From positions 1 through 64,000 of the IMG/VR virus record IMGVR_UViG_3300044730_001993: 64,000 nucleotides of DNA; one strand, given 5' to 3'. A model generated the notes under the pieces. That model saw only the letters and a list, made by a program, of their open reading frames with translations. It had not been told where the DNA came from and searched no databases. The position numbers and the translations under genes are program-made. The DNA comes from a virus. Positions 1-64,000 of this stretch are shown piece by piece (position 1 is the first letter of the stretch; every line of letters begins with the position of its first letter).

Positions 1-33
1 CGTTCGCGGCAGGTTTCGATGTTCATAGCGAGC

Positions 34-81
34 CTTCTACGCCAGTCACGTCGCAGTTCTTTACGCTGCCCGTCGGTTTTC
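34..81 (-). promoter_or_regulatory. Class-1 element
   Basis: GAAAACCG..CGTAAAGAA-15-CGTAGAAG, 7 nt before ATG 26. Confidence 0.75.
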
Positions 82-341
82 TCCGCTGGCCTTCTTTACG
101 GGCGCGCTCGCTAAGTTTCGGCGCCGTCGCCTGAACAACGGCCCGCGCGCCGACGGCGTAGTGAGGCTCGCTTTACGAAGCCGTATCGTCGCTCACCGGA
201 ACGCCTCCCGCGAGGCGCAGTGCGCGCCGCCGTTCACCACCACGCACACGTCGTCGGGCGAGCACCCGCACGGCGCCGTCGGGTACGCCGCACGCATCGG
301 AGCGCACGCGATCATCGCCACCGCGAGAACGATCGCGCGCG

Positions 342-641
342 TCACTTCTTGCCCCCGAGGGCGCCCATGCCCGCGAGCATCACTTCGCGCAGCGTCGCCG
401 CCATCGTCTCGCCGCGTGACGTAGCGAGCGCACGCCACCGCTCGCGCAGCGCCCGGTCGAGCAGCGGGGCGCCGTCGACAAGAAACGCGAGCACGATGTC
501 GGTGATCCGCGCCTCCTTGCCGTCGGGCGTGTGGTACTCCCGCCGCATCTCGGTGATGCTCGCGTAGATGCCGGGGGGCACGCGGGCGAACACACGGGGG
601 TTGCCACGTTTGCCCGGTCGTTTCGTCGGTTCGTCGTCCAT
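342..641 (-). CDS. Small putative ribbon-helix-helix DNA-binding protein, divergent from the integrase
   Basis: NPRVFARVPPGIY...ARITDIVLAFL resembles the RHH strand-helix-helix pattern. TTGACA-17-CACTAT lies 8 nt before ATG 641. Confidence 0.45.
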   Translation of the reverse strand: MDDEPTKRPGKRGNPRVFARVPPGIYASITEMRREYHTPDGKEARITDIVLAFLVDGAPLLDRALRERWRALATSRGETMAATLREVMLAGMGALGGKK

Positions 642-760
642 CGCGGGCAATAGTGCGCTTTCGCTTCTCAATTGTCAACGCCGGTTCCCGTGTGCCGCGA
701 TTGACACGACCTACAATACTAATTGTCGCGCGTGTAAGGTTCATGTGCTACGGTTCGCCC

Positions 761-1807
761 ATGAATGAGGAATCGTTGTCAGAAATCGTCGTTCTCGACG
801 CAGACCCCACCCCCGCCGACGATCACGCGCTGGTGCCGCTCAAGCGTCGCCTGCCGAACGATCGAAACCCCATGCTCCTGTACCTGGGGCGCCTCACGGG
901 CGAGACGTCCGCGAAGACGATGGCGCGCGTGCTCAAGCGCGTCGGCGCCGTGATCGCTTCGTGGATGGGCGCCGACGACGTTCCGTACGATCAACTCCCG
1001 TGGCATATGCTCCGCTACCAGCACGTCGCACGGCTGCGCTCGCAGTGGGCGCAGGCGGGGCTCAAGCCTCGCACCATCAACCAGTACCTCAGTGCGGTGA
1101 AGGGCGTGATCGACGAAGCCGAGAACCTCGGGTTGATCCCGCCCGACGATGCCCGCCGCGTCGAGAAGGTGAAGGGGCTCAAGATCCGCGACGAGTTGCT
1201 CGCGGGACGTTCGATCGAAGACGACGAGGTTCGCGCCCTCGTGTCGGCGTGCGACACGTCGGTGATGGGGTTGCGCAACCACGCGCTGCTCGCGCTTCTG
1301 TTCGGTGGCGGGCTGCGCCGTCGCGAGGTCTCGAAGGTGCGCATCGGCGACTTCGACGCGGCGCATGGCGAAGTGCGCGTGCGGGGCAAGGGCGCGAAGG
1401 AACGCCTCGTGCCGCTCTCTCCCGACGCGGTGACGATGGTGAAGGCGTGGCTCGTGCGTCGCGGCACGAGCGACGGGAACGGCGCCCCGTTGCTCGTGGC
1501 GTTCACTTTAGAGGGCGAGGTGAAGCGCGCGAACGGCGCGGTGACGCACCTCACGTCGTCGGGCGTCTACCGCGTGCTCTGCGCCATCGCCGAGAAGGCG
1601 AACGTTCGCGATATCAGTCCGCACGATGCCCGCCGCACGCGCATCACCGAAATGCTCCTCGCCGGGGAGAACATCGTGACGGTGCAGCGCATCGCGGGGC
1701 ACGAGTCCGTCGAGACGACGGGGCGCTACGTTCGCACGGGGCAAGAGGCGGCGCGTGAGTCCGCCGCGCGCGTCCCCATGCTCAAGCGCAAGCCCGCCGC
1801 GGAGTAG
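761..1807 (+). CDS. Tyrosine recombinase/integrase (XerC/XerD-like)
   Basis: Catalytic motifs GLRRREV (R), GKGAKER (K), HDARR (HxxR), AGH (H) and TTGRY (Y). N-terminal SAM-like region RTINQYLSAVK. Confidence 0.93.
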   Translation: MNEESLSEIVVLDADPTPADDHALVPLKRRLPNDRNPMLLYLGRLTGETSAKTMARVLKRVGAVIASWMGADDVPYDQLPWHMLRYQHVARLRSQWAQAGLKPRTINQYLSAVKGVIDEAENLGLIPPDDARRVEKVKGLKIRDELLAGRSIEDDEVRALVSACDTSVMGLRNHALLALLFGGGLRRREVSKVRIGDFDAAHGEVRVRGKGAKERLVPLSPDAVTMVKAWLVRRGTSDGNGAPLLVAFTLEGEVKRANGAVTHLTSSGVYRVLCAIAEKANVRDISPHDARRTRITEMLLAGENIVTVQRIAGHESVETTGRYVRTGQEAARESAARVPMLKRKPAAE

Positions 1808-1862
1808 CGCGCGCCCGCGCTCGACGGTTGCGTTCTGCGGGCGTTCGTGTAGCGTCACACGT

Positions 1863-2378
1863 ATGGCAACCAAGAAGAAGTCTACGAGGAAGCGTCCGTC
1901 GAAGTTGGCGTGCAAGCGCCGCGCGAAGGCGCTCCCGAAGAAGCGCACGGCGTCGGCAGGCAAGTCGCTCGCAGCGTGCCGTCGCCCTGCGAAGCGCGCC
2001 TCCGTCCGCAACGGCTATTACAGCCCGTCCGAAGTCGCCGAACTCAACGAGTATTTCAGCGCCGACAGCGTGCGGCGTCGCGAGGCCGCGCGCGCAGCAT
2101 CGGTCCCCGACTTGTCGGGGTGGCAAGCGTACCGCGGCGGGTCGTACGGACTGAGAGTGTCCGAGGACCGCTCCTACGAGATCGAACCCGTATCGCGCGT
2201 CGCGCGCAAGAACGATCACGCGGGCTACGTTCTTCGCGTGAACCACGGAGTCTACCAAGACTTCGTAGGCCGCAACGGGAAGTACGCGGACCCTTCGCGC
2301 GGTGCGAAGGATTACCTCTTCCGCACACCCGAGCAGGCCGTTCTCGCCGCACGCTCGCACCGCCGCGACAACCTCTGA
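1863..2378 (+). CDS. Hypothetical protein with a long K/R-rich leader ending in the tag KRASVRNG
   Basis: About 50-aa basic leader followed by an ordinary globular domain. TGTAGCGT box 7 nt before the ATG. Confidence 0.65.
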   Translation: MATKKKSTRKRPSKLACKRRAKALPKKRTASAGKSLAACRRPAKRASVRNGYYSPSEVAELNEYFSADSVRRREAARAASVPDLSGWQAYRGGSYGLRVSEDRSYEIEPVSRVARKNDHAGYVLRVNHGVYQDFVGRNGKYADPSRGAKDYLFRTPEQAVLAARSHRRDNL

Positions 2379-2447
2379 GGCGCGCATCGCGCCCTCACCC
2401 CACCAGTCGCAGTTCCCTCGCCACGGCCCGCCCGAGCACCCTCGGCC

Positions 2448-2819
2448 TCACCCTTCGTCGTACGCGCCGCGATCGAACGTCGCGGGCGGCGTCCACCCCG
2501 CCCTGAGCGCGGTTTTGATCCACTCCGGCAACCGCGGCTTCATGCCGAGCGATCGGCGGAGTTCATCGCTGCCGCCATCGCTCTCGGACTCCATCGAGTC
2601 GAGAAGTTGCGGGAGACTGCACCTCTGCATGCCCGTGCCGTGACCGCCGTTGTCCATCCACGTTTGATCGTTGGCGTCGATGGCCCAGTAGTTGTCGATA
2701 TCCCACCCCATCGAGGGGTAGCGACCCGCGCGCTTGAGCGGGAGCGCAGGCCCCGCTTCTCGCCCACCGTCGAGGTAGAAGTTGAAGTGCTCACCGTCGA
2801 ACTCGATCGTGATGCTCAT
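2448..2819 (-). CDS. Hypothetical phage protein
   Basis: Protein-like composition, packed in the minus-strand gene run. Confidence 0.6.
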   Translation of the reverse strand: MSITIEFDGEHFNFYLDGGREAGPALPLKRAGRYPSMGWDIDNYWAIDANDQTWMDNGGHGTGMQRCSLPQLLDSMESESDGGSDELRRSLGMKPRLPEWIKTALRAGWTPPATFDRGAYDEG

Positions 2820-2822
2820 AGT

Positions 2823-3161
2823 CTATGATCCCCTTGCCACGGCCCGCCCGAGCACAGTCGGTTTCGCCGTGAACGTTGTGTACGACACGTCGTGCGACCC
2901 GCCGATCCAGCGCCCGAACGCGCCGCGGTTGAGTTGATTGTCCGACTGCGTGCGCGCCGCCAGTTCGATCAACCCGAGCGCGTGGATCGCGTGCAGCGTG
3001 CGAACGTCTCGCACGTCACCGTGAGCGCCCGTGGTGACGCTCACCCCGGAGCGGAGACCCTCGCCCCACCGGGCGATTTCGCGAGCGTTCGCGGCGTCCC
3101 ACGCCTTGACGACGTGGGCGAGGGCGGCGCGCTGCGCGGGTGTGAGTTTCGGGTGTTTCAT
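2823..3161 (-). CDS. Small winged-helix-like protein (LTPAQ...GLI...GRA family)
   Basis: KLTPAQRAAL...TLHAIHALGLIE...PTVLGRAV. Class-1 promoter at 3169-3199. Confidence 0.5.
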   Translation of the reverse strand: MKHPKLTPAQRAALAHVVKAWDAANAREIARWGEGLRSGVSVTTGAHGDVRDVRTLHAIHALGLIELAARTQSDNQLNRGAFGRWIGGSHDVSYTTFTAKPTVLGRAVARGS

Positions 3162-3193
3162 GGCGAGCATCCTACGCCACCCGGCGTGGCGAT

Positions 3194-3538
3194 CTAACTC
3201 GAAAACGAGACGGCGCCCGCGGCGGTGAGTTCCGCTACCGAGACCGTTTGCCACTGGCAGTCCGGTTCACGCCCCGCGGCGACTTCGGCGTCGCAATACG
3301 CCTGCTTGCGAGCGAGAAGCGTTGCGCCAGCGCGTCGCTCGACTTGCTCACGAACGGCCTCCGCGGCGGCGAACGCATCGGCCCACGTAGCCCCTTCGCC
3401 GACGGTTACGACAACCGTCATTTTTTCGGCAAAGACGATGCGGAACACGCCTTCGGATCGCTTGTGATGGAGCATAAGGGCGAACCCCCAGCGGGCATAG
3501 TTCTGCTCGGCAACCTGCTTGCGCGTCGTCGGTCTCAT
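3194..3538 (-). CDS. Hypothetical protein
   Basis: ATG 4 nt after the class-1 element CGTTAGAT-15-CGTATGAG. Confidence 0.55.
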   Translation of the reverse strand: MRPTTRKQVAEQNYARWGFALMLHHKRSEGVFRIVFAEKMTVVVTVGEGATWADAFAAAEAVREQVERRAGATLLARKQAYCDAEVAAGREPDCQWQTVSVAELTAAGAVSFSS

Positions 3539-3897
3539 GCCTCTCATACGCCTCACGGCGCGGCGATCTAACGGGGGAGGCGCCGATTTGTGATCGCATC
3601 GGACGTTGGCGCCAGTCGCTAACGCAGTACGCGCCTCCAGTGTGTTCCGAGCGTCTGAAGGTTCGCATTTTTCATCCGCTCTACTAGGCGAATCGCCTGC
3701 TCTGGAGGAGGCATATATCCAGACTGCGTGTATCGTCGCCGAGGTCTGGAGAGCCATTGATAGTCGTGATAGAACCGTTCGCCGTCATGCGTTGTGGCGA
3801 ATATGCGCCATGCTGTGCAGAATTGGTGCGTTCTTGAACCGCTCATCACGGTGCTGTTCGCGATCTCGAACTTCATGCCGCTCTCCTGAGAAGATGG

Positions 3898-4413
3898 CTA
3901 CTCGGGGTCGACGTCGATGCCGTTCGCTTCGCCGAAGCGGCGCACTGCGCTGGTCAGTGATTCCCACGCGCGCCTGAGCGATGCTTCGGTTCGCCCGTGC
4001 TTCACCGTGTCCGTTCCAGTGAAGAGAGCAAACCTGCTAGCGTTCTGGATGAAAACGTCTCGATCCATGCGATACGCACCGACTTCGAGGTTGTCGTAGA
4101 CGCCTCGCAGACTATCGATCATATCGCTCATGACGGCAGGGCCGACTTCGACGAGTACCGGGTCAAGGGCGAAGAATTCGTCAGAATTTTTCGCGATCGC
4201 CCCGTACTTCTCCGACTCGTTGTACAGACGGTAACTGCCGGTTTTTCCTCCCCACCCGAGGCCCGACTGTAGACGAACCACCGGGTTACCGAACAATCCC
4301 ATCATCCTGTATCGAGAGTCGATCAGGAGAGGCGAGCGGACCGGCTTCATGCCTTTGGGATAGTTGAGTGCAGTTGTGACGAGCATTGTTCGCATAGTGG
4401 TTACCTCGTACAA
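3898..4413 (-). CDS. Hypothetical protein in a visibly lower-GC patch
   Basis: 171-aa ORF with more A/T-ending codons. TTGACA upstream on the minus strand. Start codon uncertain. Confidence 0.55.
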   Translation of the reverse strand: MYEVTTMRTMLVTTALNYPKGMKPVRSPLLIDSRYRMMGLFGNPVVRLQSGLGWGGKTGSYRLYNESEKYGAIAKNSDEFFALDPVLVEVGPAVMSDMIDSLRGVYDNLEVGAYRMDRDVFIQNASRFALFTGTDTVKHGRTEASLRRAWESLTSAVRRFGEANGIDVDPE

Positions 4414-5339
4414 CGATTACGCGGCATCGTGTTGTGATGTCAACCGATTCTACGCCACCCGGCGCGGAGTTCTTACGAAGAAACGGCCCCCTCGGACTCG
4501 ACGCGACGGCAAAACTCTCTGCCCTCCGAAACCCACGCCTCGCCCGGAAGATCACTGAGACGGACCGTCATGACGCTAACGGGGGCGGCGCTCGCGGTCG
4601 GTGAGCGCGCGGAACACGCCGAGTCGGTTCGGGCGCTCCGGGGCGAACGCAGCGCGCGGACGTTCGGTTCTAGGTGCCACGTTCACCATCACTGCCACCG
4701 CATCACGCCGATCACGAGGCGCGGCTTGCTCGCACCGGGGATGATGCGCCGCAGTTGCTCGATCGTGGCGCGCTGCCGCTTCGAGAACCGCATCGCGGCT
4801 GCGACCCTCTCGGGAGTAGTCGTTGCGAGCCCGCCGCCGTCGCCATCGCCCGTCGCGTGCGCCGCTTCGCGCCCGATCACCCACCGCACGTCAACGTCGC
4901 TGCCGCACCACTCGACGGTGAGCCCGCGGCGCCACAACCGTCTGTCGATCCCGTTCATGACGCGACTGAGCACGGAGCGCCACCACCGGGTGTGTTCGCT
5001 GCCCTGCGTATCGTCGTCGTCGCCATCGTCGGGCGGTTCCACGTCGAGCGAGAACGCCGCCACGAGTTGTCGGATCACGGCGGGCGGGAGGTCTTCGGTG
5101 TCGACGATGATCCCGTAGGTGACCCACGCGGAGGTGTCTATGCCCACGATGCCTCCTCGCGGACGGGCGAACCGTTCGCATCGACGGGTGACGAAACGCG
5201 CGCCATCGCGATGCGGGGCGGCGGGAGCGTCGGCTCTACTGGCGCCGCGACGGGCTCGCGCCCGCACGACTCGCGGTAGCCGATGAACCAGAGGTCGCCG
5301 TTCGGCCCCTCCGCGAAGGGGAGTTCGAGTTCCATGCCC

Positions 5340-5371
5340 CTTCTACGTCGCGGGGCGACCGATTCTTTACG
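5340..5371 (-). promoter_or_regulatory. Class-1 element
   Basis: CGTAAAGAA-15-CGTAGAAG, 4 nt before ATG 5335. Confidence 0.75.
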
Positions 5372-5735
5372 TGGCGGCGAAGAATTCTGCGAGGGTGCCC
5401 GCGCTCACCAGCGCGTAGCCACGCGCCATCGCCTCGGTCGCGGAGCGTCGGTCGAGCAGAACGGCGACGCCCCGCGCCTCGATCGCAGCGCGGCGATCGT
5501 CGGCCAGTGCGAGAACGTCCGCAGGCGCGCAGCGAACGTACACGGCGAAGCGGGCGAGTTGGTCGATCGTAAGGGCGGACGTGCCGTGCTCGATGCGCGA
5601 CCACGTACTCGGCGCTAGTTCCATCGCCGCAGCGCAGTCCGCTTGCGTAGCGCCGTGACGGTCGCGGAGCCGCGCGACGGCGGCACCGACGATCGCGGCG
5701 TAGGTGGTGGCGGGGGTCACGGCGCGGTCGCTCAC
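5367..5735 (-). CDS. XRE-family helix-turn-helix regulator
   Basis: VARLRDRHGATQADCAAAMELAPSTWSRIEHG...LTIDQL. Confidence 0.85.
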   Translation of the reverse strand: MSDRAVTPATTYAAIVGAAVARLRDRHGATQADCAAAMELAPSTWSRIEHGTSALTIDQLARFAVYVRCAPADVLALADDRRAAIEARGVAVLLDRRSATEAMARGYALVSAGTLAEFFAAT

Positions 5736-6008
5736 CGCGACGCCTTGGATGCGAGGTTCTTCGCGTCCGCAATCGCCTCTCGCTTGTCGTGCCACGGGTA
5801 CAGCACGGATCGCTCGACGGTGTCGATCACGGTGTACGCTGCGGCCATGCGGAACGTGCGCCCGACTTCGCGGAGTCCGACACGCGCAGCGATGAAGCGG
5901 CCATCCTTCGACGACCACGCCACGTCGCCACGCCGAACGGTGACGCCTTCGCCCTTGAAAACAACGTCGTCGATCATGCTGGTTATACGACGCTGGTGGC
6001 GCCGTTCT

Positions 6009-6800
6009 TCAGCGGCCGAACCACTTCCCCGGCGTTCGTGGTTTCGGATTGCTCCACAACTTGAACGCTTCGATGTATTCCGGCCCGATCGTTCCGCGCG
6101 CACGGTCGCCGCCTACCTCGAAGATCGCCGACGGCGGCACGCCGTACCTCATGCGGTACTGGTGCGCACCAGCCGAGATATCGCGGTCGTCGAGGTCGGG
6201 CGATAGATCGTCCCACGGAACGATCACGCGGAGCACGATAGGGTCGCCCCCGTGCTCGCGCGCGGCCTTGAGCGCGTAGTCCCACGCACCGCCCGGTCCG
6301 CCGCTCGGTGCGCGCGTGAGGTACACCCAACCGCGCGTCGTGCTCGACCACGTACGTTTCGGTGCATCGGTCTGGAGACCGTTGCGTTTGATATCGCGGA
6401 GGAGCGCGGTCGACGTTCCGTGGTACATCCACACGAGAGCGCCCGTGAACTTCCCACGGTGCCCGCCCTTCGGCTTCGGCGGAACCTCGAACGCTTGCGA
6501 CTCCCATCGCTCGGCTTCGGCGGCGGCAAGGTCGTACCCCGAACGCTTCGACGACTCGGCCTCGCGCTCCGCGATCCACTCTTCGACCTCGGTTCGGTCG
6601 GAGGCAAGAAGGAACTCGACGAAGCGATTCCACAGGATGTAAGGCGTCGTTCGCGCGTGCGCGATGGCGCGGTCGTAGAGCGGATCGCCCCACAAGCGAG
6701 CGGGATAAGGCACCTTCTTCGCGCGGTCGATCCACTTCGGCATCCTGCCGACTGCCGTGTTTCGTATAGACCTTCGGAGTACGTTCTTCGCTCTAGCCAT
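6009..6800 (-). CDS. ADP-ribosyltransferase-fold protein (YHGT type) with N-terminal RRSIRNT tag
   Basis: WMYHGTS...IKRNGL...WVYLT...AWDYA...IVLRVIV...VPPSAI, typical of Tpt1/KptA-like ART folds. Confidence 0.7.
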   Translation of the reverse strand: MARAKNVLRRSIRNTAVGRMPKWIDRAKKVPYPARLWGDPLYDRAIAHARTTPYILWNRFVEFLLASDRTEVEEWIAEREAESSKRSGYDLAAAEAERWESQAFEVPPKPKGGHRGKFTGALVWMYHGTSTALLRDIKRNGLQTDAPKRTWSSTTRGWVYLTRAPSGGPGGAWDYALKAAREHGGDPIVLRVIVPWDDLSPDLDDRDISAGAHQYRMRYGVPPSAIFEVGGDRARGTIGPEYIEAFKLWSNPKPRTPGKWFGR

Positions 6801-6877
6801 CGCATCCGTACGCTACGCGAGCATTTGCCGCTAGGCAACTAGCAACGCTCGCCGCGCGAGGGTGTATCCTCGCAGCC

Positions 6878-7621
6878 ATGCGCCGCTCCCACCGCAACAG
6901 CCTCGCCGACGCCCTCCCCCTCTTCTCGAACGCCGACGACGTGGCGTACGCCGCCGACCGCTACGGCGGACTCGCCGACGAACTGCCCGACGCCGCCGAC
7001 CGGGCGCTCCGTGCGGGCGCGCGGGCGCCTCTGCGCTACCTCGGAGCGGGAGCGAACGGCATCGTGTTCTGCGACGCCCGCAAGCGAGGCTACAAGGTCG
7101 CCCGCTCGCGGGACACGTTCGCGTCGCTCGCCGACGAAGCGGAGTGGCTCTCCGTCGCCAGCGCCGACCCGACGCTGCGCAGTCACGTCGCGAAGTTCCG
7201 CGCGTGGCACCCGACGCTCGGAGTGATCGAGCGCGAGTGCGTGCAAGCGCAGGATCGCGAGAAGGTGCGAACGTGGGGTCTCGACGATAAACGGTGGAAT
7301 CTGCACCGCATGATCGGGCGCGTGATGCGCCAGTACGGGTGGTCGGCACCGGAGTACAAGGACGATTCCTACATCGTCACGCGCGATCGTGGCCTTGTGC
7401 TCGTCGATGCGGGCTACGTGCTCCGTCTCGGGAGTCGCCTCGCGCGTGAGGTTGCGGCGACACACCGCGACCCGTCGGCGTCGGCCTTCGATCGCGACTT
7501 CTCGCGCGGCACGCTGCGTTCGGAGTACGGCAGGACGATCCCGCGGATGGCTGGCGAGCGGCTGCACGATCGCCTCGCGCCACTCCCGAACGGGAACCGT
7601 GCGCGGCGTCGCTCGCGCTAG
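6878..7621 (+). CDS. Atypical protein-kinase-fold protein with RRSHRNS leader and basic tail
   Basis: Gly loop YLGAGANGIVF, YKVA lysine, helix C EAEWL, VLVDAG. The catalytic loop is degenerate (PEYKDDS). Confidence 0.65.
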   Translation: MRRSHRNSLADALPLFSNADDVAYAADRYGGLADELPDAADRALRAGARAPLRYLGAGANGIVFCDARKRGYKVARSRDTFASLADEAEWLSVASADPTLRSHVAKFRAWHPTLGVIERECVQAQDREKVRTWGLDDKRWNLHRMIGRVMRQYGWSAPEYKDDSYIVTRDRGLVLVDAGYVLRLGSRLAREVAATHRDPSASAFDRDFSRGTLRSEYGRTIPRMAGERLHDRLAPLPNGNRARRRSR

Positions 7622-7920
7622 ACCGCTTCGAGCTCGAAGACGGGCTTGCTGGTCTTCGCGGCGTTGACATAGACCGCGTAGGGCCAGTTGGAATCGTCGA
7701 TGTCCATCTGCGCCACGCGCGCAGTCTTCTTGACGAGACCCTCGTCCTTGAGCGCGCGGAGAATGTCACCCGCGGTGCCGCTCTCGGCGAGGGTCACCTT
7801 GCTCCCGGTGTACGATCGGTCGTTGACTTCGTAACCGTCCCTCGCGTTGCCCCACACGTCGAGCGTGTAGACCTTGAACGTGACGGACGCGCTGTTCTTC
7901 ACTGCGCGACGAAAACACAA
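7618..7920 (-). CDS. Hypothetical protein with RRAVKNS leader
   Basis: TLDVWGNARDGYEVND motif and protein-like composition. Confidence 0.6.
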   Translation of the reverse strand: MCFRRAVKNSASVTFKVYTLDVWGNARDGYEVNDRSYTGSKVTLAESGTAGDILRALKDEGLVKKTARVAQMDIDDSNWPYAVYVNAAKTSKPVFELEAV

Positions 7921-7965
7921 CCGCCGATGTTCGATCGGTACTTCTCGCGCGCGGCGTCGAGCGCG

Positions 7966-8259
7966 CTAGACGCCCCACGGCCAGCGCACGGGAATCCAGC
8001 GCGAGAGCACGCCGTCGGCTGGCTTCTCCGCGGCCCTACGCCACCAGAACAGAAGCACCAGCGGGGCACCGACGACGTAGACGCGCCAGTCGAGGATGCC
8101 CGCGTGACGCGCGATCGCTCCGATCGTCGCTCCGATGGCAACCCCGACGGGGATATTGAATACGCCGTACGGGCCAAACTGGCGCGCGTACCACCGCTTC
8201 GGCGGAGGCGGCGGCTGCACCACGTCGGCGGTGCGATATGGCGAACCTGCGCTACCCAC
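7966..8259 (-). CDS. Small two-TM membrane protein
   Basis: Hydrophobic segments IPVGVAIGATIGAIA and VYVVGAPLVLLFWW. Confidence 0.5.
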   Translation of the reverse strand: MGSAGSPYRTADVVQPPPPPKRWYARQFGPYGVFNIPVGVAIGATIGAIARHAGILDWRVYVVGAPLVLLFWWRRAAEKPADGVLSRWIPVRWPWGV

Positions 8260-8562
8260 CGCACGCCTCCATTTCGGCGAGCACGTCGGTCGCCGCAGCC
8301 CGCAGGCGCAGCCACGCGGCGCCGTGCCACGCGTCGGGCATTCCGAGGAGCGACGCGAGCGCCTCTCGCGTGGCGAAGTTTTCGTGTTGCTCGCGCATCA
8401 TCGCGATCGTCCCCTCCGCGTGGCGCGAGCATTGATAGTCGCCGTACATCGCGCACTCGTCGCAGTTGTCTTCATCGTCGCGGTCGTCGCCGCAAGCGCA
8501 CCGATCGTGCCCGCACTCGTCGCAGCGTTCGTCGCCCTCCGCCAACGCTCCGTCGTCGTGCC

Positions 8563-9240
8563 TCACGTTCCCCACCCCTTCACCACGGCGCTCGCGGCGG
8601 CGAGACGCTCCGCACGCATCGTCGCGTCGCTGGCGTGTTGCTGCACCTTCGCCAGCGTAGCGCGAGCGTCGTTCGCATCCATCACGGCGCGCTCGGCGTC
8701 GAACTGGAGTTCCTGCGCTACTTCGTCCGCGAACTCTTCGAGCGTGTCGCACCCCAACACGCAGCCCCCGTAGGTCGTACGCATCCCGACCCACTCGCCC
8801 TTGTCGAGCTCCATGACACACCACGATTCGAGCGGAGGGTTGCAGTTGTGATCGACGCGCACGATCACGCGAACGTCGTCGTTGCTCGCGAGCGCCGCGA
8901 GAACCGGCAGGAGTTTCGCGATCACCGCGGCCTCTTCGGGTGTCGGTTCGCGCGACACAACCTTGCGGTCGTACTCCGCGTCCGCTTCGATCGTCGCCAG
9001 AACAGCGGCGCGGTACTCCGGCGACGCGCCGACCGCATCGCAGATGGGGGTGGCGAGCGCCCTGAGATCACGCGCGAGAAGTTCGGGCGCGTACCCGTCG
9101 AAACTGCGCTTCGCGTTCTCGCGAACGTACGGTTCGTCGGACTCGACGAGTGCCGCGGTGCCTCGGTAACTCTCGACGCGGTAGCCGTCCCACGCGAAGG
9201 CGAGCGTGCGGTCACCGAGCTTGAATTCATGCCACTTCAT
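8563..9240 (-). CDS. Hypothetical protein
   Basis: 225 aa with GC3-biased codons. Overlaps the upstream stop (ATGA). Confidence 0.65.
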   Translation of the reverse strand: MKWHEFKLGDRTLAFAWDGYRVESYRGTAALVESDEPYVRENAKRSFDGYAPELLARDLRALATPICDAVGASPEYRAAVLATIEADAEYDRKVVSREPTPEEAAVIAKLLPVLAALASNDDVRVIVRVDHNCNPPLESWCVMELDKGEWVGMRTTYGGCVLGCDTLEEFADEVAQELQFDAERAVMDANDARATLAKVQQHASDATMRAERLAAASAVVKGWGT

Positions 9241-9475
9241 CTTCTGTCCTCACCGAACTCGATGCCGAGCGCGCGGGCGAGTGCTCCCGCCGCGTGGCCC
9301 TTTACCTTCGCGCTGGCGGAGTGGCGCGATACCTGAGCACCGCTCCTGCCCGTCACCACCACCCACGCGTCCCACTGCGCCTTCTCCGCGTCGTGCTCTA
9401 CGTCGCCGTGCGCCTCGCACCCCGGAAACCGCTCGCGGAGCACGGCGCACACCTTCACCAGAACGTCGCCGGAGG

Positions 9476-9823
9476 TCACTCGGAGGCTCCGAAATCCTGC
9501 CACGTCAGGAACGCGAGGGAGCGCGCGAACTTCGCCGACTCTCGCGCTGGATATCGAGAGAACGCCTGAGACTCGAAGTAGTCCGCAGGGCTGACCGACG
9601 GCGGCTTGCAGAACGCGGGCTTCGCCGCCCAGCGCATGATCGCTGCGTACGGGTGCGCGTCGAGTTCCTCGCGCGAGAGCACGGCGGTGTCCCTGCGCGC
9701 TTCGAGGTACTTCGTGGCCCACTCCAGCGCGCCGACGTGCGTGTACTTGAGCACCAGTTCGATCGCCTGCACGCTCCGTTCGAGCGCGGCGAACTCGTCC
9801 GGGTCTACGGTCTCGATGTTCAT
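9476..9823 (-). CDS. Hypothetical protein (leaderless, class-1 promoter)
   Basis: ATG 4 nt after CGTGAAGAA-15-CGTAGAAG. Confidence 0.65.
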   Translation of the reverse strand: MNIETVDPDEFAALERSVQAIELVLKYTHVGALEWATKYLEARRDTAVLSREELDAHPYAAIMRWAAKPAFCKPPSVSPADYFESQAFSRYPARESAKFARSLAFLTWQDFGASE

Positions 9824-9827
9824 GCGC

Positions 9828-9913
9828 CTTCTACGCCGCCAGCGCGGCGATTCTTCACGGCGCGGGAGAAAATCGGTGGCGGCGTTAGAACGGCGCTGCG
9901 AGCGGCGTATGAG
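9828..9913. promoter_or_regulatory. Divergent pair of class-1 elements
   Basis: Minus strand CGTGAAGAA-15-CGTAGAAG. Plus strand CGTTAGAA-15-CGTATGAG. Confidence 0.75.
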
Positions 9914-9918
9914 GTGGC

Positions 9919-10260
9919 ATGAACCACGAACAATGCAGGGTCGGAATGCATGTATTCTTCGGTCGCGAGAACGGCGAGAAGACGCTCGGCGAAGTGATCC
10001 GCAAGAACCCCACGAAGGCCGTAGTGCGGACGCTGGAGTCGCGCGGAGACGGTCGCGGGTCGTTCGTCGGCGCCGAGTGGCGGGTGCCCTACTCGATGCT
10101 CTCGCCCGCTACGAACGTCGCCGCCAGCGACGCGCCCATCGCGCGACCCGCCGTCGACCACGAGTCGGTGTTCGCGAGCGTTCGCGCTGCGATCGAGCGC
10201 GGCGACAAGGCCGTCGCTGCGCGACTTCTGCGCGGACTCGCGGCGACTCTCGACGGGTGA
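9919..10260 (+). CDS. Hypothetical protein, possibly SH3-like at the N-terminus
   Basis: VGMHVFFG...LGEVIRKNPTKAVV...WRVPYSML. Class-1 promoter at 9869-9913. Confidence 0.6.
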   Translation: MNHEQCRVGMHVFFGRENGEKTLGEVIRKNPTKAVVRTLESRGDGRGSFVGAEWRVPYSMLSPATNVAASDAPIARPAVDHESVFASVRAAIERGDKAVAARLLRGLAATLDG

Positions 10261-10269
10261 CCGGCCCGG

Positions 10270-10647
10270 TCAAGCGATGGGACCGCCGACGATCCACGCG
10301 CTGCACGTCCGACTCGCCGCGCACTTGAAGTTGAACATCCGGCAGTACCCGAGTTCGGCCCTCACGATCACCTCGTCGGCGTCGAGGCCGTTGCCCATCG
10401 CCAGCCCCTCCTTGATGCAGTCGAGCATCTGCGGAGTGATATCGAACGCAGCGCAGTTGCCGCAGAGCATCGTGCGCGCCTCCGCGGGGGTGGCGCCCCA
10501 TCGGCTCGCGAGCGACGCCCAGAAACCGGCGTTCTCCAGCCGCGGGTTCGCCGGTCCGTAGTGCGCGGAGTCGATCGCGTGTTGACGGTTGGCGAGGTTG
10601 AGGATCGTGTCTTGCGTGGGCGCGGGACAGAGGGGGAGTTTTCGCAT
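10270..10647 (-). CDS. Cys-rich phage protein (CGNC...GYC...KC...TCSAW)
   Basis: Cys spacing suggests metal or Fe-S binding. I recall this motif from other phage proteins. Confidence 0.7.
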   Translation of the reverse strand: MRKLPLCPAPTQDTILNLANRQHAIDSAHYGPANPRLENAGFWASLASRWGATPAEARTMLCGNCAAFDITPQMLDCIKEGLAMGNGLDADEVIVRAELGYCRMFNFKCAASRTCSAWIVGGPIA

Positions 10648-10677
10648 GGTGGGCCTACCTTCTGGTGACGTGAACGT

Positions 10678-11205
10678 TTACTTGCGCTTCGCCTTGCGCG
10701 TGGTGCGCTTGGCCTTCGTACGCCGCTTCGGCGCGGCCCTCTTCTTCGCCGCGGGGCGCTTGACGCTCGCGCGCTTCGCGGTGGCCTTCTTCGCCGACGC
10801 GCGCTTCGGTGCCGCCTTCTTGGCGACGCGACGCTTGGCCTTCGCGGGCTTCTTCGCTGGAGCGCGCTTCGCGGCGACCTTCTTCGCGCGAGGCTTCGCC
10901 GCACCGCTGGCACCGCAGAGCGGGATCGACGAGTCGCGGTACAGCCTCTTCTGCATCTCGACGATCTTCGCCGCGCCCTCGCGAACGGCGTCGTCGAAGC
11001 CACGCTGGTAGTCCGCGACGAACTCGCGCGACACCTTGCGCAGCGGGTGCCATTCGACATCGCGCATCCGCTTGTCGCCAGCGATGATCGCGTCGGCGGC
11101 TTCGTCGGCGCAAGCGCCGATGCGAACCGTTGCCACGCTCGCCATCTTCTTGCCCCAGTCGTGCCCCGTATCGTAGGCGACGTGCGCCCCGGAAATCGTT
11201 TTCAT
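10678..11205 (-). CDS. Histone H1-like basic protein
   Basis: C-terminal half made of AKK/AAKR/PAKK repeats. Confidence 0.75.
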   Translation of the reverse strand: MKTISGAHVAYDTGHDWGKKMASVATVRIGACADEAADAIIAGDKRMRDVEWHPLRKVSREFVADYQRGFDDAVREGAAKIVEMQKRLYRDSSIPLCGASGAAKPRAKKVAAKRAPAKKPAKAKRRVAKKAAPKRASAKKATAKRASVKRPAAKKRAAPKRRTKAKRTTRKAKRK

Positions 11206-11283
11206 CCCGCGACGCTACCCGAACGTGCCGGGAATCGCAATCGCCCCGTGACACCGCCAGCGACGATACGGTACAATCGCCGT

Positions 11284-12024
11284 ATGCAACGTACGTGGCG
11301 TCAAGTCGGGGACCGCTGGTGGTTCTCGCTCCCGTGGTCGATCGGACTCGAACTCCGACGTGTCGGTTCGCGGACGGTCGGTTCGTTCGTACTGTTCCGT
11401 GACGGGCGCGAGGTGTCCCGCCACAACCTGCTCCCGCAAGCGCAGGGCGCCGTCGCGGAACTCGAAGCCCCGGCGACGCAGCCCGACGACCTCCGCGGGT
11501 GGCGCCCGACGCGCGAGAGCGTCCGCAACCCCGGTCGCACCCTCCCCGCGATCGTCGACCGCTGCGTGGCGCACGTCGCCCCGCGCCTCAAGGATCGCGG
11601 CCCCCGTGGCGCGCTCTCGGGCGCCGTCGCGATCTGCACCGCGCAGGCGCAGAAGCGTGGGGCACTCAAGAAGGGCTCTCGCAGCCTCACGGCGCGCGGC
11701 AAGCGCGAGGAGCGCAGCGCAACCCGTCGCAAGGGCTACAAGGCCGACACGCGGGCGGTGAAGGCCCTCGCGCGCGAGGCACGGGAGGCTCCCCCGCTCG
11801 ACCCGCGCATCGTCGCAATCGCGACCGTGCTCCGCGAACGTCAACCGGCGAACCTCGCCGACGTGGCGTTCGCGATCAAGATGAAGCGCGCCGACGCTCG
11901 CAAGTTCGTCCGCGCTGCGGCGACCCGCGCTGCGGTGGCGAAGTTCATGGGGGCGAAGAAGGTCACCTACACCGCGAGCAAGAAGAGCATCGGGCACGAC
12001 TTGCTCGCCGTGGTGTCGAAGTGA
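11284..12024 (+). CDS. Multi-module hypothetical protein with internal TRESVRNP tag
   Basis: Three apparent modules. The C-terminal one is paralogous to 12881..13183. TACAAT box 6 nt upstream. Confidence 0.65.
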   Translation: MQRTWRQVGDRWWFSLPWSIGLELRRVGSRTVGSFVLFRDGREVSRHNLLPQAQGAVAELEAPATQPDDLRGWRPTRESVRNPGRTLPAIVDRCVAHVAPRLKDRGPRGALSGAVAICTAQAQKRGALKKGSRSLTARGKREERSATRRKGYKADTRAVKALAREAREAPPLDPRIVAIATVLRERQPANLADVAFAIKMKRADARKFVRAAATRAAVAKFMGAKKVTYTASKKSIGHDLLAVVSK

Positions 12025-12881
12025 GTGCGCGACTGGAGCGGTACAACGTTCGGCGGTCGCGAAGGAATCCCGACGCTGCCGTCGCGGATGCAGAGTGGGT
12101 AAACGCACGCAAGGGCACCCTCTGTGACCCATTCTTGGCGAGCGAAGCCATCGCGATGCTCGACTCCTCGTATCGTGGCATCGGAGGCAATGCGACGTTC
12201 AGATCCGCCTCCGACCTCTGCGACGACGAGTACGACGCGGTGGAACTGCTTCTGTCCGGCGACCGACTGAGGGCCGTCCGTATTTCCAAGACGACGCCGT
12301 TCGGCGTGAAGTGCGTCGCAATCGCGACCGATGGTTCCGACCTCGCCCGCGCCAGCATGAAGCAGAAAACGATGGACTGGTATCGCCAGCCCGGACAATA
12401 CGGCGAGGTTTCGGGGGCGATTGCTGCACTGGCGCTCAAGGCCAAGTCCCCGGTCGTCACCGACCATGCCACCGTTGAGAGAGTGCTTGGCAAGCGAGTC
12501 CAGTGGCACGGAGCGCACCCGGACGGCGAGTTCCCCGGAACGTTCGGGTGGTACACCCGTTCCATCGGTGGGCACCCTCACGTCAAGATCCTCGTCGGCA
12601 CACCGCGCGTGAGTCGCGACAATGGTCGCCGATCAGCGCCAAACGGCACCGCATGGTCGCTCGACGTTCGTGTCGTCGGGGCGCGTCAAACCGAACCGCA
12701 GCCGATTCTCGGAGTCCGCGGGGAAACCGCTGCGAAGCGCATGGCAAGCACTATCCTGCGAGAAGTCTACCGCGACGGTGGGCGTGAATTCCGCGAGGCG
12801 TACCTCTCCCGTGTTCGCCCCGACGGCTTCGTGATCGTGCAATGGCGCCGCGTCAACGGGCGCTGGATTCTCAACCTCTGA
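12021..12881 (+). CDS. Hypothetical protein with RRSRRNP leader and internal NGRRSAPNG tag
   Basis: GTG overlaps the previous stop. Core MLDSSYRGIGG...YGEVSGA. Lower GC. Confidence 0.65.
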   Translation: MSARLERYNVRRSRRNPDAAVADAEWVNARKGTLCDPFLASEAIAMLDSSYRGIGGNATFRSASDLCDDEYDAVELLLSGDRLRAVRISKTTPFGVKCVAIATDGSDLARASMKQKTMDWYRQPGQYGEVSGAIAALALKAKSPVVTDHATVERVLGKRVQWHGAHPDGEFPGTFGWYTRSIGGHPHVKILVGTPRVSRDNGRRSAPNGTAWSLDVRVVGARQTEPQPILGVRGETAAKRMASTILREVYRDGGREFREAYLSRVRPDGFVIVQWRRVNGRWILNL

Positions 12882-13183
12882 TGCCCCGCCCGCCGCCCGA
12901 CTTCTCACGCCTCGCGCGGGCCTACGCCGCCGCGGAGCACGCTCGCCCTCGACGTGCGCCCGACGCCCGCTACGCCGTGGCGGCGCGGGTGCTCCGCGAG
13001 AAGCACCACGCGAAACTCTACGACCTCGCAGTGGCGATGCTCACGCCGCTCGACGACGCGCGAACGTTTCTGCGCCGCCCCGAAGTGCGCGACGAACTGG
13101 CGAGGATGCTCGGCGCCGTGAGGGTGGCGTACACCACCGCGCGCCTCCTGCGCAACGACGTGATCGAGGCGGTTTTCTTGTGA
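12881..13183 (+). CDS. Hypothetical protein (paralog of the C-terminal module of 11284..12024)
   Basis: VLREKHHAKLYDLA...DARTFL...MLGAVRVAYT versus VLRERQPANLADVA...DARKFV...FMGAKKVTYT. Confidence 0.6.
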   Translation: MPRPPPDFSRLARAYAAAEHARPRRAPDARYAVAARVLREKHHAKLYDLAVAMLTPLDDARTFLRRPEVRDELARMLGAVRVAYTTARLLRNDVIEAVFL

Positions 13184-14100
13184 AGCGCCGCAGCACCCGC
13201 AACCCGACGATGCTCCCCACCGGCAAGAGCGAGTGGGCGCAGCACTACGTCATCGACGCGAGCGACCCGCCGACGATACGCGAGGTGATCGACGCCTACG
13301 CGAACGGCAACGCGCAGGCGCGGCAACCGTTCAACGACAACGGCGACCTGTTGCCGATGGCGCACTACACGCTCGGCGATGTGATGCGCGACGTTCGACC
13401 GGGCAACTTCTTGCGCTACGGGAGCGCGACGCCGAAGTTCCGCGCGCTCAAGGGGCAACTGCGCCGGTACGGCCAGCGCGTGCCGTTGATGATCGAGGTT
13501 GACCGCAAGGGCGTCGCGCAAGTCGGCGAGGGTAACCACCGCGTCGCGGCGTTGCTCGCGATGTACGGCCCGTCGCACCGCGTCGGCGTGAGGTTCGTGT
13601 TCAACCGCTACCCGATCACGACGCACGCGGGCTTGACGTGGGCGACCGCCGATCGTGACCCCGTAGCAAGACGTTCGGAGCGCAACGGCGCTCCGTCCCC
13701 ATACACCGACCCGTCGCTGCGCGATGCGATCAAGCGACGCATCATGGCGGGCAGCAAGGGCGGGAAACCGGGCCAGTGGTCCGCGCGCAAGGCGCAACTC
13801 GTCGCCGCGGAGTACGCCGCTGCGGGCGGCGGCTACCGCTCCGGTGCACGCACCGCGGCGCAACGTTCGTTGCGCAAGTGGACGGGCGAGAAGTGGACGA
13901 CGAGTGATGGTAAGCCCGCGATCCGCAAGGGCGGCACCGTGCGCTACCTCCCGCAGTCCGCGTGGGCCACGCTCACCCCGGCGCAGCGTGCGGCGACGAA
14001 CCGTAAGAAGCGCGCGGGCTCGCAGGCGGGCCAGCAGTTCGTGAAGAATACCCGCGCTGCGGCGAGGGCGGGCAAGGCCGCGCGCTCGCGGCGGCGGTAG
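13180..14100 (+). CDS. ParB/Srx-like domain plus DUF5872-like domain, each preceded by a tag
   Basis: RRSTRNP leader, VPLMIEV...VGEGNHRVAA (ParB/Srx), RRSERNG linker, then YTDPSLRDAIK...GGKPGQWSARKAQL...GGGY (DUF5872-like). Confidence 0.7.
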   Translation: MKRRSTRNPTMLPTGKSEWAQHYVIDASDPPTIREVIDAYANGNAQARQPFNDNGDLLPMAHYTLGDVMRDVRPGNFLRYGSATPKFRALKGQLRRYGQRVPLMIEVDRKGVAQVGEGNHRVAALLAMYGPSHRVGVRFVFNRYPITTHAGLTWATADRDPVARRSERNGAPSPYTDPSLRDAIKRRIMAGSKGGKPGQWSARKAQLVAAEYAAAGGGYRSGARTAAQRSLRKWTGEKWTTSDGKPAIRKGGTVRYLPQSAWATLTPAQRAATNRKKRAGSQAGQQFVKNTRAAARAGKAARSRRR

Positions 14101-14101
14101 G

Positions 14102-14509
14102 CTACGGCACGTAGCCGTTCCGCGCGGCGGTGTGGCACCACGCGCGGGCGGACTCGACCGCGGATTCGAGGGATGCGCGTGCTTCGATCGAGCCTACCAG
14201 CCTGTACGACGGGTGCTCCGGCCCTCCGTCTGACAGCGCATCCATCGCTCGACCGGCGACGATCGTGTAGTGCTCCGTCTGCCACTGCTTGAGATCGTCG
14301 CGCAGGTTCTCCGACCACGGCAGCGCGAGCGTGACGCGGTAACGGTCCTTCACCACTTCTCCGCCGCGTGCGCTGCTCGTCCCCGGTAGCCACTTCGCGC
14401 GCTCGACTCGCTCGCGAACCTCCCACGCGATGCCGTCGGTTACGCCGGTTGCGAGGCACTCTCCGAACACGCGGTCGTTCTGCAAGGCGCGGAGCTCTTC
14501 GGGCTTCAT
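14102..14509 (-). CDS. Hypothetical protein
   Basis: End of a minus-strand run of overlapping small ORFs. Confidence 0.55.
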   Translation of the reverse strand: MKPEELRALQNDRVFGECLATGVTDGIAWEVRERVERAKWLPGTSSARGGEVVKDRYRVTLALPWSENLRDDLKQWQTEHYTIVAGRAMDALSDGGPEHPSYRLVGSIEARASLESAVESARAWCHTAARNGYVP

Positions 14510-15189
14510 CGCGCCTCCATCGCGGCGTTGTACGCCGCCAGCGCGTGTGGCTTGACGTGATCCCACACCACGTCGACCGACTCGGCGAACCGCTCGACGG
14601 CGCGCAGTTCCTCCGCGACGTACGGCGCCGCAGCGAACTGCGGGAGGTTCGCCGGAACGTTCGTGTTCGCGCCGATGTTCGCCGCGTGCTCGACGACGCG
14701 CTGTTCGTTTCGGGTGAGGTTGCAGTGGTCGGTGAGACAACCGAGAACGCAGGCGAGGGTGTGGCTCACCGCGACCTCAGTTCGCGCTCGCGTCGCTCGA
14801 TCGCGCGGAGCAAGCGGTAGTGCGCCACCGTGTTGAGGTGCGACTCCGCGAGCACCATGCGGAGGCCAGCGCCCTCCGACACCCGCTGCATCGCGGCGAT
14901 GTTCTCTTCGATCGTTGCCGTGACTCGCGCGTCGCGGGCTTCTTTTTCGTGCGTCACTTGTCTCTCCGCTTGTTCTTGGCGATGGCTCTCAACTCGCGCG
15001 CGACTTCTCTCAAGCGACTCGCAAGGGCGTCGGCTTCGGGCGCGGTGAGGATTGTCTCGTGATGAGTAGAGTACATGCTGGACGCTTGCCCGCAGGCAAC
15101 GGAGAGCCTTGCGATCGGCATACCCTTGCTCGATTGATCGTGCTCCTCGCGGGAAACCTCGACGGTGATCGTTGGGCCATCGTCGGTGA

Positions 15190-15468
15190 TTATTTCGAGG
15201 GGTTGCACTTCGCCACCGCCCACGTTGGGATGTTCGCGCGCTCGATGGCGCGCAGGTTGTTTGCGCTGGCGTAGGCGAACATCGCCTCGATGCCAGCCTC
15301 GGTGATCTTGTACACGATCCTGCACTTAACCCTTATCCACGCGTACCCGTCGACAAGCCCGCGCTTCTTGAGAGCGACGTACGTTCTGCGCGGCACTAAA
15401 AACGAATGGCCGTCGCCGCTAGAGATCGTTTTTAGCGCGACGTACTGCGCGCCAGTGATGCTTGCCAT
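15190..15468 (-). CDS. Small winged-helix-like protein
   Basis: ITGAQYVAL...VALKKRGLV...YKITEAGIEA. Confidence 0.55.
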   Translation of the reverse strand: MASITGAQYVALKTISSGDGHSFLVPRRTYVALKKRGLVDGYAWIRVKCRIVYKITEAGIEAMFAYASANNLRAIERANIPTWAVAKCNPSK

Positions 15469-16061
15469 GCGCGGTGTGACGTGGCCCGTGAGGCGCGTAT
15501 TCAGCGCGTGCGGCGCGCTACTTCGAGGCTTGCGATGCGATGTACCTAAACACCTCGCTGAGATTCTTGAAACGATGCTGCACACCCTCACTATCGGTGA
15601 TGATGCGACCGCGCTTAGGACCACGCGTGATCTTCGTGCCGCAGTGGTAGAAGTCGCCGATCGCTCCCTTCGCGCGAGGCAACTCGGCGACTTCGATGCA
15701 CCCTCTCAGCGCCCGCACTTCGTAGCGCGAAGGCTCCGCTGCGATTTTTTCGATCATGCAGTCGGGGAGGTGAATATCTGCATAATCCACGAGGTTGCGT
15801 TTCATGGTCACTCTCTTCTACGGTGATCGTCCGACGGACTAGTCCCGCACGCCCTGCGAGCGGAGGTACGCCCGCTCGGCGTAGAACTCACGCTCCGCGA
15901 CCTCGGGGTCGCCGCCCTCGCGCGCTGCGAGCGCGGCACGCTCGAAGGCACGCTCCGACGGAGCGACGGTCGCGTCGGCGGGCGGGCACACACGCACGCC
16001 GCGGTCGCGGCGAAACAGGCAGACCTTGCACTGGCAATCGGTGGGGTGATTCATAGTGCTT

Positions 16062-16109
16062 CTCTTACGGCGTGGGCGACGCGAACCTTACGGTGCCGCG
16101 TCGATTTTC
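16062..16109 (-). promoter_or_regulatory. Class-1 element
   Basis: AAAATCGA-8-CGTAAGGT-15-CGTAAGAG. Confidence 0.75.
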
Positions 16110-16443
16110 AGCGGCGGCGGGCGGCGCGCTCGGCTTCGCGCACGGCGTCCTGCTTCGCGGCGGATTCTTGCCACTCGACAAGCGCCTCGAACGCTTCGCG
16201 CTTCGTCGGGATCGGGTCAGAGAACGAACTACTATCGGCAGCGTCTTCGATCATCCAGTTGCCGCGCGCGTACGTCTCGGCGTGCTCGTTGGCGCGACGG
16301 TAGAGCGAGAACCGAAGGTCGGGCGACACGTAGAAGCCAGCGTGAACCTCGATTACGGGAACGCCGAGAACGGTCTTGAGGGTGCCGTAGACTTCGTGGC
16401 CCTTCGGGGCGCCGGGGGAGACATTGACGCGCTGGTTCTTCAT
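16108..16443 (-). CDS. Hypothetical protein, tandem paralog A
   Basis: GTLKTVLGVPVIE...YVSPDL...SDPIPTKREA. Has its own class-1 promoter. Confidence 0.7.
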   Translation of the reverse strand: MKNQRVNVSPGAPKGHEVYGTLKTVLGVPVIEVHAGFYVSPDLRFSLYRRANEHAETYARGNWMIEDAADSSSFSDPIPTKREAFEALVEWQESAAKQDAVREAERAARRR

Positions 16444-16451
16444 AGTGCCAC

Positions 16452-16499
16452 CTTGTACGTCGCTGGCGACGGCGACCTTACGGCGCCCCGCTGATTTTC
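16452..16499 (-). promoter_or_regulatory. Class-1 element
   Basis: AAAATCAG-8-CGTAAGGT-15-CGTACAAG. Confidence 0.75.
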
Positions 16500-16841
16500 T
16501 CAGCGACGGAACGCGGCGATGCGCGCGGCGCGCTCCTCGGCGTCCTGCTTCGCCCACCGCACGAGTTCGGTGAGCGCCTCGCGCTTCGTCGCGATCGGGT
16601 CGGAGTGATCCTTGCCCATCGTCTCCCGCACGATCCACCCGCTCCAGTCGATACCGTCGCGTCCCTTATAGAAGCGCACGGCCTCGAAATGGAGGTCTTC
16701 GGACACGTACGACCCGCCCTTCGTTTCGATCACGCGCAGCCCGTACAGGGTGCGGAGCGTGCCGGTCGCCGGGGTAACGCCGGGGGCGAGGTACTGAAGG
16801 TCTTCGGGGCGGGTGAGGCAGACGGTGGCGTTGCGCTTCAT
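16500..16841 (-). CDS. Hypothetical protein, tandem paralog B
   Basis: GTLRTLYGLRVIE...YVSEDL...SDPIATKREA. Has its own class-1 promoter. Confidence 0.7.
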   Translation of the reverse strand: MKRNATVCLTRPEDLQYLAPGVTPATGTLRTLYGLRVIETKGGSYVSEDLHFEAVRFYKGRDGIDWSGWIVRETMGKDHSDPIATKREALTELVRWAKQDAEERAARIAAFRR

Positions 16842-16848
16842 GGTGCCC

Positions 16849-16896
16849 CTTGTACGCCCGCTGTCGAGGCGACCTTACGGCACCCTGCCGATTTTC
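16849..16896 (-). promoter_or_regulatory. Class-1 element
   Basis: AAAATCGG-8-CGTAAGGT-15-CGTACAAG. Confidence 0.75.
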
Positions 16897-17247
16897 TCAG
16901 CGGCTCCTCGGGAGCACAACCGGCATCTTCCGCTCGGCGACCTTCACCATCGACGCGGGCACGAGCATCGTTCGGAACACGCGCTTCGCGTTGTCGAGCG
17001 CCTCACCCTCCGCGCGCGAGAGCACCGTGCTGTTCCTCTCGTGCCTACGCTGGAACTCGTCGATCGCCTTCGCGAGCATCACCGCCTCGTCGCGAACGTT
17101 CTCGTAATGGTTGTAGTCTTCGGGCGAGAGACGGAACTCGCGCGCTTCGAGCCAGCGGTAGAACGTTCGCGGCGCGATGAACTCGCCGGGTGCGGGTTCG
17201 ATCGAGTTGCGGACGGAGCGGCGGACGGTACGCTTCTTGGATTGCAT
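16897..17247 (-). CDS. Hypothetical protein with RRSVRNS leader
   Basis: MQSKKRTVRRSVRNS. TGTAGCGT box upstream. Confidence 0.6.
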   Translation of the reverse strand: MQSKKRTVRRSVRNSIEPAPGEFIAPRTFYRWLEAREFRLSPEDYNHYENVRDEAVMLAKAIDEFQRRHERNSTVLSRAEGEALDNAKRVFRTMLVPASMVKVAERKMPVVLPRSR

Positions 17248-18588
17248 TGTGCTCCACACGCTACACTTCGAGGGATTGATCGTCAACGGCAACGTTCGCT
17301 CACGGCGTCACCGTCGTGCCGTACACGGCGGCTTCGTCGCGGAGCGCGCGACGGAACTTCTCGCGGTACGCCACCCACGCCGGGTCCGTCTCGCTCGGTT
17401 TGTCGTGGTGACCGTCGAGCCACCACGCCATCAAGGCGAGGCAGTCGACGTGGAAGTCGTGCTTCACGTTCGCGGCGTCGCGACGCTTCACGCTGTTCGT
17501 CACGCACGGCTCGCCGCACTCGGTACAGGTTGCGTGCTTGCTCACGTCGCCGCCAGTGCGGCGAGTTCCGCGCGCAGTGCCGCCGCCTCCTCGTCGAGCA
17601 GTGCGAGTCGCAATTTGATTTCGCCCGCGCGCACTTTTGCCCACACGGCATCGACGGTGAGATCGTGCGTCTTGTGGTCTCTCAGCACGTACATCGCAGT
17701 CACGATCGGGCGGGGCACGCCTTCGCGAACGAACGTGTCGAGCGAGCGGTAGCGGCGGTAGGCGTCGGCGTAGCGGCGCTCCGCGAGAAGGTCCGCGAGC
17801 ACCCGGAGGTTGATCGCGTCGGCCTTCGACCCGCCCGCCTCGTCGCTATCGGCCACTTCGCGCAGTTGCCGCAGGAGCGGCGACGTTTCGCCGGTTGTGT
17901 TCGTTTCCATCGAGCCTCCGACGTGCCCACGCGGTCGGCTATTCACCGCGTCCTGTAGCACCAGCGCGGAACGCGGTACAGGTAGTCGGTCCCCCACTCG
18001 TCGCGCATGGTGATATTGTCGCTGTACCACGACACTCGCGTGATCGTGATGAACGTCCCGACGCCGAGCACGGTGCCCTTCGCGATGTTCTCGAAAATGG
18101 CCGCGCGGCGACCGAACCACCGCTGGCCGATGCCCCACGTATGCAGAAACTCGATCGCCGTCGGGTGCCTCGCGGGGTCGCTTCCGAGACGCCTAGCGAC
18201 CGCTGCGATGGCATCGCGTGCGCCGTCGCGGGCGCCGATCGCGAGGAGCAACTCTTCGAGCGTGCGCGGGTCGTCCGCGGTGCGATAGGCGGTGGTCACG
18301 ACGAACGCGACGTGCTCTCGAACGTGAGTTTCCACGATCCACCCTCCGGCGTTACCCACGCTTGCGTGCCGTGGAACAGCCCGTAGAACTGCGCAGCGCC
18401 TCCGCGCTCGCGGAACCCGACAACGGTCATGAAACTGCCGTGCACGAACCGTCGCTCGCGATCGGCGGTATAGAAGCCATCGCTGCGCGTGACCGCCTCG
18501 CACTTGTACAGCGGGCTCTCCGTGGAGACCCCGAGTTTCGCGAGCGCATGAACCTCGTCTGCGGTCGTCACTGAAAACTTGCCGGTAA

Positions 18589-18813
18589 TCATGGTTTCGT
18601 CTCCATTGACGCGAGCAACGTTCGGCTCGCTTCGGTGAGTGCGATGTACGTTGTCCATCGGTCGCGGGACCAGACGTGCAACAGCCCGCGGCGCGTCAAC
18701 GCCTTCGCAGTGGTCGCCGCGCCGAGTCGGTAGGGGCAACCAGCGATGCCGTTCGGTTGCTTCGCGAGCCACCGCAGCATCGCCAGCATCTTCGGTGTGA
18801 CGGGCACGCTCAC
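18589..18813 (-). CDS. Small winged-helix-like protein
   Basis: VTPKMLAML...KALTRRGLL...ALTEASRT. Confidence 0.55.
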   Translation of the reverse strand: MSVPVTPKMLAMLRWLAKQPNGIAGCPYRLGAATTAKALTRRGLLHVWSRDRWTTYIALTEASRTLLASMETKP

Positions 18814-19043
18814 CGCGCCGACGCGAGCGCAGCACGGCCCGCGTCGGTCAACCACACGCCCTCGCTGTTGACGATGCCGAAGCCATCACTCCCAATCTTC
18901 TCGGGGCCGCGGAGGATAAGTCCGCGTCTCAGGCACGCCCTCTTCGCGTTTACGTTGAGCGATGGGTGCGCGTAATACTTGCCGCGATTTCCCTCGCGTT
19001 CGATGGAGCGCAGCACCTTGAGCATCGCAGGCGTGAGTTTCAT
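18810..19043 (-). CDS. Small winged-helix-like protein
   Basis: KLTPAMLKVL...ACLRRGLI...WLTDAGRAAL. Class-1 promoter at 19051-19081. Confidence 0.6.
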   Translation of the reverse strand: MKLTPAMLKVLRSIEREGNRGKYYAHPSLNVNAKRACLRRGLILRGPEKIGSDGFGIVNSEGVWLTDAGRAALASAR

Positions 19044-19095
19044 GGTGACCCTTATACGCCGCGAGGGCGCTGGTTCTATCGCGCAATCGGCGGCG

Positions 19096-19494
19096 CTACA
19101 CGCGACCGACGGTGCGCTCGGTGACCCACTTCTGCGTGAGAAGATCGAAACGCTGGATCTTCGCGCCCTTGTTGCCGTTGATGCCCTCGCGCACGATCCA
19201 GAGGGCGTCGCCCTCCGCGCGCCAAGCGTTTTCGCGCGTCGGAGCGTGAGAGGGATAAGCCCCGACGCCCACCGCGCGCCACGCCTCGACGATGCGCGGT
19301 ACGCGGTGACCGCTCCCCTCGCAGGAACCGTCGCGCTTCTGCTGCGGACCGCGCCCGAGCGACTCCTGCCACGAGGCGCGACGGAGCGTCCCGCCGTGCT
19401 TGCGAAGCGCGAGGATGTTGTGCCCCGCTACCTCCTGCGTGGCGATCATCTTCTGGCACACGGGGCACTCGCGGCGATCGGGTGTCTTGCTCAT
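19096..19494 (-). CDS. Zn-finger-like hypothetical protein
   Basis: CPVC...RKH...CEGSG. Class-1 promoter at 19502-19548. Confidence 0.55.
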   Translation of the reverse strand: MSKTPDRRECPVCQKMIATQEVAGHNILALRKHGGTLRRASWQESLGRGPQQKRDGSCEGSGHRVPRIVEAWRAVGVGAYPSHAPTRENAWRAEGDALWIVREGINGNKGAKIQRFDLLTQKWVTERTVGRV

Positions 19495-20831
19495 GGTGCG
19501 CATCATACGCCACGAGTTCGCCAGTTCTCTACGGCGCCGCGCCGATTTACTTCACCCCGATCAACTTCGCCGCCGCCTCGACGCACACCGGGTCGCTTCC
19601 GTTGACGGAGTAGAGCGGCACGGCGACGACTCGGAGGTTGTAGCGCACCACACGATGCCCCACCTCGCCGGGGTAGTATCGCCCCTCCCCGTTCTCGATC
19701 ACGAGGCGCACGTCGTCGACCTTGCGCATGAACGTCTCCGTCGTCGCGCAAGCGATCGCTCGACGCAGACGCACGTCGCCGTCCCACCCGAAGCGCGCGG
19801 CCTCCGCCGCGTCGATCACCACGCCGCTGCGCATCCCGCGGGCTCGCTCGCTCGGGCATTCACGGCGCCGTGTGAGGTAGCGACCGTTCTCGACGCGAAC
19901 GATCACGATGTTGCTGTTCGCCATGCCGACGACCGGCGCGACGTGCCCGACGATGGCGCGGTAGTCGCCGCTGTACGTGTCCACCACGTCGAGCCACGCC
20001 GGTCCCGGCAGGCCGACTCGCCGCGCCACCGTCTCGTGCTGTTCGTCGCTCTTCTTGCGCTGCTCGCTTGCCATGATTGCTCGGTTCCCTTCTGCGCAGT
20101 CGTTTCTCAGTCGTCCGCGGGCGGGGTCACTGCACGCACCGTGCGGCATCAATCGCCACGCCGAGGAGGTTCGCGAGCGCCACCAGCGCCTCGACTTCGG
20201 TCGCTCGCTCGGTCTGAGCCAACGAGTGTCCGGTCTCGTCGCCCTGCACCGACGCGAGCCATCGACCACTCGGGTAGCGGTGCGTTCCAACCGGCTTGAG
20301 GCCCCTCACCTTCATCGCCGCGTTGATGCTCGCCTTGAGCATCGCGATGCCCCTCACGTCGTCGGCGCCACGTTCGATCCTCGCCCTCACGTCGGCCTCG
20401 GTGAGTTCGCTCGTGACCACCACGCGCTTCGGGTCGAAGCCTTCGACGCCGTGCACCTCGCAGTACGTCATCCCACTGCCGTACGTCCCGCAATCGACGC
20501 GTCCCTTGCGCCCGCAGTCGAGGCACGTATTCACTCCATCACCGCGTTCGTCGATCCACACGTTGTCACCCTCCTCGCAGCGAACGTTTCGCCGCGCTTG
20601 CACCGACCACTATGACCGTCTCCGTTCCGCTGCTTGCTAGGCCGTTGCGGTCGCCTCGGTGTCGCCGCTCGGTTCGCTCGCGGAGTTCTGCCGCGGTGAC
20701 GGGCGCCCGTCGCGCAGCGTCGATGCCCGCGCAGACGCGGCGGCACCACGCGGCGTGCCGCTCCGCGTTGCGCTCGCGGATCTTGCGATCGATGGCCTCG
20801 GCGTAGATGCCGAAGTCGGGGTACAACACGC

Positions 20832-21206
20832 TCACACCCCCGCGTCGAGGGCGCGGCGCGTCTCGCCTGTCGCGAGGGCCGACGGCGCTCCGAAGGTCAC
20901 GACGCAGCCCACGTCCTTGCCGCAGTAGATCGAGTGCGCCACGAGGGCGTACCCGATCGGGACCGCGGTGAGGTTGTCGAGCGCCGCCCCGCCCATCTCG
21001 CGGGGCGTTTTCACCGACTCGGGAAGCCCGCACACCTCGCCCGTCGAGAGGTTGACCGCGACGTACTCCGTGCGGCTCCCGCCGTCCCAGAAGGTGCCGT
21101 CGAGGTGAACGACCGACTTCTCGGACACGGAGCACTTGCGACCGCCCCACGACGGGAAGGCGATGCGGGCGATGGCGATGGGCGTGAGCGGCTTCGGCGA
21201 CTTCAT
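20832..21206 (-). CDS. Hypothetical phage protein
   Basis: FWDGGSRTEY...HSIYCGKD. Class-1 promoter at 21212-21243. Confidence 0.65.
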   Translation of the reverse strand: MKSPKPLTPIAIARIAFPSWGGRKCSVSEKSVVHLDGTFWDGGSRTEYVAVNLSTGEVCGLPESVKTPREMGGAALDNLTAVPIGYALVAHSIYCGKDVGCVVTFGAPSALATGETRRALDAGV

Positions 21207-21211
21207 GGCGA

Positions 21212-21338
21212 CTCTTACGTCGGCGGGCGTCGAGTTCTTTACGCGGCGCCTCGCATTTCTCGCGAAGGCTTGTTTTCAAGCACCGCGAGAGCAATCGGCG
21301 GGGCAGCGTAAAGAAGCGGCGGGCGGCGGACGTAAGAG
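21212..21338. promoter_or_regulatory. Divergent pair of class-1 elements
   Basis: CGTAAAGAA-15-CGTAAGAG on both strands, with a GCTTG-TTTT-CAAGC palindrome between them. Confidence 0.75.
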
Positions 21339-21346
21339 TGGGCACC

Positions 21347-21589
21347 ATGACGAACACGTCGCCCGCCGAACTCGCCGCTCAAGTCGCCGAACTCACGGAG
21401 GCGCTTCGCCTTCATCAAGAGGCACTCGCCGACTCCGCGAAGGTCAAGCACGAACTCGGTTTGGCGAAAACCTCGATCGAGGTTTACCGGGCCATGATCG
21501 CGGCTCTGAACGAGAACCTCACCGTCGCCAAGCACACCGAAGATGCCCTGCGAGCCGAGATCGCGTCGCTCCGTGGCGCGACCATCTGA
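21347..21589 (+). CDS. Coiled-coil hypothetical protein
   Basis: Heptad-like helices. Sits behind module A copy 1. Confidence 0.6.
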   Translation: MTNTSPAELAAQVAELTEALRLHQEALADSAKVKHELGLAKTSIEVYRAMIAALNENLTVAKHTEDALRAEIASLRGATI

Positions 21590-21620
21590 TACGACTCGCG
21601 GCGTTGAAGGGGCCGGGAAC

Positions 21621-21932
21621 ATGATCTACTCCGACGACGCCGTTACCGTTGTGGTCGCCGAAGTGACGGCGATCTACGCCGCGTGGCGCGAGCGCCGCAA
21701 GTTCAACGCGCGGGCGCCCGAGCCGAGCCTCACCGCAACGCTCGTCGCGGAGTACCTGCGCGACGGTGCGATCGGCGGGATGCGCCTCCGCGGGCTCGAC
21801 GACTTGGTCGAGAAGCGCCAGCGGCTCGTGGTGCACAACGCGATGGAAACTGCCGTGCGCTGCGGGCTTCTGGAGCGGAGCAAGGGCGTGGGCCTTCGCG
21901 GGCGCGAGGCCAGCGTCTACGCGCCGAAATGA
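21621..21932 (+). CDS. Duplicated hypothetical protein, copy 1 (winged-helix-like C-terminus)
   Basis: MIYSDDAVTVVVAEV...GLLERSKGVGLRGREASVYAPK. Confidence 0.75.
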   Translation: MIYSDDAVTVVVAEVTAIYAAWRERRKFNARAPEPSLTATLVAEYLRDGAIGGMRLRGLDDLVEKRQRLVVHNAMETAVRCGLLERSKGVGLRGREASVYAPK

Positions 21933-22019
21933 AATCGGCACGGCGGCGTAAGGTCGCCCGTTCTGGCGACGTAGAAGGGGCATCGAGGGCGCCGCGCCCC
22001 GAAGAAAGAATCGGACACC

Positions 22020-22268
22020 GTGAACACCGTGCAGACCCTCGCCTCGATCGCCGCTCTCTCGAACACCGACGTGACCGTCACCGCTCGCGTCACCAGCTAC
22101 GGGGTCATGGCCTCGTTTCGACCCACGACGGACGACGGCATGACGGACGAGGTTTCGTCGAGCATGCGCGAGAGCATCGCCGCCGTGATGGCCGACGCGG
22201 GTTACCTCTCGATGGGCGCCTTCGGCGACGATGATCTCGGTTGCTGCACAATGTGGATGCCCGCCTGA
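22020..22268 (+). CDS. Hypothetical protein
   Basis: GTG start after leader module C copy 1. Confidence 0.6.
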   Translation: MNTVQTLASIAALSNTDVTVTARVTSYGVMASFRPTTDDGMTDEVSSSMRESIAAVMADAGYLSMGAFGDDDLGCCTMWMPA

Positions 22269-22387
22269 GCGCCCCACTACCCACCGGCCTCCCCTGCGCG
22301 AGCACGGGAGGCTTGTTTTCAAGCACCGTGAGAGAATCGGCGGGGCAGCGTAAAGAAGCGGCGGGCGACGGGCGTATGAAGGGCACC

Positions 22388-22552
22388 ATGAAGTTCAGCG
22401 AAGAAGAAATGCGGATTCTATGGGCAGCGATCTCTGCGCACGCTGACAACGAAGAGGACATGGAAGGCACCGACGGCTACGATCAGGGCAAGATCGATGC
22501 GGCGCGCGCCCTCGCGAACCGCTTCGATGCGCGGTACGCCGAACCGCCCTGA
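22388..22552 (+). CDS. Small acidic hypothetical protein
   Basis: ATG after module A copy 2. Confidence 0.55.
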   Translation: MKFSEEEMRILWAAISAHADNEEDMEGTDGYDQGKIDAARALANRFDARYAEPP

Positions 22553-22618
22553 GCGCCGCCCGCAACAGCCGCGCACCCTTACGGGCCGCGGCTCGCCGCG
22601 TTGAAGGGACCGAAGAAC

Positions 22619-22930
22619 ATGATCTACTCCGACGACGCTGTTACCGTTGTGGTCGCAGAAGTGACGGCGATCTACGCCGCGTGGCGCGAGCGCCGCAAGT
22701 TCAACGCTCGGTTGCCCGAGCCGAGCCTCACCGCGACGCTCGTCGCGGAGTACCTGCGCGACGGTGCGATCGGCGGGATGCGCCTCCGCGGGCTCGACGA
22801 CTTGATCGAGAAGCGCCAGCGGCTCGTGGTGCACAACGCGCTGGAAACCGCCGTGCGCCGCGGGCTTCTGGAGCGGAGCAAGGGCGTGGGCCTTCGCGGG
22901 CGCGAGGCCAGCGTCTACGCGCCGAAGTGA
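22619..22930 (+). CDS. Duplicated hypothetical protein, copy 2
   Basis: Near-identical to 21621..21932, with a few substitutions. Confidence 0.75.
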   Translation: MIYSDDAVTVVVAEVTAIYAAWRERRKFNARLPEPSLTATLVAEYLRDGAIGGMRLRGLDDLIEKRQRLVVHNALETAVRRGLLERSKGVGLRGREASVYAPK

Positions 22931-23017
22931 AATCGGCGGGGCGGCGTAAGGTCGCCCGTTCTGGCGACGTACAAGTGGCATCGAGGGCGACGCGCCCCGA
23001 AGAAGGAACAGGACACC

Positions 23018-23287
23018 GTGAACACGAACAGCCGCACGCCCCGCCTCGCTCCCCTCGGGTCGCCCATCGAACTCACCTACGCCCTCATCGGCGACACCTA
23101 CGGCGCAATGCGTCAAGCGACGAGTAGGATCGTTCGTGACGGCACCATCAGCGCATACGTTCCCGAGCACGCCGCACAACTCGCCGCGTGGCTCGACTCG
23201 GACGAGTGCGTGATCCCCGCGAACCTGCGTGCGCTCGGGAGCGCCGCCGTCACCGCCGCGCAAGCGTTCGTGAGCGCGAGCAAGTAA
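23018..23287 (+). CDS. Hypothetical protein
   Basis: GTG start after leader module C copy 2. Confidence 0.6.
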   Translation: MNTNSRTPRLAPLGSPIELTYALIGDTYGAMRQATSRIVRDGTISAYVPEHAAQLAAWLDSDECVIPANLRALGSAAVTAAQAFVSASK

Positions 23288-23373
23288 ATCGGCGGGGCGC
23301 CGTAAGGTCGCCGCGAGTCGGAGCGTACAAGTGGCATCGAGGGCGTGACGCCCCGAAGAAGGAACAGGACACC

Positions 23374-23646
23374 GTGGATACCATCACCGCACCCGCATCC
23401 GTCACCGCGATGGTCGAGAAGTTCCAGAGCGATTACGTCGCTCGCAAGGCCGCGAACCGCAAGGCCCGCGAGGCCCACATCCTCGGTGCGTCCGTTTCGT
23501 TCTGCACGCTCCCGAACGGCAGAACGTTCGCTGAGTGCTTCGTCACCGGCAAGACCTACCGCGGTCGGTCCTTCTCCTACTCCGTGCAGGCGTTCGGCGC
23601 GAGCGTCGAAGAATGCCTCCCGCGTATCGCTGCGCAACTCAACTGA
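23374..23646 (+). CDS. Hypothetical protein
   Basis: GTG start after leader module C copy 3. Confidence 0.6.
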   Translation: MDTITAPASVTAMVEKFQSDYVARKAANRKAREAHILGASVSFCTLPNGRTFAECFVTGKTYRGRSFSYSVQAFGASVEECLPRIAAQLN

Positions 23647-23937
23647 CGCGCGCCCACGGCGCACGCACCCCGCCCCGTAGGCTAGCGCCGCGGGGCTTGC
23701 GGCGTTAGGAGACCCCGCCGATGCACACCGACAAGAACCTCCGCTCCGCAACCGCCGACCTTCTCGCCGCCGCGTGCGACTACAGCGCGCTCGCGCAGCG
23801 CATGGATCGCGGCTACCGCCCGTCGCCGAAAACGGTCGCGCGGGCGCTGCGGCGCCTCACCGACGCCCGTGCGCTGTTCAACGCGGCGCGGGCCGACGGC
23901 CTCGTCGCCACCGCGAAGGCGATGCTCGCGATTCTCA

Positions 23938-23968
23938 CGTAAGAACAGCCTCGCGAGCGGCGTAGAAG
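23938..23968 (+). promoter_or_regulatory. Class-1 element
   Basis: CGTAAGAA-15-CGTAGAAG, 7 nt before ATG 23976. Confidence 0.75.
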
Positions 23969-23975
23969 GGGCACC

Positions 23976-24581
23976 ATGAACACCACCGAGAAGTTCACGA
24001 AGTCCGTCCGCTCCCCCGCTACGATGCGCGAGGCGAACGACCCCATCGCCTTCGTGAATGCGCTCTTCGAGTCGCGCACGCTGCGCACTGCCGTGGAGCA
24101 GGCGCGCGAGCGCGGGTACAACACGCCCGTGTACCGCGACGGGATGCACTACTCCGTGCTCAACGCGACGTGGACGGACGCCGGTCCCGTGCCCGAGACT
24201 GAGTTCGTCGGCGGCAAAATGTGGTCGATGGCGGACGAGAAGATCGCCCGACGCAACGCCTACAAGGCACTCAAGGCGTGGGGATTTCTCGTCGATGAAG
24301 TCGAGACGTCGGATGGCCCCTGCTGCGTCGCTCGCGCGTGGTTCTCACTCGCCGCGGAGGAGGTCGTGACGCTTGCGCTCACCCTCGTGCGGCAGACGCG
24401 CTCGGCGTCGCGGGCGCTCGATCACGCCGCGTGGGCGTGGCTCGGGTACTCGCGCCGCGACGTGTCGATGGCGCTCTACGACGCCCACTCGCGCGGGTTG
24501 TGCGAGATTTACGAGAGCGGGTCGATCGTGGAGCTCCGCTTCCGCGACGAGAACGGAGCGTTCTTCGACGCGGTGGCGTGA
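23976..24581 (+). CDS. Protein with a BrxA/DUF1819-like C-terminal half
   Basis: WSMADEKIA...LKAWGFL...LDHAAWAWLGYSRRDV...AHSRGLCEIYESGSIVELRF. Clearly paralogous to the middle of 50664..51857. The BrxA resemblance is from memory. Confidence 0.5.
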   Translation: MNTTEKFTKSVRSPATMREANDPIAFVNALFESRTLRTAVEQARERGYNTPVYRDGMHYSVLNATWTDAGPVPETEFVGGKMWSMADEKIARRNAYKALKAWGFLVDEVETSDGPCCVARAWFSLAAEEVVTLALTLVRQTRSASRALDHAAWAWLGYSRRDVSMALYDAHSRGLCEIYESGSIVELRFRDENGAFFDAVA

Positions 24582-24582
24582 C

Positions 24583-24891
24583 TCACCGCGGGAGTTTCCC
24601 GCGACCGTACTTCGCGCCCGCCGTGCGGAGACTATCGATAAACGACGGGCCGCGCTCGGGGATGTTCTCCATGCGGTACACCTCGCGGTCGAGCGCATTC
24701 AACTGCGCAGCGTACCTCGACACCGAGGGCCAGTCGCGTCGCTCCAGCGCGATCGTGAGCGCCTCGTGGGCGTCGGAGGCTTGCCAGCGAAGGCTCGCGA
24801 GCCGCGATGCGTGCGACGTGACGTTCATCGGGCGCGTGCCGCGCTTGCGCTTCGGGTTGTGCGCCGCGGTGCGCTTCTTCGAGGTTGCCAT
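24583..24891 (-). CDS. Hypothetical protein with a basic KKRTAAHNP leader
   Basis: Promoter and start region nearly identical to that of 1863..2378. Confidence 0.6.
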   Translation of the reverse strand: MATSKKRTAAHNPKRKRGTRPMNVTSHASRLASLRWQASDAHEALTIALERRDWPSVSRYAAQLNALDREVYRMENIPERGPSFIDSLRTAGAKYGRGKLPR

Positions 24892-24987
24892 GCCGTGACA
24901 CTACACGAACGCAGCACCCCGCGCAATCGGCGAACAATCGCACACGGGCCGTAAGGTCGGCGGCGCTCGATGCGTAGAAGGGGCACT

Positions 24988-25320
24988 ATGAACGACGACG
25001 CATTCACCCTCGATATGATCGCCGCACTGCGCGAACTCGCGGACTGGAACTAGCGCGAGGAGGCCGAGTGCACGCTGCCTCGCAACACCTCGTTCGGCCT
25101 TCTGCGAGCGCGTGGTCTCGTCGCGACGAACACTACGGTTTGCGTGCACTACCATCGAAGCACGGGTGAGACGACTTCGTTCGTCTCGCTCCGCGCGTGG
25201 CTCACGCCGAAGGGCCGCGCTGCGTGCGAGGCCATCTTCGGGATCACGCCAGTAGCGGACCGTCCCGACGCCGACGCGATACGCGCCGCCGAGCCAGTTT
25301 CCGTCACGAAGAACTACTGA
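24988..25320 (+). pseudogene. Winged-helix-like gene interrupted by an in-frame TAG at 25051-25053
   Basis: MNDDAFTLDMIAALREL..WN*REE...LLRARGLV...AWLTPKGRAA. Intact class-1 promoter at 24936-24980. Confidence 0.7.
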
Positions 25321-25333
25321 CGGCGAACGTCCG

Positions 25334-25879
25334 CTAGTGCACCGACTCGGGTGCGTCGCCGCGCTCGATGCGCGCCTTGATCTGCTTGCAGATCGCGGTG
25401 AGCGTGTCGGGCGCGAGCGGCTTCTCGTACGCGCCCATCGCGCTCACTGTCCGCGCTGCACGTTCCAGTTCGTCGGGCATCGCGCCGGTCACGAAGTACA
25501 CCGCGACGCCGCGGGGGAGCGCGTGGGCCACGGTGATGCCGTTGTGCTGCGCGTGGCGGAGGTCGAGGTCGATGATCGCCGCCGCGAAGTCGCCCACGTC
25601 GGCCCGCTGCGCCGCGTACATCGCGTCGTCGGCGGTGCAGCACACGACCGTTTTCGTCCCCGTCTCCTCGCCGACGATCCCCGCGAGTTGCGTCGCGAGA
25701 AACTCGTCGTCTTCCACGATCAGCACACGGGGCTGCGGGTGAAGCGCCTCGATCACGGCGTGCAAGCGCGCGATGCTCTCGGTGAGCGTCCCGATCGCAG
25801 CGTTCTTCGCGTTGAGTGCCCTCGCGTATCGGGCCGCGAGGTCGTCGGTGATGGGGTCGGTTTGTGCGTCGGCGGACAT
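25334..25879 (-). CDS. Response-regulator receiver-domain protein with an N-terminal coiled coil
   Basis: RVLIVEDD...AAIIDLDL...NGITV...YFVTG...AYEKP. Confidence 0.85.
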   Translation of the reverse strand: MSADAQTDPITDDLAARYARALNAKNAAIGTLTESIARLHAVIEALHPQPRVLIVEDDEFLATQLAGIVGEETGTKTVVCCTADDAMYAAQRADVGDFAAAIIDLDLRHAQHNGITVAHALPRGVAVYFVTGAMPDELERAARTVSAMGAYEKPLAPDTLTAICKQIKARIERGDAPESVH

Positions 25880-26257
25880 CTAGCGTTTGCCTCTCGGCAA
25901 TGATTCAATTACGCGGGCGGCGCTGTCAAGCGCGGCAATACCCTTAGTGATGCTCTCCATCTCGTCGATGCGCTGCTCGGTGACGCGCGCGAGAGCCTCC
26001 GCATGCGACGTTTGCAAGGCTTGCACAGTCGCCGCATGGGCCGCGTGAATCGCTTGAACTCTATCGCCGTGCTCCTTGTCGCGCGCGTGGATCGCCTCGT
26101 GCAGCGCGGTGTTCTGCCGCGCGTGGTAGACCACCACGCCGATCAGAACCCCGATGACCGCCTTCGATCCGCCCGCGTCGATCACCGCCCACAACGCGGG
26201 TGAGACCTGCGCGAGAAATGGTAGCGCGGGGAGCATGGGCACGAGTGTTTCGAGCAT
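25880..26257 (-). CDS. Membrane protein with a coiled coil (holin-like architecture)
   Basis: TM segment AVIGVLIGVVVY followed by an amphipathic helix. Abuts the receiver gene. Confidence 0.5.
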   Translation of the reverse strand: MLETLVPMLPALPFLAQVSPALWAVIDAGGSKAVIGVLIGVVVYHARQNTALHEAIHARDKEHGDRVQAIHAAHAATVQALQTSHAEALARVTEQRIDEMESITKGIAALDSAARVIESLPRGKR

Positions 26258-27898
26258 TACGCGAACCACGATAACACACGCGCGGCGCGGTTGAATAGTG
26301 CGAACGGTGGTCCCGTCTCACCCACCATGCAGCATCAAACTGGCGATTTACACACCGCGGCGCACGACGACAGCGACGTTTCGACCGCCCACCGGCACCA
26401 GAGGATGCCCGACGTGCCGTTCCCGGCGCGCGGGGCGCGACTCTCGCGGCAACTCGCCGCCGCAGCCGCCGTGCGTACGGTGACGCTCGCGGCCCTCCGT
26501 ACGGCGGCACGCGCGCTCCGCACGGTGCAGAAGAACCCGCTCTCGTTTCCGATCGCTACGCGTCTCGAAGCGCAGGGCGAGGTAGACGACTTGCTCGCGA
26601 CGCTCGCCGACCTCGACGATCTCGTGAGCGGCAAGAAGACTCGCGTCGGCGGGCGCGACGTCGATGAATAAAACGCCGCGCCGAACGTCTATACGTGCGA
26701 TGGAACCTCGACACGGCGTACGTTTCACCTCCCCCGAAGGCGCGAGGGTCACCGTTCTGGTTGACGGGGAGTTCCGCGCCAGCGACGTGACCGTGTGCGT
26801 CGGAGGGCGTACGCTCTCCGCGGGCAACGCCACGGTGGAACGGGTCGCCACGCGGCACGGGGCGGTGTTCTCCGAGGCGGTGGCGACGCTCCTCGCGAAG
26901 CACGCTGCGATCGTTCGCGAGGCGTGCGACGGGGCCATGCGCTACGACGGCGCGCTCGTGTGCGACGCGCTCGACGCCGTAGAGTGCGAGGTGAGGGAGA
27001 AGTGCGGCCCCGAGGATCGCGAGGCGTGCGCGCAGATGATCGTCGCCCGTGCGATGATCCCCACGGTGGTGCCGTGAGCGCGATCGTCGAGGGCTTCGGG
27101 TGGCTTCTGATTTCGGTCGGCGTTCTCAGCGCGATTCGCGGGTGGTTCGTCGGAGGCGCGAAGTGAAACGTCCGTCCATCAGCGATTCAAGCGATCCCGA
27201 CGATCGCCACATCTGCGATAACGCCGCCGCGGACTACCGGGATTATGAGTCGCATCTTCGCGACGCGATCCGGCAAGCGACGGAGGCGCTGGCCTTCTGG
27301 CATGAGCACGGCGAACCGATCCCAGGACTCCTCGTGGATGCGCAACGTTCGATCGGTGCAGCTATCGTCAAGGGCGCCTACATCACCGCGCGGGCGCCGT
27401 TCGTTTCCGAAGAGGATCACGCGCGGTTCAAGATGTTCGGCGCGAAGCGCAACGGTCGCAAGGTCGGTGAGGTGGTCAAGTGACGGCAAGAAGAATCATC
27501 ACGCCCAACGAGGCGCTGGCGATCGAACTGCGGCATCCGTGCGACCCGGATACGTTCGCCGATCTGGCGTTCACCGTCGCTTCGACCGGCGATGAACTCG
27601 CGAGACTCGACGACGTTCTGCGCTCCGTGGCGCACCACGGCGTCGTGCTCACGCTCGACGACGGATCGACGGTCGTGCGAGGACACCCGTGGATCGATGC
27701 GCCGACCCATGAAGGCTTCTGGTGGATTCTCACCCCCGACGGCAAGCGCGACGTGGTGCGCGTGGCGTTCTTCGGAACGTCGTGTGAGTACGTCGAGATC
27801 AACGACACGCGCGGGCACTTCCATATGCCTCCCGACGGCGCGCGGTGGCAAGCGATCGACACGCCCACCGTCCCGTCCGCGGCAAGCGAGGAGCAGCG

Positions 27899-28645
27899 AT
27901 GAAGCCCGAAGAACAACTGCGCGAGCGCATCACGGCGGCGCTGCAATCGAGGCACGCGACCGACTCGGTGCGCGTCACGACGAACGTCAACGTACTCTCG
28001 GTGCCAACCGACGCAACGGGCATGGGTACGGCGCTGCGAACGTACCTGTTCCTCGAACGGGCGATGGTCGAACTCGACGGCATCAACCCGAAGGTCGCCG
28101 ACGATCTCCGCGACCGCATGGACACGATCTGGCACGCCCTCACGGAGAGCGAGCGCGCGCTGCTCGACGCCCGCACCGAAGGCGCGTGGAGCGCCTGCGC
28201 CGTGGTGGGTCTCGACCACGATCGGACCACCGTTTCGCACCGGGAGAGCGAACTCGACGCGCTCGTGTCGCTCGCAATCGCGCTCGGCCTCGACGCCGAC
28301 GGCACGGACCCGCGGGCCACGATCGTTACGCTCACGGCCGAGCGTGACGCCGCGGTAGCGCGAGTCGATCGCCTGCGCGCCGACTCCGCCGACTACGAAG
28401 TTCTACTCGGTGACGCGATCGAGGCACTCAGGGCCACGATCGACGAGCGTGACGCTGCTCTCGCCGACGCTGCGGCGCTGCGCCTCGCGGCGCGGGCGTA
28501 CTTCGCCACGATCGACAACGCGCCGCCGTTCGGCGCTGGCGATCGATCGCTGCGCGAGCACGATGCGCAGTGCAAGAAAACCGCACACACGCTCGCCGTT
28601 CTGGCGGGCGCGCGAGTGCCGCAACGGAACGACGAGGAACGATGA
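27899..28645 (+). CDS. Coiled-coil hypothetical protein
   Basis: AERDAA repeats. Part of a run of overlapping + strand ORFs. Confidence 0.6.
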   Translation: MKPEEQLRERITAALQSRHATDSVRVTTNVNVLSVPTDATGMGTALRTYLFLERAMVELDGINPKVADDLRDRMDTIWHALTESERALLDARTEGAWSACAVVGLDHDRTTVSHRESELDALVSLAIALGLDADGTDPRATIVTLTAERDAAVARVDRLRADSADYEVLLGDAIEALRATIDERDAALADAAALRLAARAYFATIDNAPPFGAGDRSLREHDAQCKKTAHTLAVLAGARVPQRNDEER

Positions 28646-29211
28646 CGATTCCCCTGAAGATCAAGGCGGTGTGTCTCTCGACCGGCTACGCCGAAGGTCT
28701 GCGATCGACGGTGATGTTCGTGTGGTGGACGGGCAAGCCGTTCACCAGCGCGATCGACGCCGTGCGCTCGCTCGTGGCGGAGTTCCTGCGCGTGTGCGCG
28801 GCCCCGAACACGCCTCGCAAGGCGTGCTGCAACGACGTTCTCGCCGCGAAGCCGAACGCGAAGGCGTGCCCCGACTGCGGAGCGATGCTCACTGGCAAGC
28901 CGCACGATGCCGTGATGACCGACGTTTTCGACTGCGTGTGGCGCACCGACTGCGACGGCTGGTCCGCCGCGACCGACCCGCACATCGTCGACCGTGACGA
29001 AGAGCACGGGATTCTCGGAGGGTGGCGGTTCTTCGTTGGGATGCCCGCCGACTGCGACGTGGTGAACGTCGACAACTTCGACGCGCTCATCCGCGAAGAC
29101 AAGCGCGCCCGCGAGGTGGATTTCACCGTGACGCACGTCGGCAAGCGGGCGACGCGAGCGTCGGCCCGTGGCAAGGTCGCGCCGACCGACGTGGCGGGAG
29201 TGGCGACGTGA
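28642..29211 (+). CDS. Zn-ribbon-containing hypothetical protein
   Basis: CC...KACPDCG. Confidence 0.6.
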   Translation: MTIPLKIKAVCLSTGYAEGLRSTVMFVWWTGKPFTSAIDAVRSLVAEFLRVCAAPNTPRKACCNDVLAAKPNAKACPDCGAMLTGKPHDAVMTDVFDCVWRTDCDGWSAATDPHIVDRDEEHGILGGWRFFVGMPADCDVVNVDNFDALIREDKRAREVDFTVTHVGKRATRASARGKVAPTDVAGVAT

Positions 29212-29535
29212 CCTTCATCGACGAACAGGAATTCGAGCGGTTCAGCGACTCCGAACGGCTCGCGAAACTCAACCAGTTCGCCGCCGAGAACCGGCGCCTT
29301 CGTCAAATCCTCGACGGCGTTTCGCGCGCGACGAACACGAAGGGCGCGATCGTGGAACTCTTCGGTGCGATCGACCCCGGAGGGCGCGATGCGATCGGCA
29401 TTTTGGTGTGCCGCCCCGACGTTGACGAGGCGGCGTTTATCGAGACGCTCAAGGAGTCGCTCGCCGCCCTGCTCGGCGCGGGCAGCGCCGACGTGACGTA
29501 CGGCCCGACGAGAGTCACGGGCATCGAGGAAGAAC

Positions 29536-30396
29536 GTGGCCCGCAATAAGCACCCCACCGATTCCGACCGTCACGCTTGCGTCGCGGTCGCCGACCTCGC
29601 CGCGACGTGGTGCGGCACCACGCAACTCACCGTCGCCGTTTCCGTGCTGCGCGGCTTCGTGACGGGCGGTCGCACCCGTAAGGACTGCGAACGTGAAACG
29701 CTCGCGATCACCGGCCCGATGGGCTTCGGCCCGTACGGGTTCATCCCCGACGATCAACGGGCGCAGCCCGCAGCGAACGCACTCAAGAATGCTCGCGATG
29801 CGTTTCTGCGCGCGTTCGAGGTGTGTTGCTGCGTGCCGCCCGAGTCGCTCAACGCGAAGGAGTGGGCGAAGATCGAGCGCGCGATTCTCGGTCACGTCGA
29901 GAACACGGGCACCCTCGTCGGGCTCGCGAACGCGATCGACACCGCACGCTCGACGTGGGACGGCGCTTCGTCGTCCGCACTCGTCGTGCGTGGTTCCATG
30001 CCGACGCCGCACTCGACGGAGCACGCGCGGCTCATCCTGCGCGGGCAACTCGTCGAGCGCATGAGGCTGCGACGCAAACTCTCCCCCGAGGCGTTGATCG
30101 TCACGATCAAGGAGGCGGGAGGCGATTTCTCGGTGGGGCAACTCAAGCGCGTCGAGAACGGCACCGCGGCACCGGCAACGGCCCGCAACGACGCGCTCAC
30201 CCGTGCGCTCGGGTGCGAGCCATCGTGGGCCGACGACGTAGAGACGCAGGCTTACGCGCTCGCGGAGAAGTTCGCGGGGCTCGTGGCTCACGTTCGCGGG
30301 GATCGCTGGTTCGCCGACGTAGCGGCGCGTGACGGCGACGACGTGGCGTCGGCGATCACGCTCTGCGCGCTCGTTTCTACGCTGCGTAACTCGTGA
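29536..30396 (+). CDS. Protein with a C-terminal XRE-like HTH
   Basis: GQLVERMRLRRKLSPEAL...SVGQLKRVENG...LTRALG. Confidence 0.6.
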   Translation: MARNKHPTDSDRHACVAVADLAATWCGTTQLTVAVSVLRGFVTGGRTRKDCERETLAITGPMGFGPYGFIPDDQRAQPAANALKNARDAFLRAFEVCCCVPPESLNAKEWAKIERAILGHVENTGTLVGLANAIDTARSTWDGASSSALVVRGSMPTPHSTEHARLILRGQLVERMRLRRKLSPEALIVTIKEAGGDFSVGQLKRVENGTAAPATARNDALTRALGCEPSWADDVETQAYALAEKFAGLVAHVRGDRWFADVAARDGDDVASAITLCALVSTLRNS

Positions 30397-31232
30397 GCAA
30401 CGCACTCCGCACTTGCCTCGACGCGCTTCGTTACGGGGCAGCATCGACAATCCACGTCGCGTCCGGCATCGGACTCGCGCTGCACCTCACGCGCGAAAAC
30501 CCCGTCGTGGTCGGACTCGTCGCAGCGATGCGCTCCGGCGCCGACTCGCACGCAATCGTCGCGCGGGAGTTGCTCTCGCTCGCGGCAGACGGCGGCGATC
30601 CCGCATACGCGCACCAGTACGACGCGGCGATGTTCGCGTTGCTCTACGCGCTCGACGAAGTGGCGCCGTCGGTTGCGCTCGCGACGGTGAGTGCGCCGTG
30701 GCCCGACGCGATTCTGCGCGCATCGTGGACGCGCGGATTTGCGACGCGCATCCTGAATAACGGGCGACGTTCGCCCGTTCAACACTCGGAAGGTAGGACG
30801 AACACAATGTCGACGATTACCAGTGAATCCAGTCTTAGCGAGTGCGGCTTCTCTCAGCGGGCGCTCGACGCGCTCTCCGGTCTCGGGCTCGGCCCCGACG
30901 CCGCGGTGGCGTCGCTCGCCAGCATCGACGTGAAGACGTGCGGGGCGAAGAAGGCCGTGCTCTCGGAGCTCCAGCGCGCCGCGCAGGCCGCGGGCCTCTC
31001 GCTCCAGAACGCCGAGGGGCTCGTCCGCAAGACCCGCGAACCGAAGGAGCCCTCCGAGGTGTCGGAGCTCCCGACTACGGCGAAGATCGTGTCGCTCACC
31101 CTCTCCGACGAAGGGGTGGTGGTCACGCTCGACGCCGACGGCCAGCGGTTCGAGTACACCGAGGGCGCAGAGAAGGCCGCGACGCTGCGGCTCGGCGGCG
31201 TCGGTCGCATCGCGTTCGTGCCCGCGGGCTGA
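30393..31232 (+). CDS. Two-part ORF. The second part (ATG 30807) resembles the RNA polymerase alpha C-terminal domain
   Basis: SLSECGFSQRALDALSGLGL...AKKAVLSELQRAAQAAGLSL versus the alpha-CTD pattern IDDLELTVRSANCL...GKKSLTEIKDVLASRGLSL. Internal promoter at 30753-30783. Confidence 0.5.
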   Translation: MSNALRTCLDALRYGAASTIHVASGIGLALHLTRENPVVVGLVAAMRSGADSHAIVARELLSLAADGGDPAYAHQYDAAMFALLYALDEVAPSVALATVSAPWPDAILRASWTRGFATRILNNGRRSPVQHSEGRTNTMSTITSESSLSECGFSQRALDALSGLGLGPDAAVASLASIDVKTCGAKKAVLSELQRAAQAAGLSLQNAEGLVRKTREPKEPSEVSELPTTAKIVSLTLSDEGVVVTLDADGQRFEYTEGAEKAATLRLGGVGRIAFVPAG

Positions 31233-31293
31233 TCTTCTCACTCCCCACCAGAACGGCACGCGGCGGAGCGTCGGACTCCGCCGCGTTTCCGTT

Positions 31294-32127
31294 TCACACC
31301 TCCGCAGGCGGCGTCGTATCGGGCGCAGGAATCGTCACTTCGACGACTTCGCCGACGCGCGGGAACGTGAGCACCAGTTCGCCGCTCTCCTCGTCCCACG
31401 ACACGATCGCCTCGCGACCCATCGACGCCATAACCGACGGGATGGCTCCGCGGAACGTGACGCCCGCGTTCGTCTTCGCTTCGATGAAGTAGCACCCCGA
31501 CGACTTCGTGAGTCGCACGCTCTCACGCGAGCACCCGGCGACCATCACGCGCTCCTCGGTGCGGTCGGCGTACTCATGCACCCTCACCACGGGTCGGAGC
31601 ACCACCTCCGCGGGCGCTGCGGAGCCGCCAGCGGGCGCCTCGCACCGCCCACCGGGGCACGGGCCTCCGGGGCACTTGCTCGCGCCGCACGGGGCCTTCT
31701 TGCCCGTTCGCTTGAACGCATCACGGAACCCCGCGAGCACCATCGGGTCGACACCGAGCGACTCGACGAGGTCGAGCAGTTTCGTCGGGTCGACGTCTGC
31801 GGTCGCGTCGGCGAACGTCTGCACGGTCTTGCGGAGGCTCTTCGCGATCGACTTCGCCCCCGCTTCGGCGACGAGCAGCGCGCACGCCTGCGAGCAGGCG
31901 AGCACGAACTCACGCGGCGTCGAAGCGGCGAGCGCCGCCATCAGGCCGTTCTTCGCCGCGCGGAGCGACTCCTCGGTGCGCAGGCGCTTGCGCTCGTCAC
32001 GTTCGAGGTCGGCGATGCGGTCGGTGAGTTCGTCGAGGTCCGCGAGAACGTCGCCGTAGTCGGTGCCCTCGGCATCGTCGGCGGTCGTATCGTCGGGCGT
32101 GGTTTCGGGGGCGGTGTCGGTGGGCAT
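31294..32127 (-). CDS. Coiled-coil/Cys-linker protein with an Hsp20 (alpha-crystallin)-like C-terminal domain
   Basis: VHEYADRTEERVMVAGCSRESVRL...FRGAIP...GELVLTFPR...EVTI. Confidence 0.45.
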   Translation of the reverse strand: MPTDTAPETTPDDTTADDAEGTDYGDVLADLDELTDRIADLERDERKRLRTEESLRAAKNGLMAALAASTPREFVLACSQACALLVAEAGAKSIAKSLRKTVQTFADATADVDPTKLLDLVESLGVDPMVLAGFRDAFKRTGKKAPCGASKCPGGPCPGGRCEAPAGGSAAPAEVVLRPVVRVHEYADRTEERVMVAGCSRESVRLTKSSGCYFIEAKTNAGVTFRGAIPSVMASMGREAIVSWDEESGELVLTFPRVGEVVEVTIPAPDTTPPAEV

Positions 32128-32243
32128 CTCGGTGGTTCCTCCGCGCTGGTTGCGCGCGAGAGAGGTAATCACCGGGAGGGGGCGTGTCTAGGTACGGCGA
32201 CGCCTCCCCCGCCGTACGTGGCGAGGGAGGCCGTCGGGGTGCG

Positions 32244-34214
32244 TCACTTCGGGTCGGTCACGAGCGATGCGGCGTTCGGGTCGGTGTTCGGGTCGCCCTT
32301 CGCGCGAGCAATGGCCTCGGCGACCTTCTTCGCCTTCTCCGCGGCCTTCTTGCGGGCATCCTCGACGGCCCCGTAGAGCGAGGCGACGCCCTTGATGGCG
32401 TCCTTCTCGCGCTTGTTCAGCGACGCCCACCCGATGCTCGCGAGCTTCATGCACGCGAGGGCCAACGTCTCGTGCTGGTTCCCCTTGTTGTTGAGACCCT
32501 CACCGTACGCGGTGGCGAACCGTGCGCCGAGGGGCTTCTCGGCGAACTGCACGGGGACGCGGGGCGTGCCGCTGCCGGTCACCGCGTCGGGCGACTCGCG
32601 CTCGGTGCGCTCGCCGTTGCCGCCGCCCGAACGTTCGCCGCCGCCCTCGTCGTCGCGATCGTCGACCGTCGAGTTCGACACGTACTCCGCGGAGGCGCGG
32701 CGGGTCGCGATCGCGTCGCGAACGCTCGTGGCGCCCGCGGCGATCATCTCGGCGACGATGCGGCTCACCTCGTCGGGCGAGGCGCCGTTGCGGCACACTT
32801 GCAGGACGGCGTTGATCGAAATCGCGTCGCTGAACACCGCGTCGATCACGTCGGCGTTCTGCATCGAGAGGCGTTGCCACGAGCGCACCACGTTCTCGGT
32901 CCGGTTGACGTGGCGAGCGATCTCGCCGTACGGAGGCGCGGGCGCCTTCGCGTCGTTGCGGTGGGCCTTCGCCCACTCGCCGATGCGGTGCATCGCCATC
33001 GTGTAGAGCCCGCGCTCGCCGATCACCTTGCGCCCGGTGTTTTCGAGCATCACCTCGGCGGTGTACTCGTCGGCGTTCGCGGTGCCACGCCCGCCGCTCA
33101 TCACCCTGAAGTCGGGGCGCCAGTTGGCGCCGAGCGTCTCACGGCGCTCCGCGACCACCGCGCGGAGGGCCTTCACATCGCGGGTGCCCGCGAGGCACTC
33201 CCACACGATCGCCCACCACACGAGGCGCGAGCGCCCGACCTTCGTGTAGACGTTCGTGTCGCCCTTGATCTGAACCACCTTGGGCTCGGTCTGCTGCCCG
33301 TCGATGAGCACCGAGAGCAGCATGTTCAGGTGATGCGCGGCGCGGTAGTGACCGCTCGCGATGAAACCGTCGGTGTCGGCGTAGAGCGCACGGAGCTCCG
33401 AGGCGTCGGACGCGTCGGGGTCGACGAGTCCGCGGGTCGCGTCCGTCGGGGCGACGAACAGCCCGCCCTCGACGCCTTCCGCGACGATCTTGATGTCCTT
33501 CGTAGGGTCCGCGAGGGCCGGAACGCCCTTCGCCACGTTGCCGATGTTGCATGCCTGCTTCGTGATATCCATGTCGTCTTCTCCTGCCCCTTCATACGCT
33601 CCCGCCGTCGGGATTCTTTCATCGACGTGACCGTTTTCTTCTCCGCGCATCACTTCGGCGTACGCGCGCCTCGCGTGAAACAGTCGCGACATCACCGTGC
33701 CCTTCGGGATGCCTTGCTCCGCAGCGATCGCGGTGTACGCCTTGCCGTTCGCCCGCGCGATCAGCACGTCACGGTGGGCGGGCGAGAGCGTGTGGATCGC
33801 CTCGACGACGCGGGCCTCGTGCTCGCGATCCTGCGCGACGGCGCACGGGTCCGTTTCGTCCGCGGTCGTGGGCAACTGCGAGTCGTCGCAGTCGTCGATA
33901 GAAACCGCGAGAGACGCTTTACGATTGCGGCGGTGGTGGTCGATCGCGAGGTTCGCGACGATGCGATAGAGCCACGTCGCGAACGATGCACGACCGTCGA
34001 ACTCGTCGAGGTGACGCCACACGCGGAGAAACGATTCCTGCACGATATCGTGCGTCGCTTCGGCGTCGCGGCACGCCCCGAACGCCATCGCGCGGGCGCG
34101 CGGCGTATGCCTCCTCACCAGTTCCGTGAACGCGGCGCGGTCGCCCGAACGGGCGCGATCCACGAGTTCACGGTCGTACAACGCCCCCTGCGCAGACTCG
34201 GAAACAGCACCCAT
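32244..34214 (-). CDS. ECF RNA polymerase sigma factor in frame with a ParB-like/HTH protein (second start at 33572)
   Basis: Sigma region 2: DIVQESFLRVWRHLDEFDGRASFATWLYRI. Sigma region 4: GIPKGTVMSRLFHAR. Then SVLIDGQQTEPKV...VGRSRL, ENTGRK and HTH YGEIARHVNRTENVV. No stop codon between the two parts. Confidence 0.85.
   Translation of the reverse strand: MGAVSESAQGALYDRELVDRARSGDRAAFTELVRRHTPRARAMAFGACRDAEATHDIVQESFLRVWRHLDEFDGRASFATWLYRIVANLAIDHHRRNRKASLAVSIDDCDDSQLPTTADETDPCAVAQDREHEARVVEAIHTLSPAHRDVLIARANGKAYTAIAAEQGIPKGTVMSRLFHARRAYAEVMRGEENGHVDERIPTAGAYEGAGEDDMDITKQACNIGNVAKGVPALADPTKDIKIVAEGVEGGLFVAPTDATRGLVDPDASDASELRALYADTDGFIASGHYRAAHHLNMLLSVLIDGQQTEPKVVQIKGDTNVYTKVGRSRLVWWAIVWECLAGTRDVKALRAVVAERRETLGANWRPDFRVMSGGRGTANADEYTAEVMLENTGRKVIGERGLYTMAMHRIGEWAKAHRNDAKAPAPPYGEIARHVNRTENVVRSWQRLSMQNADVIDAVFSDAISINAVLQVCRNGASPDEVSRIVAEMIAAGATSVRDAIATRRASAEYVSNSTVDDRDDEGGGERSGGGNGERTERESPDAVTGSGTPRVPVQFAEKPLGARFATAYGEGLNNKGNQHETLALACMKLASIGWASLNKREKDAIKGVASLYGAVEDARKKAAEKAKKVAEAIARAKGDPNTDPNAASLVTDPK
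33591..33622 (-). promoter_or_regulatory. Class-1 element internal to the sigma-ParB ORF
   Basis: TGAAAGAA-15-CGTATGAA, then AGGAG and ATG 33572. Confidence 0.65.
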
Positions 34215-34263
34215 GCGCCGCTTGTCGCACGCATCGTAATACAACGCAACAAAAAGCGTGACG

Positions 34264-34292
34264 TTGACGCGAGCGCCAAACGTAGGCACAAT
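34264..34292 (+). promoter_or_regulatory. Sigma70-like promoter, leaderless
   Basis: TTGACG-17-CACAAT, 7 nt before ATG 34300. Confidence 0.6.
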
Positions 34293-34299
34293 CGCCCGT

Positions 34300-34506
34300 A
34301 TGTCGAAGAAGGTGAAGAAGCCCGCGGTGGCGGTGGTCGAGAGCGAGCGGCCGACGGTGGCGTTGAACCTGCGGATCACGCCGTCGCTCTCGCGTCGCCT
34401 CGACTGCGAGGTGAAGCGTGTGCTAGCGGAGCGTCCGGGTGCGGTGATTTCGAGGTCGGATGCGGTGCGGGAGGCGCTCGCGCGGGTATTGCCCGCGGAG
34501 GCGTAG
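34300..34506 (+). CDS. Ribbon-helix-helix (Arc/CopG-like) regulator, divergent from the sigma gene
   Basis: VALNLRITPSLSRRLD...ISRSDAVREAL. Confidence 0.75.
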   Translation: MSKKVKKPAVAVVESERPTVALNLRITPSLSRRLDCEVKRVLAERPGAVISRSDAVREALARVLPAEA

Positions 34507-34511
34507 GCGGA

Positions 34512-34787
34512 CTACTGCGCGGCGGCGGGCTGCACGGGCGCGGGCACGGCGTTGCGCGTGATCTTGCCCGTCGCGAGGTCGAGGCGGTCGGCTTCGGTGA
34601 GGGCGTACTTGTGCCCGAGCATCGCGTTGATGCTCTGCTGGTGCTGCGACGCGGCGTCGGCCTCGACCTTCGCTGCGGCAAGCGCGTGCGATGCGGCGAG
34701 GGCGCGGTAGTGCGCCTCGCCGAACAGCGCACGGTCGTTCGGCGAGAGGGTGTCGGGGGGAGTGGGAACGTTCGGTTGATCGGACAT
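34512..34787 (-). CDS. Small helical protein downstream of a virion protein (possible assembly chaperone)
   Basis: Gene position, plus a GGAGG Shine-Dalgarno. C-terminal KY...RLDLATGKI. Confidence 0.5.
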   Translation of the reverse strand: MSDQPNVPTPPDTLSPNDRALFGEAHYRALAASHALAAAKVEADAASQHQQSINAMLGHKYALTEADRLDLATGKITRNAVPAPVQPAAAQ

Positions 34788-34839
34788 GAATACCTCCGCG
34801 CCGTTGTACGCCGCGGCGCGGAGGTTATTCAAGCGGCGA

Positions 34840-36354
34840 TCACGCGGCGGGGTTGATGACGAGGAACGCGATCGCGTAGTTCGTCGCGCCGGGGGCGCCG
34901 GAGAGTTCGATCGTGATCGTGTCCAGCGTGGGCACCGCCCGACGGATGTTCACGGAGTTCGACGTTGCGGTCTGCATGTTCACGAAGATGAGCGACGACG
35001 TGGTGACGAGGGTGTTCGAGATCGTGAGCGTGGTCGCTGCATCATCGGTGAATGTCACCACGCCGCTCGTCGCGTTCAGCGTCGCGCTGGTTACGCCCGT
35101 CGCGGTGCTGCTCCATGCGACGATGCCCGAGAGCGCGCCCGAACCGACTCGCTCGACACCGAGTACCGTGAGGGTGTCACCGGAGTCACGGAGCATCGTG
35201 CGCCCCGCTCCGCGAGGGCGCAGGGAGAGCGATACGTCAGCGCTGCCGGTCGCCGCGGCGTAAGGCGCGATCGACACGCCGCTCGTGACCGCTGCGGCGT
35301 TCGTGGCGGGGAGCACTTCGAGGCCGTTGAGGAGCGCCGCCGCCGCCGAAGGCGCTCGCGTGCGGATGCCGACCGACGCGAGGGTGCCCGCGAACGCGGG
35401 CACGATATCGACGCGCCCCTGCTCCGCACCGGGCGTCGCGACGGCCATGCCGCCCGAGACCTTGCCCATCGCCACGGGCGCCCCACCAGCGGGGAGTTCG
35501 ACCTGAAACGCGATGGCAGTTCCGAAACCCGCCGCCGTCGTGCCCGACGACAGATGATTCAGGACCAGCACGTTCGTGTCCGTGTTCGTCTCCGCGTCGG
35601 TGCCGATGTACCCGAAACCGTCGGTCTGCATCCGCGCGGCGAGCACGCCACCGAGCGAGAACGCGATCGTCGTGGCGTCGAAACGGTACGCTCCCGTTCC
35701 GGGTGACGCGGCGAACGACCACGACGGCTGCGCGTCGGTGCCGTTCTGCGCGTAGATGCTCGCGGAGAACGTCGGCGTCGCGCCGAGGATCACTTCGGTC
35801 GCCGACTTCGCGACGCCGATCTTCTGCACCACGGCGCCCGCGGTCGTCGGAGCGGTCGTCGTGGCCGTGCCCGCGGTCTCCGAGAGGTACACCGTCGCGC
35901 CGGGGGTGAACGCCCCGCCGCCAGTGATCGTGGCGCACTCGCCGAACTCGCGGACGACGCACGTCAGGGTGTCGATCACGTCGACCACGACGCCGAACGC
36001 GGGGAGCGTACCGTCGGAGGCGTCGGCGAGCACGACCGAGTTCGGGTTGATGCCCTTCGCGACGAGGTTTCCGACCGCGACGAGACTCGCCGTGTTCGAG
36101 AAGATCCCATCCACGCCGTCGACACCGCCCGACCCCGAGGAGAGCAGGACGATGCGGTTGCCCGAGAGGTACGTGCCGGTCGACCCCTTGTAGTAGAGGG
36201 CGTCGTTTTCGTCGACGAAGACGAGCGTGCCGCGGAGCATCTGGTTGAACTGCGCGATGAGGGCGGCGCTGGCGCCTTCCTTGCCGGGAACTTGCGCCTC
36301 CGTGTCGACGTAGACGTTGAATGGGGATTGCGGACGCATTGAGGGGAGTGCCAT
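34840..36354 (-). CDS. Putative virion structural/fibre protein
   Basis: A/G/T-rich beta sequence. VVLADAS...AFGVV...FTPGATVYLSETAG...VQKIGVAKSAT module, typical of phage virion proteins. Confidence 0.7.
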   Translation of the reverse strand: MALPSMRPQSPFNVYVDTEAQVPGKEGASAALIAQFNQMLRGTLVFVDENDALYYKGSTGTYLSGNRIVLLSSGSGGVDGVDGIFSNTASLVAVGNLVAKGINPNSVVLADASDGTLPAFGVVVDVIDTLTCVVREFGECATITGGGAFTPGATVYLSETAGTATTTAPTTAGAVVQKIGVAKSATEVILGATPTFSASIYAQNGTDAQPSWSFAASPGTGAYRFDATTIAFSLGGVLAARMQTDGFGYIGTDAETNTDTNVLVLNHLSSGTTAAGFGTAIAFQVELPAGGAPVAMGKVSGGMAVATPGAEQGRVDIVPAFAGTLASVGIRTRAPSAAAALLNGLEVLPATNAAAVTSGVSIAPYAAATGSADVSLSLRPRGAGRTMLRDSGDTLTVLGVERVGSGALSGIVAWSSTATGVTSATLNATSGVVTFTDDAATTLTISNTLVTTSSLIFVNMQTATSNSVNIRRAVPTLDTITIELSGAPGATNYAIAFLVINPAA

Positions 36355-36693
36355 ACGCGCGACGATACACCGCGAATTTGGCAAACGTCAACGTGCAACC
36401 GTGCTTGTACGGTCGCGGCGACGCTGTTCTTCTCAGCCGCGCGTCGATTTCTTCGGCGGGTTCAGAAGTGCGGGCGGCACCATCCCGAGCGCCGACTTCG
36501 CGCGCTCGACGGCGTCACGCATTGAGCCGACGAAAACCTGCCCCGCGTCGAGCACGGTTTCGGCGGTGGCGACGTGATGTTCGACCTCGCGGATCGCGTT
36601 GGGGATCGCCTTGCGGGCACGATCGACGGTGCGCATGAGTTGCTTCGGGTTCATGCGAGCGATAGTACGCACCGCGACGGCGCGAGGCAACCG

Positions 36694-37458
36694 CTAGGCC
36701 AGCGCCTTGCGGTACTTCAACACCATGCGCGCGGCGGCATCTGGGGTGAGCGCGGGCAACTTGCGCCCGTCGAGCACCGGCCACACGCGAGCGATCTTGC
36801 TCAGACGATTGCCGATGTACGGGCCATCGGGGCGGTCGAATCCTACCTCCGCCGTCTGGTGGTACGAGTCCGCGTCGGTGAAACGTACGCCGTAGGCCAC
36901 GTTGTGCAACTCGACGACGAAACTCGTGGCGCCGTAACGTTTTCGGTTGCGCTCGCGGACCTTCGCCGTCTCGGCTTCGACCTTGCGCAACCACGGGCGC
37001 TGCATCTTGTCGTACGCCGCCGACGCGCTCTTGATCGCACGTTCGAGGCGTTCCACGGCGTCGCGAACGGCCTTCGGGTGCGACCACGGGGTGTAATCGT
37101 GCGGGTCGATGCCGTGGCGGTCGTACAGCGCCTTGAGCGCGGTGTGGGCCTCCCGTTCCTGCGCATCGAGGTCGCGGAGCATCGCGCGGGCGGCGTCGTA
37201 CTTCGGGTCCGTGCTCACCGCCCGCAGCGTGTCTTCGCCCTGCGAGAGCACGTCTTCGACGCTGGTCTCGCCGAAAAACACCATATCGCGCCCGTCGCCG
37301 GAAAACGTGTTGCCGCGCCCCGTGATGCGCCCCGTCGCGAAAATGTCCGCGAGTTCGTCGGGCGACACGCTGCGGTACAGGACGGGCGACACGCCGTCGA
37401 TGTTCTCGACGCCGTTGCGCGTGTACGGGCGGCGACGTTTGCGGGGCGAACGCTTCAC
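36694..37458 (-). CDS. Putative ADP-ribosyltransferase-fold protein with RRPYTRNG leader
   Basis: VLYRSVSPDELADIFATGRI...MVFFGET...YGATSFVVEL...AEV, with a coiled-coil insertion. Confidence 0.45.
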   Translation of the reverse strand: MKRSPRKRRRPYTRNGVENIDGVSPVLYRSVSPDELADIFATGRITGRGNTFSGDGRDMVFFGETSVEDVLSQGEDTLRAVSTDPKYDAARAMLRDLDAQEREAHTALKALYDRHGIDPHDYTPWSHPKAVRDAVERLERAIKSASAAYDKMQRPWLRKVEAETAKVRERNRKRYGATSFVVELHNVAYGVRFTDADSYHQTAEVGFDRPDGPYIGNRLSKIARVWPVLDGRKLPALTPDAAARMVLKYRKALA

Positions 37459-37943
37459 GCGATCCTCGGCCTCGGAGCGCGGGCGATGCCCTGCGCGTAC
37501 GCCTCGCGGGCGCGCTTGTCGGAGTCGGCGCCAGACAGGATGTACCCCAGACCGAACCCTGCGGCGATGCCGAGCACGGTGACGATCCCCGGAACGCCGC
37601 GCGTCGGGCACGGGACGGGGTCGCCAGCGGCGGGGATCGTGCGAGGGGCGTACGTGAAGAGGAGGGCAGCGTTCGCGTTCACGGCGTCACGATACACGGG
37701 TCGCGGCGGCGTGTCACGCGTCGGGCGCGAGTCCGTACGTGCGGAGCCTCGCCACGCTGCGCAGGCGCCAGTTCTGCGAGTCCGAACGCACGGCACGGAG
37801 GTAGCGACGGAGCGCCCGGTTCGCCTCGACGACGGCCCGCTGCGCCTCCTCGGTGGGCGCGTCGGGCTCGCGTCGGCGTCGCTTCTGGAGTCGGCGGCGT
37901 AGGGCGTTCACGCCATATTCTACGACGCGAGGCGCGAGAATCT

Positions 37944-38555
37944 TTACCGGCGCGAACCGAAAACCACCGCGAGGGCTGCGGCGAGGGCGACGCCACCGAC
38001 GACGTACGCCACCGTGTTCCCCGTCGCTTCGGGCGCAGCGGACCACGCCGCGAGGGCGGAGCGGACGCGAGCACGCATCACGTCGGCGGGCCACGTTCTC
38101 GCATCCGGGGAAAGCTCAAAATGGACGTGATCGCGGTGGTCCTGGCTCCCGGTGTACCGATCCCACCGCGGGCCGTTGCGCGAAGCGGACCACTCGTACA
38201 TCGACCACAGAACGTACTGGATGCCGAGGTACTCCGCGTTGCGCACGAGAAAATTCGCGAGCGCGTCGCCGTTCGCGGGGCGGTTCGCGTTGTTGACGAC
38301 CATCGCGTCAATGGCGTTGCCCTCCAAATGCGCGTCGTGACCGCCGTTCCGACGATCGGACGGACGAACCATCCCACCCGACGAAATACCGGGCCACGCG
38401 CGAACGATTTCTTCTTTGAGCGCCACGAGCGCGGGCGTCGGTGACCATTGCTCACCGGGCGGGACGTTGACCGCGAAGCGATACGGGACTTGCGCCCGCT
38501 CGCCCGCTGCTCGGGTAGCGGCGTCGGGAACCCATACGTGCGTGGATGCGCTCAC
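37944..38555 (-). CDS. Peptidase M15-fold (endolysin-like) protein with a C-terminal TM anchor
   Basis: Zn motifs HLEGNAID (Hx6D) and HRDHVHF. C-terminal VAYVVGGVALAAALAVVF. Confidence 0.7.
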   Translation of the reverse strand: MSASTHVWVPDAATRAAGERAQVPYRFAVNVPPGEQWSPTPALVALKEEIVRAWPGISSGGMVRPSDRRNGGHDAHLEGNAIDAMVVNNANRPANGDALANFLVRNAEYLGIQYVLWSMYEWSASRNGPRWDRYTGSQDHRDHVHFELSPDARTWPADVMRARVRSALAAWSAAPEATGNTVAYVVGGVALAAALAVVFGSRR

Positions 38556-39559
38556 GCGCCGACGATACACGGAACGTTCGCGGGAGGCTACGCCCGAACG
38601 TACCGCATGAGTTCCGTCGCCCGCCCGTCGCGATGCTCGACGAGGCGCACGCCGTCGAACAACCGCCACAACGGCGTCGTCGTGTACCCGAACACAACGT
38701 ACTCGCGGTTGTCGAGCACCTCGACGTAGCGTCGAAACAGCCCGTACACGAGCGCGCGAAAGGCATCCTCGCCAGTGTAGAACCGATACTCTAAGTGCTC
38801 GGCGTCGCCGCTAAATCGGTATCGGTTGTAGCCGCTGCGCTCCAGCACCCAACAGTTGCCGCCCGCGTGGTGGAACTCCAGCGAGAAGCGCATCCACTTC
38901 GGGTGTCTCCCGGTGCGCCTCACTTCCCCTCCGCGAACTTGCGGAGTTGCTCCGCGGCGTCGTCGTACTGGCCGTTCTGCATCGCTTGAAGAATCTGCGC
39001 GATGCGCGTGAACGGCACGGCGGCGCGGGCACCGTACACCATCTGCGCGCTCGACTGCGCGCTGCACGCCGCAACGTGCAGCATGTGCAGCGTCGTGTTC
39101 AGGAACTCACTGCACGGCATTGCCTTCTCGGTGCTCACTTCTCGCCTCCCTGCGTCGCCTTCAACCGCTCCGCCGCCAGCATGGCGACCTCCTGCTTCGC
39201 ATCGACGATGCGCGCGAGTCGCGCCGTCTCCTCGTCGTACAGCCGCGCCGCCTCGCGCATCGCTTCGCCGCGGCCCAACTTGTGAGCGTGGCGGTTCGTG
39301 CGCGCGACGGACAACGCGGCGAGCGCGGCGACGTACTGCGTCTCGGCGTCGGCGGTGCTCACCTCGACGTGCGAGAGCGAAACGCTCCCGACGCAGCCGA
39401 CGATCCACACGGAGACGTGGCCCGACATCACCGCGGCGGGCGCGCGTGTCGGCGCCTCGCCCGTCGGAGCGCCCTCGCGCGGCCCGTTCCAGTACCGAAC
39501 GACGGTGCCGACGGGGTGCGCCGCGTTCCATGCGTCGGCGGCGCGTGTCTCCGCGGCGC

Positions 39560-40009
39560 TCACGCCACCACCGCGTCGTCGCGCGTGACGGTGAGCGCGC
39601 GGTCGTTGAGCCCCGCCCTCGACGCGAGGCCACGCGAGGCGTCACGGAGCGACTCGGCGTCGCTCGCGAGTGACTCGATCTCCGAAGAGTCGAGCACGGC
39701 GCCGGGTGCGATCGCCACGTTCACCTTCTCAGCGGTGTACATCCGCGAGCCGCGATCTTCGTCGACCTCGCACAGTTCGCACACGATCGTAACGCTCTCG
39801 ACGCACGGGAACGCCGCGAGGATCGCGCGCGCCGCCTCGGTGAGATTGTCGAGCGCCTCGCGCTCCTGCGCCTGAGCGTGCGAGAGTTCGATGCGCGCGA
39901 GCATCGCTTCGGCGGCGGCGTCCTGTTCGGGCGTGGGTTCGTCGGAAGCGTACTCGTCGCCGCCGAAGCTATCGGGGCCGATCGCGTCGTCGTAGCGGGT
40001 GGGGTTCAT
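39560..40009 (-). CDS. Acidic hypothetical protein
   Basis: ATG 4 nt after the class-1 promoter at 40014-40060. Confidence 0.6.
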   Translation of the reverse strand: MNPTRYDDAIGPDSFGGDEYASDEPTPEQDAAAEAMLARIELSHAQAQEREALDNLTEAARAILAAFPCVESVTIVCELCEVDEDRGSRMYTAEKVNVAIAPGAVLDSSEIESLASDAESLRDASRGLASRAGLNDRALTVTRDDAVVA

Positions 40010-40013
40010 GCCC

Positions 40014-40060
40014 CTAGTACGACGGGCGGTCGCGGTTTCTTTACGACCGCCCGCCGATTT
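40014..40060 (-). promoter_or_regulatory. Class-1 element
   Basis: AAATCGG-8-CGTAAAGAA-15-CGTACTAG. Confidence 0.75.
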
Positions 40061-40532
40061 CGGGAGCGCGATCAGCGCGAGGCGGCGGGGGCTTCGATGC
40101 CCCAGCCCACGGCGGCGGTCGAGGCGGGGGACTCGGTGCCCCATCCGAAGGCCAGCGCGAGGGAGAGTAGGATCGTGGTGAACATCGTGATGGCTCCTTG
40201 CGTGGTCGCCGACGTGGCGACGCACCGGGGGCACCCTACTCACGCAGCGGGGGCCAGCGCAAGGGGAAACTACACATCGCGCAGCGATACCCCGATGTAC
40301 CTCGCCACGGCACGCCGAACGTCCTCTCGCAGTTCGTCGATCGTCTCGCCGTCCCGCGCGGGGCTCGCAATGTACTCGGCGCACGCACGCAGCGACTCGT
40401 CGCGCGTTTGCGCGGGCAGGCTCATCCAGTCGGTCGGAGGCGGAAGTCCAATCGCAGAGGCGATATGGCAGTCGACGCCGACCATTGCCTTCGCAGCCAT
40501 TTCGGCGATGTCATTCTCGTTCATTTTTCCTC

Positions 40533-42488
40533 TTACACCGGCCGGAGCGATGCCCCGCCCTTGAGAAGCCACGTTACACCAACCTGCGCCTTCACGCGAA
40601 TACCGCCGCAGAAATCCGACGGCAAGAAATCGGTGCTCACCGTACCGCTCGCCACGGACGGAATCGTGCCCGTGGTGCGGCCCGCGCACGCGGCCACGAG
40701 GTCGGCGTCAGAGAGTTCGGTGGAGTACGTTCGTACTTCGCCGATGAGCGCCGACACGAGCGGGTAGAACGTGGGCGAGTACGCGCGCGTCGAACCGATG
40801 TCGTACGTGTCCGCGCTTGTGGGCGCGGTGTACGTTCCAGCGAGAGCAGCGATCGTCTGCACCGCGCCGCCGCTGACGGAGTAGCGGACCGACTTGTCGG
40901 CCTTGACAACGATCGCGATCACGTAGGCCGATGACACGGTGAAATCGCTGCCAGTGAGCGCGACCTCCGCGGATGCGTTCAGACCCGCGAGATAGAGGCG
41001 CACTTGCCTGCGAGCGCCAGCGTTGTTGCCGACCGCGATATACCACCCTCTTACGCCCGCCGTCGCATTGTGGGCAGCGATGATTTCTTGCCCGGTCGGC
41101 GTGGCGTTAGGATAGATGCACACGACGATCGACTGCCCCGGCCCGAACGCGGGCACCACCGCGGCGGCGCTCGCGGTGGCGTAGTCAGCCGCCGCCCAGC
41201 CCGTCGCCGACTCGCCGCCCATGTAGAACGCCGTTGCGTTGTAGAGATTGAGCCACCCCGCGACGCCGCCAGACGGTGCCACCCATGCGGGGATGCCACC
41301 GCTCACGGTCAACACTTGCCCCGCGGTGCCCACTCCGAGACGCAGCGGCGTACCGCCAGCGTTCGCGTAGAGCATATCGCCCGCGGTTGTCATCGGGTTC
41401 GTGAGCGCGGTCGACGTTTGCCACGTCGCCGTACCACCCGACACGGTGAGAACTTGCCCGACGGTGCCGATGCCGAGCCTACCAGCGGCACCGGATACGC
41501 CGCCGACGATCAGATCGCCGACCGTTGTCATCGGGCTCACGAACGCAGGCGCCGCCCACGAGGGCGCCCCACCGGACACGGTGAGCACTTGCCCCGCAGA
41601 ACCGATCCCGAGCCGTTGCTGCGCGCCGCTCACGCCGCCCGTGATGACGTCGCCGAGCGTAGTCATCGGGTTCGCTTGAATCGTGACGGTTTGCCACGAC
41701 GGGGCGCCCGAAATGTACTTGAGAAACTGCCCCTCGGAGCCGCCCGCGAGTCGCGTCGGCACCCCGAGAGTGCCGCCGTAGATCGTGTCGCCAGCGGTGG
41801 TCATCGGGTTGACGAGTGCCACGAACGTTGCCCACGCAGCGGTGCCACCGGCCACGGTGAGAACTTGCCCGTTCACGCCGATTGCGAGTCGCCCCGCCGC
41901 TCCGCTCACGCCGCCGAGAACGAGGTCGCCCGCGGCGTTCATCGGGTTCGCGAACCCGACTGCCGCAGCCCACGCGGGAGCGACACCAGCGCCGCCCGCG
42001 GTGAGAACGTAGCCCGCGGTGCCCGCGGCGAGGCGCGTCGCTACGCCACTCGCACCGCCGTAGATCGTGTCGCCGACGCTGTTCATCGGGTTGGTGAGCG
42101 CGGTCGTCCATGCGAGCGCGCCGCCCGTGACGCCGAGCACTTGACCGTTCGTGCCGATTGCGAAACGTGTCGGCGTGCCCAATGCTCCGCCCGCGAGAAG
42201 GTCGCCAGCCGTGGTCATGGGGTTCGCGAAGCCCACCGCCGCAGACCACGCAGGCACGCCCGACTTGACGGTCAACACGTAGTCGCTCGCGCCGATGGCA
42301 AGGCGCTGCCACGCGGATGCGCCGCGCGCGAGAAGGTCGCCCGTCGCTTGCGATGCAATCGTAAGGTTGCTGGTCTGCGTGGCGATCGTGCCCGTACCCG
42401 AGCCCGTCGTGTCGCCCGTGAGCGTGACGGTGCTGCCAACGCCGCCGTTGTACGACCCCTCGATGATTTGCGTGCCGCAGGTAATCAT
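40533..42488 (-). CDS. Short repeat fibre protein (about 8 NPMTTAGD-type units) with a LamG/ConA-like tip
   Basis: About 43-aa repeats. The C-terminal beta-sandwich ends IGEVRTYSTELS. Confidence 0.8.
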   Translation of the reverse strand: MITCGTQIIEGSYNGGVGSTVTLTGDTTGSGTGTIATQTSNLTIASQATGDLLARGASAWQRLAIGASDYVLTVKSGVPAWSAAVGFANPMTTAGDLLAGGALGTPTRFAIGTNGQVLGVTGGALAWTTALTNPMNSVGDTIYGGASGVATRLAAGTAGYVLTAGGAGVAPAWAAAVGFANPMNAAGDLVLGGVSGAAGRLAIGVNGQVLTVAGGTAAWATFVALVNPMTTAGDTIYGGTLGVPTRLAGGSEGQFLKYISGAPSWQTVTIQANPMTTLGDVITGGVSGAQQRLGIGSAGQVLTVSGGAPSWAAPAFVSPMTTVGDLIVGGVSGAAGRLGIGTVGQVLTVSGGTATWQTSTALTNPMTTAGDMLYANAGGTPLRLGVGTAGQVLTVSGGIPAWVAPSGGVAGWLNLYNATAFYMGGESATGWAAADYATASAAAVVPAFGPGQSIVVCIYPNATPTGQEIIAAHNATAGVRGWYIAVGNNAGARRQVRLYLAGLNASAEVALTGSDFTVSSAYVIAIVVKADKSVRYSVSGGAVQTIAALAGTYTAPTSADTYDIGSTRAYSPTFYPLVSALIGEVRTYSTELSDADLVAACAGRTTGTIPSVASGTVSTDFLPSDFCGGIRVKAQVGVTWLLKGGASLRPV

Positions 42489-42703
42489 ACGCCGCCAGCC
42501 TCGGTCGACCAGCAGCCCGCGACGGGAGCGTCGTTGTCGCAGCGTGTCACCGCCACGAATCGCTCGACGAGCACGCCGGGGCGCATCACGTCGATCGTCA
42601 AGGTGTCGGCGTCAATCACTTCGACAACGTGCGCCGTGCACCGCTCAAGATCCGACGAGAGCGGCCTCGCGAGGTAGAAGAGAACGTGGTCCGTCGTACG
42701 CAT
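42485..42703 (-). CDS. Small protein between the two fibre genes
   Basis: Overlaps both neighbours. AHVVEV...LTIDV...GCW. Confidence 0.55.
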   Translation of the reverse strand: MRTTDHVLFYLARPLSSDLERCTAHVVEVIDADTLTIDVMRPGVLVERFVAVTRCDNDAPVAGCWSTEAGGV

Positions 42704-45700
42704 CAGAGCGCCTCCACGGTGCAGTTGTCGAACGTCATCGTGACGGTGCCGCCCGCGGACGGATTCTGAGCCATCAGCACCACAAGGTCCCATCCCTTCG
42801 TATCGAACGGAGAGTACGCGAAGACGGCGCCGCAGGATCGAAAATCGCTATCCGACGGCCTCGCTCCACCAGTCCCTCGCGCAAACGCGAACACCAGCGT
42901 GCCTCCGTCCGCAGTAAGTTGGGTCCAGTCGTTTCCGTCGTAGAGCGGCGGCGACGCGGGCGTGCCGCTCGTGATCGCGGCGGCGGTCACAAAATTCTGC
43001 GAACCGATCGTGGTCCCCGCGTAGTACATCCCGTACTTCGACGCAGCCGACCCCGTATTCTCTAACGTAACGCACGGCGTCGTTCCGCCAGTTTTGCCGC
43101 TGAACGAGGCGAGCCGGAGCGTGACTCTGAATCGTGAGGCGACAACGCCGGTCGGCATCGGCACGCGCACGCGCGGAGCGGTGTACGTCCCGCTTGCGTA
43201 GCCTGCGGTGACGCCCGCCCCGATCGACAGCGTGACGACGCTGGCCGACGTGATGGTCGCGGTGCCGTTGCCGTTCGTCGCGGCGCCAGTCGTCCAGTTG
43301 ATCGTATACGTTGTCGTGCCAGTGGCCGACCACGACGGAGCAACGCCAGCGCCACCAGACGTAAGCACGTATCCCGCGGTGCCCGCCGCGAGCCGCGTGG
43401 GCGCCCCCGAGGCGCCGCCGACGATCAGATCACCGACGGTCGTCATGGGGTTCGTGAGCGCGGAGAACGTGGCCCACGCGGGCACGCTGCTCACGATCTG
43501 GAGTACCTGCCCTTCGGTGCCCACGGCGAGTCGAGCGGGCACGCCCGACGCGCCACCTTGAATAAGGTCACCGACGGTGGTCATCGGGTTCGTGAGCCCC
43601 GCAGCCCACGTCACCGTCGTGCCGTTCGATGCGAGGAACGTTCCGTTCGCTCCGATGCCGAGTCGCGCCGGAGCGCCGGAAACACCGCCGACGATCACGT
43701 CGCCGTCGGTCGTCATGGGGTTCGCGAAGCCCACGGGTGCCGCCCACGACGGTACGCCAGCGGCGAGCGTGAGCACGTTTCCGTTCGAGCCAGCCGCGAG
43801 ACGCGTGGGCACGCCGCTCACGCCGCCGTACAGCGTGTCCCCCGTCGTGGTCATGGGGTTCGAGAGACCCGCCGCCCACGACACGGCGGACCCGTTCGAC
43901 GCGAGGAACGTCCCGTTCGCTCCGATCGCGAGGCGCGTTGCGGCGCCGGAGACGCCGCCGACGATCACGTCGCCTGCCGTGGTCATCGGGTTAGCGAAGC
44001 CCACTGGCGCAGCCCACGCGGGCGCCCCACCGGACACGGTGAGAACCTGCCCCGACGTGCCGATACCGAGGCGTTGCTGCGCGCCGCTCACGCCGCCCGT
44101 GATAACGTCGCCGAGCGTTGTCATCGGGTTCGCTTGAATCGTGACAGTCTGCCACGATGGCGTGCCCGAAACGTACTTGAGAAACTGCCCCTCGGAGCCG
44201 CCCGCGAGCCGCGCCGGAGCACCACTCACGCCGCCAGCGATCATATCGCCCGCGGTTGTCATGGGGTTGACGAGCGCCGTGAACGTTGCCCACGCAGCGG
44301 TGCCACCGCTCACGGTCAACACTTGCCCTGCGGTGCCGATCCCGAGCCGCCCCGCTGCGCCCGAGACGCCGCCGAGCACGAGGTCGCCCGCGGTGGTCAT
44401 CGGGTTCGTGTACGGCGTCGCCCACGACGGCACGCCGCCAGCGATCGTGAGCACTTGCCCGGTGCTCCCGACGGCGAGGCGCGTCGGAGCGCCAGCGGTG
44501 CCGCCGTAGATCGTGTCACCTTCGGCGTTCATCGGGTTCGAGAGCACGGTCGTCCATGCGAGCGCGCCGCCCGTGACCCCGAGTACCTCGCCGTTCGAGC
44601 CGATGCCGAGTCGAGTGGGAGTGCCCGATGAACCGCCCGCGATCAAGTCGCCCGCGGTGGTCATCGGGTTCGCGAACCCGACCGCCGACGCCCACGCCGC
44701 GGTGCCGCCAGCGACGGTGAGAACCTGCCCCGCAGAACCGATCGCGAGTCGGCCCGCGGCGCCGGAAACGCCGCCGAGCACGAGGTCGCCCGCGGTGGTC
44801 ATCGGGTTCGTGTACGGCGTCGCCCACGAAGGCACGCCTGCCGCGAGCGTGAGAACTTGACCGTTCGTGCCCACGGCGAGTCGCGTCGGGGCGCCCGCGG
44901 TGCCCCCGTAGATTGTATCCCCGACGGAGTTCATCGGGTTCGTGAGCGCGGAGAACGTCGCCCACGCGGCGGTGCCGCCGCTCACGGTGAGCACTTGCCC
45001 CGCCGTGCCGATGCCGAGTCGCCCCGCCGCTCCGCTCACGCCGCCGAGCACGAGGTCGCCCGCGGTGGTCATCGGGTTCGTGTACGGCGTCGCCCACGAC
45101 GGAACACCCGCGGCGATCGTGAGCACTTGCCCGGTGCTCCCGACGGCAAGGCGTGTCGGCGCACCCGCGGTGCCGCCGTAGATCGTGTCACCCACGGCGT
45201 TCATCGGGTTCGTGAGTGCGCTGAACGTCACCCACGCGGGGGCACCCGCGTTGACCGTCAACACTTGCCCCGCGGTGCCGATCGCGAGTCGCGTCGCTGC
45301 GCCCGACGAACCGCCTGCGATCAGGTCGCCCGCCGTGGTCATCGGGTTCGCGAAGCCAACCGCTGCGGCCCACGCCGGGGCAACGCCCGCGCCACCCGCG
45401 GTGAGAACGTACCCCGCGGTGCCCGCGGCAAGCCGCGTCGCTACGCCGCTCGCACCGCCGTAGATCGTGTCGCCGACGCTGTTCATCGGGTTGGCGAAGC
45501 CGACCGCGGACGCCCACGCAGGCACGCCCGACTTGACCGTGAGCACGTAGTTCTCGGTGCCCACCGCGAGGCGCGTGGCCGTGCCGCTCACGCCACCCGC
45601 GATCAAGTCGCCGGGGTCCGTCATCGGGTTCGTGAAACCCGCCGCAGCGGCCCACGCTGGCACGCCCGCGGTGACGGTGAGAACCTGCCCGTTCACGCCG

Positions 45701-45897
45701 ATTGCGAGGCGTTGCCACGCCGACGCTCCGCGTGCGAGGATGTCACCCGTCGCCTGCGATGCAATCGTGAGGTTGCTGGTCTGCGTGGCGATCGTGCCCG
45801 TACCCGAGCCCGTCGTGTCGCCCGTGAGCGTGACGGTGCTACCGCCGCCACCGCCGTTGTACGACCCCTCGATGATTTGCGTGCCGCAGGTAATCAC
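42703..45897 (-). CDS. Long repeat fibre protein (about 18 NPMTTAGD-type units)
   Basis: 17 NPM repeats plus one degenerate unit. N-terminus nearly identical to 40533..42488, different tip domain. Confidence 0.85.
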   Translation of the reverse strand: MITCGTQIIEGSYNGGGGGSTVTLTGDTTGSGTGTIATQTSNLTIASQATGDILARGASAWQRLAIGVNGQVLTVTAGVPAWAAAAGFTNPMTDPGDLIAGGVSGTATRLAVGTENYVLTVKSGVPAWASAVGFANPMNSVGDTIYGGASGVATRLAAGTAGYVLTAGGAGVAPAWAAAVGFANPMTTAGDLIAGGSSGAATRLAIGTAGQVLTVNAGAPAWVTFSALTNPMNAVGDTIYGGTAGAPTRLAVGSTGQVLTIAAGVPSWATPYTNPMTTAGDLVLGGVSGAAGRLGIGTAGQVLTVSGGTAAWATFSALTNPMNSVGDTIYGGTAGAPTRLAVGTNGQVLTLAAGVPSWATPYTNPMTTAGDLVLGGVSGAAGRLAIGSAGQVLTVAGGTAAWASAVGFANPMTTAGDLIAGGSSGTPTRLGIGSNGEVLGVTGGALAWTTVLSNPMNAEGDTIYGGTAGAPTRLAVGSTGQVLTIAGGVPSWATPYTNPMTTAGDLVLGGVSGAAGRLGIGTAGQVLTVSGGTAAWATFTALVNPMTTAGDMIAGGVSGAPARLAGGSEGQFLKYVSGTPSWQTVTIQANPMTTLGDVITGGVSGAQQRLGIGTSGQVLTVSGGAPAWAAPVGFANPMTTAGDVIVGGVSGAATRLAIGANGTFLASNGSAVSWAAGLSNPMTTTGDTLYGGVSGVPTRLAAGSNGNVLTLAAGVPSWAAPVGFANPMTTDGDVIVGGVSGAPARLGIGANGTFLASNGTTVTWAAGLTNPMTTVGDLIQGGASGVPARLAVGTEGQVLQIVSSVPAWATFSALTNPMTTVGDLIVGGASGAPTRLAAGTAGYVLTSGGAGVAPSWSATGTTTYTINWTTGAATNGNGTATITSASVVTLSIGAGVTAGYASGTYTAPRVRVPMPTGVVASRFRVTLRLASFSGKTGGTTPCVTLENTGSAASKYGMYYAGTTIGSQNFVTAAAITSGTPASPPLYDGNDWTQLTADGGTLVFAFARGTGGARPSDSDFRSCGAVFAYSPFDTKGWDLVVLMAQNPSAGGTVTMTFDNCTVEAL

Positions 45898-45900
45898 TCG

Positions 45901-46503
45901 TCAGTCGTCCGATCGCGCCGCATCGTCGAGGAGTTTGGACACGCCATCGCGCAGTCGCTCCTCCCACGCGCCCGTGAGCGTGCGGACGACCGAGAGGGCC
46001 TGCACCGTGTCGGCCGCAGCGGCGAGCGTCGACCCGGACGCGTGGTCGTCGCGCGAGGTCACGAGCACGCACCGCGGCCCGCGGCCCATCGACGCGAGCA
46101 CGCTCAGACCGGAGACGCCGTGACCGAGCGTGAGGTCCGAAATAACCACCGCGGCGCGCACCTCGCTCCATACGGCGGCGGCGTTTTCGAGCGACGCAAC
46201 GACGTGCGCGTGCGCACCGAGCATCGTGAGCGTCGAGGCGCACGTCGGATCGTCGGTGACCGCGTGCAGCGGCACACCGAGCGGCGCGAGCAGCGCCACC
46301 AGCGCGCAGAGCGCGGGCGGAGAGTCGTCGATAATCATGATGCTGCGACGAAGTTCGTGATCGCAGAGCCACGCTCGCAGGTGCGCGGTGAGGTCCGCGG
46401 TCTGCGATGCGAGTTCGTTCATGTGGTACGCCAGTCCGCGCATCAGTTCGCCCGCGAACGACGGCGAAGGCCCGTCGATTGGCGTGATAACGGAGTTCAT
46501 CAT
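45901..46503 (-). CDS. Response-regulator receiver-domain protein
   Basis: IMIIDDS...VVISDLTLGHGVSGLSVL...VLVTS. The conserved KP lysine appears to be missing. Confidence 0.7.
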   Translation of the reverse strand: MMNSVITPIDGPSPSFAGELMRGLAYHMNELASQTADLTAHLRAWLCDHELRRSIMIIDDSPPALCALVALLAPLGVPLHAVTDDPTCASTLTMLGAHAHVVASLENAAAVWSEVRAAVVISDLTLGHGVSGLSVLASMGRGPRCVLVTSRDDHASGSTLAAAADTVQALSVVRTLTGAWEERLRDGVSKLLDDAARSDD

Positions 46504-46829
46504 CGGACGACCACCCGAGCTACCGTCGCCGCGACTACGCCGAAAATGACGCTCACCAGAGCGGCGAGCGCGATGGCCTGCGAGCGCGTGGCTTCCAACT
46601 CGCGCAGCCGTCGCTCCACGTCATCGCGCAGCCGACGATCGATCTCCGCGCGCCACGTAGCGATATCGTCGAGTCGCGTGATGATTCTCGCCGTGACACC
46701 CTCCAGAGCGGTGTTCGCGCGCGATTGCTCCTTCGCGATTTCCGCCACGGAGCGATTGAGCGCCTCGATGCCGCCGAGGATCACTCGGCGGTGCTCCGCC
46801 CAGCTATCGCTGTCACTTGGATTCGCCAC
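46500..46829 (-). CDS. Coiled-coil protein with a C-terminal TM (holin/XhlA-like architecture)
   Basis: Heptad helix followed by AIALAALVSVIFGVVAATVA. Confidence 0.55.
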   Translation of the reverse strand: MANPSDSDSWAEHRRVILGGIEALNRSVAEIAKEQSRANTALEGVTARIITRLDDIATWRAEIDRRLRDDVERRLRELEATRSQAIALAALVSVIFGVVAATVARVVVR

Positions 46830-47259
46830 AGATCACTCCTCTCGCGACAGCGTAACCGTCGTGCCACGGGCTGATGCGCCACGCGATGCGTGACGGCGTT
46901 ACACCATCTGCGTGCCGATACACATTCTCGAAACGTTCGACCCCGCGGTTCTCTGCGACGTTCGACGCCACAACGTCGTGTGAACTCGCCACGTCATCCG
47001 CCGACGCGAGGTAGCGCGACCACGGAGTCCCCTCGACTGCCTGCGCCTCGTAGCCGAGCCGCGCCCACCCGCCGCCGCCGACCGCGATAAAATGCGTGGT
47101 CGACACGAGGCAGTGCAGGATGTGATCGTCGGCGAGCGCCCACGACGCCGCGAGCGCCCAGCGCATCGCGGGAGGCGACGCGAGGTCGACGAGCGCGCAG
47201 AGGGCGCGGTCGATCTCCGCGAGCGTTGCGGCGGTGAGCGGTTCGGCGTCCAGACTCAT
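46813..47259 (-). CDS. PAS-domain protein
   Basis: FIAV...WARLGYEAQAVEGTPWSRYL..DD...FENVYRHADG....IAW. Confidence 0.7.
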   Translation of the reverse strand: MSLDAEPLTAATLAEIDRALCALVDLASPPAMRWALAASWALADDHILHCLVSTTHFIAVGGGGWARLGYEAQAVEGTPWSRYLASADDVASSHDVVASNVAENRGVERFENVYRHADGVTPSRIAWRISPWHDGYAVARGVICGESK

Positions 47260-47585
47260 TGCCCGCCCGCCTCGATTGAGAGCGTGGTCCCGAGCGTCGA
47301 TGTGAACGTCATGCGAAACGTCGTGATCGGCTCATCGCTCCCGTCGATCGTCGGAAGCGATGCGCCCGCCGCCACCGGCACCGCCGTGATCGCCACCGCC
47401 GCGCCGAACAGCGTGCCGTTCGGAGACGATGCGACGGAGAGCGCCGTCAACGGGTTCGCGCCCGTGTTCGCGACGACGATGTTCCAGTTCGTCGCGTTGT
47501 TGATCGGCACGTCGAGCGTGCGCGGCGTCGCCGCTGCGAGCACGAGCGTCGTGGTGTAGTAGCACGTTCGCGACGGGTTCGGCAC
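47256..47585 (-). CDS. Small beta-rich protein, likely virion-associated
   Basis: T/A/V-rich alternating strands. Confidence 0.5.
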   Translation of the reverse strand: MPNPSRTCYYTTTLVLAAATPRTLDVPINNATNWNIVVANTGANPLTALSVASSPNGTLFGAAVAITAVPVAAGASLPTIDGSDEPITTFRMTFTSTLGTTLSIEAGGQ

Positions 47586-47588
47586 GGG

Positions 47589-48704
47589 TCACTCCCTCGT
47601 CTTGGCGTTCGCGAACATCGTCCGCGCGGCGAGCGCGAGGAGTTCTTCGTTGACGTGGTTCGCAGGGTTGAACGTGCCCATCGGCACGCGGTATTTCTTG
47701 AAGAGTCGCGTCACGAGGCGCCGCTGACGGTCCGGCGACAACGCGAAGAACTGACTCGTCGCCACCATGCCAGCGCGCTTGAGAAACGACCCCTCGTCGG
47801 CCCACTGGCGCGGGATTTGGCGCTTACGCTGCGACCTCGTGAGCGGGAGTCCAGACCTCGCCATGTCCTTGCGCGAGTCGCGAATGCGTTTCTGGAAACC
47901 GCGCTTCGAGTAGCGGTCGGGGTGAAACGACGCCTCTCGCTCGATCCAGACGCTCCAGCAGTGGTTGCGCACGGCGCGGATCGCCTGCTCGACCTGATAG
48001 CGCGACTCCAGTTCGGTGATCGCGCGGAGGTGCTTCGGGAGCGCGCGACGCACCGCATCAGTGAGCGCGTAGAAATCGCCATCCTCGCCCGAGTCGGTCC
48101 ACGCGGCGACGAGTTTCTCCAGTCGCTTCGGCGCGATCTTCGAGTTGACGCAGCACGGCGACGATCCCTCACGGTGAGGGAAGGGCATATCGTCGGCGAG
48201 GTCCATCGGGTGCACGCCCATGCGCTTCGCGTCGGCCTCGATCATGCTCGTGTACCCGCGCATCTCCGCCGTGAACGACGGCGTGTCGGGGCAGAGTTTG
48301 TCCTTCGCGTGGCGCATCCTCGCGCGAACGACCGAGCGCGGCACGGGCGTTTCGATCCCGCCCTTTCCCATGTGGGTGCGCACGATGAACGACGATTGGC
48401 ACCTGTACGCCTTGCCGCGTCGCCCGTGCTGGAAGATCGTTTCGCCGAGCGGCGTCGCGCAGCCGATGACCATCGACGGCGAGGGGTCACCGCGCAGCGT
48501 CACCTCGCGACCGATCAGCTTCGACTTGCACCTGTACGGCGTGCCCGCCGACTGCGTGAGCCACGGCTTCGGCACGCGACCGGGCTTCCAACCGCAGGCT
48601 TTACACAGCCCCGTCTCGCACTCGCGGTGTTCGTGCTTGGCGGCGCGCTTCGCTGCGCGGGCATCGTTTCGGAGAGCGCGGCGGGCGCGACGTTTGGCGG
48701 GCAT
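47589..48704 (-). CDS. Basic Cys-containing hypothetical protein with RRALRND leader
   Basis: 371 aa. TGTAACGT box 6 nt before the ATG. Confidence 0.65.
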   Translation of the reverse strand: MPAKRRARRALRNDARAAKRAAKHEHRECETGLCKACGWKPGRVPKPWLTQSAGTPYRCKSKLIGREVTLRGDPSPSMVIGCATPLGETIFQHGRRGKAYRCQSSFIVRTHMGKGGIETPVPRSVVRARMRHAKDKLCPDTPSFTAEMRGYTSMIEADAKRMGVHPMDLADDMPFPHREGSSPCCVNSKIAPKRLEKLVAAWTDSGEDGDFYALTDAVRRALPKHLRAITELESRYQVEQAIRAVRNHCWSVWIEREASFHPDRYSKRGFQKRIRDSRKDMARSGLPLTRSQRKRQIPRQWADEGSFLKRAGMVATSQFFALSPDRQRRLVTRLFKKYRVPMGTFNPANHVNEELLALAARTMFANAKTRE

Positions 48705-48760
48705 ACGGCGACGTTACACGATTGCGCGGAGCGGCGCTACGGGGAACGTGCGGCGTTTAT

Positions 48761-49816
48761 TCAGCTACGGAGACGATTGCGACTCGACCCGTTCTTCGCG
48801 GCCTTGCGCCTCCGCTGCGGCGCGGGCTTGCCATACGCCGCGAGTTCCGCCTGAGCGGAGCGAACGAGCGATCGAACGTCCGAGGGGACCGGCACGCCCG
48901 CCGCCTCCCGCGCCGCCACGTCGTTGAGGAAATCCTGTGATAGTTCGGCGTACAAGTCGTCCATCTTCTCACGCTTCGGCCCGCGCGACACGGTGAACGA
49001 ACCCATCGAAATGAGGCGAGGAGCCGTCGCGACGGGCGGCACGCCGTGGCGGCGCTGCGCCTCTTGCAGAAGGCCGTTGAGACTGGAGTCCATCGCGCGC
49101 CACTCGCGACGTTTCTTGCCCTTCGCCAGAATCGACGGCGCTCGCCAGAAGCCCACGTCGCCGACGAAGATGCTCCCGTCACGGCGACGATAGAGCGAGA
49201 GTTCGTCGTGAACGCCCCACCCGTGTTTGCGCTCGATCGCGAGCAACTGGCCCTCCAGTTCGGCGTACTCCGTGCCCGTCATCGTCTGGAGCGGCTCGCC
49301 GTACTCGCGCACGAGCGCAGGCGTGCCGCCGTCGAGTTCCACGTAGGTCGTGCGCGGGATGATGCTGTACCCGAGACTCGCGAGTTCGTTCGCGATGCCC
49401 GCCTCTTGCCGAAGGTTGCGCGTCTGTTCGTCGCGCATCCACGGTCGGCCATGAACGTTCGTCGCCGTCGCCAGCTTGACGACGCGCGGAGCATCGTCAG
49501 CCTCGATCTTGTACGCCGCGCCGAAGTTGCCAGAACCGAGCGGCTCGACGTAGCCGTACTGGCGCTTGCCGTCGCGGGTGAACGAGTACGATTGCGGCGC
49601 CAGTTTCAGTCGCGAGGCGATGCGAGCAGCCTCCGCGGTGTCGGGCCGTTTCCAGTGGTCACGGGACACGCGCGGCGGGTAGGTGATCGTGCGGGTGTTT
49701 CTGCGATCGTAGGCATCGTCGCCTTCGCCGACGCGCTCCACGTAGTCTTCGTCGCGGTATCGCTCCGCACGAAGCGGGTTGCGCGCACACGATCGGGTGT
49801 CCCGTCGAGGCTTCAT
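48761..49816 (-). CDS. Atypical protein-kinase-fold protein with tags at both ends
   Basis: LGSGNFGAAY, VVKL, QEAGI, LVREY, VHDEL, FVGDVG. N-terminal RSCARNP and C-terminal RRKAAKNG. Confidence 0.7.
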   Translation of the reverse strand: MKPRRDTRSCARNPLRAERYRDEDYVERVGEGDDAYDRRNTRTITYPPRVSRDHWKRPDTAEAARIASRLKLAPQSYSFTRDGKRQYGYVEPLGSGNFGAAYKIEADDAPRVVKLATATNVHGRPWMRDEQTRNLRQEAGIANELASLGYSIIPRTTYVELDGGTPALVREYGEPLQTMTGTEYAELEGQLLAIERKHGWGVHDELSLYRRRDGSIFVGDVGFWRAPSILAKGKKRREWRAMDSSLNGLLQEAQRRHGVPPVATAPRLISMGSFTVSRGPKREKMDDLYAELSQDFLNDVAAREAAGVPVPSDVRSLVRSAQAELAAYGKPAPQRRRKAAKNGSSRNRLRS

Positions 49817-50667
49817 CGCGACCCGCGCCTCGCGTGACTGCGATGCGGTTCGCTGCGACTCACGTAGGCGATCGCCTCGACGCGGCCCGTATCGAACTTG
49901 TGCCACTGAAACGAGAGCGCCACGTCTTCGACTTGCGCAGGCGAGAACGGGTCGTCGGCGTTCGATTGAGCGAGGTAGATTGCCGTGCGACCGCTATCGT
50001 GCATGAACGTGTGCGAGTCGATGACGGAGCCCCACTCGTATCCGTGTCGCGCGAGGATCTCACCGCACTTCGCGAGCGCGGCACCGATCGAACGGAACAG
50101 TGGCTTGCCGCCGACGTGCTCCGCGAGTTCACCGTTGATCGCCTCGGCGACGTGCTCCGGCATCGAACTACGAACGTGGATCTCTCCGCGCGTGGCGGGT
50201 CGCCTCGTCGCTGCGCCTCGCCCGTTCTTCTCCGCCTCGCGCCCCACGACGGCGGGCACCGGGGGCACCTCGCCGACGAGCCCCTCGCGCGAGGCGAACG
50301 TGCCCTCTTCGCGCACATCGAACTGGTCTACCGGGCCGTGAAGCCACGCGGGGTCCGCGTACTCCGCTTGACGGTAGATGCGCACGTCGGAACCGCGCCA
50401 GTGCACGCGAGGGGCGAGCGCGGCGTTGTAGACCGCGACGGTGCGACCGCGCTCCTTGATGACGAGCACCGACACGCCGTAGCGCGGAACGTGGCGCTTG
50501 ACGCCCTTGAGCCACTGTTCGATGCCGCGCCACGCACTCGCGCGCGAGAACTTCTCGGTCCACGGCCACGCATCTTCGCCCCCGTCGGGGTAGGTCACGT
50601 CGAACGTGACTGTTCGTGCGGGAGCGGGGTTGTGAGCGGACGGACGTGTGACTCGTCGAGAGTTCAT
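49813..50667 (-). CDS. Two-module hypothetical protein with RPSAHNP leader and AEKNGR linker
   Basis: The tag separates two globular segments. Confidence 0.65.
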   Translation of the reverse strand: MNSRRVTRPSAHNPAPARTVTFDVTYPDGGEDAWPWTEKFSRASAWRGIEQWLKGVKRHVPRYGVSVLVIKERGRTVAVYNAALAPRVHWRGSDVRIYRQAEYADPAWLHGPVDQFDVREEGTFASREGLVGEVPPVPAVVGREAEKNGRGAATRRPATRGEIHVRSSMPEHVAEAINGELAEHVGGKPLFRSIGAALAKCGEILARHGYEWGSVIDSHTFMHDSGRTAIYLAQSNADDPFSPAQVEDVALSFQWHKFDTGRVEAIAYVSRSEPHRSHARRGSR

Positions 50668-51857
50668 CGCGAGCCCGCCTTGCGCGCCGAGCGTCGCCCG
50701 TTCTTCTGCGACGGGCGGAAGGCGGGATCGGACCGCATGATTACTTTGCCGCTCGGTGTGGTGAACGGTCGGTAGGTCATACCGCCCGGACCTCCCATGT
50801 AAGGCCCGTGGTCGTCGATGCCGATCGTGGCCGTCGCCCTGCGACCGTCCCATAGAGTGGCCGTTACCATGACGGTCCCCGGCACGGAGTGATCGAACGA
50901 CCATGCGGGGTCGGCGGCGAGATCGAACTCCACGGAGAGGATGCCGCGAGCGGTATCCTCAAGACGCCGCGCTTCATCCGCGCCGATGGCCTTGGTTGCC
51001 TTCATTGATCGTCGCCCGTTCTTCTGCGCTTCGCGATCGAGGAACGTGAGACTCACCACGCTGCCCTGCCGCCAGTAGTCGAGGAACCTGTACTGGTGCG
51101 CGTGGTAGAATGCCATCTCCACGTCGCGCTCGCTCATGCCGAACATCCCCCACACGGGAGACTCCAGCGTGCGCAGCCCATTGCCGGTCGCGTTGTGAAT
51201 GTCGCGGGCGATGTACGTGAACGTTTCGTCGTCGATGTGAAGTCCGCGGCGCCGCCCTTCGGCGTTGACGTTTCTGTCGCCCGACACCTTGTACGGTTCG
51301 TCGAGCACGCTCCACGCCACGAGGGCATCGAACAGGCGCAGCGACACGGAGTCGCGCTCCTTCTGGTCCCACCGCACGCCGCCCGTAAACTCGGCCTTGT
51401 CGCGGAGGCGCGGGTGCCCGTCGTCGTCGTAGACCGTCGCCACGTCGAACTGGTACGGCTTGCGCCTGAAGTTGCAGGTTCCGCCCTCGCGGTCGCACTC
51501 GTCGCGCACCATCTTCACTGCCTCGCGCAGCGTCCGACTGGCCTTGAGCGCATCGTAGAACTCGCGTGCGTGCTTGTAGCGGTCGCGCGACTTCGGCACG
51601 GGCACGGTGCGCGAGAAGAGTTCCGACGCATCGCCCCTCGTACGCTTCACGCCGTCCACTGCGATCACGCGCTTCGACTCGATACGGTGGGGGAACTGCC
51701 TATCCTCGGAGTGCACGGTGACGTCGCCGCCGTCGTGCTCCTGAATCGAGTCAACGTAGATCGTGCGAACGAGCGGCTCGAAGTCCGCGCGGTACGTGAC
51801 GGAGTGCTTGCGGTCGGGGTTGCCGGTTGCGCGGCGGCGGACTCTCGTGGCGGGCAT
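50664..51857 (-). CDS. Multi-module protein with a BrxA/DUF1819-like segment and three tags
   Basis: RRRATGNP leader. IDDETFTYIARDI...ESPVWGMFGMSERDVE...AHQYRFLDYWRQGSVVSLTF. QKNGRRS twice. Confidence 0.6.
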   Translation of the reverse strand: MPATRVRRRATGNPDRKHSVTYRADFEPLVRTIYVDSIQEHDGGDVTVHSEDRQFPHRIESKRVIAVDGVKRTRGDASELFSRTVPVPKSRDRYKHAREFYDALKASRTLREAVKMVRDECDREGGTCNFRRKPYQFDVATVYDDDGHPRLRDKAEFTGGVRWDQKERDSVSLRLFDALVAWSVLDEPYKVSGDRNVNAEGRRRGLHIDDETFTYIARDIHNATGNGLRTLESPVWGMFGMSERDVEMAFYHAHQYRFLDYWRQGSVVSLTFLDREAQKNGRRSMKATKAIGADEARRLEDTARGILSVEFDLAADPAWSFDHSVPGTVMVTATLWDGRRATATIGIDDHGPYMGGPGGMTYRPFTTPSGKVIMRSDPAFRPSQKNGRRSARKAGSR

Positions 51858-52179
51858 ACCGGCGACGCTACACGATCGCCCGAAGTTCCGCTACGGCGAA
51901 CGTCGCCCGTTTATTCACTCCGCCGTTTCCCGCTAGACGCGCGACGCGGCGCGGCGTAGGATCGCGGGACCATGCGTAAACTCGTTCTTCTCGCCGCACT
52001 CCTCAACGCTTGCGACGACGCCGTTGTCGCGCCCCGCGACGCCACGCTCGACTCGCCCGAGTCCGATGCGGTCACCGTGTTCGACGCCTCGCAGGAGCCG
52101 CTGAACGCTCCCGCCGACGTGCTCGACGCGGGCATCGACGCGCGCTGAACATCCACGCCGCCGCTCACGTACAACTCCC

Positions 52180-52521
52180 GTGAGCACCACCCCCGACCCC
52201 AGCGCCATCACCTACTACGCCCATCGTCGCGTTCGCGCCGACGGCCTCGTCTCGTATTTCCACGCGTCGCCGAGTCGGTGGTGGGTCGAGTTGCACGGCA
52301 GTACCGAGCCCGTCGTGACGATCCGACTCCGCGAACGTACCGCTGCGGACGCGCCGTCGTCCTACTTCGCGTGGCTCAGGTTCGATCGCCCCGAGCGATA
52401 CGCGATGGTATGGCCGTCGGAGGGGCAACTCGAAATGTGTTTTCCGGGCGGCTCGCAAGCGGAGGCCGACCGCGGTCTCGGACGCAAGGTGAACTTGATC
52501 GTCGAGGAGGTGACGACGTGA
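52180..52521 (+). CDS. Hypothetical protein, tandem paralog A
   Basis: YYAHR...YFAWL...MVWPS...GRKVNLIVEEV. Confidence 0.7.
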   Translation: MSTTPDPSAITYYAHRRVRADGLVSYFHASPSRWWVELHGSTEPVVTIRLRERTAADAPSSYFAWLRFDRPERYAMVWPSEGQLEMCFPGGSQAEADRGLGRKVNLIVEEVTT

Positions 52522-52839
52522 GCGCCGACCCTAGTTCGCACGCCTACTACGCCCACCGCATCGTGCGGCGAAGTGGCGTACTCGCACGCGACCCCGAAGC
52601 GCGAGCGGCTTCGCTTCTACGGCGGCAACGACCCGATCGTGGCCGTGAGGTTGCGCGAGCGTACCGACGCCGACCCGCCGTCAACGTACTTCGGGTGGCT
52701 CGCAACGGGAGGGAGCGCCTACGAAATGGTGTGGCGCTCACGCACGCACTTCGAGGCGTGTTTCCAGTACACTTCCGACGAGGCGGCGAGCAAGGGCCGC
52801 GGGCGTCGGGTCAACCTCGTCGTCGAGGAGGTTCCGTAA
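52518..52839 (+). pseudogene. Tandem paralog B, frameshifted near 52573
   Basis: DPSSHAYYAHR and YSHATP...YFGWL...VNLVVEEV are in different frames. Confidence 0.7.
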
Positions 52840-53405
52840 TGCGCTGGCTCACCTCAGATTTGCACGTCGGACACACGAACATCATCACGTACTGCAAGCG
52901 TCCGTTCCCCGACGTAGCGGCGATGAACGAGGCGATCTTCTCGCGCTGGCGGGCGTCGGTCGCGCCCGACGACGAGGTTTGGGTTCTCGGCGACGTGGTG
53001 CTCGGGCACGACTGGCGCGAGTCGCTGCACGCCATCGCCGCGCTGCCAGGGCGCAAGGTGCTCGTGGCGGGCAACCACGATCGGTGCTGGCACGGGCACG
53101 GCGCGAAGCACGCACTGTACGTCTCCGACTACGCCGTCGCCTTCGACGTTCGGCAAGGCACGCAGCGCCTCACGATCGACGGCATCGAGTGCGACGTGTC
53201 GCACTTCCCGTACGTGGACGAAGAGCGCGAGCGGCCCGACAAGTACGCGCAGTGGCGCCCGCGCGACGAAGGGCGACCGCTGTTGTGCGGCCACGTTCAC
53301 GAGAAGTGGCGGCGGCGCGGGTGCGAGGTGAACGTGGGCGTGGACGTGTGGGACTTCGCCCCCGTCGCGGAGACCACGCTCGCGGCGATGCTGCGGGCGA
53401 TTTAG
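52839..53405 (+). CDS. Calcineurin-like metallophosphoesterase
   Basis: SDLHVGH, LGD, GNHD, SHFP and GHVH motifs. Confidence 0.92.
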   Translation: MRWLTSDLHVGHTNIITYCKRPFPDVAAMNEAIFSRWRASVAPDDEVWVLGDVVLGHDWRESLHAIAALPGRKVLVAGNHDRCWHGHGAKHALYVSDYAVAFDVRQGTQRLTIDGIECDVSHFPYVDEERERPDKYAQWRPRDEGRPLLCGHVHEKWRRRGCEVNVGVDVWDFAPVAETTLAAMLRAI

Positions 53406-54052
53406 GACGCGCTCTTGCGCTGCTCGTACGATGCGAGCGCATCGTCTGCCGTGGGCTGCAATTTGTCGAGGTTGATCGCCATGTAGTCGCTGTTCTTGCC
53501 GAGGCGCTTGAATCCGATGCGACTCCAGTGCTCGCGCAGTTTTCGGAACGCCGCCGTCCGCTCGGGCGAGAGAGTCGGCGCGTCGGTCGATGCGAACTGC
53601 AAGGGGAACGCCTTGCCGATCGCGTAACCGCACCCCGCCCCGAACGTCTTCACGAACCGCATCGCCGCCATAAGCCCGACGCCGATGCCGCGGTGCGCTT
53701 CATCGACCTTCACGAGTTCGACGATGAGCGTGTCGATGCCGTTCGATGCGTCTTCGATAAGATCCTCCACCTCGTCGCGAGCGAAGCCCGTCGCGGGGTC
53801 GGCGATCGCGTTCATGTACGACACGAGTTAGCCGTCGATCGCGTCGCAGGCGTCCATCGCTTCGTGGTAGGCGCCGCACGCCAGAACACGCCACCCGCGA
53901 ACCTCGCCGACGATTTTCTCGCGGTCGTCGTCGCCGACGAAAACGATCTTGCCGTCGATGCGCTGCAAGACGTGCTCGAACTCGTCTTCGACGTTTGCGA
54001 GACTGCTCTCGATGCCGAAGCGAACCCTGTACTGGTCGATGTAGTGGCTCAT
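53402..54052 (-). pseudogene. GNAT-like acetyltransferase split by an in-frame TAA at 53828-53830
   Basis: DAIDG*LVSYMN is continuous in frame. VKVDEAHRGIGVG and KLREHWSRIGFK motifs. Confidence 0.7.
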
Positions 54053-54083
54053 GCCACGTTGACGCCGCGATGGTGGCGACTAT

Positions 54084-55133
54084 TCACCGAACGCCGCAGT
54101 CCATCGCAGCGCGAACGTACGCGGCGTGACTGTATCGGTTCTCGGCGTCGGCGAAACTCTTGGCCGCTCGGTAGACGCGCGTGACGCAGTTCGGGTTCAG
54201 AATCACCGTCTCCGACGCCATCGGCTGAAACACGTCGTAGCCCGATGCCTTCGCGTAGGCGTACGCCTCGCGCACGAACTCCAAGTGCGAGAACGAAGGA
54301 TCGCCGGGAGTAATGCTCGCGATCCACGCAGCACGCATCGAACGACCGTTCGCCGCCGCGAGTGCGTGCATACGGTCGACCATCCGATCGAACCACGCAG
54401 GCTTCGACGACGGCGCAAAACCGAACCTATCGGTGACGTTTGCCGACCACTCCAGAATCGACGCGTCAAGGCGCACTTCTACCGCGAGCACGTTCTTGCC
54501 GTACGAGGAATACGGTGTGGTCGTGGTGTAGAAGCCCTCGCCGAAGAAACCCTTGTCGGTGCGACTGCCATACATCGCAGGGTCGGGCTTCTGCTCCGCG
54601 AGCAAACGCTTCACGTTCGCCGCGGTCGAACCGTGGAAGTATCGCCGCGTGCGAAGGTCGAACTCGCGCACGGTGAGGCGCCACGGAGGCACGTCGCCCA
54701 CCCCGTACCACGGGGCAACTCGATCCATGCAGTCGGCGCTCACGGTGGAACGCCCGTTCTTCTGCGCCCGTCGCCCCGCGCGCTTGCTCTCGAACGTCGC
54801 GATCACGTCACGGAGCCACGGCGCCACCGGGTCTTGCCACCCGCTCTTGCGGTAGGGGATCGACGGCGTGCCACCCCACAAGAGCCAAGAAACCGCCGCA
54901 GGCGACTTCGGGTCGCGCATACGCTTCGCCGACTCGGCCTTCGCGACGCCGTGGCGCGCGAACCACCCGCGCATCTTCTTCGCCTTCGCGTAGTCGATCG
55001 GTTCGCCGTCGGCGAGACGTTCGGCCCACCGCACCGTCTCACCGCGCAGCCCCTTGCCCGCGTAGCCCTCGCGGACCAGCGCGAGCCCCTTGCGGAGCGC
55101 GGAGCGTACGGCGGCGGGCGCGGTGGTGCTCAT
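54084..55133 (-). CDS. Phage WLLWGG-type domain plus PARP-like (ART-PolyVal-like) ADP-ribosyltransferase, joined by RRAQKNG
   Basis: KMRGWFARH...VSWLLWGG, then YFHGST...FFGEGFYTT...SYG...GYD...SETVILNP (H-Y-E). Confidence 0.75.
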   Translation of the reverse strand: MSTTAPAAVRSALRKGLALVREGYAGKGLRGETVRWAERLADGEPIDYAKAKKMRGWFARHGVAKAESAKRMRDPKSPAAVSWLLWGGTPSIPYRKSGWQDPVAPWLRDVIATFESKRAGRRAQKNGRSTVSADCMDRVAPWYGVGDVPPWRLTVREFDLRTRRYFHGSTAANVKRLLAEQKPDPAMYGSRTDKGFFGEGFYTTTTPYSSYGKNVLAVEVRLDASILEWSANVTDRFGFAPSSKPAWFDRMVDRMHALAAANGRSMRAAWIASITPGDPSFSHLEFVREAYAYAKASGYDVFQPMASETVILNPNCVTRVYRAAKSFADAENRYSHAAYVRAAMDCGVR

Positions 55134-55693
55134 CAGCCGACCAGATCGCCCCACGCTCGGATGACGAACTTCTTCTTGGCGACATCGTAGATCACCGTGG
55201 CGATGTACGGATCGCCCATGTTCACGCAGAGGAACCGCGTGTCGCCGAAGTAGCGATCGACCCACAGGCCGTCGTCGCGACGGATCGCCTCGACGCCGTG
55301 AGCGTCGAGCACGCGGTCTACGCGCGCGAGTACGTTGCCGACGAAACTGCCGCCGTACATCGCGGCCTCGTTCATCGCGTCACGCAGCGACTCCGCGTCG
55401 GCCTTCGTGAACGTTCGCCCGTCGTGCCTCGCGTGCGGCGAAACCAGCGCGTAGATTGCAGCCGACGACGGGGCACGAGACACCTTGCGGGCGCTCGCGA
55501 TCTTCTTGACGCGGGGCTTGCCGGTCTTGCCTCCGCAGATCGCGCACTCCTTGCCGCGGGGCCAGTGATAGAGTTCGTGACTCATGCGGACGCCGCGCCA
55601 TCGGCTATCGGCGCTCTTGCCCGCCTCCCAGAAGCACGCCTCGTGAACGAACCCGCCGCCAGTGGAGTACCCGATCGTTTTCGCGCTGCTCAT
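55133..55693 (-). CDS. Hypothetical phage protein
   Basis: Zn-finger-like N-terminus, basic linker, then HGVEAI...VNMGDPY...WGD. Confidence 0.65.
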   Translation of the reverse strand: MSSAKTIGYSTGGGFVHEACFWEAGKSADSRWRGVRMSHELYHWPRGKECAICGGKTGKPRVKKIASARKVSRAPSSAAIYALVSPHARHDGRTFTKADAESLRDAMNEAAMYGGSFVGNVLARVDRVLDAHGVEAIRRDDGLWVDRYFGDTRFLCVNMGDPYIATVIYDVAKKKFVIRAWGDLVG

Positions 55694-55746
55694 CGTGGCG
55701 ACGATGCTACGCACAAGTGGTGCGCGCGAGCAAGCGATTACGCGGC

Positions 55747-56322
55747 CTACCAGTTCTTGACGATCCTCACGAGTCGCGCGTCGTTGTGCGGCTTGAGCAC
55801 AACTTCGTGCTCGTGTCCGAAGCCGCGAGAGGCCAGCGGCGTATCGTCCTGCGCGTGGTGCGCGAGAACGTCGCTCGCCGCCACGTCGTACACGGCGACG
55901 AACTTCGCAGCGCCGGTCACGTCGTCGGTGGTGACGGAGAGGCCCGACGTTTCGTCCGCGGACTCGCCCTTGAGTCGCCGGTACATCCGCGCATGGTCGC
56001 CGCCGTGATGCGAGACGAACGCCCGCTCGACCCCGGCGTCCCACGCGCTTCGCTGCGCTTGCGGCAACGACTCGTAGTCGCTCAGAAGCGCGTTCTTCGC
56101 GTCGCGTGTGCCATAGAACACCCACTCGTTTAGGGACGGGTACAGGGTGTCTAGCGCAGAAGCGTAGGCCCGCTCGCGGAACCCGTTTCGCTGCGAGCGC
56201 CTCACGCTACCGGGCCGTGCGATCGCCGAGCACCCGCACACGACGCCGCGCCCGCGGTCGTCCGTGATCGAGCACGCACGCCCGCAACCGGCGCAGCGAA
56301 CGCGACGCTTGCGCGCGGTCAT
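55747..56322 (-). CDS. Putative R-S-E type ADP-ribosyltransferase with RRSQRNG tag
   Basis: RMYR...GLSVTTD...GHEHEVVL (R, SxT, ExE). Confidence 0.6.
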   Translation of the reverse strand: MTARKRRVRCAGCGRACSITDDRGRGVVCGCSAIARPGSVRRSQRNGFRERAYASALDTLYPSLNEWVFYGTRDAKNALLSDYESLPQAQRSAWDAGVERAFVSHHGGDHARMYRRLKGESADETSGLSVTTDDVTGAAKFVAVYDVAASDVLAHHAQDDTPLASRGFGHEHEVVLKPHNDARLVRIVKNW

Positions 56323-56915
56323 CGGCGATGTTTGCCCATCCGACGCGAGCCGTTACGCTCTGCACGGCGACGCTCCGCCTCATCGATGTCCGGGGTTTCG
56401 TTGAACGTAAGAAAACGACCCTCGCCGACGCGCTTGTGCATCCGCGCGAGACGTTCGTCGCCCTGCCAGCCGGGGATCGCCTCGATGCGCCCCGCCATCT
56501 TGGCGCGGTAGTTATCGCGATCGAGGTGACTCTCCATCGCCTCTACCACCGATGTTTTCAGCGCCTTTGATGCCTCGCGAGACCGCGCGCGAAGCCATGC
56601 AAGCCGAGCCGAAATAGGCGGCACCGCGCCACTGTTCCGCAGACCCGTGAACCACACGTTGTAGTCGACCTTGTCTCGCATCGTCATCGCATCCATCGCG
56701 TCGGCGAGACGGTCGTCCACGAACTCGCTTGCAGCGAACAACGACGTAACGTCGGGCACCCTCAGTTTCTCGTAGTGAAACTCGGTGATCTTGGCCGACG
56801 ATTCGCCGTGAATGGCACGGAACTCGTAGCTGTAGTGCCGTTCGCCGCGAATCTTCTTTGTCTCGAAGCGAACGATCTCTTTGGCCGTCGCGCTGGTCTT
56901 CCACTCGTCTGCCAT
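56319..56915 (-). CDS. Hypothetical protein with C-terminal RRAERNG tag
   Basis: Shares the RIEAIPGW..DERLARMH module with the adjacent gene. Confidence 0.65.
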   Translation of the reverse strand: MADEWKTSATAKEIVRFETKKIRGERHYSYEFRAIHGESSAKITEFHYEKLRVPDVTSLFAASEFVDDRLADAMDAMTMRDKVDYNVWFTGLRNSGAVPPISARLAWLRARSREASKALKTSVVEAMESHLDRDNYRAKMAGRIEAIPGWQGDERLARMHKRVGEGRFLTFNETPDIDEAERRRAERNGSRRMGKHRR

Positions 56916-56958
56916 TCGTCGATCCTATCGTCGGTGCGCGGTCACGCGCAAGTTGAGC

Positions 56959-57954
56959 CTACCGCCGACTCCGCGGCGCCTTGCGGGGCTTCGCCGCCGA
57001 ACGTCGCGCGGCACGCCGACCGTTCGTCGCAGCGCGGCGGCGCAGCGGCCCGAGCGCGGCTTCGACCTCCGCGTCCGTCGGGTAGTAGAACGGGACGCCG
57101 AAATCCTTCATCATCGCGCGCACCATGCGGAGTTGCGCCTCCGACGTGGCAACGCCGTCCGCGATCTGCGTTGCGAGCGTGCGGGCGAACTCAGCCGCGT
57201 CCGCGTTGCCCACGCGCTTCGCGATGGCGTACGCCTCGCGCAGTGCCACCGGGCGCCCATCCCGCGGGTCGTAGGCGTCGGGGGCGACCGCACGCACGGG
57301 ACCGGGCGCGGAGGGCGCTGCGGGGGCCGTGGGGCGCTGCGGCGGGGGTACGGACGGGGGCCGAGCGGCGGGGGCCGACGCACCGATGCCAGCGCGACGT
57401 TCCATCTGCTCGATATGCTGGTGCTCGCCTTCGGTGAGAACCTTCCTCTCGTCGGCGCGATTGTGCATCCGCGCGAGACGTTCGTCGCTCCGCCAGCCGG
57501 GGATCGCCTCGATGCGAGCCATCGTATCGAGGCGGTATCGGCCACGATCGGGGACGCTTGCGTTGCGCTCGTAGAAGTCGGGCATCTTCGCGTACTCGGC
57601 GCGCATCGAATTGACGCCCTCGCGCCAGTTCTCACGCCAGTTCTTCGTGCGGTTGAAGCCCTTCTGCCCCTGCGCCCTCTTGTTCACCGTCTCCCCCGAC
57701 ACGGTGCTGATAAGCGAGAGTTGCATCGACCCTTCGCCCTTGCCGACGCCCTTGTCGCCGCTGCCGATCGTGGACGACACCTTGATCGCGACCTTGGGGC
57801 CGAGAGGGAGTCGGTAGATGCCCACATGGTTCGGGTCGCGCACCCACGGGGTGCCGAGCGTTTCGAGCCACGCTTCGAGGTCGGCGCGGGAGATTTCGAC
57901 GTAGGTCGACGCGTTCGGGAACGAGCGGCGGGCAGTTCTCTTCGGGGTTCTCAC
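56959..57954 (-). CDS. Multi-module hypothetical protein with tags at both ends
   Basis: RRSFPNA leader, Pro-rich linker, RRAATNGRR tail. Confidence 0.7.
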   Translation of the reverse strand: MRTPKRTARRSFPNASTYVEISRADLEAWLETLGTPWVRDPNHVGIYRLPLGPKVAIKVSSTIGSGDKGVGKGEGSMQLSLISTVSGETVNKRAQGQKGFNRTKNWRENWREGVNSMRAEYAKMPDFYERNASVPDRGRYRLDTMARIEAIPGWRSDERLARMHNRADERKVLTEGEHQHIEQMERRAGIGASAPAARPPSVPPPQRPTAPAAPSAPGPVRAVAPDAYDPRDGRPVALREAYAIAKRVGNADAAEFARTLATQIADGVATSEAQLRMVRAMMKDFGVPFYYPTDAEVEAALGPLRRRAATNGRRAARRSAAKPRKAPRSRR

Positions 57955-60302
57955 TTCGATTGCTCCGTGCGCAGTTCGCGCGCGTTTCCGACGATCTCAC
58001 GAAGCCCCGAAACGTAGTAGAGCTCACCGGGCTTCGCGGGGATTCCTCGCGCGGGGTCGCCTCGCAGGTTGAGCGGTCGCGTGACCGAGACGTACCAGAG
58101 GTTGAGTTCCTCTTGAACGTCCTTCGGGTTCTTCGGGCGGCGCTTCTGCCACCCGTCGATGCCGTACTTGAACGTTTCATTGAGGATGAACACGCGGTTC
58201 GCCTCGCCGCCCTTGATGCGGTGAACCGACGTGAGCACGAGTCGCCCCGCAAGGTGCGCCTTGTACTCCTGCGGCGACATCGCCTTCACGTCGCCCTCGG
58301 TCGGCGCGATTTCCTTCAGGCGACGTTCTACTTCGGACGGGGTGTCGATGCCGGGGAGTTGCGTGAGGCCCGTGCGGTCGGGGTTCCAGAACGCGTTGTA
58401 GATGAGGTCGACCATCACGACTTCGTGATCTTCGTCGATCATCTGCGAAATGTTGCGGAACTCCTTCCCGCTTCGACGTTGCAGTTCCGTAAGGCGCTCC
58501 CTTACCTCCGCGGATCGCGTGGCGCGCTCACGTTCGTGCCAGTTCTGGAGCGCCTCGATGAACACGCCCATATCGTCCGAGTCGCGCGTGCGCGCTCGGA
58601 TCTTGTACATGATCTCCTTGAGTTCCTTCGCGATCGAACTGCCCTCTCCGAGAATCCACGGGGTGATGCCCTGCGAAATCGCGATGAGCGCCATCGGCAC
58701 GAGCGCCATGTTCACGCGAGTGATTACGATATCGCCGCGGCCCCACATCTGAACCATTTGGCGCGAGTCGATGCGAGCGCACGTTCCTTCGGGGGTGCCT
58801 TCGGGCACCTCGAACTGCGGCACCAGTTTTCGCGCTTCGGCTGCGGAACACGCGGGCACGCGATACGATACGGAGAGCGGCAGAACCGTCGCATTCAACT
58901 GCTTGATGAGGCGCTTGATGGCGTCCGAGTCTGCTCCGCGGAATCGATACACCGCCTGCTTGGAGTCGCCCACGACGACAACGCGTCCACCGGGCGCGAG
59001 ACTGCGGAACACGAGCGCGAGTTGCGCCTTGTCCATGTCCTGCGTTTCATCGACGAAGATCACGTCGTACCGACGTTCGGGTTCCATGTCAGGCGTCGCC
59101 GCGACCACGAACGTCATGTCGCGGAACGAAATGAACGGAAGTCTACCGTTCTCGGTGATCTCGTCGTACGCCGCGAGGTCTTGCGGCCTCGCGATGCTGC
59201 GAGCGTATTTGGCATTGGCGGGCGGCTCTGTGAGTCGCGCGCGCTGCGCAGCATGAACCCACCGCAGCACGTTCGCGTGCGTGAACCGCTGCGGCTTCGC
59301 CTGCGTGCCGCCGATGTACTCCCACTCTCGCGGGTCGCCCGACTCGGGGAGAAGAAGGTCGTGGTCGACTTGCACGGCGCGGATTTCGTCGTCACTGAGG
59401 GCGACGTAGCACTCGCAGAGCGAGCACAACTTCTCGATGCCTTCGAGAACGTCACGGAGCTTGTCGCCGCCGATTTGTTCGGGCACCGCAGCCCTCATCA
59501 CCGCCTTGTCGCGAAGGTAGTCGAGGATGCCGGAGCTCTTGTGCTTCTTGCCCGCGGCGTAGCGAGCGTGCCAGTATCGCCGCAGGATCGAGTAACCGTG
59601 CGCCGAGAGCGTCGCGACCGTAACGTTCGTGAGGTTCGCGGGAATGCGAGCGTCGAGTTCCTTCTGAATGCTCGTGTTGAAGGCCACCACGAGAACGGAG
59701 AGGGAAGGGTCGATGTGCTTGAGAGCTTCGATCAAAACCGTAGTTTTTCCCGCCCCTGCGACTGCCTCGATCACGAGGTGTCCGACGCCGTTGCGGATCT
59801 CATCGAAGATCGCCGTCTGGTAGTGCGACCACTTGCGTTCGGCTGTTGCGACGGCCTTGCTGCGCGAGTCTTCGGGGCGCGCTTCGAGCACCGCGCCTAC
59901 GGGCGTTGAAGCCTCCTTGACGATCGCATCCTTCGGAGCGTCGGGCACGATTGCCAGTTCCCGACTCGACGGTGCTTCGTTCACGGGAATCGCGGGCTCG
60001 ACCACCGTCACTTGTCGCGCGACGGGAACCGTGGGGATCGCGGCGCGCTCGGCTGCGTCCTTCGCCTTGTCCGCTTGCGAGAACACTCCGATGCTGGAAC
60101 CGTTCAGGAGCGCCACGAAGCCCGCGGGACGAACGAGCGGCTCGCCAGCGATCATCGTAACTGCGACCACGTTGTCGCCGATCGTCGTGCTCCACGACGT
60201 CGGGAACCCGAAGTTGCGCGTCCACACCGTCGGGGTGCTCCCGTTGCGGTGCGACTTGCGCGAGCGGACGATGCGGGGCGAACGGCGGGCGGAGCGACGC
60301 AT
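57951..60302 (-). CDS. UvrD/Rep-family (SF1A) DNA helicase with RKSHRNG leader
   Basis: AVAGAGKTT, VDETQD, VGDSKQAVYRFRGAD, LSVSYR, SVHRIKGGE and YVSVTR motifs. Confidence 0.92.
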   Translation of the reverse strand: MRRSARRSPRIVRSRKSHRNGSTPTVWTRNFGFPTSWSTTIGDNVVAVTMIAGEPLVRPAGFVALLNGSSIGVFSQADKAKDAAERAAIPTVPVARQVTVVEPAIPVNEAPSSRELAIVPDAPKDAIVKEASTPVGAVLEARPEDSRSKAVATAERKWSHYQTAIFDEIRNGVGHLVIEAVAGAGKTTVLIEALKHIDPSLSVLVVAFNTSIQKELDARIPANLTNVTVATLSAHGYSILRRYWHARYAAGKKHKSSGILDYLRDKAVMRAAVPEQIGGDKLRDVLEGIEKLCSLCECYVALSDDEIRAVQVDHDLLLPESGDPREWEYIGGTQAKPQRFTHANVLRWVHAAQRARLTEPPANAKYARSIARPQDLAAYDEITENGRLPFISFRDMTFVVAATPDMEPERRYDVIFVDETQDMDKAQLALVFRSLAPGGRVVVVGDSKQAVYRFRGADSDAIKRLIKQLNATVLPLSVSYRVPACSAAEARKLVPQFEVPEGTPEGTCARIDSRQMVQMWGRGDIVITRVNMALVPMALIAISQGITPWILGEGSSIAKELKEIMYKIRARTRDSDDMGVFIEALQNWHERERATRSAEVRERLTELQRRSGKEFRNISQMIDEDHEVVMVDLIYNAFWNPDRTGLTQLPGIDTPSEVERRLKEIAPTEGDVKAMSPQEYKAHLAGRLVLTSVHRIKGGEANRVFILNETFKYGIDGWQKRRPKNPKDVQEELNLWYVSVTRPLNLRGDPARGIPAKPGELYYVSGLREIVGNARELRTEQSK

Positions 60303-61842
60303 GGCGGGACACTACCGCGGAATCGTGCCGAACGTCTACCCCGTTCTCAGACCGAAGCCGTCGGCGGCGAGACGCCACACCATCGCCACCCACGCCTCCG
60401 CTACGGGCAAGCGGTCGCGCATCGCCGCTCGAAGGTCGCTCAGGCTCACTACGTCGCCCTCCCACGCGAACATCGGGCGTGTCGGTGGCGAGCGGACTGC
60501 TATGCAGTCGAGGTACTCCGCGAGAGCGACGTACAGGTCCGCATCGATCGCAGGCATCACGCCGATCGTTGGCGTCCGATGCGGAGGAATTTCGCCGCTA
60601 TCGCCACGCGATGCGCAGACCGAGGTGTGGATAACATACGCCTTGATCCACACGTCACCAGCGGCTCTCACGTACGGGTTGTTGAACCCCGCGGCGACCG
60701 CAGCGTCGATCAGTCGGTTGGCGACGGCGTCGAGTCGATTGCTCACGTTTTCTGCCCCTCGATTCTCGCGATCTCGGCCCTGAGAAGATCGTTCGCCTCC
60801 TCGGCCATCGCGAGCATCAGCCTGATCGGCTTCGACTGCTCGCGCTCAATCAACCCGCCCTGCACGATGCCCTCTTGCAGCAAGAGCACCACGAGCGCCC
60901 ACACGCCGTCGGACTCGTCACGGAGGTATCGGTTCTGCTCGCCGATGCACCCGGCGCTCGGCTCGCGACCGGGCCACGGTGCGCGACGCAGCCCCTTGAT
61001 CGTCGCCTTCACGCCCGCCTCGCGCAACCACGCGACGATGCGCCGTGCCTCGTGCTCGAACACCACCGGCTTCTCGTCGGGCCAGTGCAGCGCGGGAACC
61101 CACGGTGTCGCCGGGAACCTGCGAGCGACAACGGAGTCGCCCTCGCGGAGCACGGCTTCGACCCACGGGCGCTTGCGGCGGGCGAGGCGCGCGTCGGCCG
61201 ACTCCGCGGTGTGCTCGCCGAGAAACACGCGCGTCTCGTCGGGGTCGATCGCGTAGAGGCGCATCAGTCCCGCCACGGCGTCGCTCCCTCCCACGCAGCG
61301 CAGAAGTCGCGCAGCGCATCGTTGCATCGCGCTTCGATCGCGCGCGTTTTCGGCGTCTCGTTTTCGGGGTAGCCGTCAACGTAGAACCTGCGCTGGTACG
61401 AGACGTAGCGCAGTTTTCCTCCGTGCCCGAGCGCGCCGACGATGCGCAACTCGGTCGACGGACGCTCGCCGCGGGCTACCCGTTCAGACTCGTGCCGCAC
61501 GTACTCCTCGCGGGAGAGGATGCGCAGTTCCGCGCCGTTCGCCGCCAGCGTGTCGTACAGCGCGGCGAAGAACGGTGCCACGAGCTCGGCCTGCTTGCGT
61601 TCGTCGCTCACGTCCGCGCTCCGTGGGCGCAGTGCTCGTGGCACTCGTCGGGCGAGGCGTCGTGCTCCTCGCAGAACGTGCAGCCCTTGCGCACGTCGGA
61701 GTGCGCGGTGCCGCCGCACTGCGGGCACCACGACCCGTAGTCGTCGGTGTTCGCGGTTGCGAGGGTGAATACGTGCCCGCGGACGCAGTGCATTGCGGCG
61801 CGGCGGTTGCCGCGAGCCTCGGTTACGGTGAATGCCATGCGA

Positions 61843-61890
61843 CTTGTACGAGCGGAGCGAGCGAGTTCTTTACGTCGCCTCGCCGATTTC
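61843..61890 (-). promoter_or_regulatory. Class-1 element
   Basis: AAATCGG-8-CGTAAAGAA-15-CGTACAAG, 4 nt before ATG 61838. Confidence 0.75.
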
Positions 61891-61898
61891 GTCGGCGG

Positions 61899-62459
61899 TC
61901 ATCGCTTGCCGCCCGCGGTGGCGGGCAGCGTGTTCGTGAGCGAGTGCGTGCGCCCGACGTTCTGCGCGGCGCGGAGCGCACTGAGGAGGTGCGGCGCCAC
62001 CACGCCGCTCTTGCGGCCCTCGACGGGCGGGAGCGGCATCGCTGCGAAACGGTAGCCGTTCTCCACCGTCTCGAACAGTTCCGCGAGTTTCGCGCGGTGG
62101 TGCTCGTAGAGTTCCACCGCGGAGAGAACCGCCGACTCCGAGCCGCGGAACTTCGTGGTCTTGCCGTCGGTGCGAAACTTCTCGTTCGCTCGCCCACGGT
62201 AGAGGGTCCGCCCGATGCTGAATGCCGCGCAGCCCGCGAACACCGCGCAGTGAACCGAGAGGCGCTCCTCGTACTCGTGCGCGTACGTTACGCACTGCTC
62301 GATCTGCGGTTCGCTCTCGGGGATCGACACTTCGGCGCCGTACTTCGCGATGTAGCGATCCATCACGCGGCGCGCGTTCTCGCGCTCCTCGGCGGTGGCG
62401 GTTTCGCACGACGCGATGGCGTGCAGGCGGCGGAACGTTTCGCGCGGGTTCTCACTCAT
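61899..62459 (-). CDS. DUF2786-like protein
   Basis: RRLHAIA...ATAEERENARRVMDRYIAKYG. Confidence 0.55.
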   Translation of the reverse strand: MSENPRETFRRLHAIASCETATAEERENARRVMDRYIAKYGAEVSIPESEPQIEQCVTYAHEYEERLSVHCAVFAGCAAFSIGRTLYRGRANEKFRTDGKTTKFRGSESAVLSAVELYEHHRAKLAELFETVENGYRFAAMPLPPVEGRKSGVVAPHLLSALRAAQNVGRTHSLTNTLPATAGGKR

Positions 62460-62742
62460 CTTGCTCTCCCAACGCCGCGAGCCCGCACCGCGCGAGTTGC
62501 GCAGGTACGGGCGTCGTGGCGGCGGCGTGCCTCACTTCGTGATGCGGACGACCTTCCACCCCTGCACGCTGGCGTTCATGCGGAGGAGGCCGTGCGCCGC
62601 CTTGCCCGCCGTCATGCGGACCTTGCCACTCTCGTCGATGGCGGCGATCCACCCGGCCTTCGGGGCGCGGCCGAAGCAACCGCGCATATCTTCGAGTGCC
62701 TTCGCGAGCGAAACCGTGTCGGTCGTGTTCTTCATGGTGTCT

Positions 62743-62790
62743 CTTCTACGCCCGTCGGGGCGCCGTTCTTTACGACGCCCGATCATTTTT
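62743..62790 (-). promoter_or_regulatory. Class-1 element
   Basis: CGTAAAGAA-15-CGTAGAAG, 7 nt before ATG 62735. Confidence 0.75.
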
Positions 62791-63079
62791 CCGCGCAGTG
62801 CTCGCAGTCGCACGGCTCGGCGCTCACCACGTCGCGCAGGAGCGCCGCTACGGACTCGCGGTGTACGCAGTGCGTCCCCTCGTACGCCCACCCCGGACGC
62901 AACTCCGCCCACAAGCTAGGCACTTCATCGACCGTCTCGTCCCACGCCGAGAGAACGCGCGGGTGCGCGAGGATTTTCTGCCACGACTTCGTTTTCGTAG
63001 GATTGCGCATGCGCAGTTATACGCACCGCAACGACCCGCTTCTTACACGCCCCCGAAGTTTTCTTCGAGCGGGCAGAGC

Positions 63080-64000
63080 CTACCGCGTGCGGCGCCGCAC
63101 GGACCGGCGACCGTTCTGCTCGCTCCTGCGGTCGTCGGGCAACTGGCCCACCGAGAACAGGTTGCGGTCGGGTTCGCCCTCGCGCGGGAGCGGGCGCTTG
63201 CGCCAGTACATCACGAGGCGACGGAACGCATCGAGTTCCCGCTGCGCAGACGCGATCGTGGCTTCGATGCGCTCGCGGTCGAACTTCTTCGTCGCGTTCT
63301 CGGCGGCGCGCTGCATCGACTCGATCAACTCGCCGAGCGCGGCGACGTTCTTCACCGTGCCCGCGGGCGACAACTCGAAGGGCGGGAACGCAACGCCGTC
63401 GCAACGTCCCTCGATGCCGCCCTGATAGCGGGGGCGCTCGTAGCCGTGCAGCACCATCACGGGGAGGTCGCCGCGCCCAGCTTCGAGCTTGATGTTGCGG
63501 AAACACACGGGGCACGTTCCGGTGTTGTCGCGAGTCCGCGCCTCCGCGGGAACGTGCTCCTCGACGTTCAGGAAACGATTCACGCGCGCAACCCAGTCGG
63601 TCTCTTCGTCGAGCCACGAGGTCAACTCGTACGTCGAGACACCGGGCGCGCGACGCTTGCGACCGCTGGTTACGTCTACGACGTAGGTGCCGTGGCCCCG
63701 CATCGGCAGAAGCTCCACGGACTTGCCGTCGAGCGATGCGCGGATCGCGTCGACCGCGACGACGCCCTCGTAGGTGACGTACCAGTAGCCATGCGCGACG
63801 TCTTCGGCGCTTCGGCGAACGTCGGAGAGGAACACGGCGCCCGACTTGAACTTCGCGGGGATCTTGTCGACCACGCGAGTGCGGAGCGCGCTGGCGAGCG
63901 TCGCGAAACTCTCTTCGTCGTCGGCGTATGCGTGCGCTGGCCTGTTGTCTCCGACGCGAGCGAGCGCGACGAACTCCTCCGCGTGCCCACCGATCGCTTC
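63080..64000 (-). CDS. Partial hypothetical protein with a Zn finger and C-terminal RRSEQNGRRS tag
   Basis: The frame is open to the window edge. GTCPVC...HGY...RCDG. Confidence 0.65.
   Translation of the reverse strand, partial: EAIGGHAEEFVALARVGDNRPAHAYADDEESFATLASALRTRVVDKIPAKFKSGAVFLSDVRRSAEDVAHGYWYVTYEGVVAVDAIRASLDGKSVELLPMRGHGTYVVDVTSGRKRRAPGVSTYELTSWLDEETDWVARVNRFLNVEEHVPAEARTRDNTGTCPVCFRNIKLEAGRGDLPVMVLHGYERPRYQGGIEGRCDGVAFPPFELSPAGTVKNVAALGELIESMQRAAENATKKFDRERIEATIASAQRELDAFRRLVMYWRKRPLPREGEPDRNLFSVGQLPDDRRSEQNGRRSVRRRTR

What the first reader, a model, noticed from the sequence alone, without database searches (positions are those of the whole stretch)
1863..64000. Shared basic RR(S/A)x(R/K)N(G/P/S) tag on about 20 unrelated proteins: candidate virion cargo-addressing and cleavage system
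Seen: the motif recurs in proteins with no other similarity. By gene start: 1863 KRASVRNG; 6800 RRSIRNT; 6878 RRSHRNS; 7920 RRAVKNS; 11284 RESVRNP; 12021 RRSRRNP and RRSAPNG; 13180 RRSTRNP and RRSERNG; 17247 RRSVRNS; 24891 KRTAAHNP; 37458 RPYTRNG; 48704 RRALRND; 49816 RSCARNP and RKAAKNG; 50667 RPSAHNP and AEKNG; 51857 RRATGNP and QKNGRRS twice; 55133 RRAQKNG; 56322 RRSQRNG; 56915 RRAERNG; 57954 RRSFPNA and RRAATNG; 60302 RKSHRNG; last ORF RRSEQNG. It occupies three positions: the end of a basic N-terminal leader, a domain boundary, or the start of a basic C-terminal tail. Asn is uncommon in such GC-rich coding DNA, and I did not see the motif in the class-1-promoter small genes. Established: T4 internal proteins use an N-terminal capsid-targeting sequence removed by gp21, and the phiKZ head protease cuts at S/A/G-X-E. 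Inference: the polybasic arm binds DNA or the prohead for co-packaging, and a protease cuts at (S/A)xxN to release mature effectors, including from polyproteins. That would be a portable address label that makes any domain injectable.
Basis: partly seen in the sequence, partly recalled or inferred. Interest (0 to 1): 0.92.

Follow-up and report, generated by a model that had tools for sequence, protein, structure and literature searches.

The report
Shared basic Asn tag on phage proteins
About one in six proteins of this uncultivated phage carries the same seven-residue motif at the joint between a floppy, positively charged arm and the folded enzyme module; it looks like a portable label, possibly for sorting or cutting proteins delivered with the DNA.

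Summary
R-R-(S/A)-x-(R/K)-N-(G/P/S) occurs 10 times in my 153 gene calls, against 0.03 in 2000 shuffles. A looser form marks 32 sites in 27 of 153 proteins (20 of 114 in the window). Codons vary, so the motif is kept at protein level. Few bearers are paralogues.

Twenty-three of 32 sites are terminal: 16 at the end of a basic N-terminal leader and 7 at the start of a basic C-terminal tail. The other 9 lie between modules. Tagged genes mostly follow a leaderless, sigma-70-like promoter class, not the ECF-like class of the small genes.

New here: orthologues down to about 35% identity keep the Arg and Asn. In three related metagenome contigs, modules are split, fused or swapped exactly at the tag. 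Three tagged modules have relatives in polyvalent-type phage proteins, which are predicted virion cargo. One of the three has an ADP-ribosyltransferase fold.

Packaging and cleavage remain untested. The record is a fragment (CheckV 77%) without recognisable head genes or protease, promoter timing is ambiguous, and a replication-type helicase is tagged too. A DNA-binding hook is the main rival.

The scan read this same stretch before (e1-6129337) and has noted analogous but different tags in other phages (e1-370441, e1-4772764, e1-5405666).

The parts
1995..2015 (+). Tag at the end of a ~50-residue polybasic N-terminal leader of gene 1863-2378
6756..6776 (-). Its body is 42% identical to the PARP-like part of a NUDIX/PARP-like protein in L031
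6881..6901 (+). N-terminal tag (residues 2-8) of gene 6878-7621
7891..7911 (-).
11512..11532 (+). Internal tag (residue 77) of gene 11284-12024
12051..12071 (+). N-terminal tag of gene 12021-12881; a second, internal tag lies at 12627-12647
13186..13206 (+). N-terminal tag of gene 13180-14100. A second tag at 13669-13689 precedes a weak DUF5872 match, and a basic C-terminal tail follows
17203..17223 (-). N-terminal tag of gene 16897-17247
24853..24873 (-). Degenerate N-terminal tag of gene 24583-24891 (coordinates worked out by hand)
37411..37431 (-). N-terminal tag of gene 36694-37458, an ADP-ribosyltransferase-fold protein. The leader (residues 1-14) is disordered in the model and the Asn is residue 15
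48663..48683 (-). N-terminal tag of gene 47589-48704, the first gene of the operon that holds the fibre-like repeat proteins
48788..48808 (-). C-terminal tag of gene 48761-49816. An N-terminal tag lies at about 49778-49798 (coordinates by hand). In L030 that tag is internal, after an extra 158-residue module
50221..50241 (-). Internal tag of gene 49813-50667, at the joint of two modules that are separate genes in L030. An N-terminal tag lies at about 50626-50646 (coordinates by hand)
50664..51857 (-). Three-tag protein with tags at 51816-51836 (N-terminal), 51015-51035 (internal) and 50697-50717 (C-terminal). Residues 76-274 are paralogous to the untagged gene 23976-24581
54753..54773 (-). Internal tag of gene 54084-55133, between the N-terminal 'W' module and a second module. 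The W module has relatives in Nodularia phage gp017 next to InPase. The second module has only a weak atlas lead to ART-PolyVal
56182..56202 (-). Internal tag of gene 55747-56322, between a Cys-rich N-terminal piece and module X. Homology to the L033 chimera starts exactly at this tag
56349..56369 (-). C-terminal tag of gene 56319-56915, followed by a 10-residue basic tail
57910..57930 (-). N-terminal tag of gene 56959-57954. A C-terminal tag at 57019-57039 is followed by a 20-residue basic tail
60240..60260 (-). N-terminal tag of the UvrD-like helicase gene 57951-60302. Relatives keep the leader or the motif
63110..63130 (-). C-terminal tag of gene 63080-64129, which runs past the window end, followed by a 10-residue basic tail. 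A degenerate tag sits at its N-terminus

Best explanation
The motif R-R-(S/A)-x-(R/K)-N-(G/P/S) is a short linear label, specific to this phage lineage. It sits at the joint between a disordered polybasic arm and a folded effector module.

Shown:
- It is selected at the amino-acid level.
- It is shared by mostly unrelated proteins of one promoter class.
- Orthologues in related phages keep it.
- Modules are fused, split and exchanged between genomes at this point.
- Several tagged modules are relatives of domains that other phages carry in polyvalent proteins.

Inferred:
- One common partner reads the label. Most likely this is the head-assembly and maturation machinery. It would sort these proteins into the particle through arm plus motif, then sever the arm from the module, and module from module, at or near the Asn-X bond.
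- If so, this lineage delivers the usual polyvalent-protein repertoire as freely shuffled single modules.
For: - Enrichment, position and codon variety of the motif.
- Little paralogy: only 10 similar pairs among 153 proteins at E < 1e-3.
- Polarity that a cut at Asn-X would explain. In N-terminal tags the arm precedes the motif. In C-terminal tags the arm follows Asn-Gly (7 of 7). So the Asn-X bond always lies between arm and module.
- Disorder. The AlphaFold2 model of 36694-37458 has residues 1-14 under pLDDT 50, and the fold starts just after Asn15. The 349-residue protein has low-confidence ends.
- Conservation. In 12 homologues of 36694-37458 (36-88% identity), Arg10 and Asn15 are at least 90% conserved while the rest of the leader varies. 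Helicase relatives keep the leader or the motif. The 92% relative of 63080-64129 keeps both of its tags.
- Related contigs. L030 has 8 sites against 0.62 in shuffles (0 of 300 reached 8), L033 has 4 against 0.52 (1 of 300), and L031 has a shorter R-R-N-P form, 9 against 1.08 (0 of 300).
- Module junctions at the tag in four comparisons.
- Links to polyvalent or virion-type proteins. Four homologues of the 349-residue protein are fused to InPase. The ART-fold family occurs in proteins of 1227-4957 residues; three that I scanned carry methylase plus SNF2, LPD38 or 2H domains. The W module lies next to InPase in a protein annotated as minor head protein, three genes downstream of the portal gene, in a cultured Nodularia phage.
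- PMC5512222 (passages) predicts such proteins are packaged and processed.
- The tagged promoter class also heads fibre-like repeat proteins and a lysis-like gene.
Against: - No virion, cleavage or expression-timing data exist.
- The record holds no recognisable prohead protease, capsid, terminase, MuF or MPTase.
- The tagged class looks like host sigma-70 promoters, and one of them lies upstream of the phage ECF sigma operon. That could make the class early, not late.
- A replication-type UvrD helicase is tagged. Some relatives of it carry inteins.
- Pro follows the Asn in 6 of 16 N-terminal tags.
- In SPN3US, 13 of 14 mapped cleavage sites remove N-terminal propeptides, and the only C-terminal one is the protease's own (passage in PMC10052503). 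C-terminal and internal tags therefore lack a phage precedent there.
- In the ART family the Asn is only about 12 residues from the conserved core. In that one family it might be part of the domain.
Confidence: 0.4

Rival explanations
1. The motif is a nucleic-acid hook. Arm plus motif form a portable DNA- or RNA-binding element, in the manner of AT-hooks. It gives enzymes that act on or near DNA extra affinity. Nothing is packaged or cut, and the common 'reader' is the nucleic acid itself.
For: - The arms are strongly basic: net +3 to +10 over 7-25 residues, and longer still in 1863-2378. The protein 10678-11205 has a histone-like C-terminal tail.
- Tagged proteins include a helicase and an ART-fold protein whose structural matches include the DNA-modifying toxins scabin and pierisin.
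- From recall, AT-hooks also occur at either end or between domains of unrelated proteins.
Against: - The motif occurs once per module boundary and always on the module side of the arm. It is not repeated along the arms. The long arms of 1863-2378 and 10678-11205 hold one copy and none.
- Residues that break secondary structure follow the Asn, and the orientation is fixed. A symmetrical binding role would not need this.
- Lineage specificity and conservation of a single Asn fit a protein reader more easily.
Confidence: 0.25
2. The motif is a control site. It is a shared degron, a deamidation 'timer' or a modification site, for example for the phage's own kinase-like or ADP-ribosylating enzymes. 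Through it, one temporal class of proteins is switched off or on together.
For: - The motif is confined to one promoter class.
- ART-fold proteins are among the bearers. Kinase-like features are my own reading of the sequences.
- From recall, Asn-Gly is the most deamidation-prone dipeptide, and Asn-Gly dominates the C-terminal and internal tags (14 of 16).
Against: - Ser is not required. Ala often stands at that position, and orthologues show Pro, Tyr, Phe and Ile there. This argues against phosphorylation.
- A degron does not explain internal copies kept at module joints, or module exchange at the tag.
Confidence: 0.12
3. The motif is a recombination scar or neutral linker. It is a stretch carried along when promoter-plus-leader cassettes and modules are shuffled, and it has no function beyond being a tolerated basic linker.
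For: - Homology breakpoints fall exactly at tags.
- Helicase relatives P0103 and P0104 share an almost identical 35-residue leader on a body only 41% identical.
Against: - Codon identity between tags is close to what genome codon usage predicts at four of seven positions. Arg is written with both CGN and AGR codons, and Ser with both TCN and AGC. The sites are therefore not recent DNA copies.
- Arg and Asn stay fixed in orthologues whose leaders have otherwise diverged.
- The same motif arose at both N- and C-termini.
Confidence: 0.1
4. The motif is a chance or compositional artefact of Arg-rich, GC-rich coding sequence.
For: Arg makes up 9.8% of residues.
Against: - 0 of 2000 shuffles reached the observed count.
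- The shadow frames are far richer in Arg, yet hold 0-2 matches.
- The unbiased word scan recovers the pattern.
- Independent related contigs show it too.
Confidence: 0.01

Closest known systems
Capsid targeting sequence of phage T4 internal proteins, removed by the prohead protease (Mullaney and Black 1996, seen only as a reference and one sentence in PMC10052503; details recalled)
   Same: A short shared peptide sits on otherwise unrelated, fast-changing proteins. It is proposed to sort them into the head and to be cut off. T4 Alt, an ADP-ribosyltransferase, is packaged and injected (PMC5512222 passage).
   Different: The T4 signal is N-terminal only, is not polybasic and ends in Glu (recalled). 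Here the motif ends in Asn, also stands at C-termini and between modules, and neither packaging nor cutting has been shown.
Propeptides of giant phages (phiKZ, SPN3US) cut by the prohead protease
   Same: Many head and ejection proteins share one cleavage motif. Several sites can occur within one protein (PMC10052503 passages).
   Different: In SPN3US, 13 of 14 mapped sites remove N-terminal propeptides, and the only C-terminal one is the protease's own.
Polyvalent proteins of phages and conjugative elements (Iyer et al. 2017, PMC5512222, passages)
   Same: The domain repertoire overlaps: ART, association with InPase, methylase-helicase and LPD38 partners of the same ART family, and HATPase and NUDIX/PARP-like proteins in tagged relatives. 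The paper predicts delivery with the DNA and processing into units.
   Different: Our proteins have one to three modules and 100-400 residues, not 2-15 domains. No MPTase is on the record. A defined junction motif is not among the passages I read.
N-terminal signal peptides of extracellular contractile injection systems (PVC, Afp; abstracts in the listing, for example PMC11495950)
   Same: N-terminal peptides load unrelated payloads into a phage-tail-like particle and can be transferred to foreign proteins.
   Different: Those are N-terminal only and are read by an AAA ATPase (Pvc15). No such ATPase or contractile-system genes were seen here, and I know of no shared Asn motif there.
AT-hook DNA-binding motif (recalled, not tested)
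   Same: A very short basic motif with a turn-forming residue, found at ends or between domains of unrelated proteins.
   Different: The core sequence differs (Arg-Gly-Arg-Pro). AT-hooks are often repeated along one protein. Ours occurs once per module boundary with fixed polarity.
Adenovirus protease consensus sites on DNA-bound precursor proteins; asparagine peptide lyases of virus capsids (both recalled, not tested)
   Same: In adenovirus, one consensus is cut near the N- or C-ends of several basic virion precursors. In several virus capsid proteins, self-scission occurs after Asn, including at Asn-Pro and Asn-Ser bonds.
   Different: These are eukaryotic viruses with other motifs. Self-scission there needs a folded active site around the Asn, whereas our Asn lies at the edge of disorder.

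Membership tests
T4-type capsid targeting sequence | Shared peptide on otherwise unrelated proteins | tested here: met
   27 of 153 proteins carry it, with few paralogues among them.
T4-type capsid targeting sequence | Strictly N-terminal | tested here: not met
   16 N-terminal, 7 C-terminal and 9 internal sites of 32.
T4-type capsid targeting sequence | Removed by the prohead protease; bearer found inside the head | not testable with these tools
   No proteomics are available. No protease or head genes are on the record.
   Column counts: Asn in 19 of 21 sites at the conserved position, never Glu.
Polyvalent proteins (PMC5512222) | Modules drawn from the polyvalent repertoire | tested here: met
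   for three modules. The other tagged proteins have no family match.
Polyvalent proteins (PMC5512222) | 2-15 domains in one polypeptide | tested here: not met
   Tagged proteins are 100-397 residues (783 for the helicase), with one to three modules.
Polyvalent proteins (PMC5512222) | Embedded zincin-like MPTase for processing | tested here: inconclusive
   PF18818 has no match in the record, but the record is a fragment (CheckV 77%).
Twin-arginine (Tat) signal peptide | Arg-Arg followed by a hydrophobic stretch at the N-terminus (recalled definition) | tested here: not met
   In the sequences, polar or charged residues follow the motif. The motif also stands at C-termini.
AT-hook | Arg-Gly-Arg-Pro core (recalled definition) | tested here: not met
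   Column counts: the core is basic-Asn-(Gly/Pro/Ser).
AT-hook | Binds the DNA minor groove | not testable with these tools
   Needs binding assays.
R-S-E type ADP-ribosyltransferase (for gene 36694-37458 only) | ART fold with conserved Arg, Ser and Glu | tested here: inconclusive
   VIA-align matches: TreX Z 9.0 (rmsd 3.1, 104 aligned), TreTu Z 8.1 (rmsd 2.6, 96 aligned), scabin Z 8.1 (rmsd 3.6, 117 aligned), all tied with coiled-coil matches. Foldseek gave nothing at E <= 0.001. R29 and S179 are nearly invariant and E204 invariant. Pfam gave no match.

The most novel reading that the evidence does not exclude
A clade of uncultivated high-GC phages has replaced giant polyvalent proteins with a kit of single effector modules, each carrying the same 'pack here, cut here' label. 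A basic arm docks the module in the assembling head. The module is released by scission at an Asn-X bond, either by an Asn-specific maturation protease or by Asn-driven self-cleavage. Neither has been described for tailed phages in the passages and listings I searched. Because fused and split versions give the same mature products, modules can recombine freely at the label, as seen between this phage, L030 and L033.
Probability: 0.2. Interest if true: 0.85.

Novelty: new variant of a known kind. Interest (0 to 1): 0.65.

Why it matters
If the label is a sorting and processing signal, it would be a compact, transferable way to load any protein into a phage particle. It would also explain how phages keep a fast-changing arsenal of anti-host enzymes (ADP-ribosyltransferases, a helicase and others) deliverable: modules can be swapped at a fixed junction without touching the delivery signal.

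It would link the 'polyvalent protein' idea to a concrete junction motif that can be tested by mass spectrometry.

Even if the rival holds and the motif is a nucleic-acid hook, it would be a new portable short motif in bacterial viruses.

The practical limit is that the phage is uncultivated and its host unknown.

Tried and rejected
**DNA-level explanation (a promoter or repeat read in frame).** Rejected. The ECF-like GAAC-N14-CGTA elements lie in intergenic DNA, not in the tags. Tag codons vary.

**Paralogy.** Rejected as a general cause.

**Phosphorylation site.** Unlikely, because the Ser position is replaceable.

**Tat signal.** Rejected.

**Searches that found nothing:**
- Close relatives of the helicase by patterns from one sequence, in viral contigs and metagenome contigs.
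- The ART family in genome contigs, viral contigs and cultured phages.
- Megablast of window 40-60 kb against phages.
- Look-alike windows in this scan.

**Family scans.**
- PHROGs on 30 own proteins and Pfam on 40 entries of own proteins.
- Only the helicase and the sigma factor passed Pfam's curated cut-offs.
- The PHROG matches were integrase, sigma factor, helicase, the two IscB-type HNH proteins, 'virion structural protein' for the two repeat proteins, and a weak tape-measure/endolysin match.
- All other tagged proteins are orphans in these libraries.

**Structure searches.**
- Foldseek gave nothing at E <= 0.001 for either model.
- A PDB profile search with the ART family gave nothing useful.
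- The atlas look-up gave only a 0.78 lead to ART-PolyVal for 54084-55133.

**A tool of mine that failed.** My position matrix was over-fitted to flanking residues and missed obvious tags in relatives, so I switched to simple patterns.

**Nodularia phage gp017.** It shows no similar junction motif.

**Literature.** Searches for a described equivalent found the T4, giant-phage and contractile-injection-system precedents but no such motif. These were keyword searches of open-access text only. Supplements were not opened.

**Timing of the promoter classes.** It could not be settled.

Full report
**What the record is.**
- The window is the first 64,000 bases of a single 87,860-base virus record. 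It has 66-69% G+C.
- IMG/VR classes the record as linear, and CheckV puts completeness at 77%.
- My codon-bias gene calls give 153 genes covering 92% of the record.
- Recognisable genes:
  - a tyrosine integrase (743-1807);
  - a 711-residue protein with ECF-type sigma domains (32244-34379);
  - a UvrD-like helicase (57951-60302);
  - two IscB-type HNH proteins that are 84% identical;
  - two proteins built of 45-residue repeats that match a PHROG called 'virion structural protein'.
- No prohead protease (S78, S77), HK97-type capsid, Terminase_6N, MuF or MPTase-PolyVal was found. The control for S77 rang nowhere, so that search says little.
- Nearly everything else has no family match.

- RR[SA].[RK]N[GPS] occurs 10 times in the called proteins, against a mean of 0.03 (maximum 1) in 2000 within-protein shuffles.
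- RR[SA]..N occurs 17 times against 1.33.
- The five other reading frames of the same genes hold 0, 2, 0, 0 and 0 strict matches, although they are far richer in Arg.
- An unbiased scan of gapped words puts RRS..N (11 against 0.33) first among patterns not due to the fibre-protein repeats.
- An iterated matrix gives 21 sites against 0.18.
A looser pattern marks 32 sites in 27 of 153 proteins, 20 of 114 in the window.

**It is a protein-level motif on mostly unrelated proteins.**
- Arg is written with CGC, CGA, CGT, CGG, AGA and AGG. Ser is written with TCN and AGC.
- Among pairs of tags with the same residue, codon identity is close to genome expectation at four of seven positions: 82 against 83.8, 79 against 81.7, 77 against 63.9 and 45 against 59.4. 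Only the first Arg shows a clear excess of CGC (260 against 180).
- All-against-all BLAST finds only 10 similar pairs among 153 proteins.

**Anatomy.**
- Sixteen sites have the Asn within the first 30 residues, 7 within the last 32, and 9 are internal. The termini hold 35% of residues (p = 2.8e-5).
- In N-terminal tags a basic leader (net +3 to +10) comes first and ordinary sequence follows the Asn.
- In C-terminal tags ordinary sequence comes first, and Asn-Gly is followed by a basic tail of 4-20 residues.
- The Asn-X bond therefore always lies between arm and module.
- The residue after Asn differs by position:
  - N-terminal: Pro 6, Ser 4, Ala 2, Gly 2, Thr 1, Asp 1;
  - C-terminal: Gly 7 of 7;
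  - internal: Gly 7 of 9.
- In the AlphaFold2 model of 36694-37458 (mean pLDDT 89.8), residues 1-14 are below 50 and the first strand starts at residue 17, just after Asn15.
- In the model of 63080-64129 (mean pLDDT 84.6), the first 8 residues and the tail have low confidence.

**One transcription class.**
- One promoter-like class (GAAC-N14-CGTA) lies close to the start codon of many small genes. It fits the phage's own ECF sigma.
- A second class has a TANNNT hexamer 5-9 bases before the start codon, often with a TTGCG-like element upstream. That spacing implies leaderless messages.
- Of 20 genes with the second pattern, 11 carry a matrix-defined tag, against 7 of the other 133 (Fisher p = 1.9e-7). 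Of 23 genes of the first class, 1 is tagged.
- Which class is late is not settled.
  - The tagged class heads the operon with the fibre-like proteins, a fibre-like 499-residue protein, and 37944-38555. I read the last from its sequence as a metallopeptidase with a membrane anchor, which is recalled; it has only a weak PHROG endolysin match.
  - However, a promoter of this class also lies upstream of the sigma operon, and host-type promoters are usually early.

**Relatives keep the tag.**
- Twelve homologues of 36694-37458 (36-88% identity) keep Arg10 and Asn15 in at least 90% of sequences while other leader residues change. One homologue has a tag at its N-terminus and a second one between an extra module and the conserved domain.
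- Helicase relatives keep either the whole leader on a diverged body or a different leader with the motif. One 47% relative shows no clear motif.
- The 92% relative of 63080-64129 keeps both tags. More than 80 distant homologues instead carry a different terminal peptide.
- Related metagenome contigs show the motif on many proteins:
  - L030: 8 sites against 0.62 (0 of 300 shuffles reached 8);
  - L033: 4 against 0.52 (1 of 300);
  - L031: a shorter R-R-N-P form, 9 against 1.08 (0 of 300);
  - L028 and L029 are too short to tell (65 and 11 of 300).

**Modules are exchanged at the tag.**
- Gene 49813-50667 equals two L030 genes. The first ends right after a C-terminal tag. The second starts with an N-terminal tag.
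- An L033 protein equals the first module of 54084-55133 up to its tag, then the second module of 55747-56322 from its tag onward.
- An L030 protein joins the Cys-rich head of 55747-56322 to the first module of 54084-55133, which ends in a tag, followed by something else.
- The L030 orthologue of 48761-49816 has 158 extra residues before what is our N-terminal tag.
- Across 140 homologues of the ART family, [RK][RK]x(0-1)N[GP] occurs 27 times against 7.6 in shuffles. Eleven of the 27 rows lie within a few residues of the domain start, and others lie elsewhere in the same multi-module proteins.

**What the tagged modules are.**
- 36694-37458 has an ADP-ribosyltransferase-like fold split by a long coiled-coil hairpin.
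  - VIA-align gives TreX Z 9.0 (rmsd 3.1, 104 aligned), TreTu Z 8.1 (rmsd 2.6, 96 aligned) and scabin Z 8.1 (rmsd 3.6, 117 aligned). These are tied with many coiled-coil matches, so the result is moderate evidence.
  - Arg29 and Ser179 are nearly invariant and Glu204 invariant.
- Its family has 133 representatives. They include proteins of 1227-4957 residues. The three I scanned carry methylase plus SNF2, LPD38 or 2H domains.
- Four homologues of 63080-64129 are fused to InPase.
- The first module of 54084-55133 matches part of Nodularia phage gp017. That protein is annotated as minor head protein and lies three genes downstream of the portal gene. There the module sits between a TUDOR-like domain and InPase.
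- Tagged proteins of L031 include ART-PolyVal (36 bits, cut-off 31.2) and a GHKL-type ATPase. A NUDIX/PARP-like protein of L031 is 42% identical to the body of 6009-6800.
- Iyer et al. (PMC5512222, passages) predict that phage polyvalent proteins with such domains are packaged, injected and processed into units.

**Reading.**
- Shown: a conserved, portable junction motif between basic arms and effector modules, confined to one gene class and one phage lineage.
- Inferred: a single reader. I favour the head-assembly and maturation machinery, with scission at or near the Asn (confidence 0.4).
  - The polarity of the motif, its retention at internal joints, the free fusion and fission at it, and the polyvalent-protein kinship of three modules all fit.
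  - T4 and the giant phages supply precedents.
- Against this reading:
  - there are no head genes, protease or proteomics;
  - the timing is ambiguous;
  - a replication-type helicase is tagged;
  - Pro often follows the Asn;
  - C-terminal tags lack a phage precedent;
  - co-packaging by DNA binding is doubtful, because T4 propeptides target proteins into the prohead core.
- The main rival is a nucleic-acid hook (0.25). The others are a shared control site (0.12) and a recombination scar (0.10).

**Novelty.**
- Shared address peptides on phage proteins are known (T4). This scan has noted several other, different ones in other phages, and it read this same stretch in an overlapping window.
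- I found no description of this motif, of its two-ended use, or of module exchange at it in five keyword searches. Those cover open-access text only.
- I rate it a new variant of a known kind.

Noticed in passing
L004-L027 (jumbo-phage contigs of 45-485 kb), and proteins P0002-P0088: Distant homologues of 63080-64129 carry another peptide, about R-V-A-x-R-(F/Y)-L, at the N- or C-terminus instead of our tag. Neighbouring unrelated proteins in those loci carry it too. By my count from the rows, 23 of 34 pattern hits are terminal. Bearers include a topoisomerase-IB-containing 1809-residue protein and a DUF5661 protein. It looks like a second, lineage-specific terminal label.
   Followed up: partly
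L007: 12102-12656, 12560-13126, 14600-15007, 18269-18829 and 19011-19433 (minus strand, naive ORF calls): Five ORFs of a 435-kb phage contig end in nearly the same eight residues, about R-F-(D/E)-R-(E/D)-x-(I/V)-L, just before the stop. I did not check whether these are paralogues or wrong-frame calls.
   Followed up: no
window, e.g. 9823-9919, 21206-21338, 62735-62783; and 1820-1862, 48704-48750, 51857-51900: There are two promoter-like classes. One is GAAC-N14-CGTA, close to the start codon of small genes, and fits the phage ECF sigma (32244-34379). The other is a TANNNT hexamer 5-9 bases before the start codon, which implies leaderless messages.
   Followed up: partly
record 73704-75086 and 86261-87628 (beyond the window); L033 4757-6142 and 14303-15673: The record has two IscB-type HNH proteins that are 84% identical. 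The related contig L033 also has two (66-70% identical to ours).
   Followed up: no
window 21621-21932 and 22619-22930: Two 103-residue genes are 96% identical. They lie in a run of small cassettes with near-identical upstream regions.
   Followed up: no
window 57951-60302; proteins P0103-P0105: Helicase relatives P0103 and P0104 share an almost identical 35-residue leader with ours on a body only 41% identical. P0104 and P0105, at about 1230 residues, carry an intein-splicing domain (PF14890).
   Followed up: no
window 10678-11205: The protein has a C-terminal tail of about 75 residues made of Ala/Lys/Pro/Arg repeats, like histone H1 or actinobacterial HU tails. The tail contains no Asn.
   Followed up: no
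window 40533-42488 and 42703-45897: Two proteins share a nearly identical N-terminus and about 45-residue repeats (69% identical over 360 residues). They match a PHROG called 'virion structural protein'. L030 has fibre-like relatives of other lengths (299 and 763 residues).
   Followed up: partly
L030 438-1514: An IS1595-family transposase sits in the related phage contig, next to the tagged-gene block.
   Followed up: no
window 37944-38555: A 203-residue protein has His/Asp motifs that I read as a LAS-type metallopeptidase (recalled) and a C-terminal hydrophobic anchor. It has weak PHROG tape-measure and endolysin matches only, and no Pfam match.
   Followed up: partly
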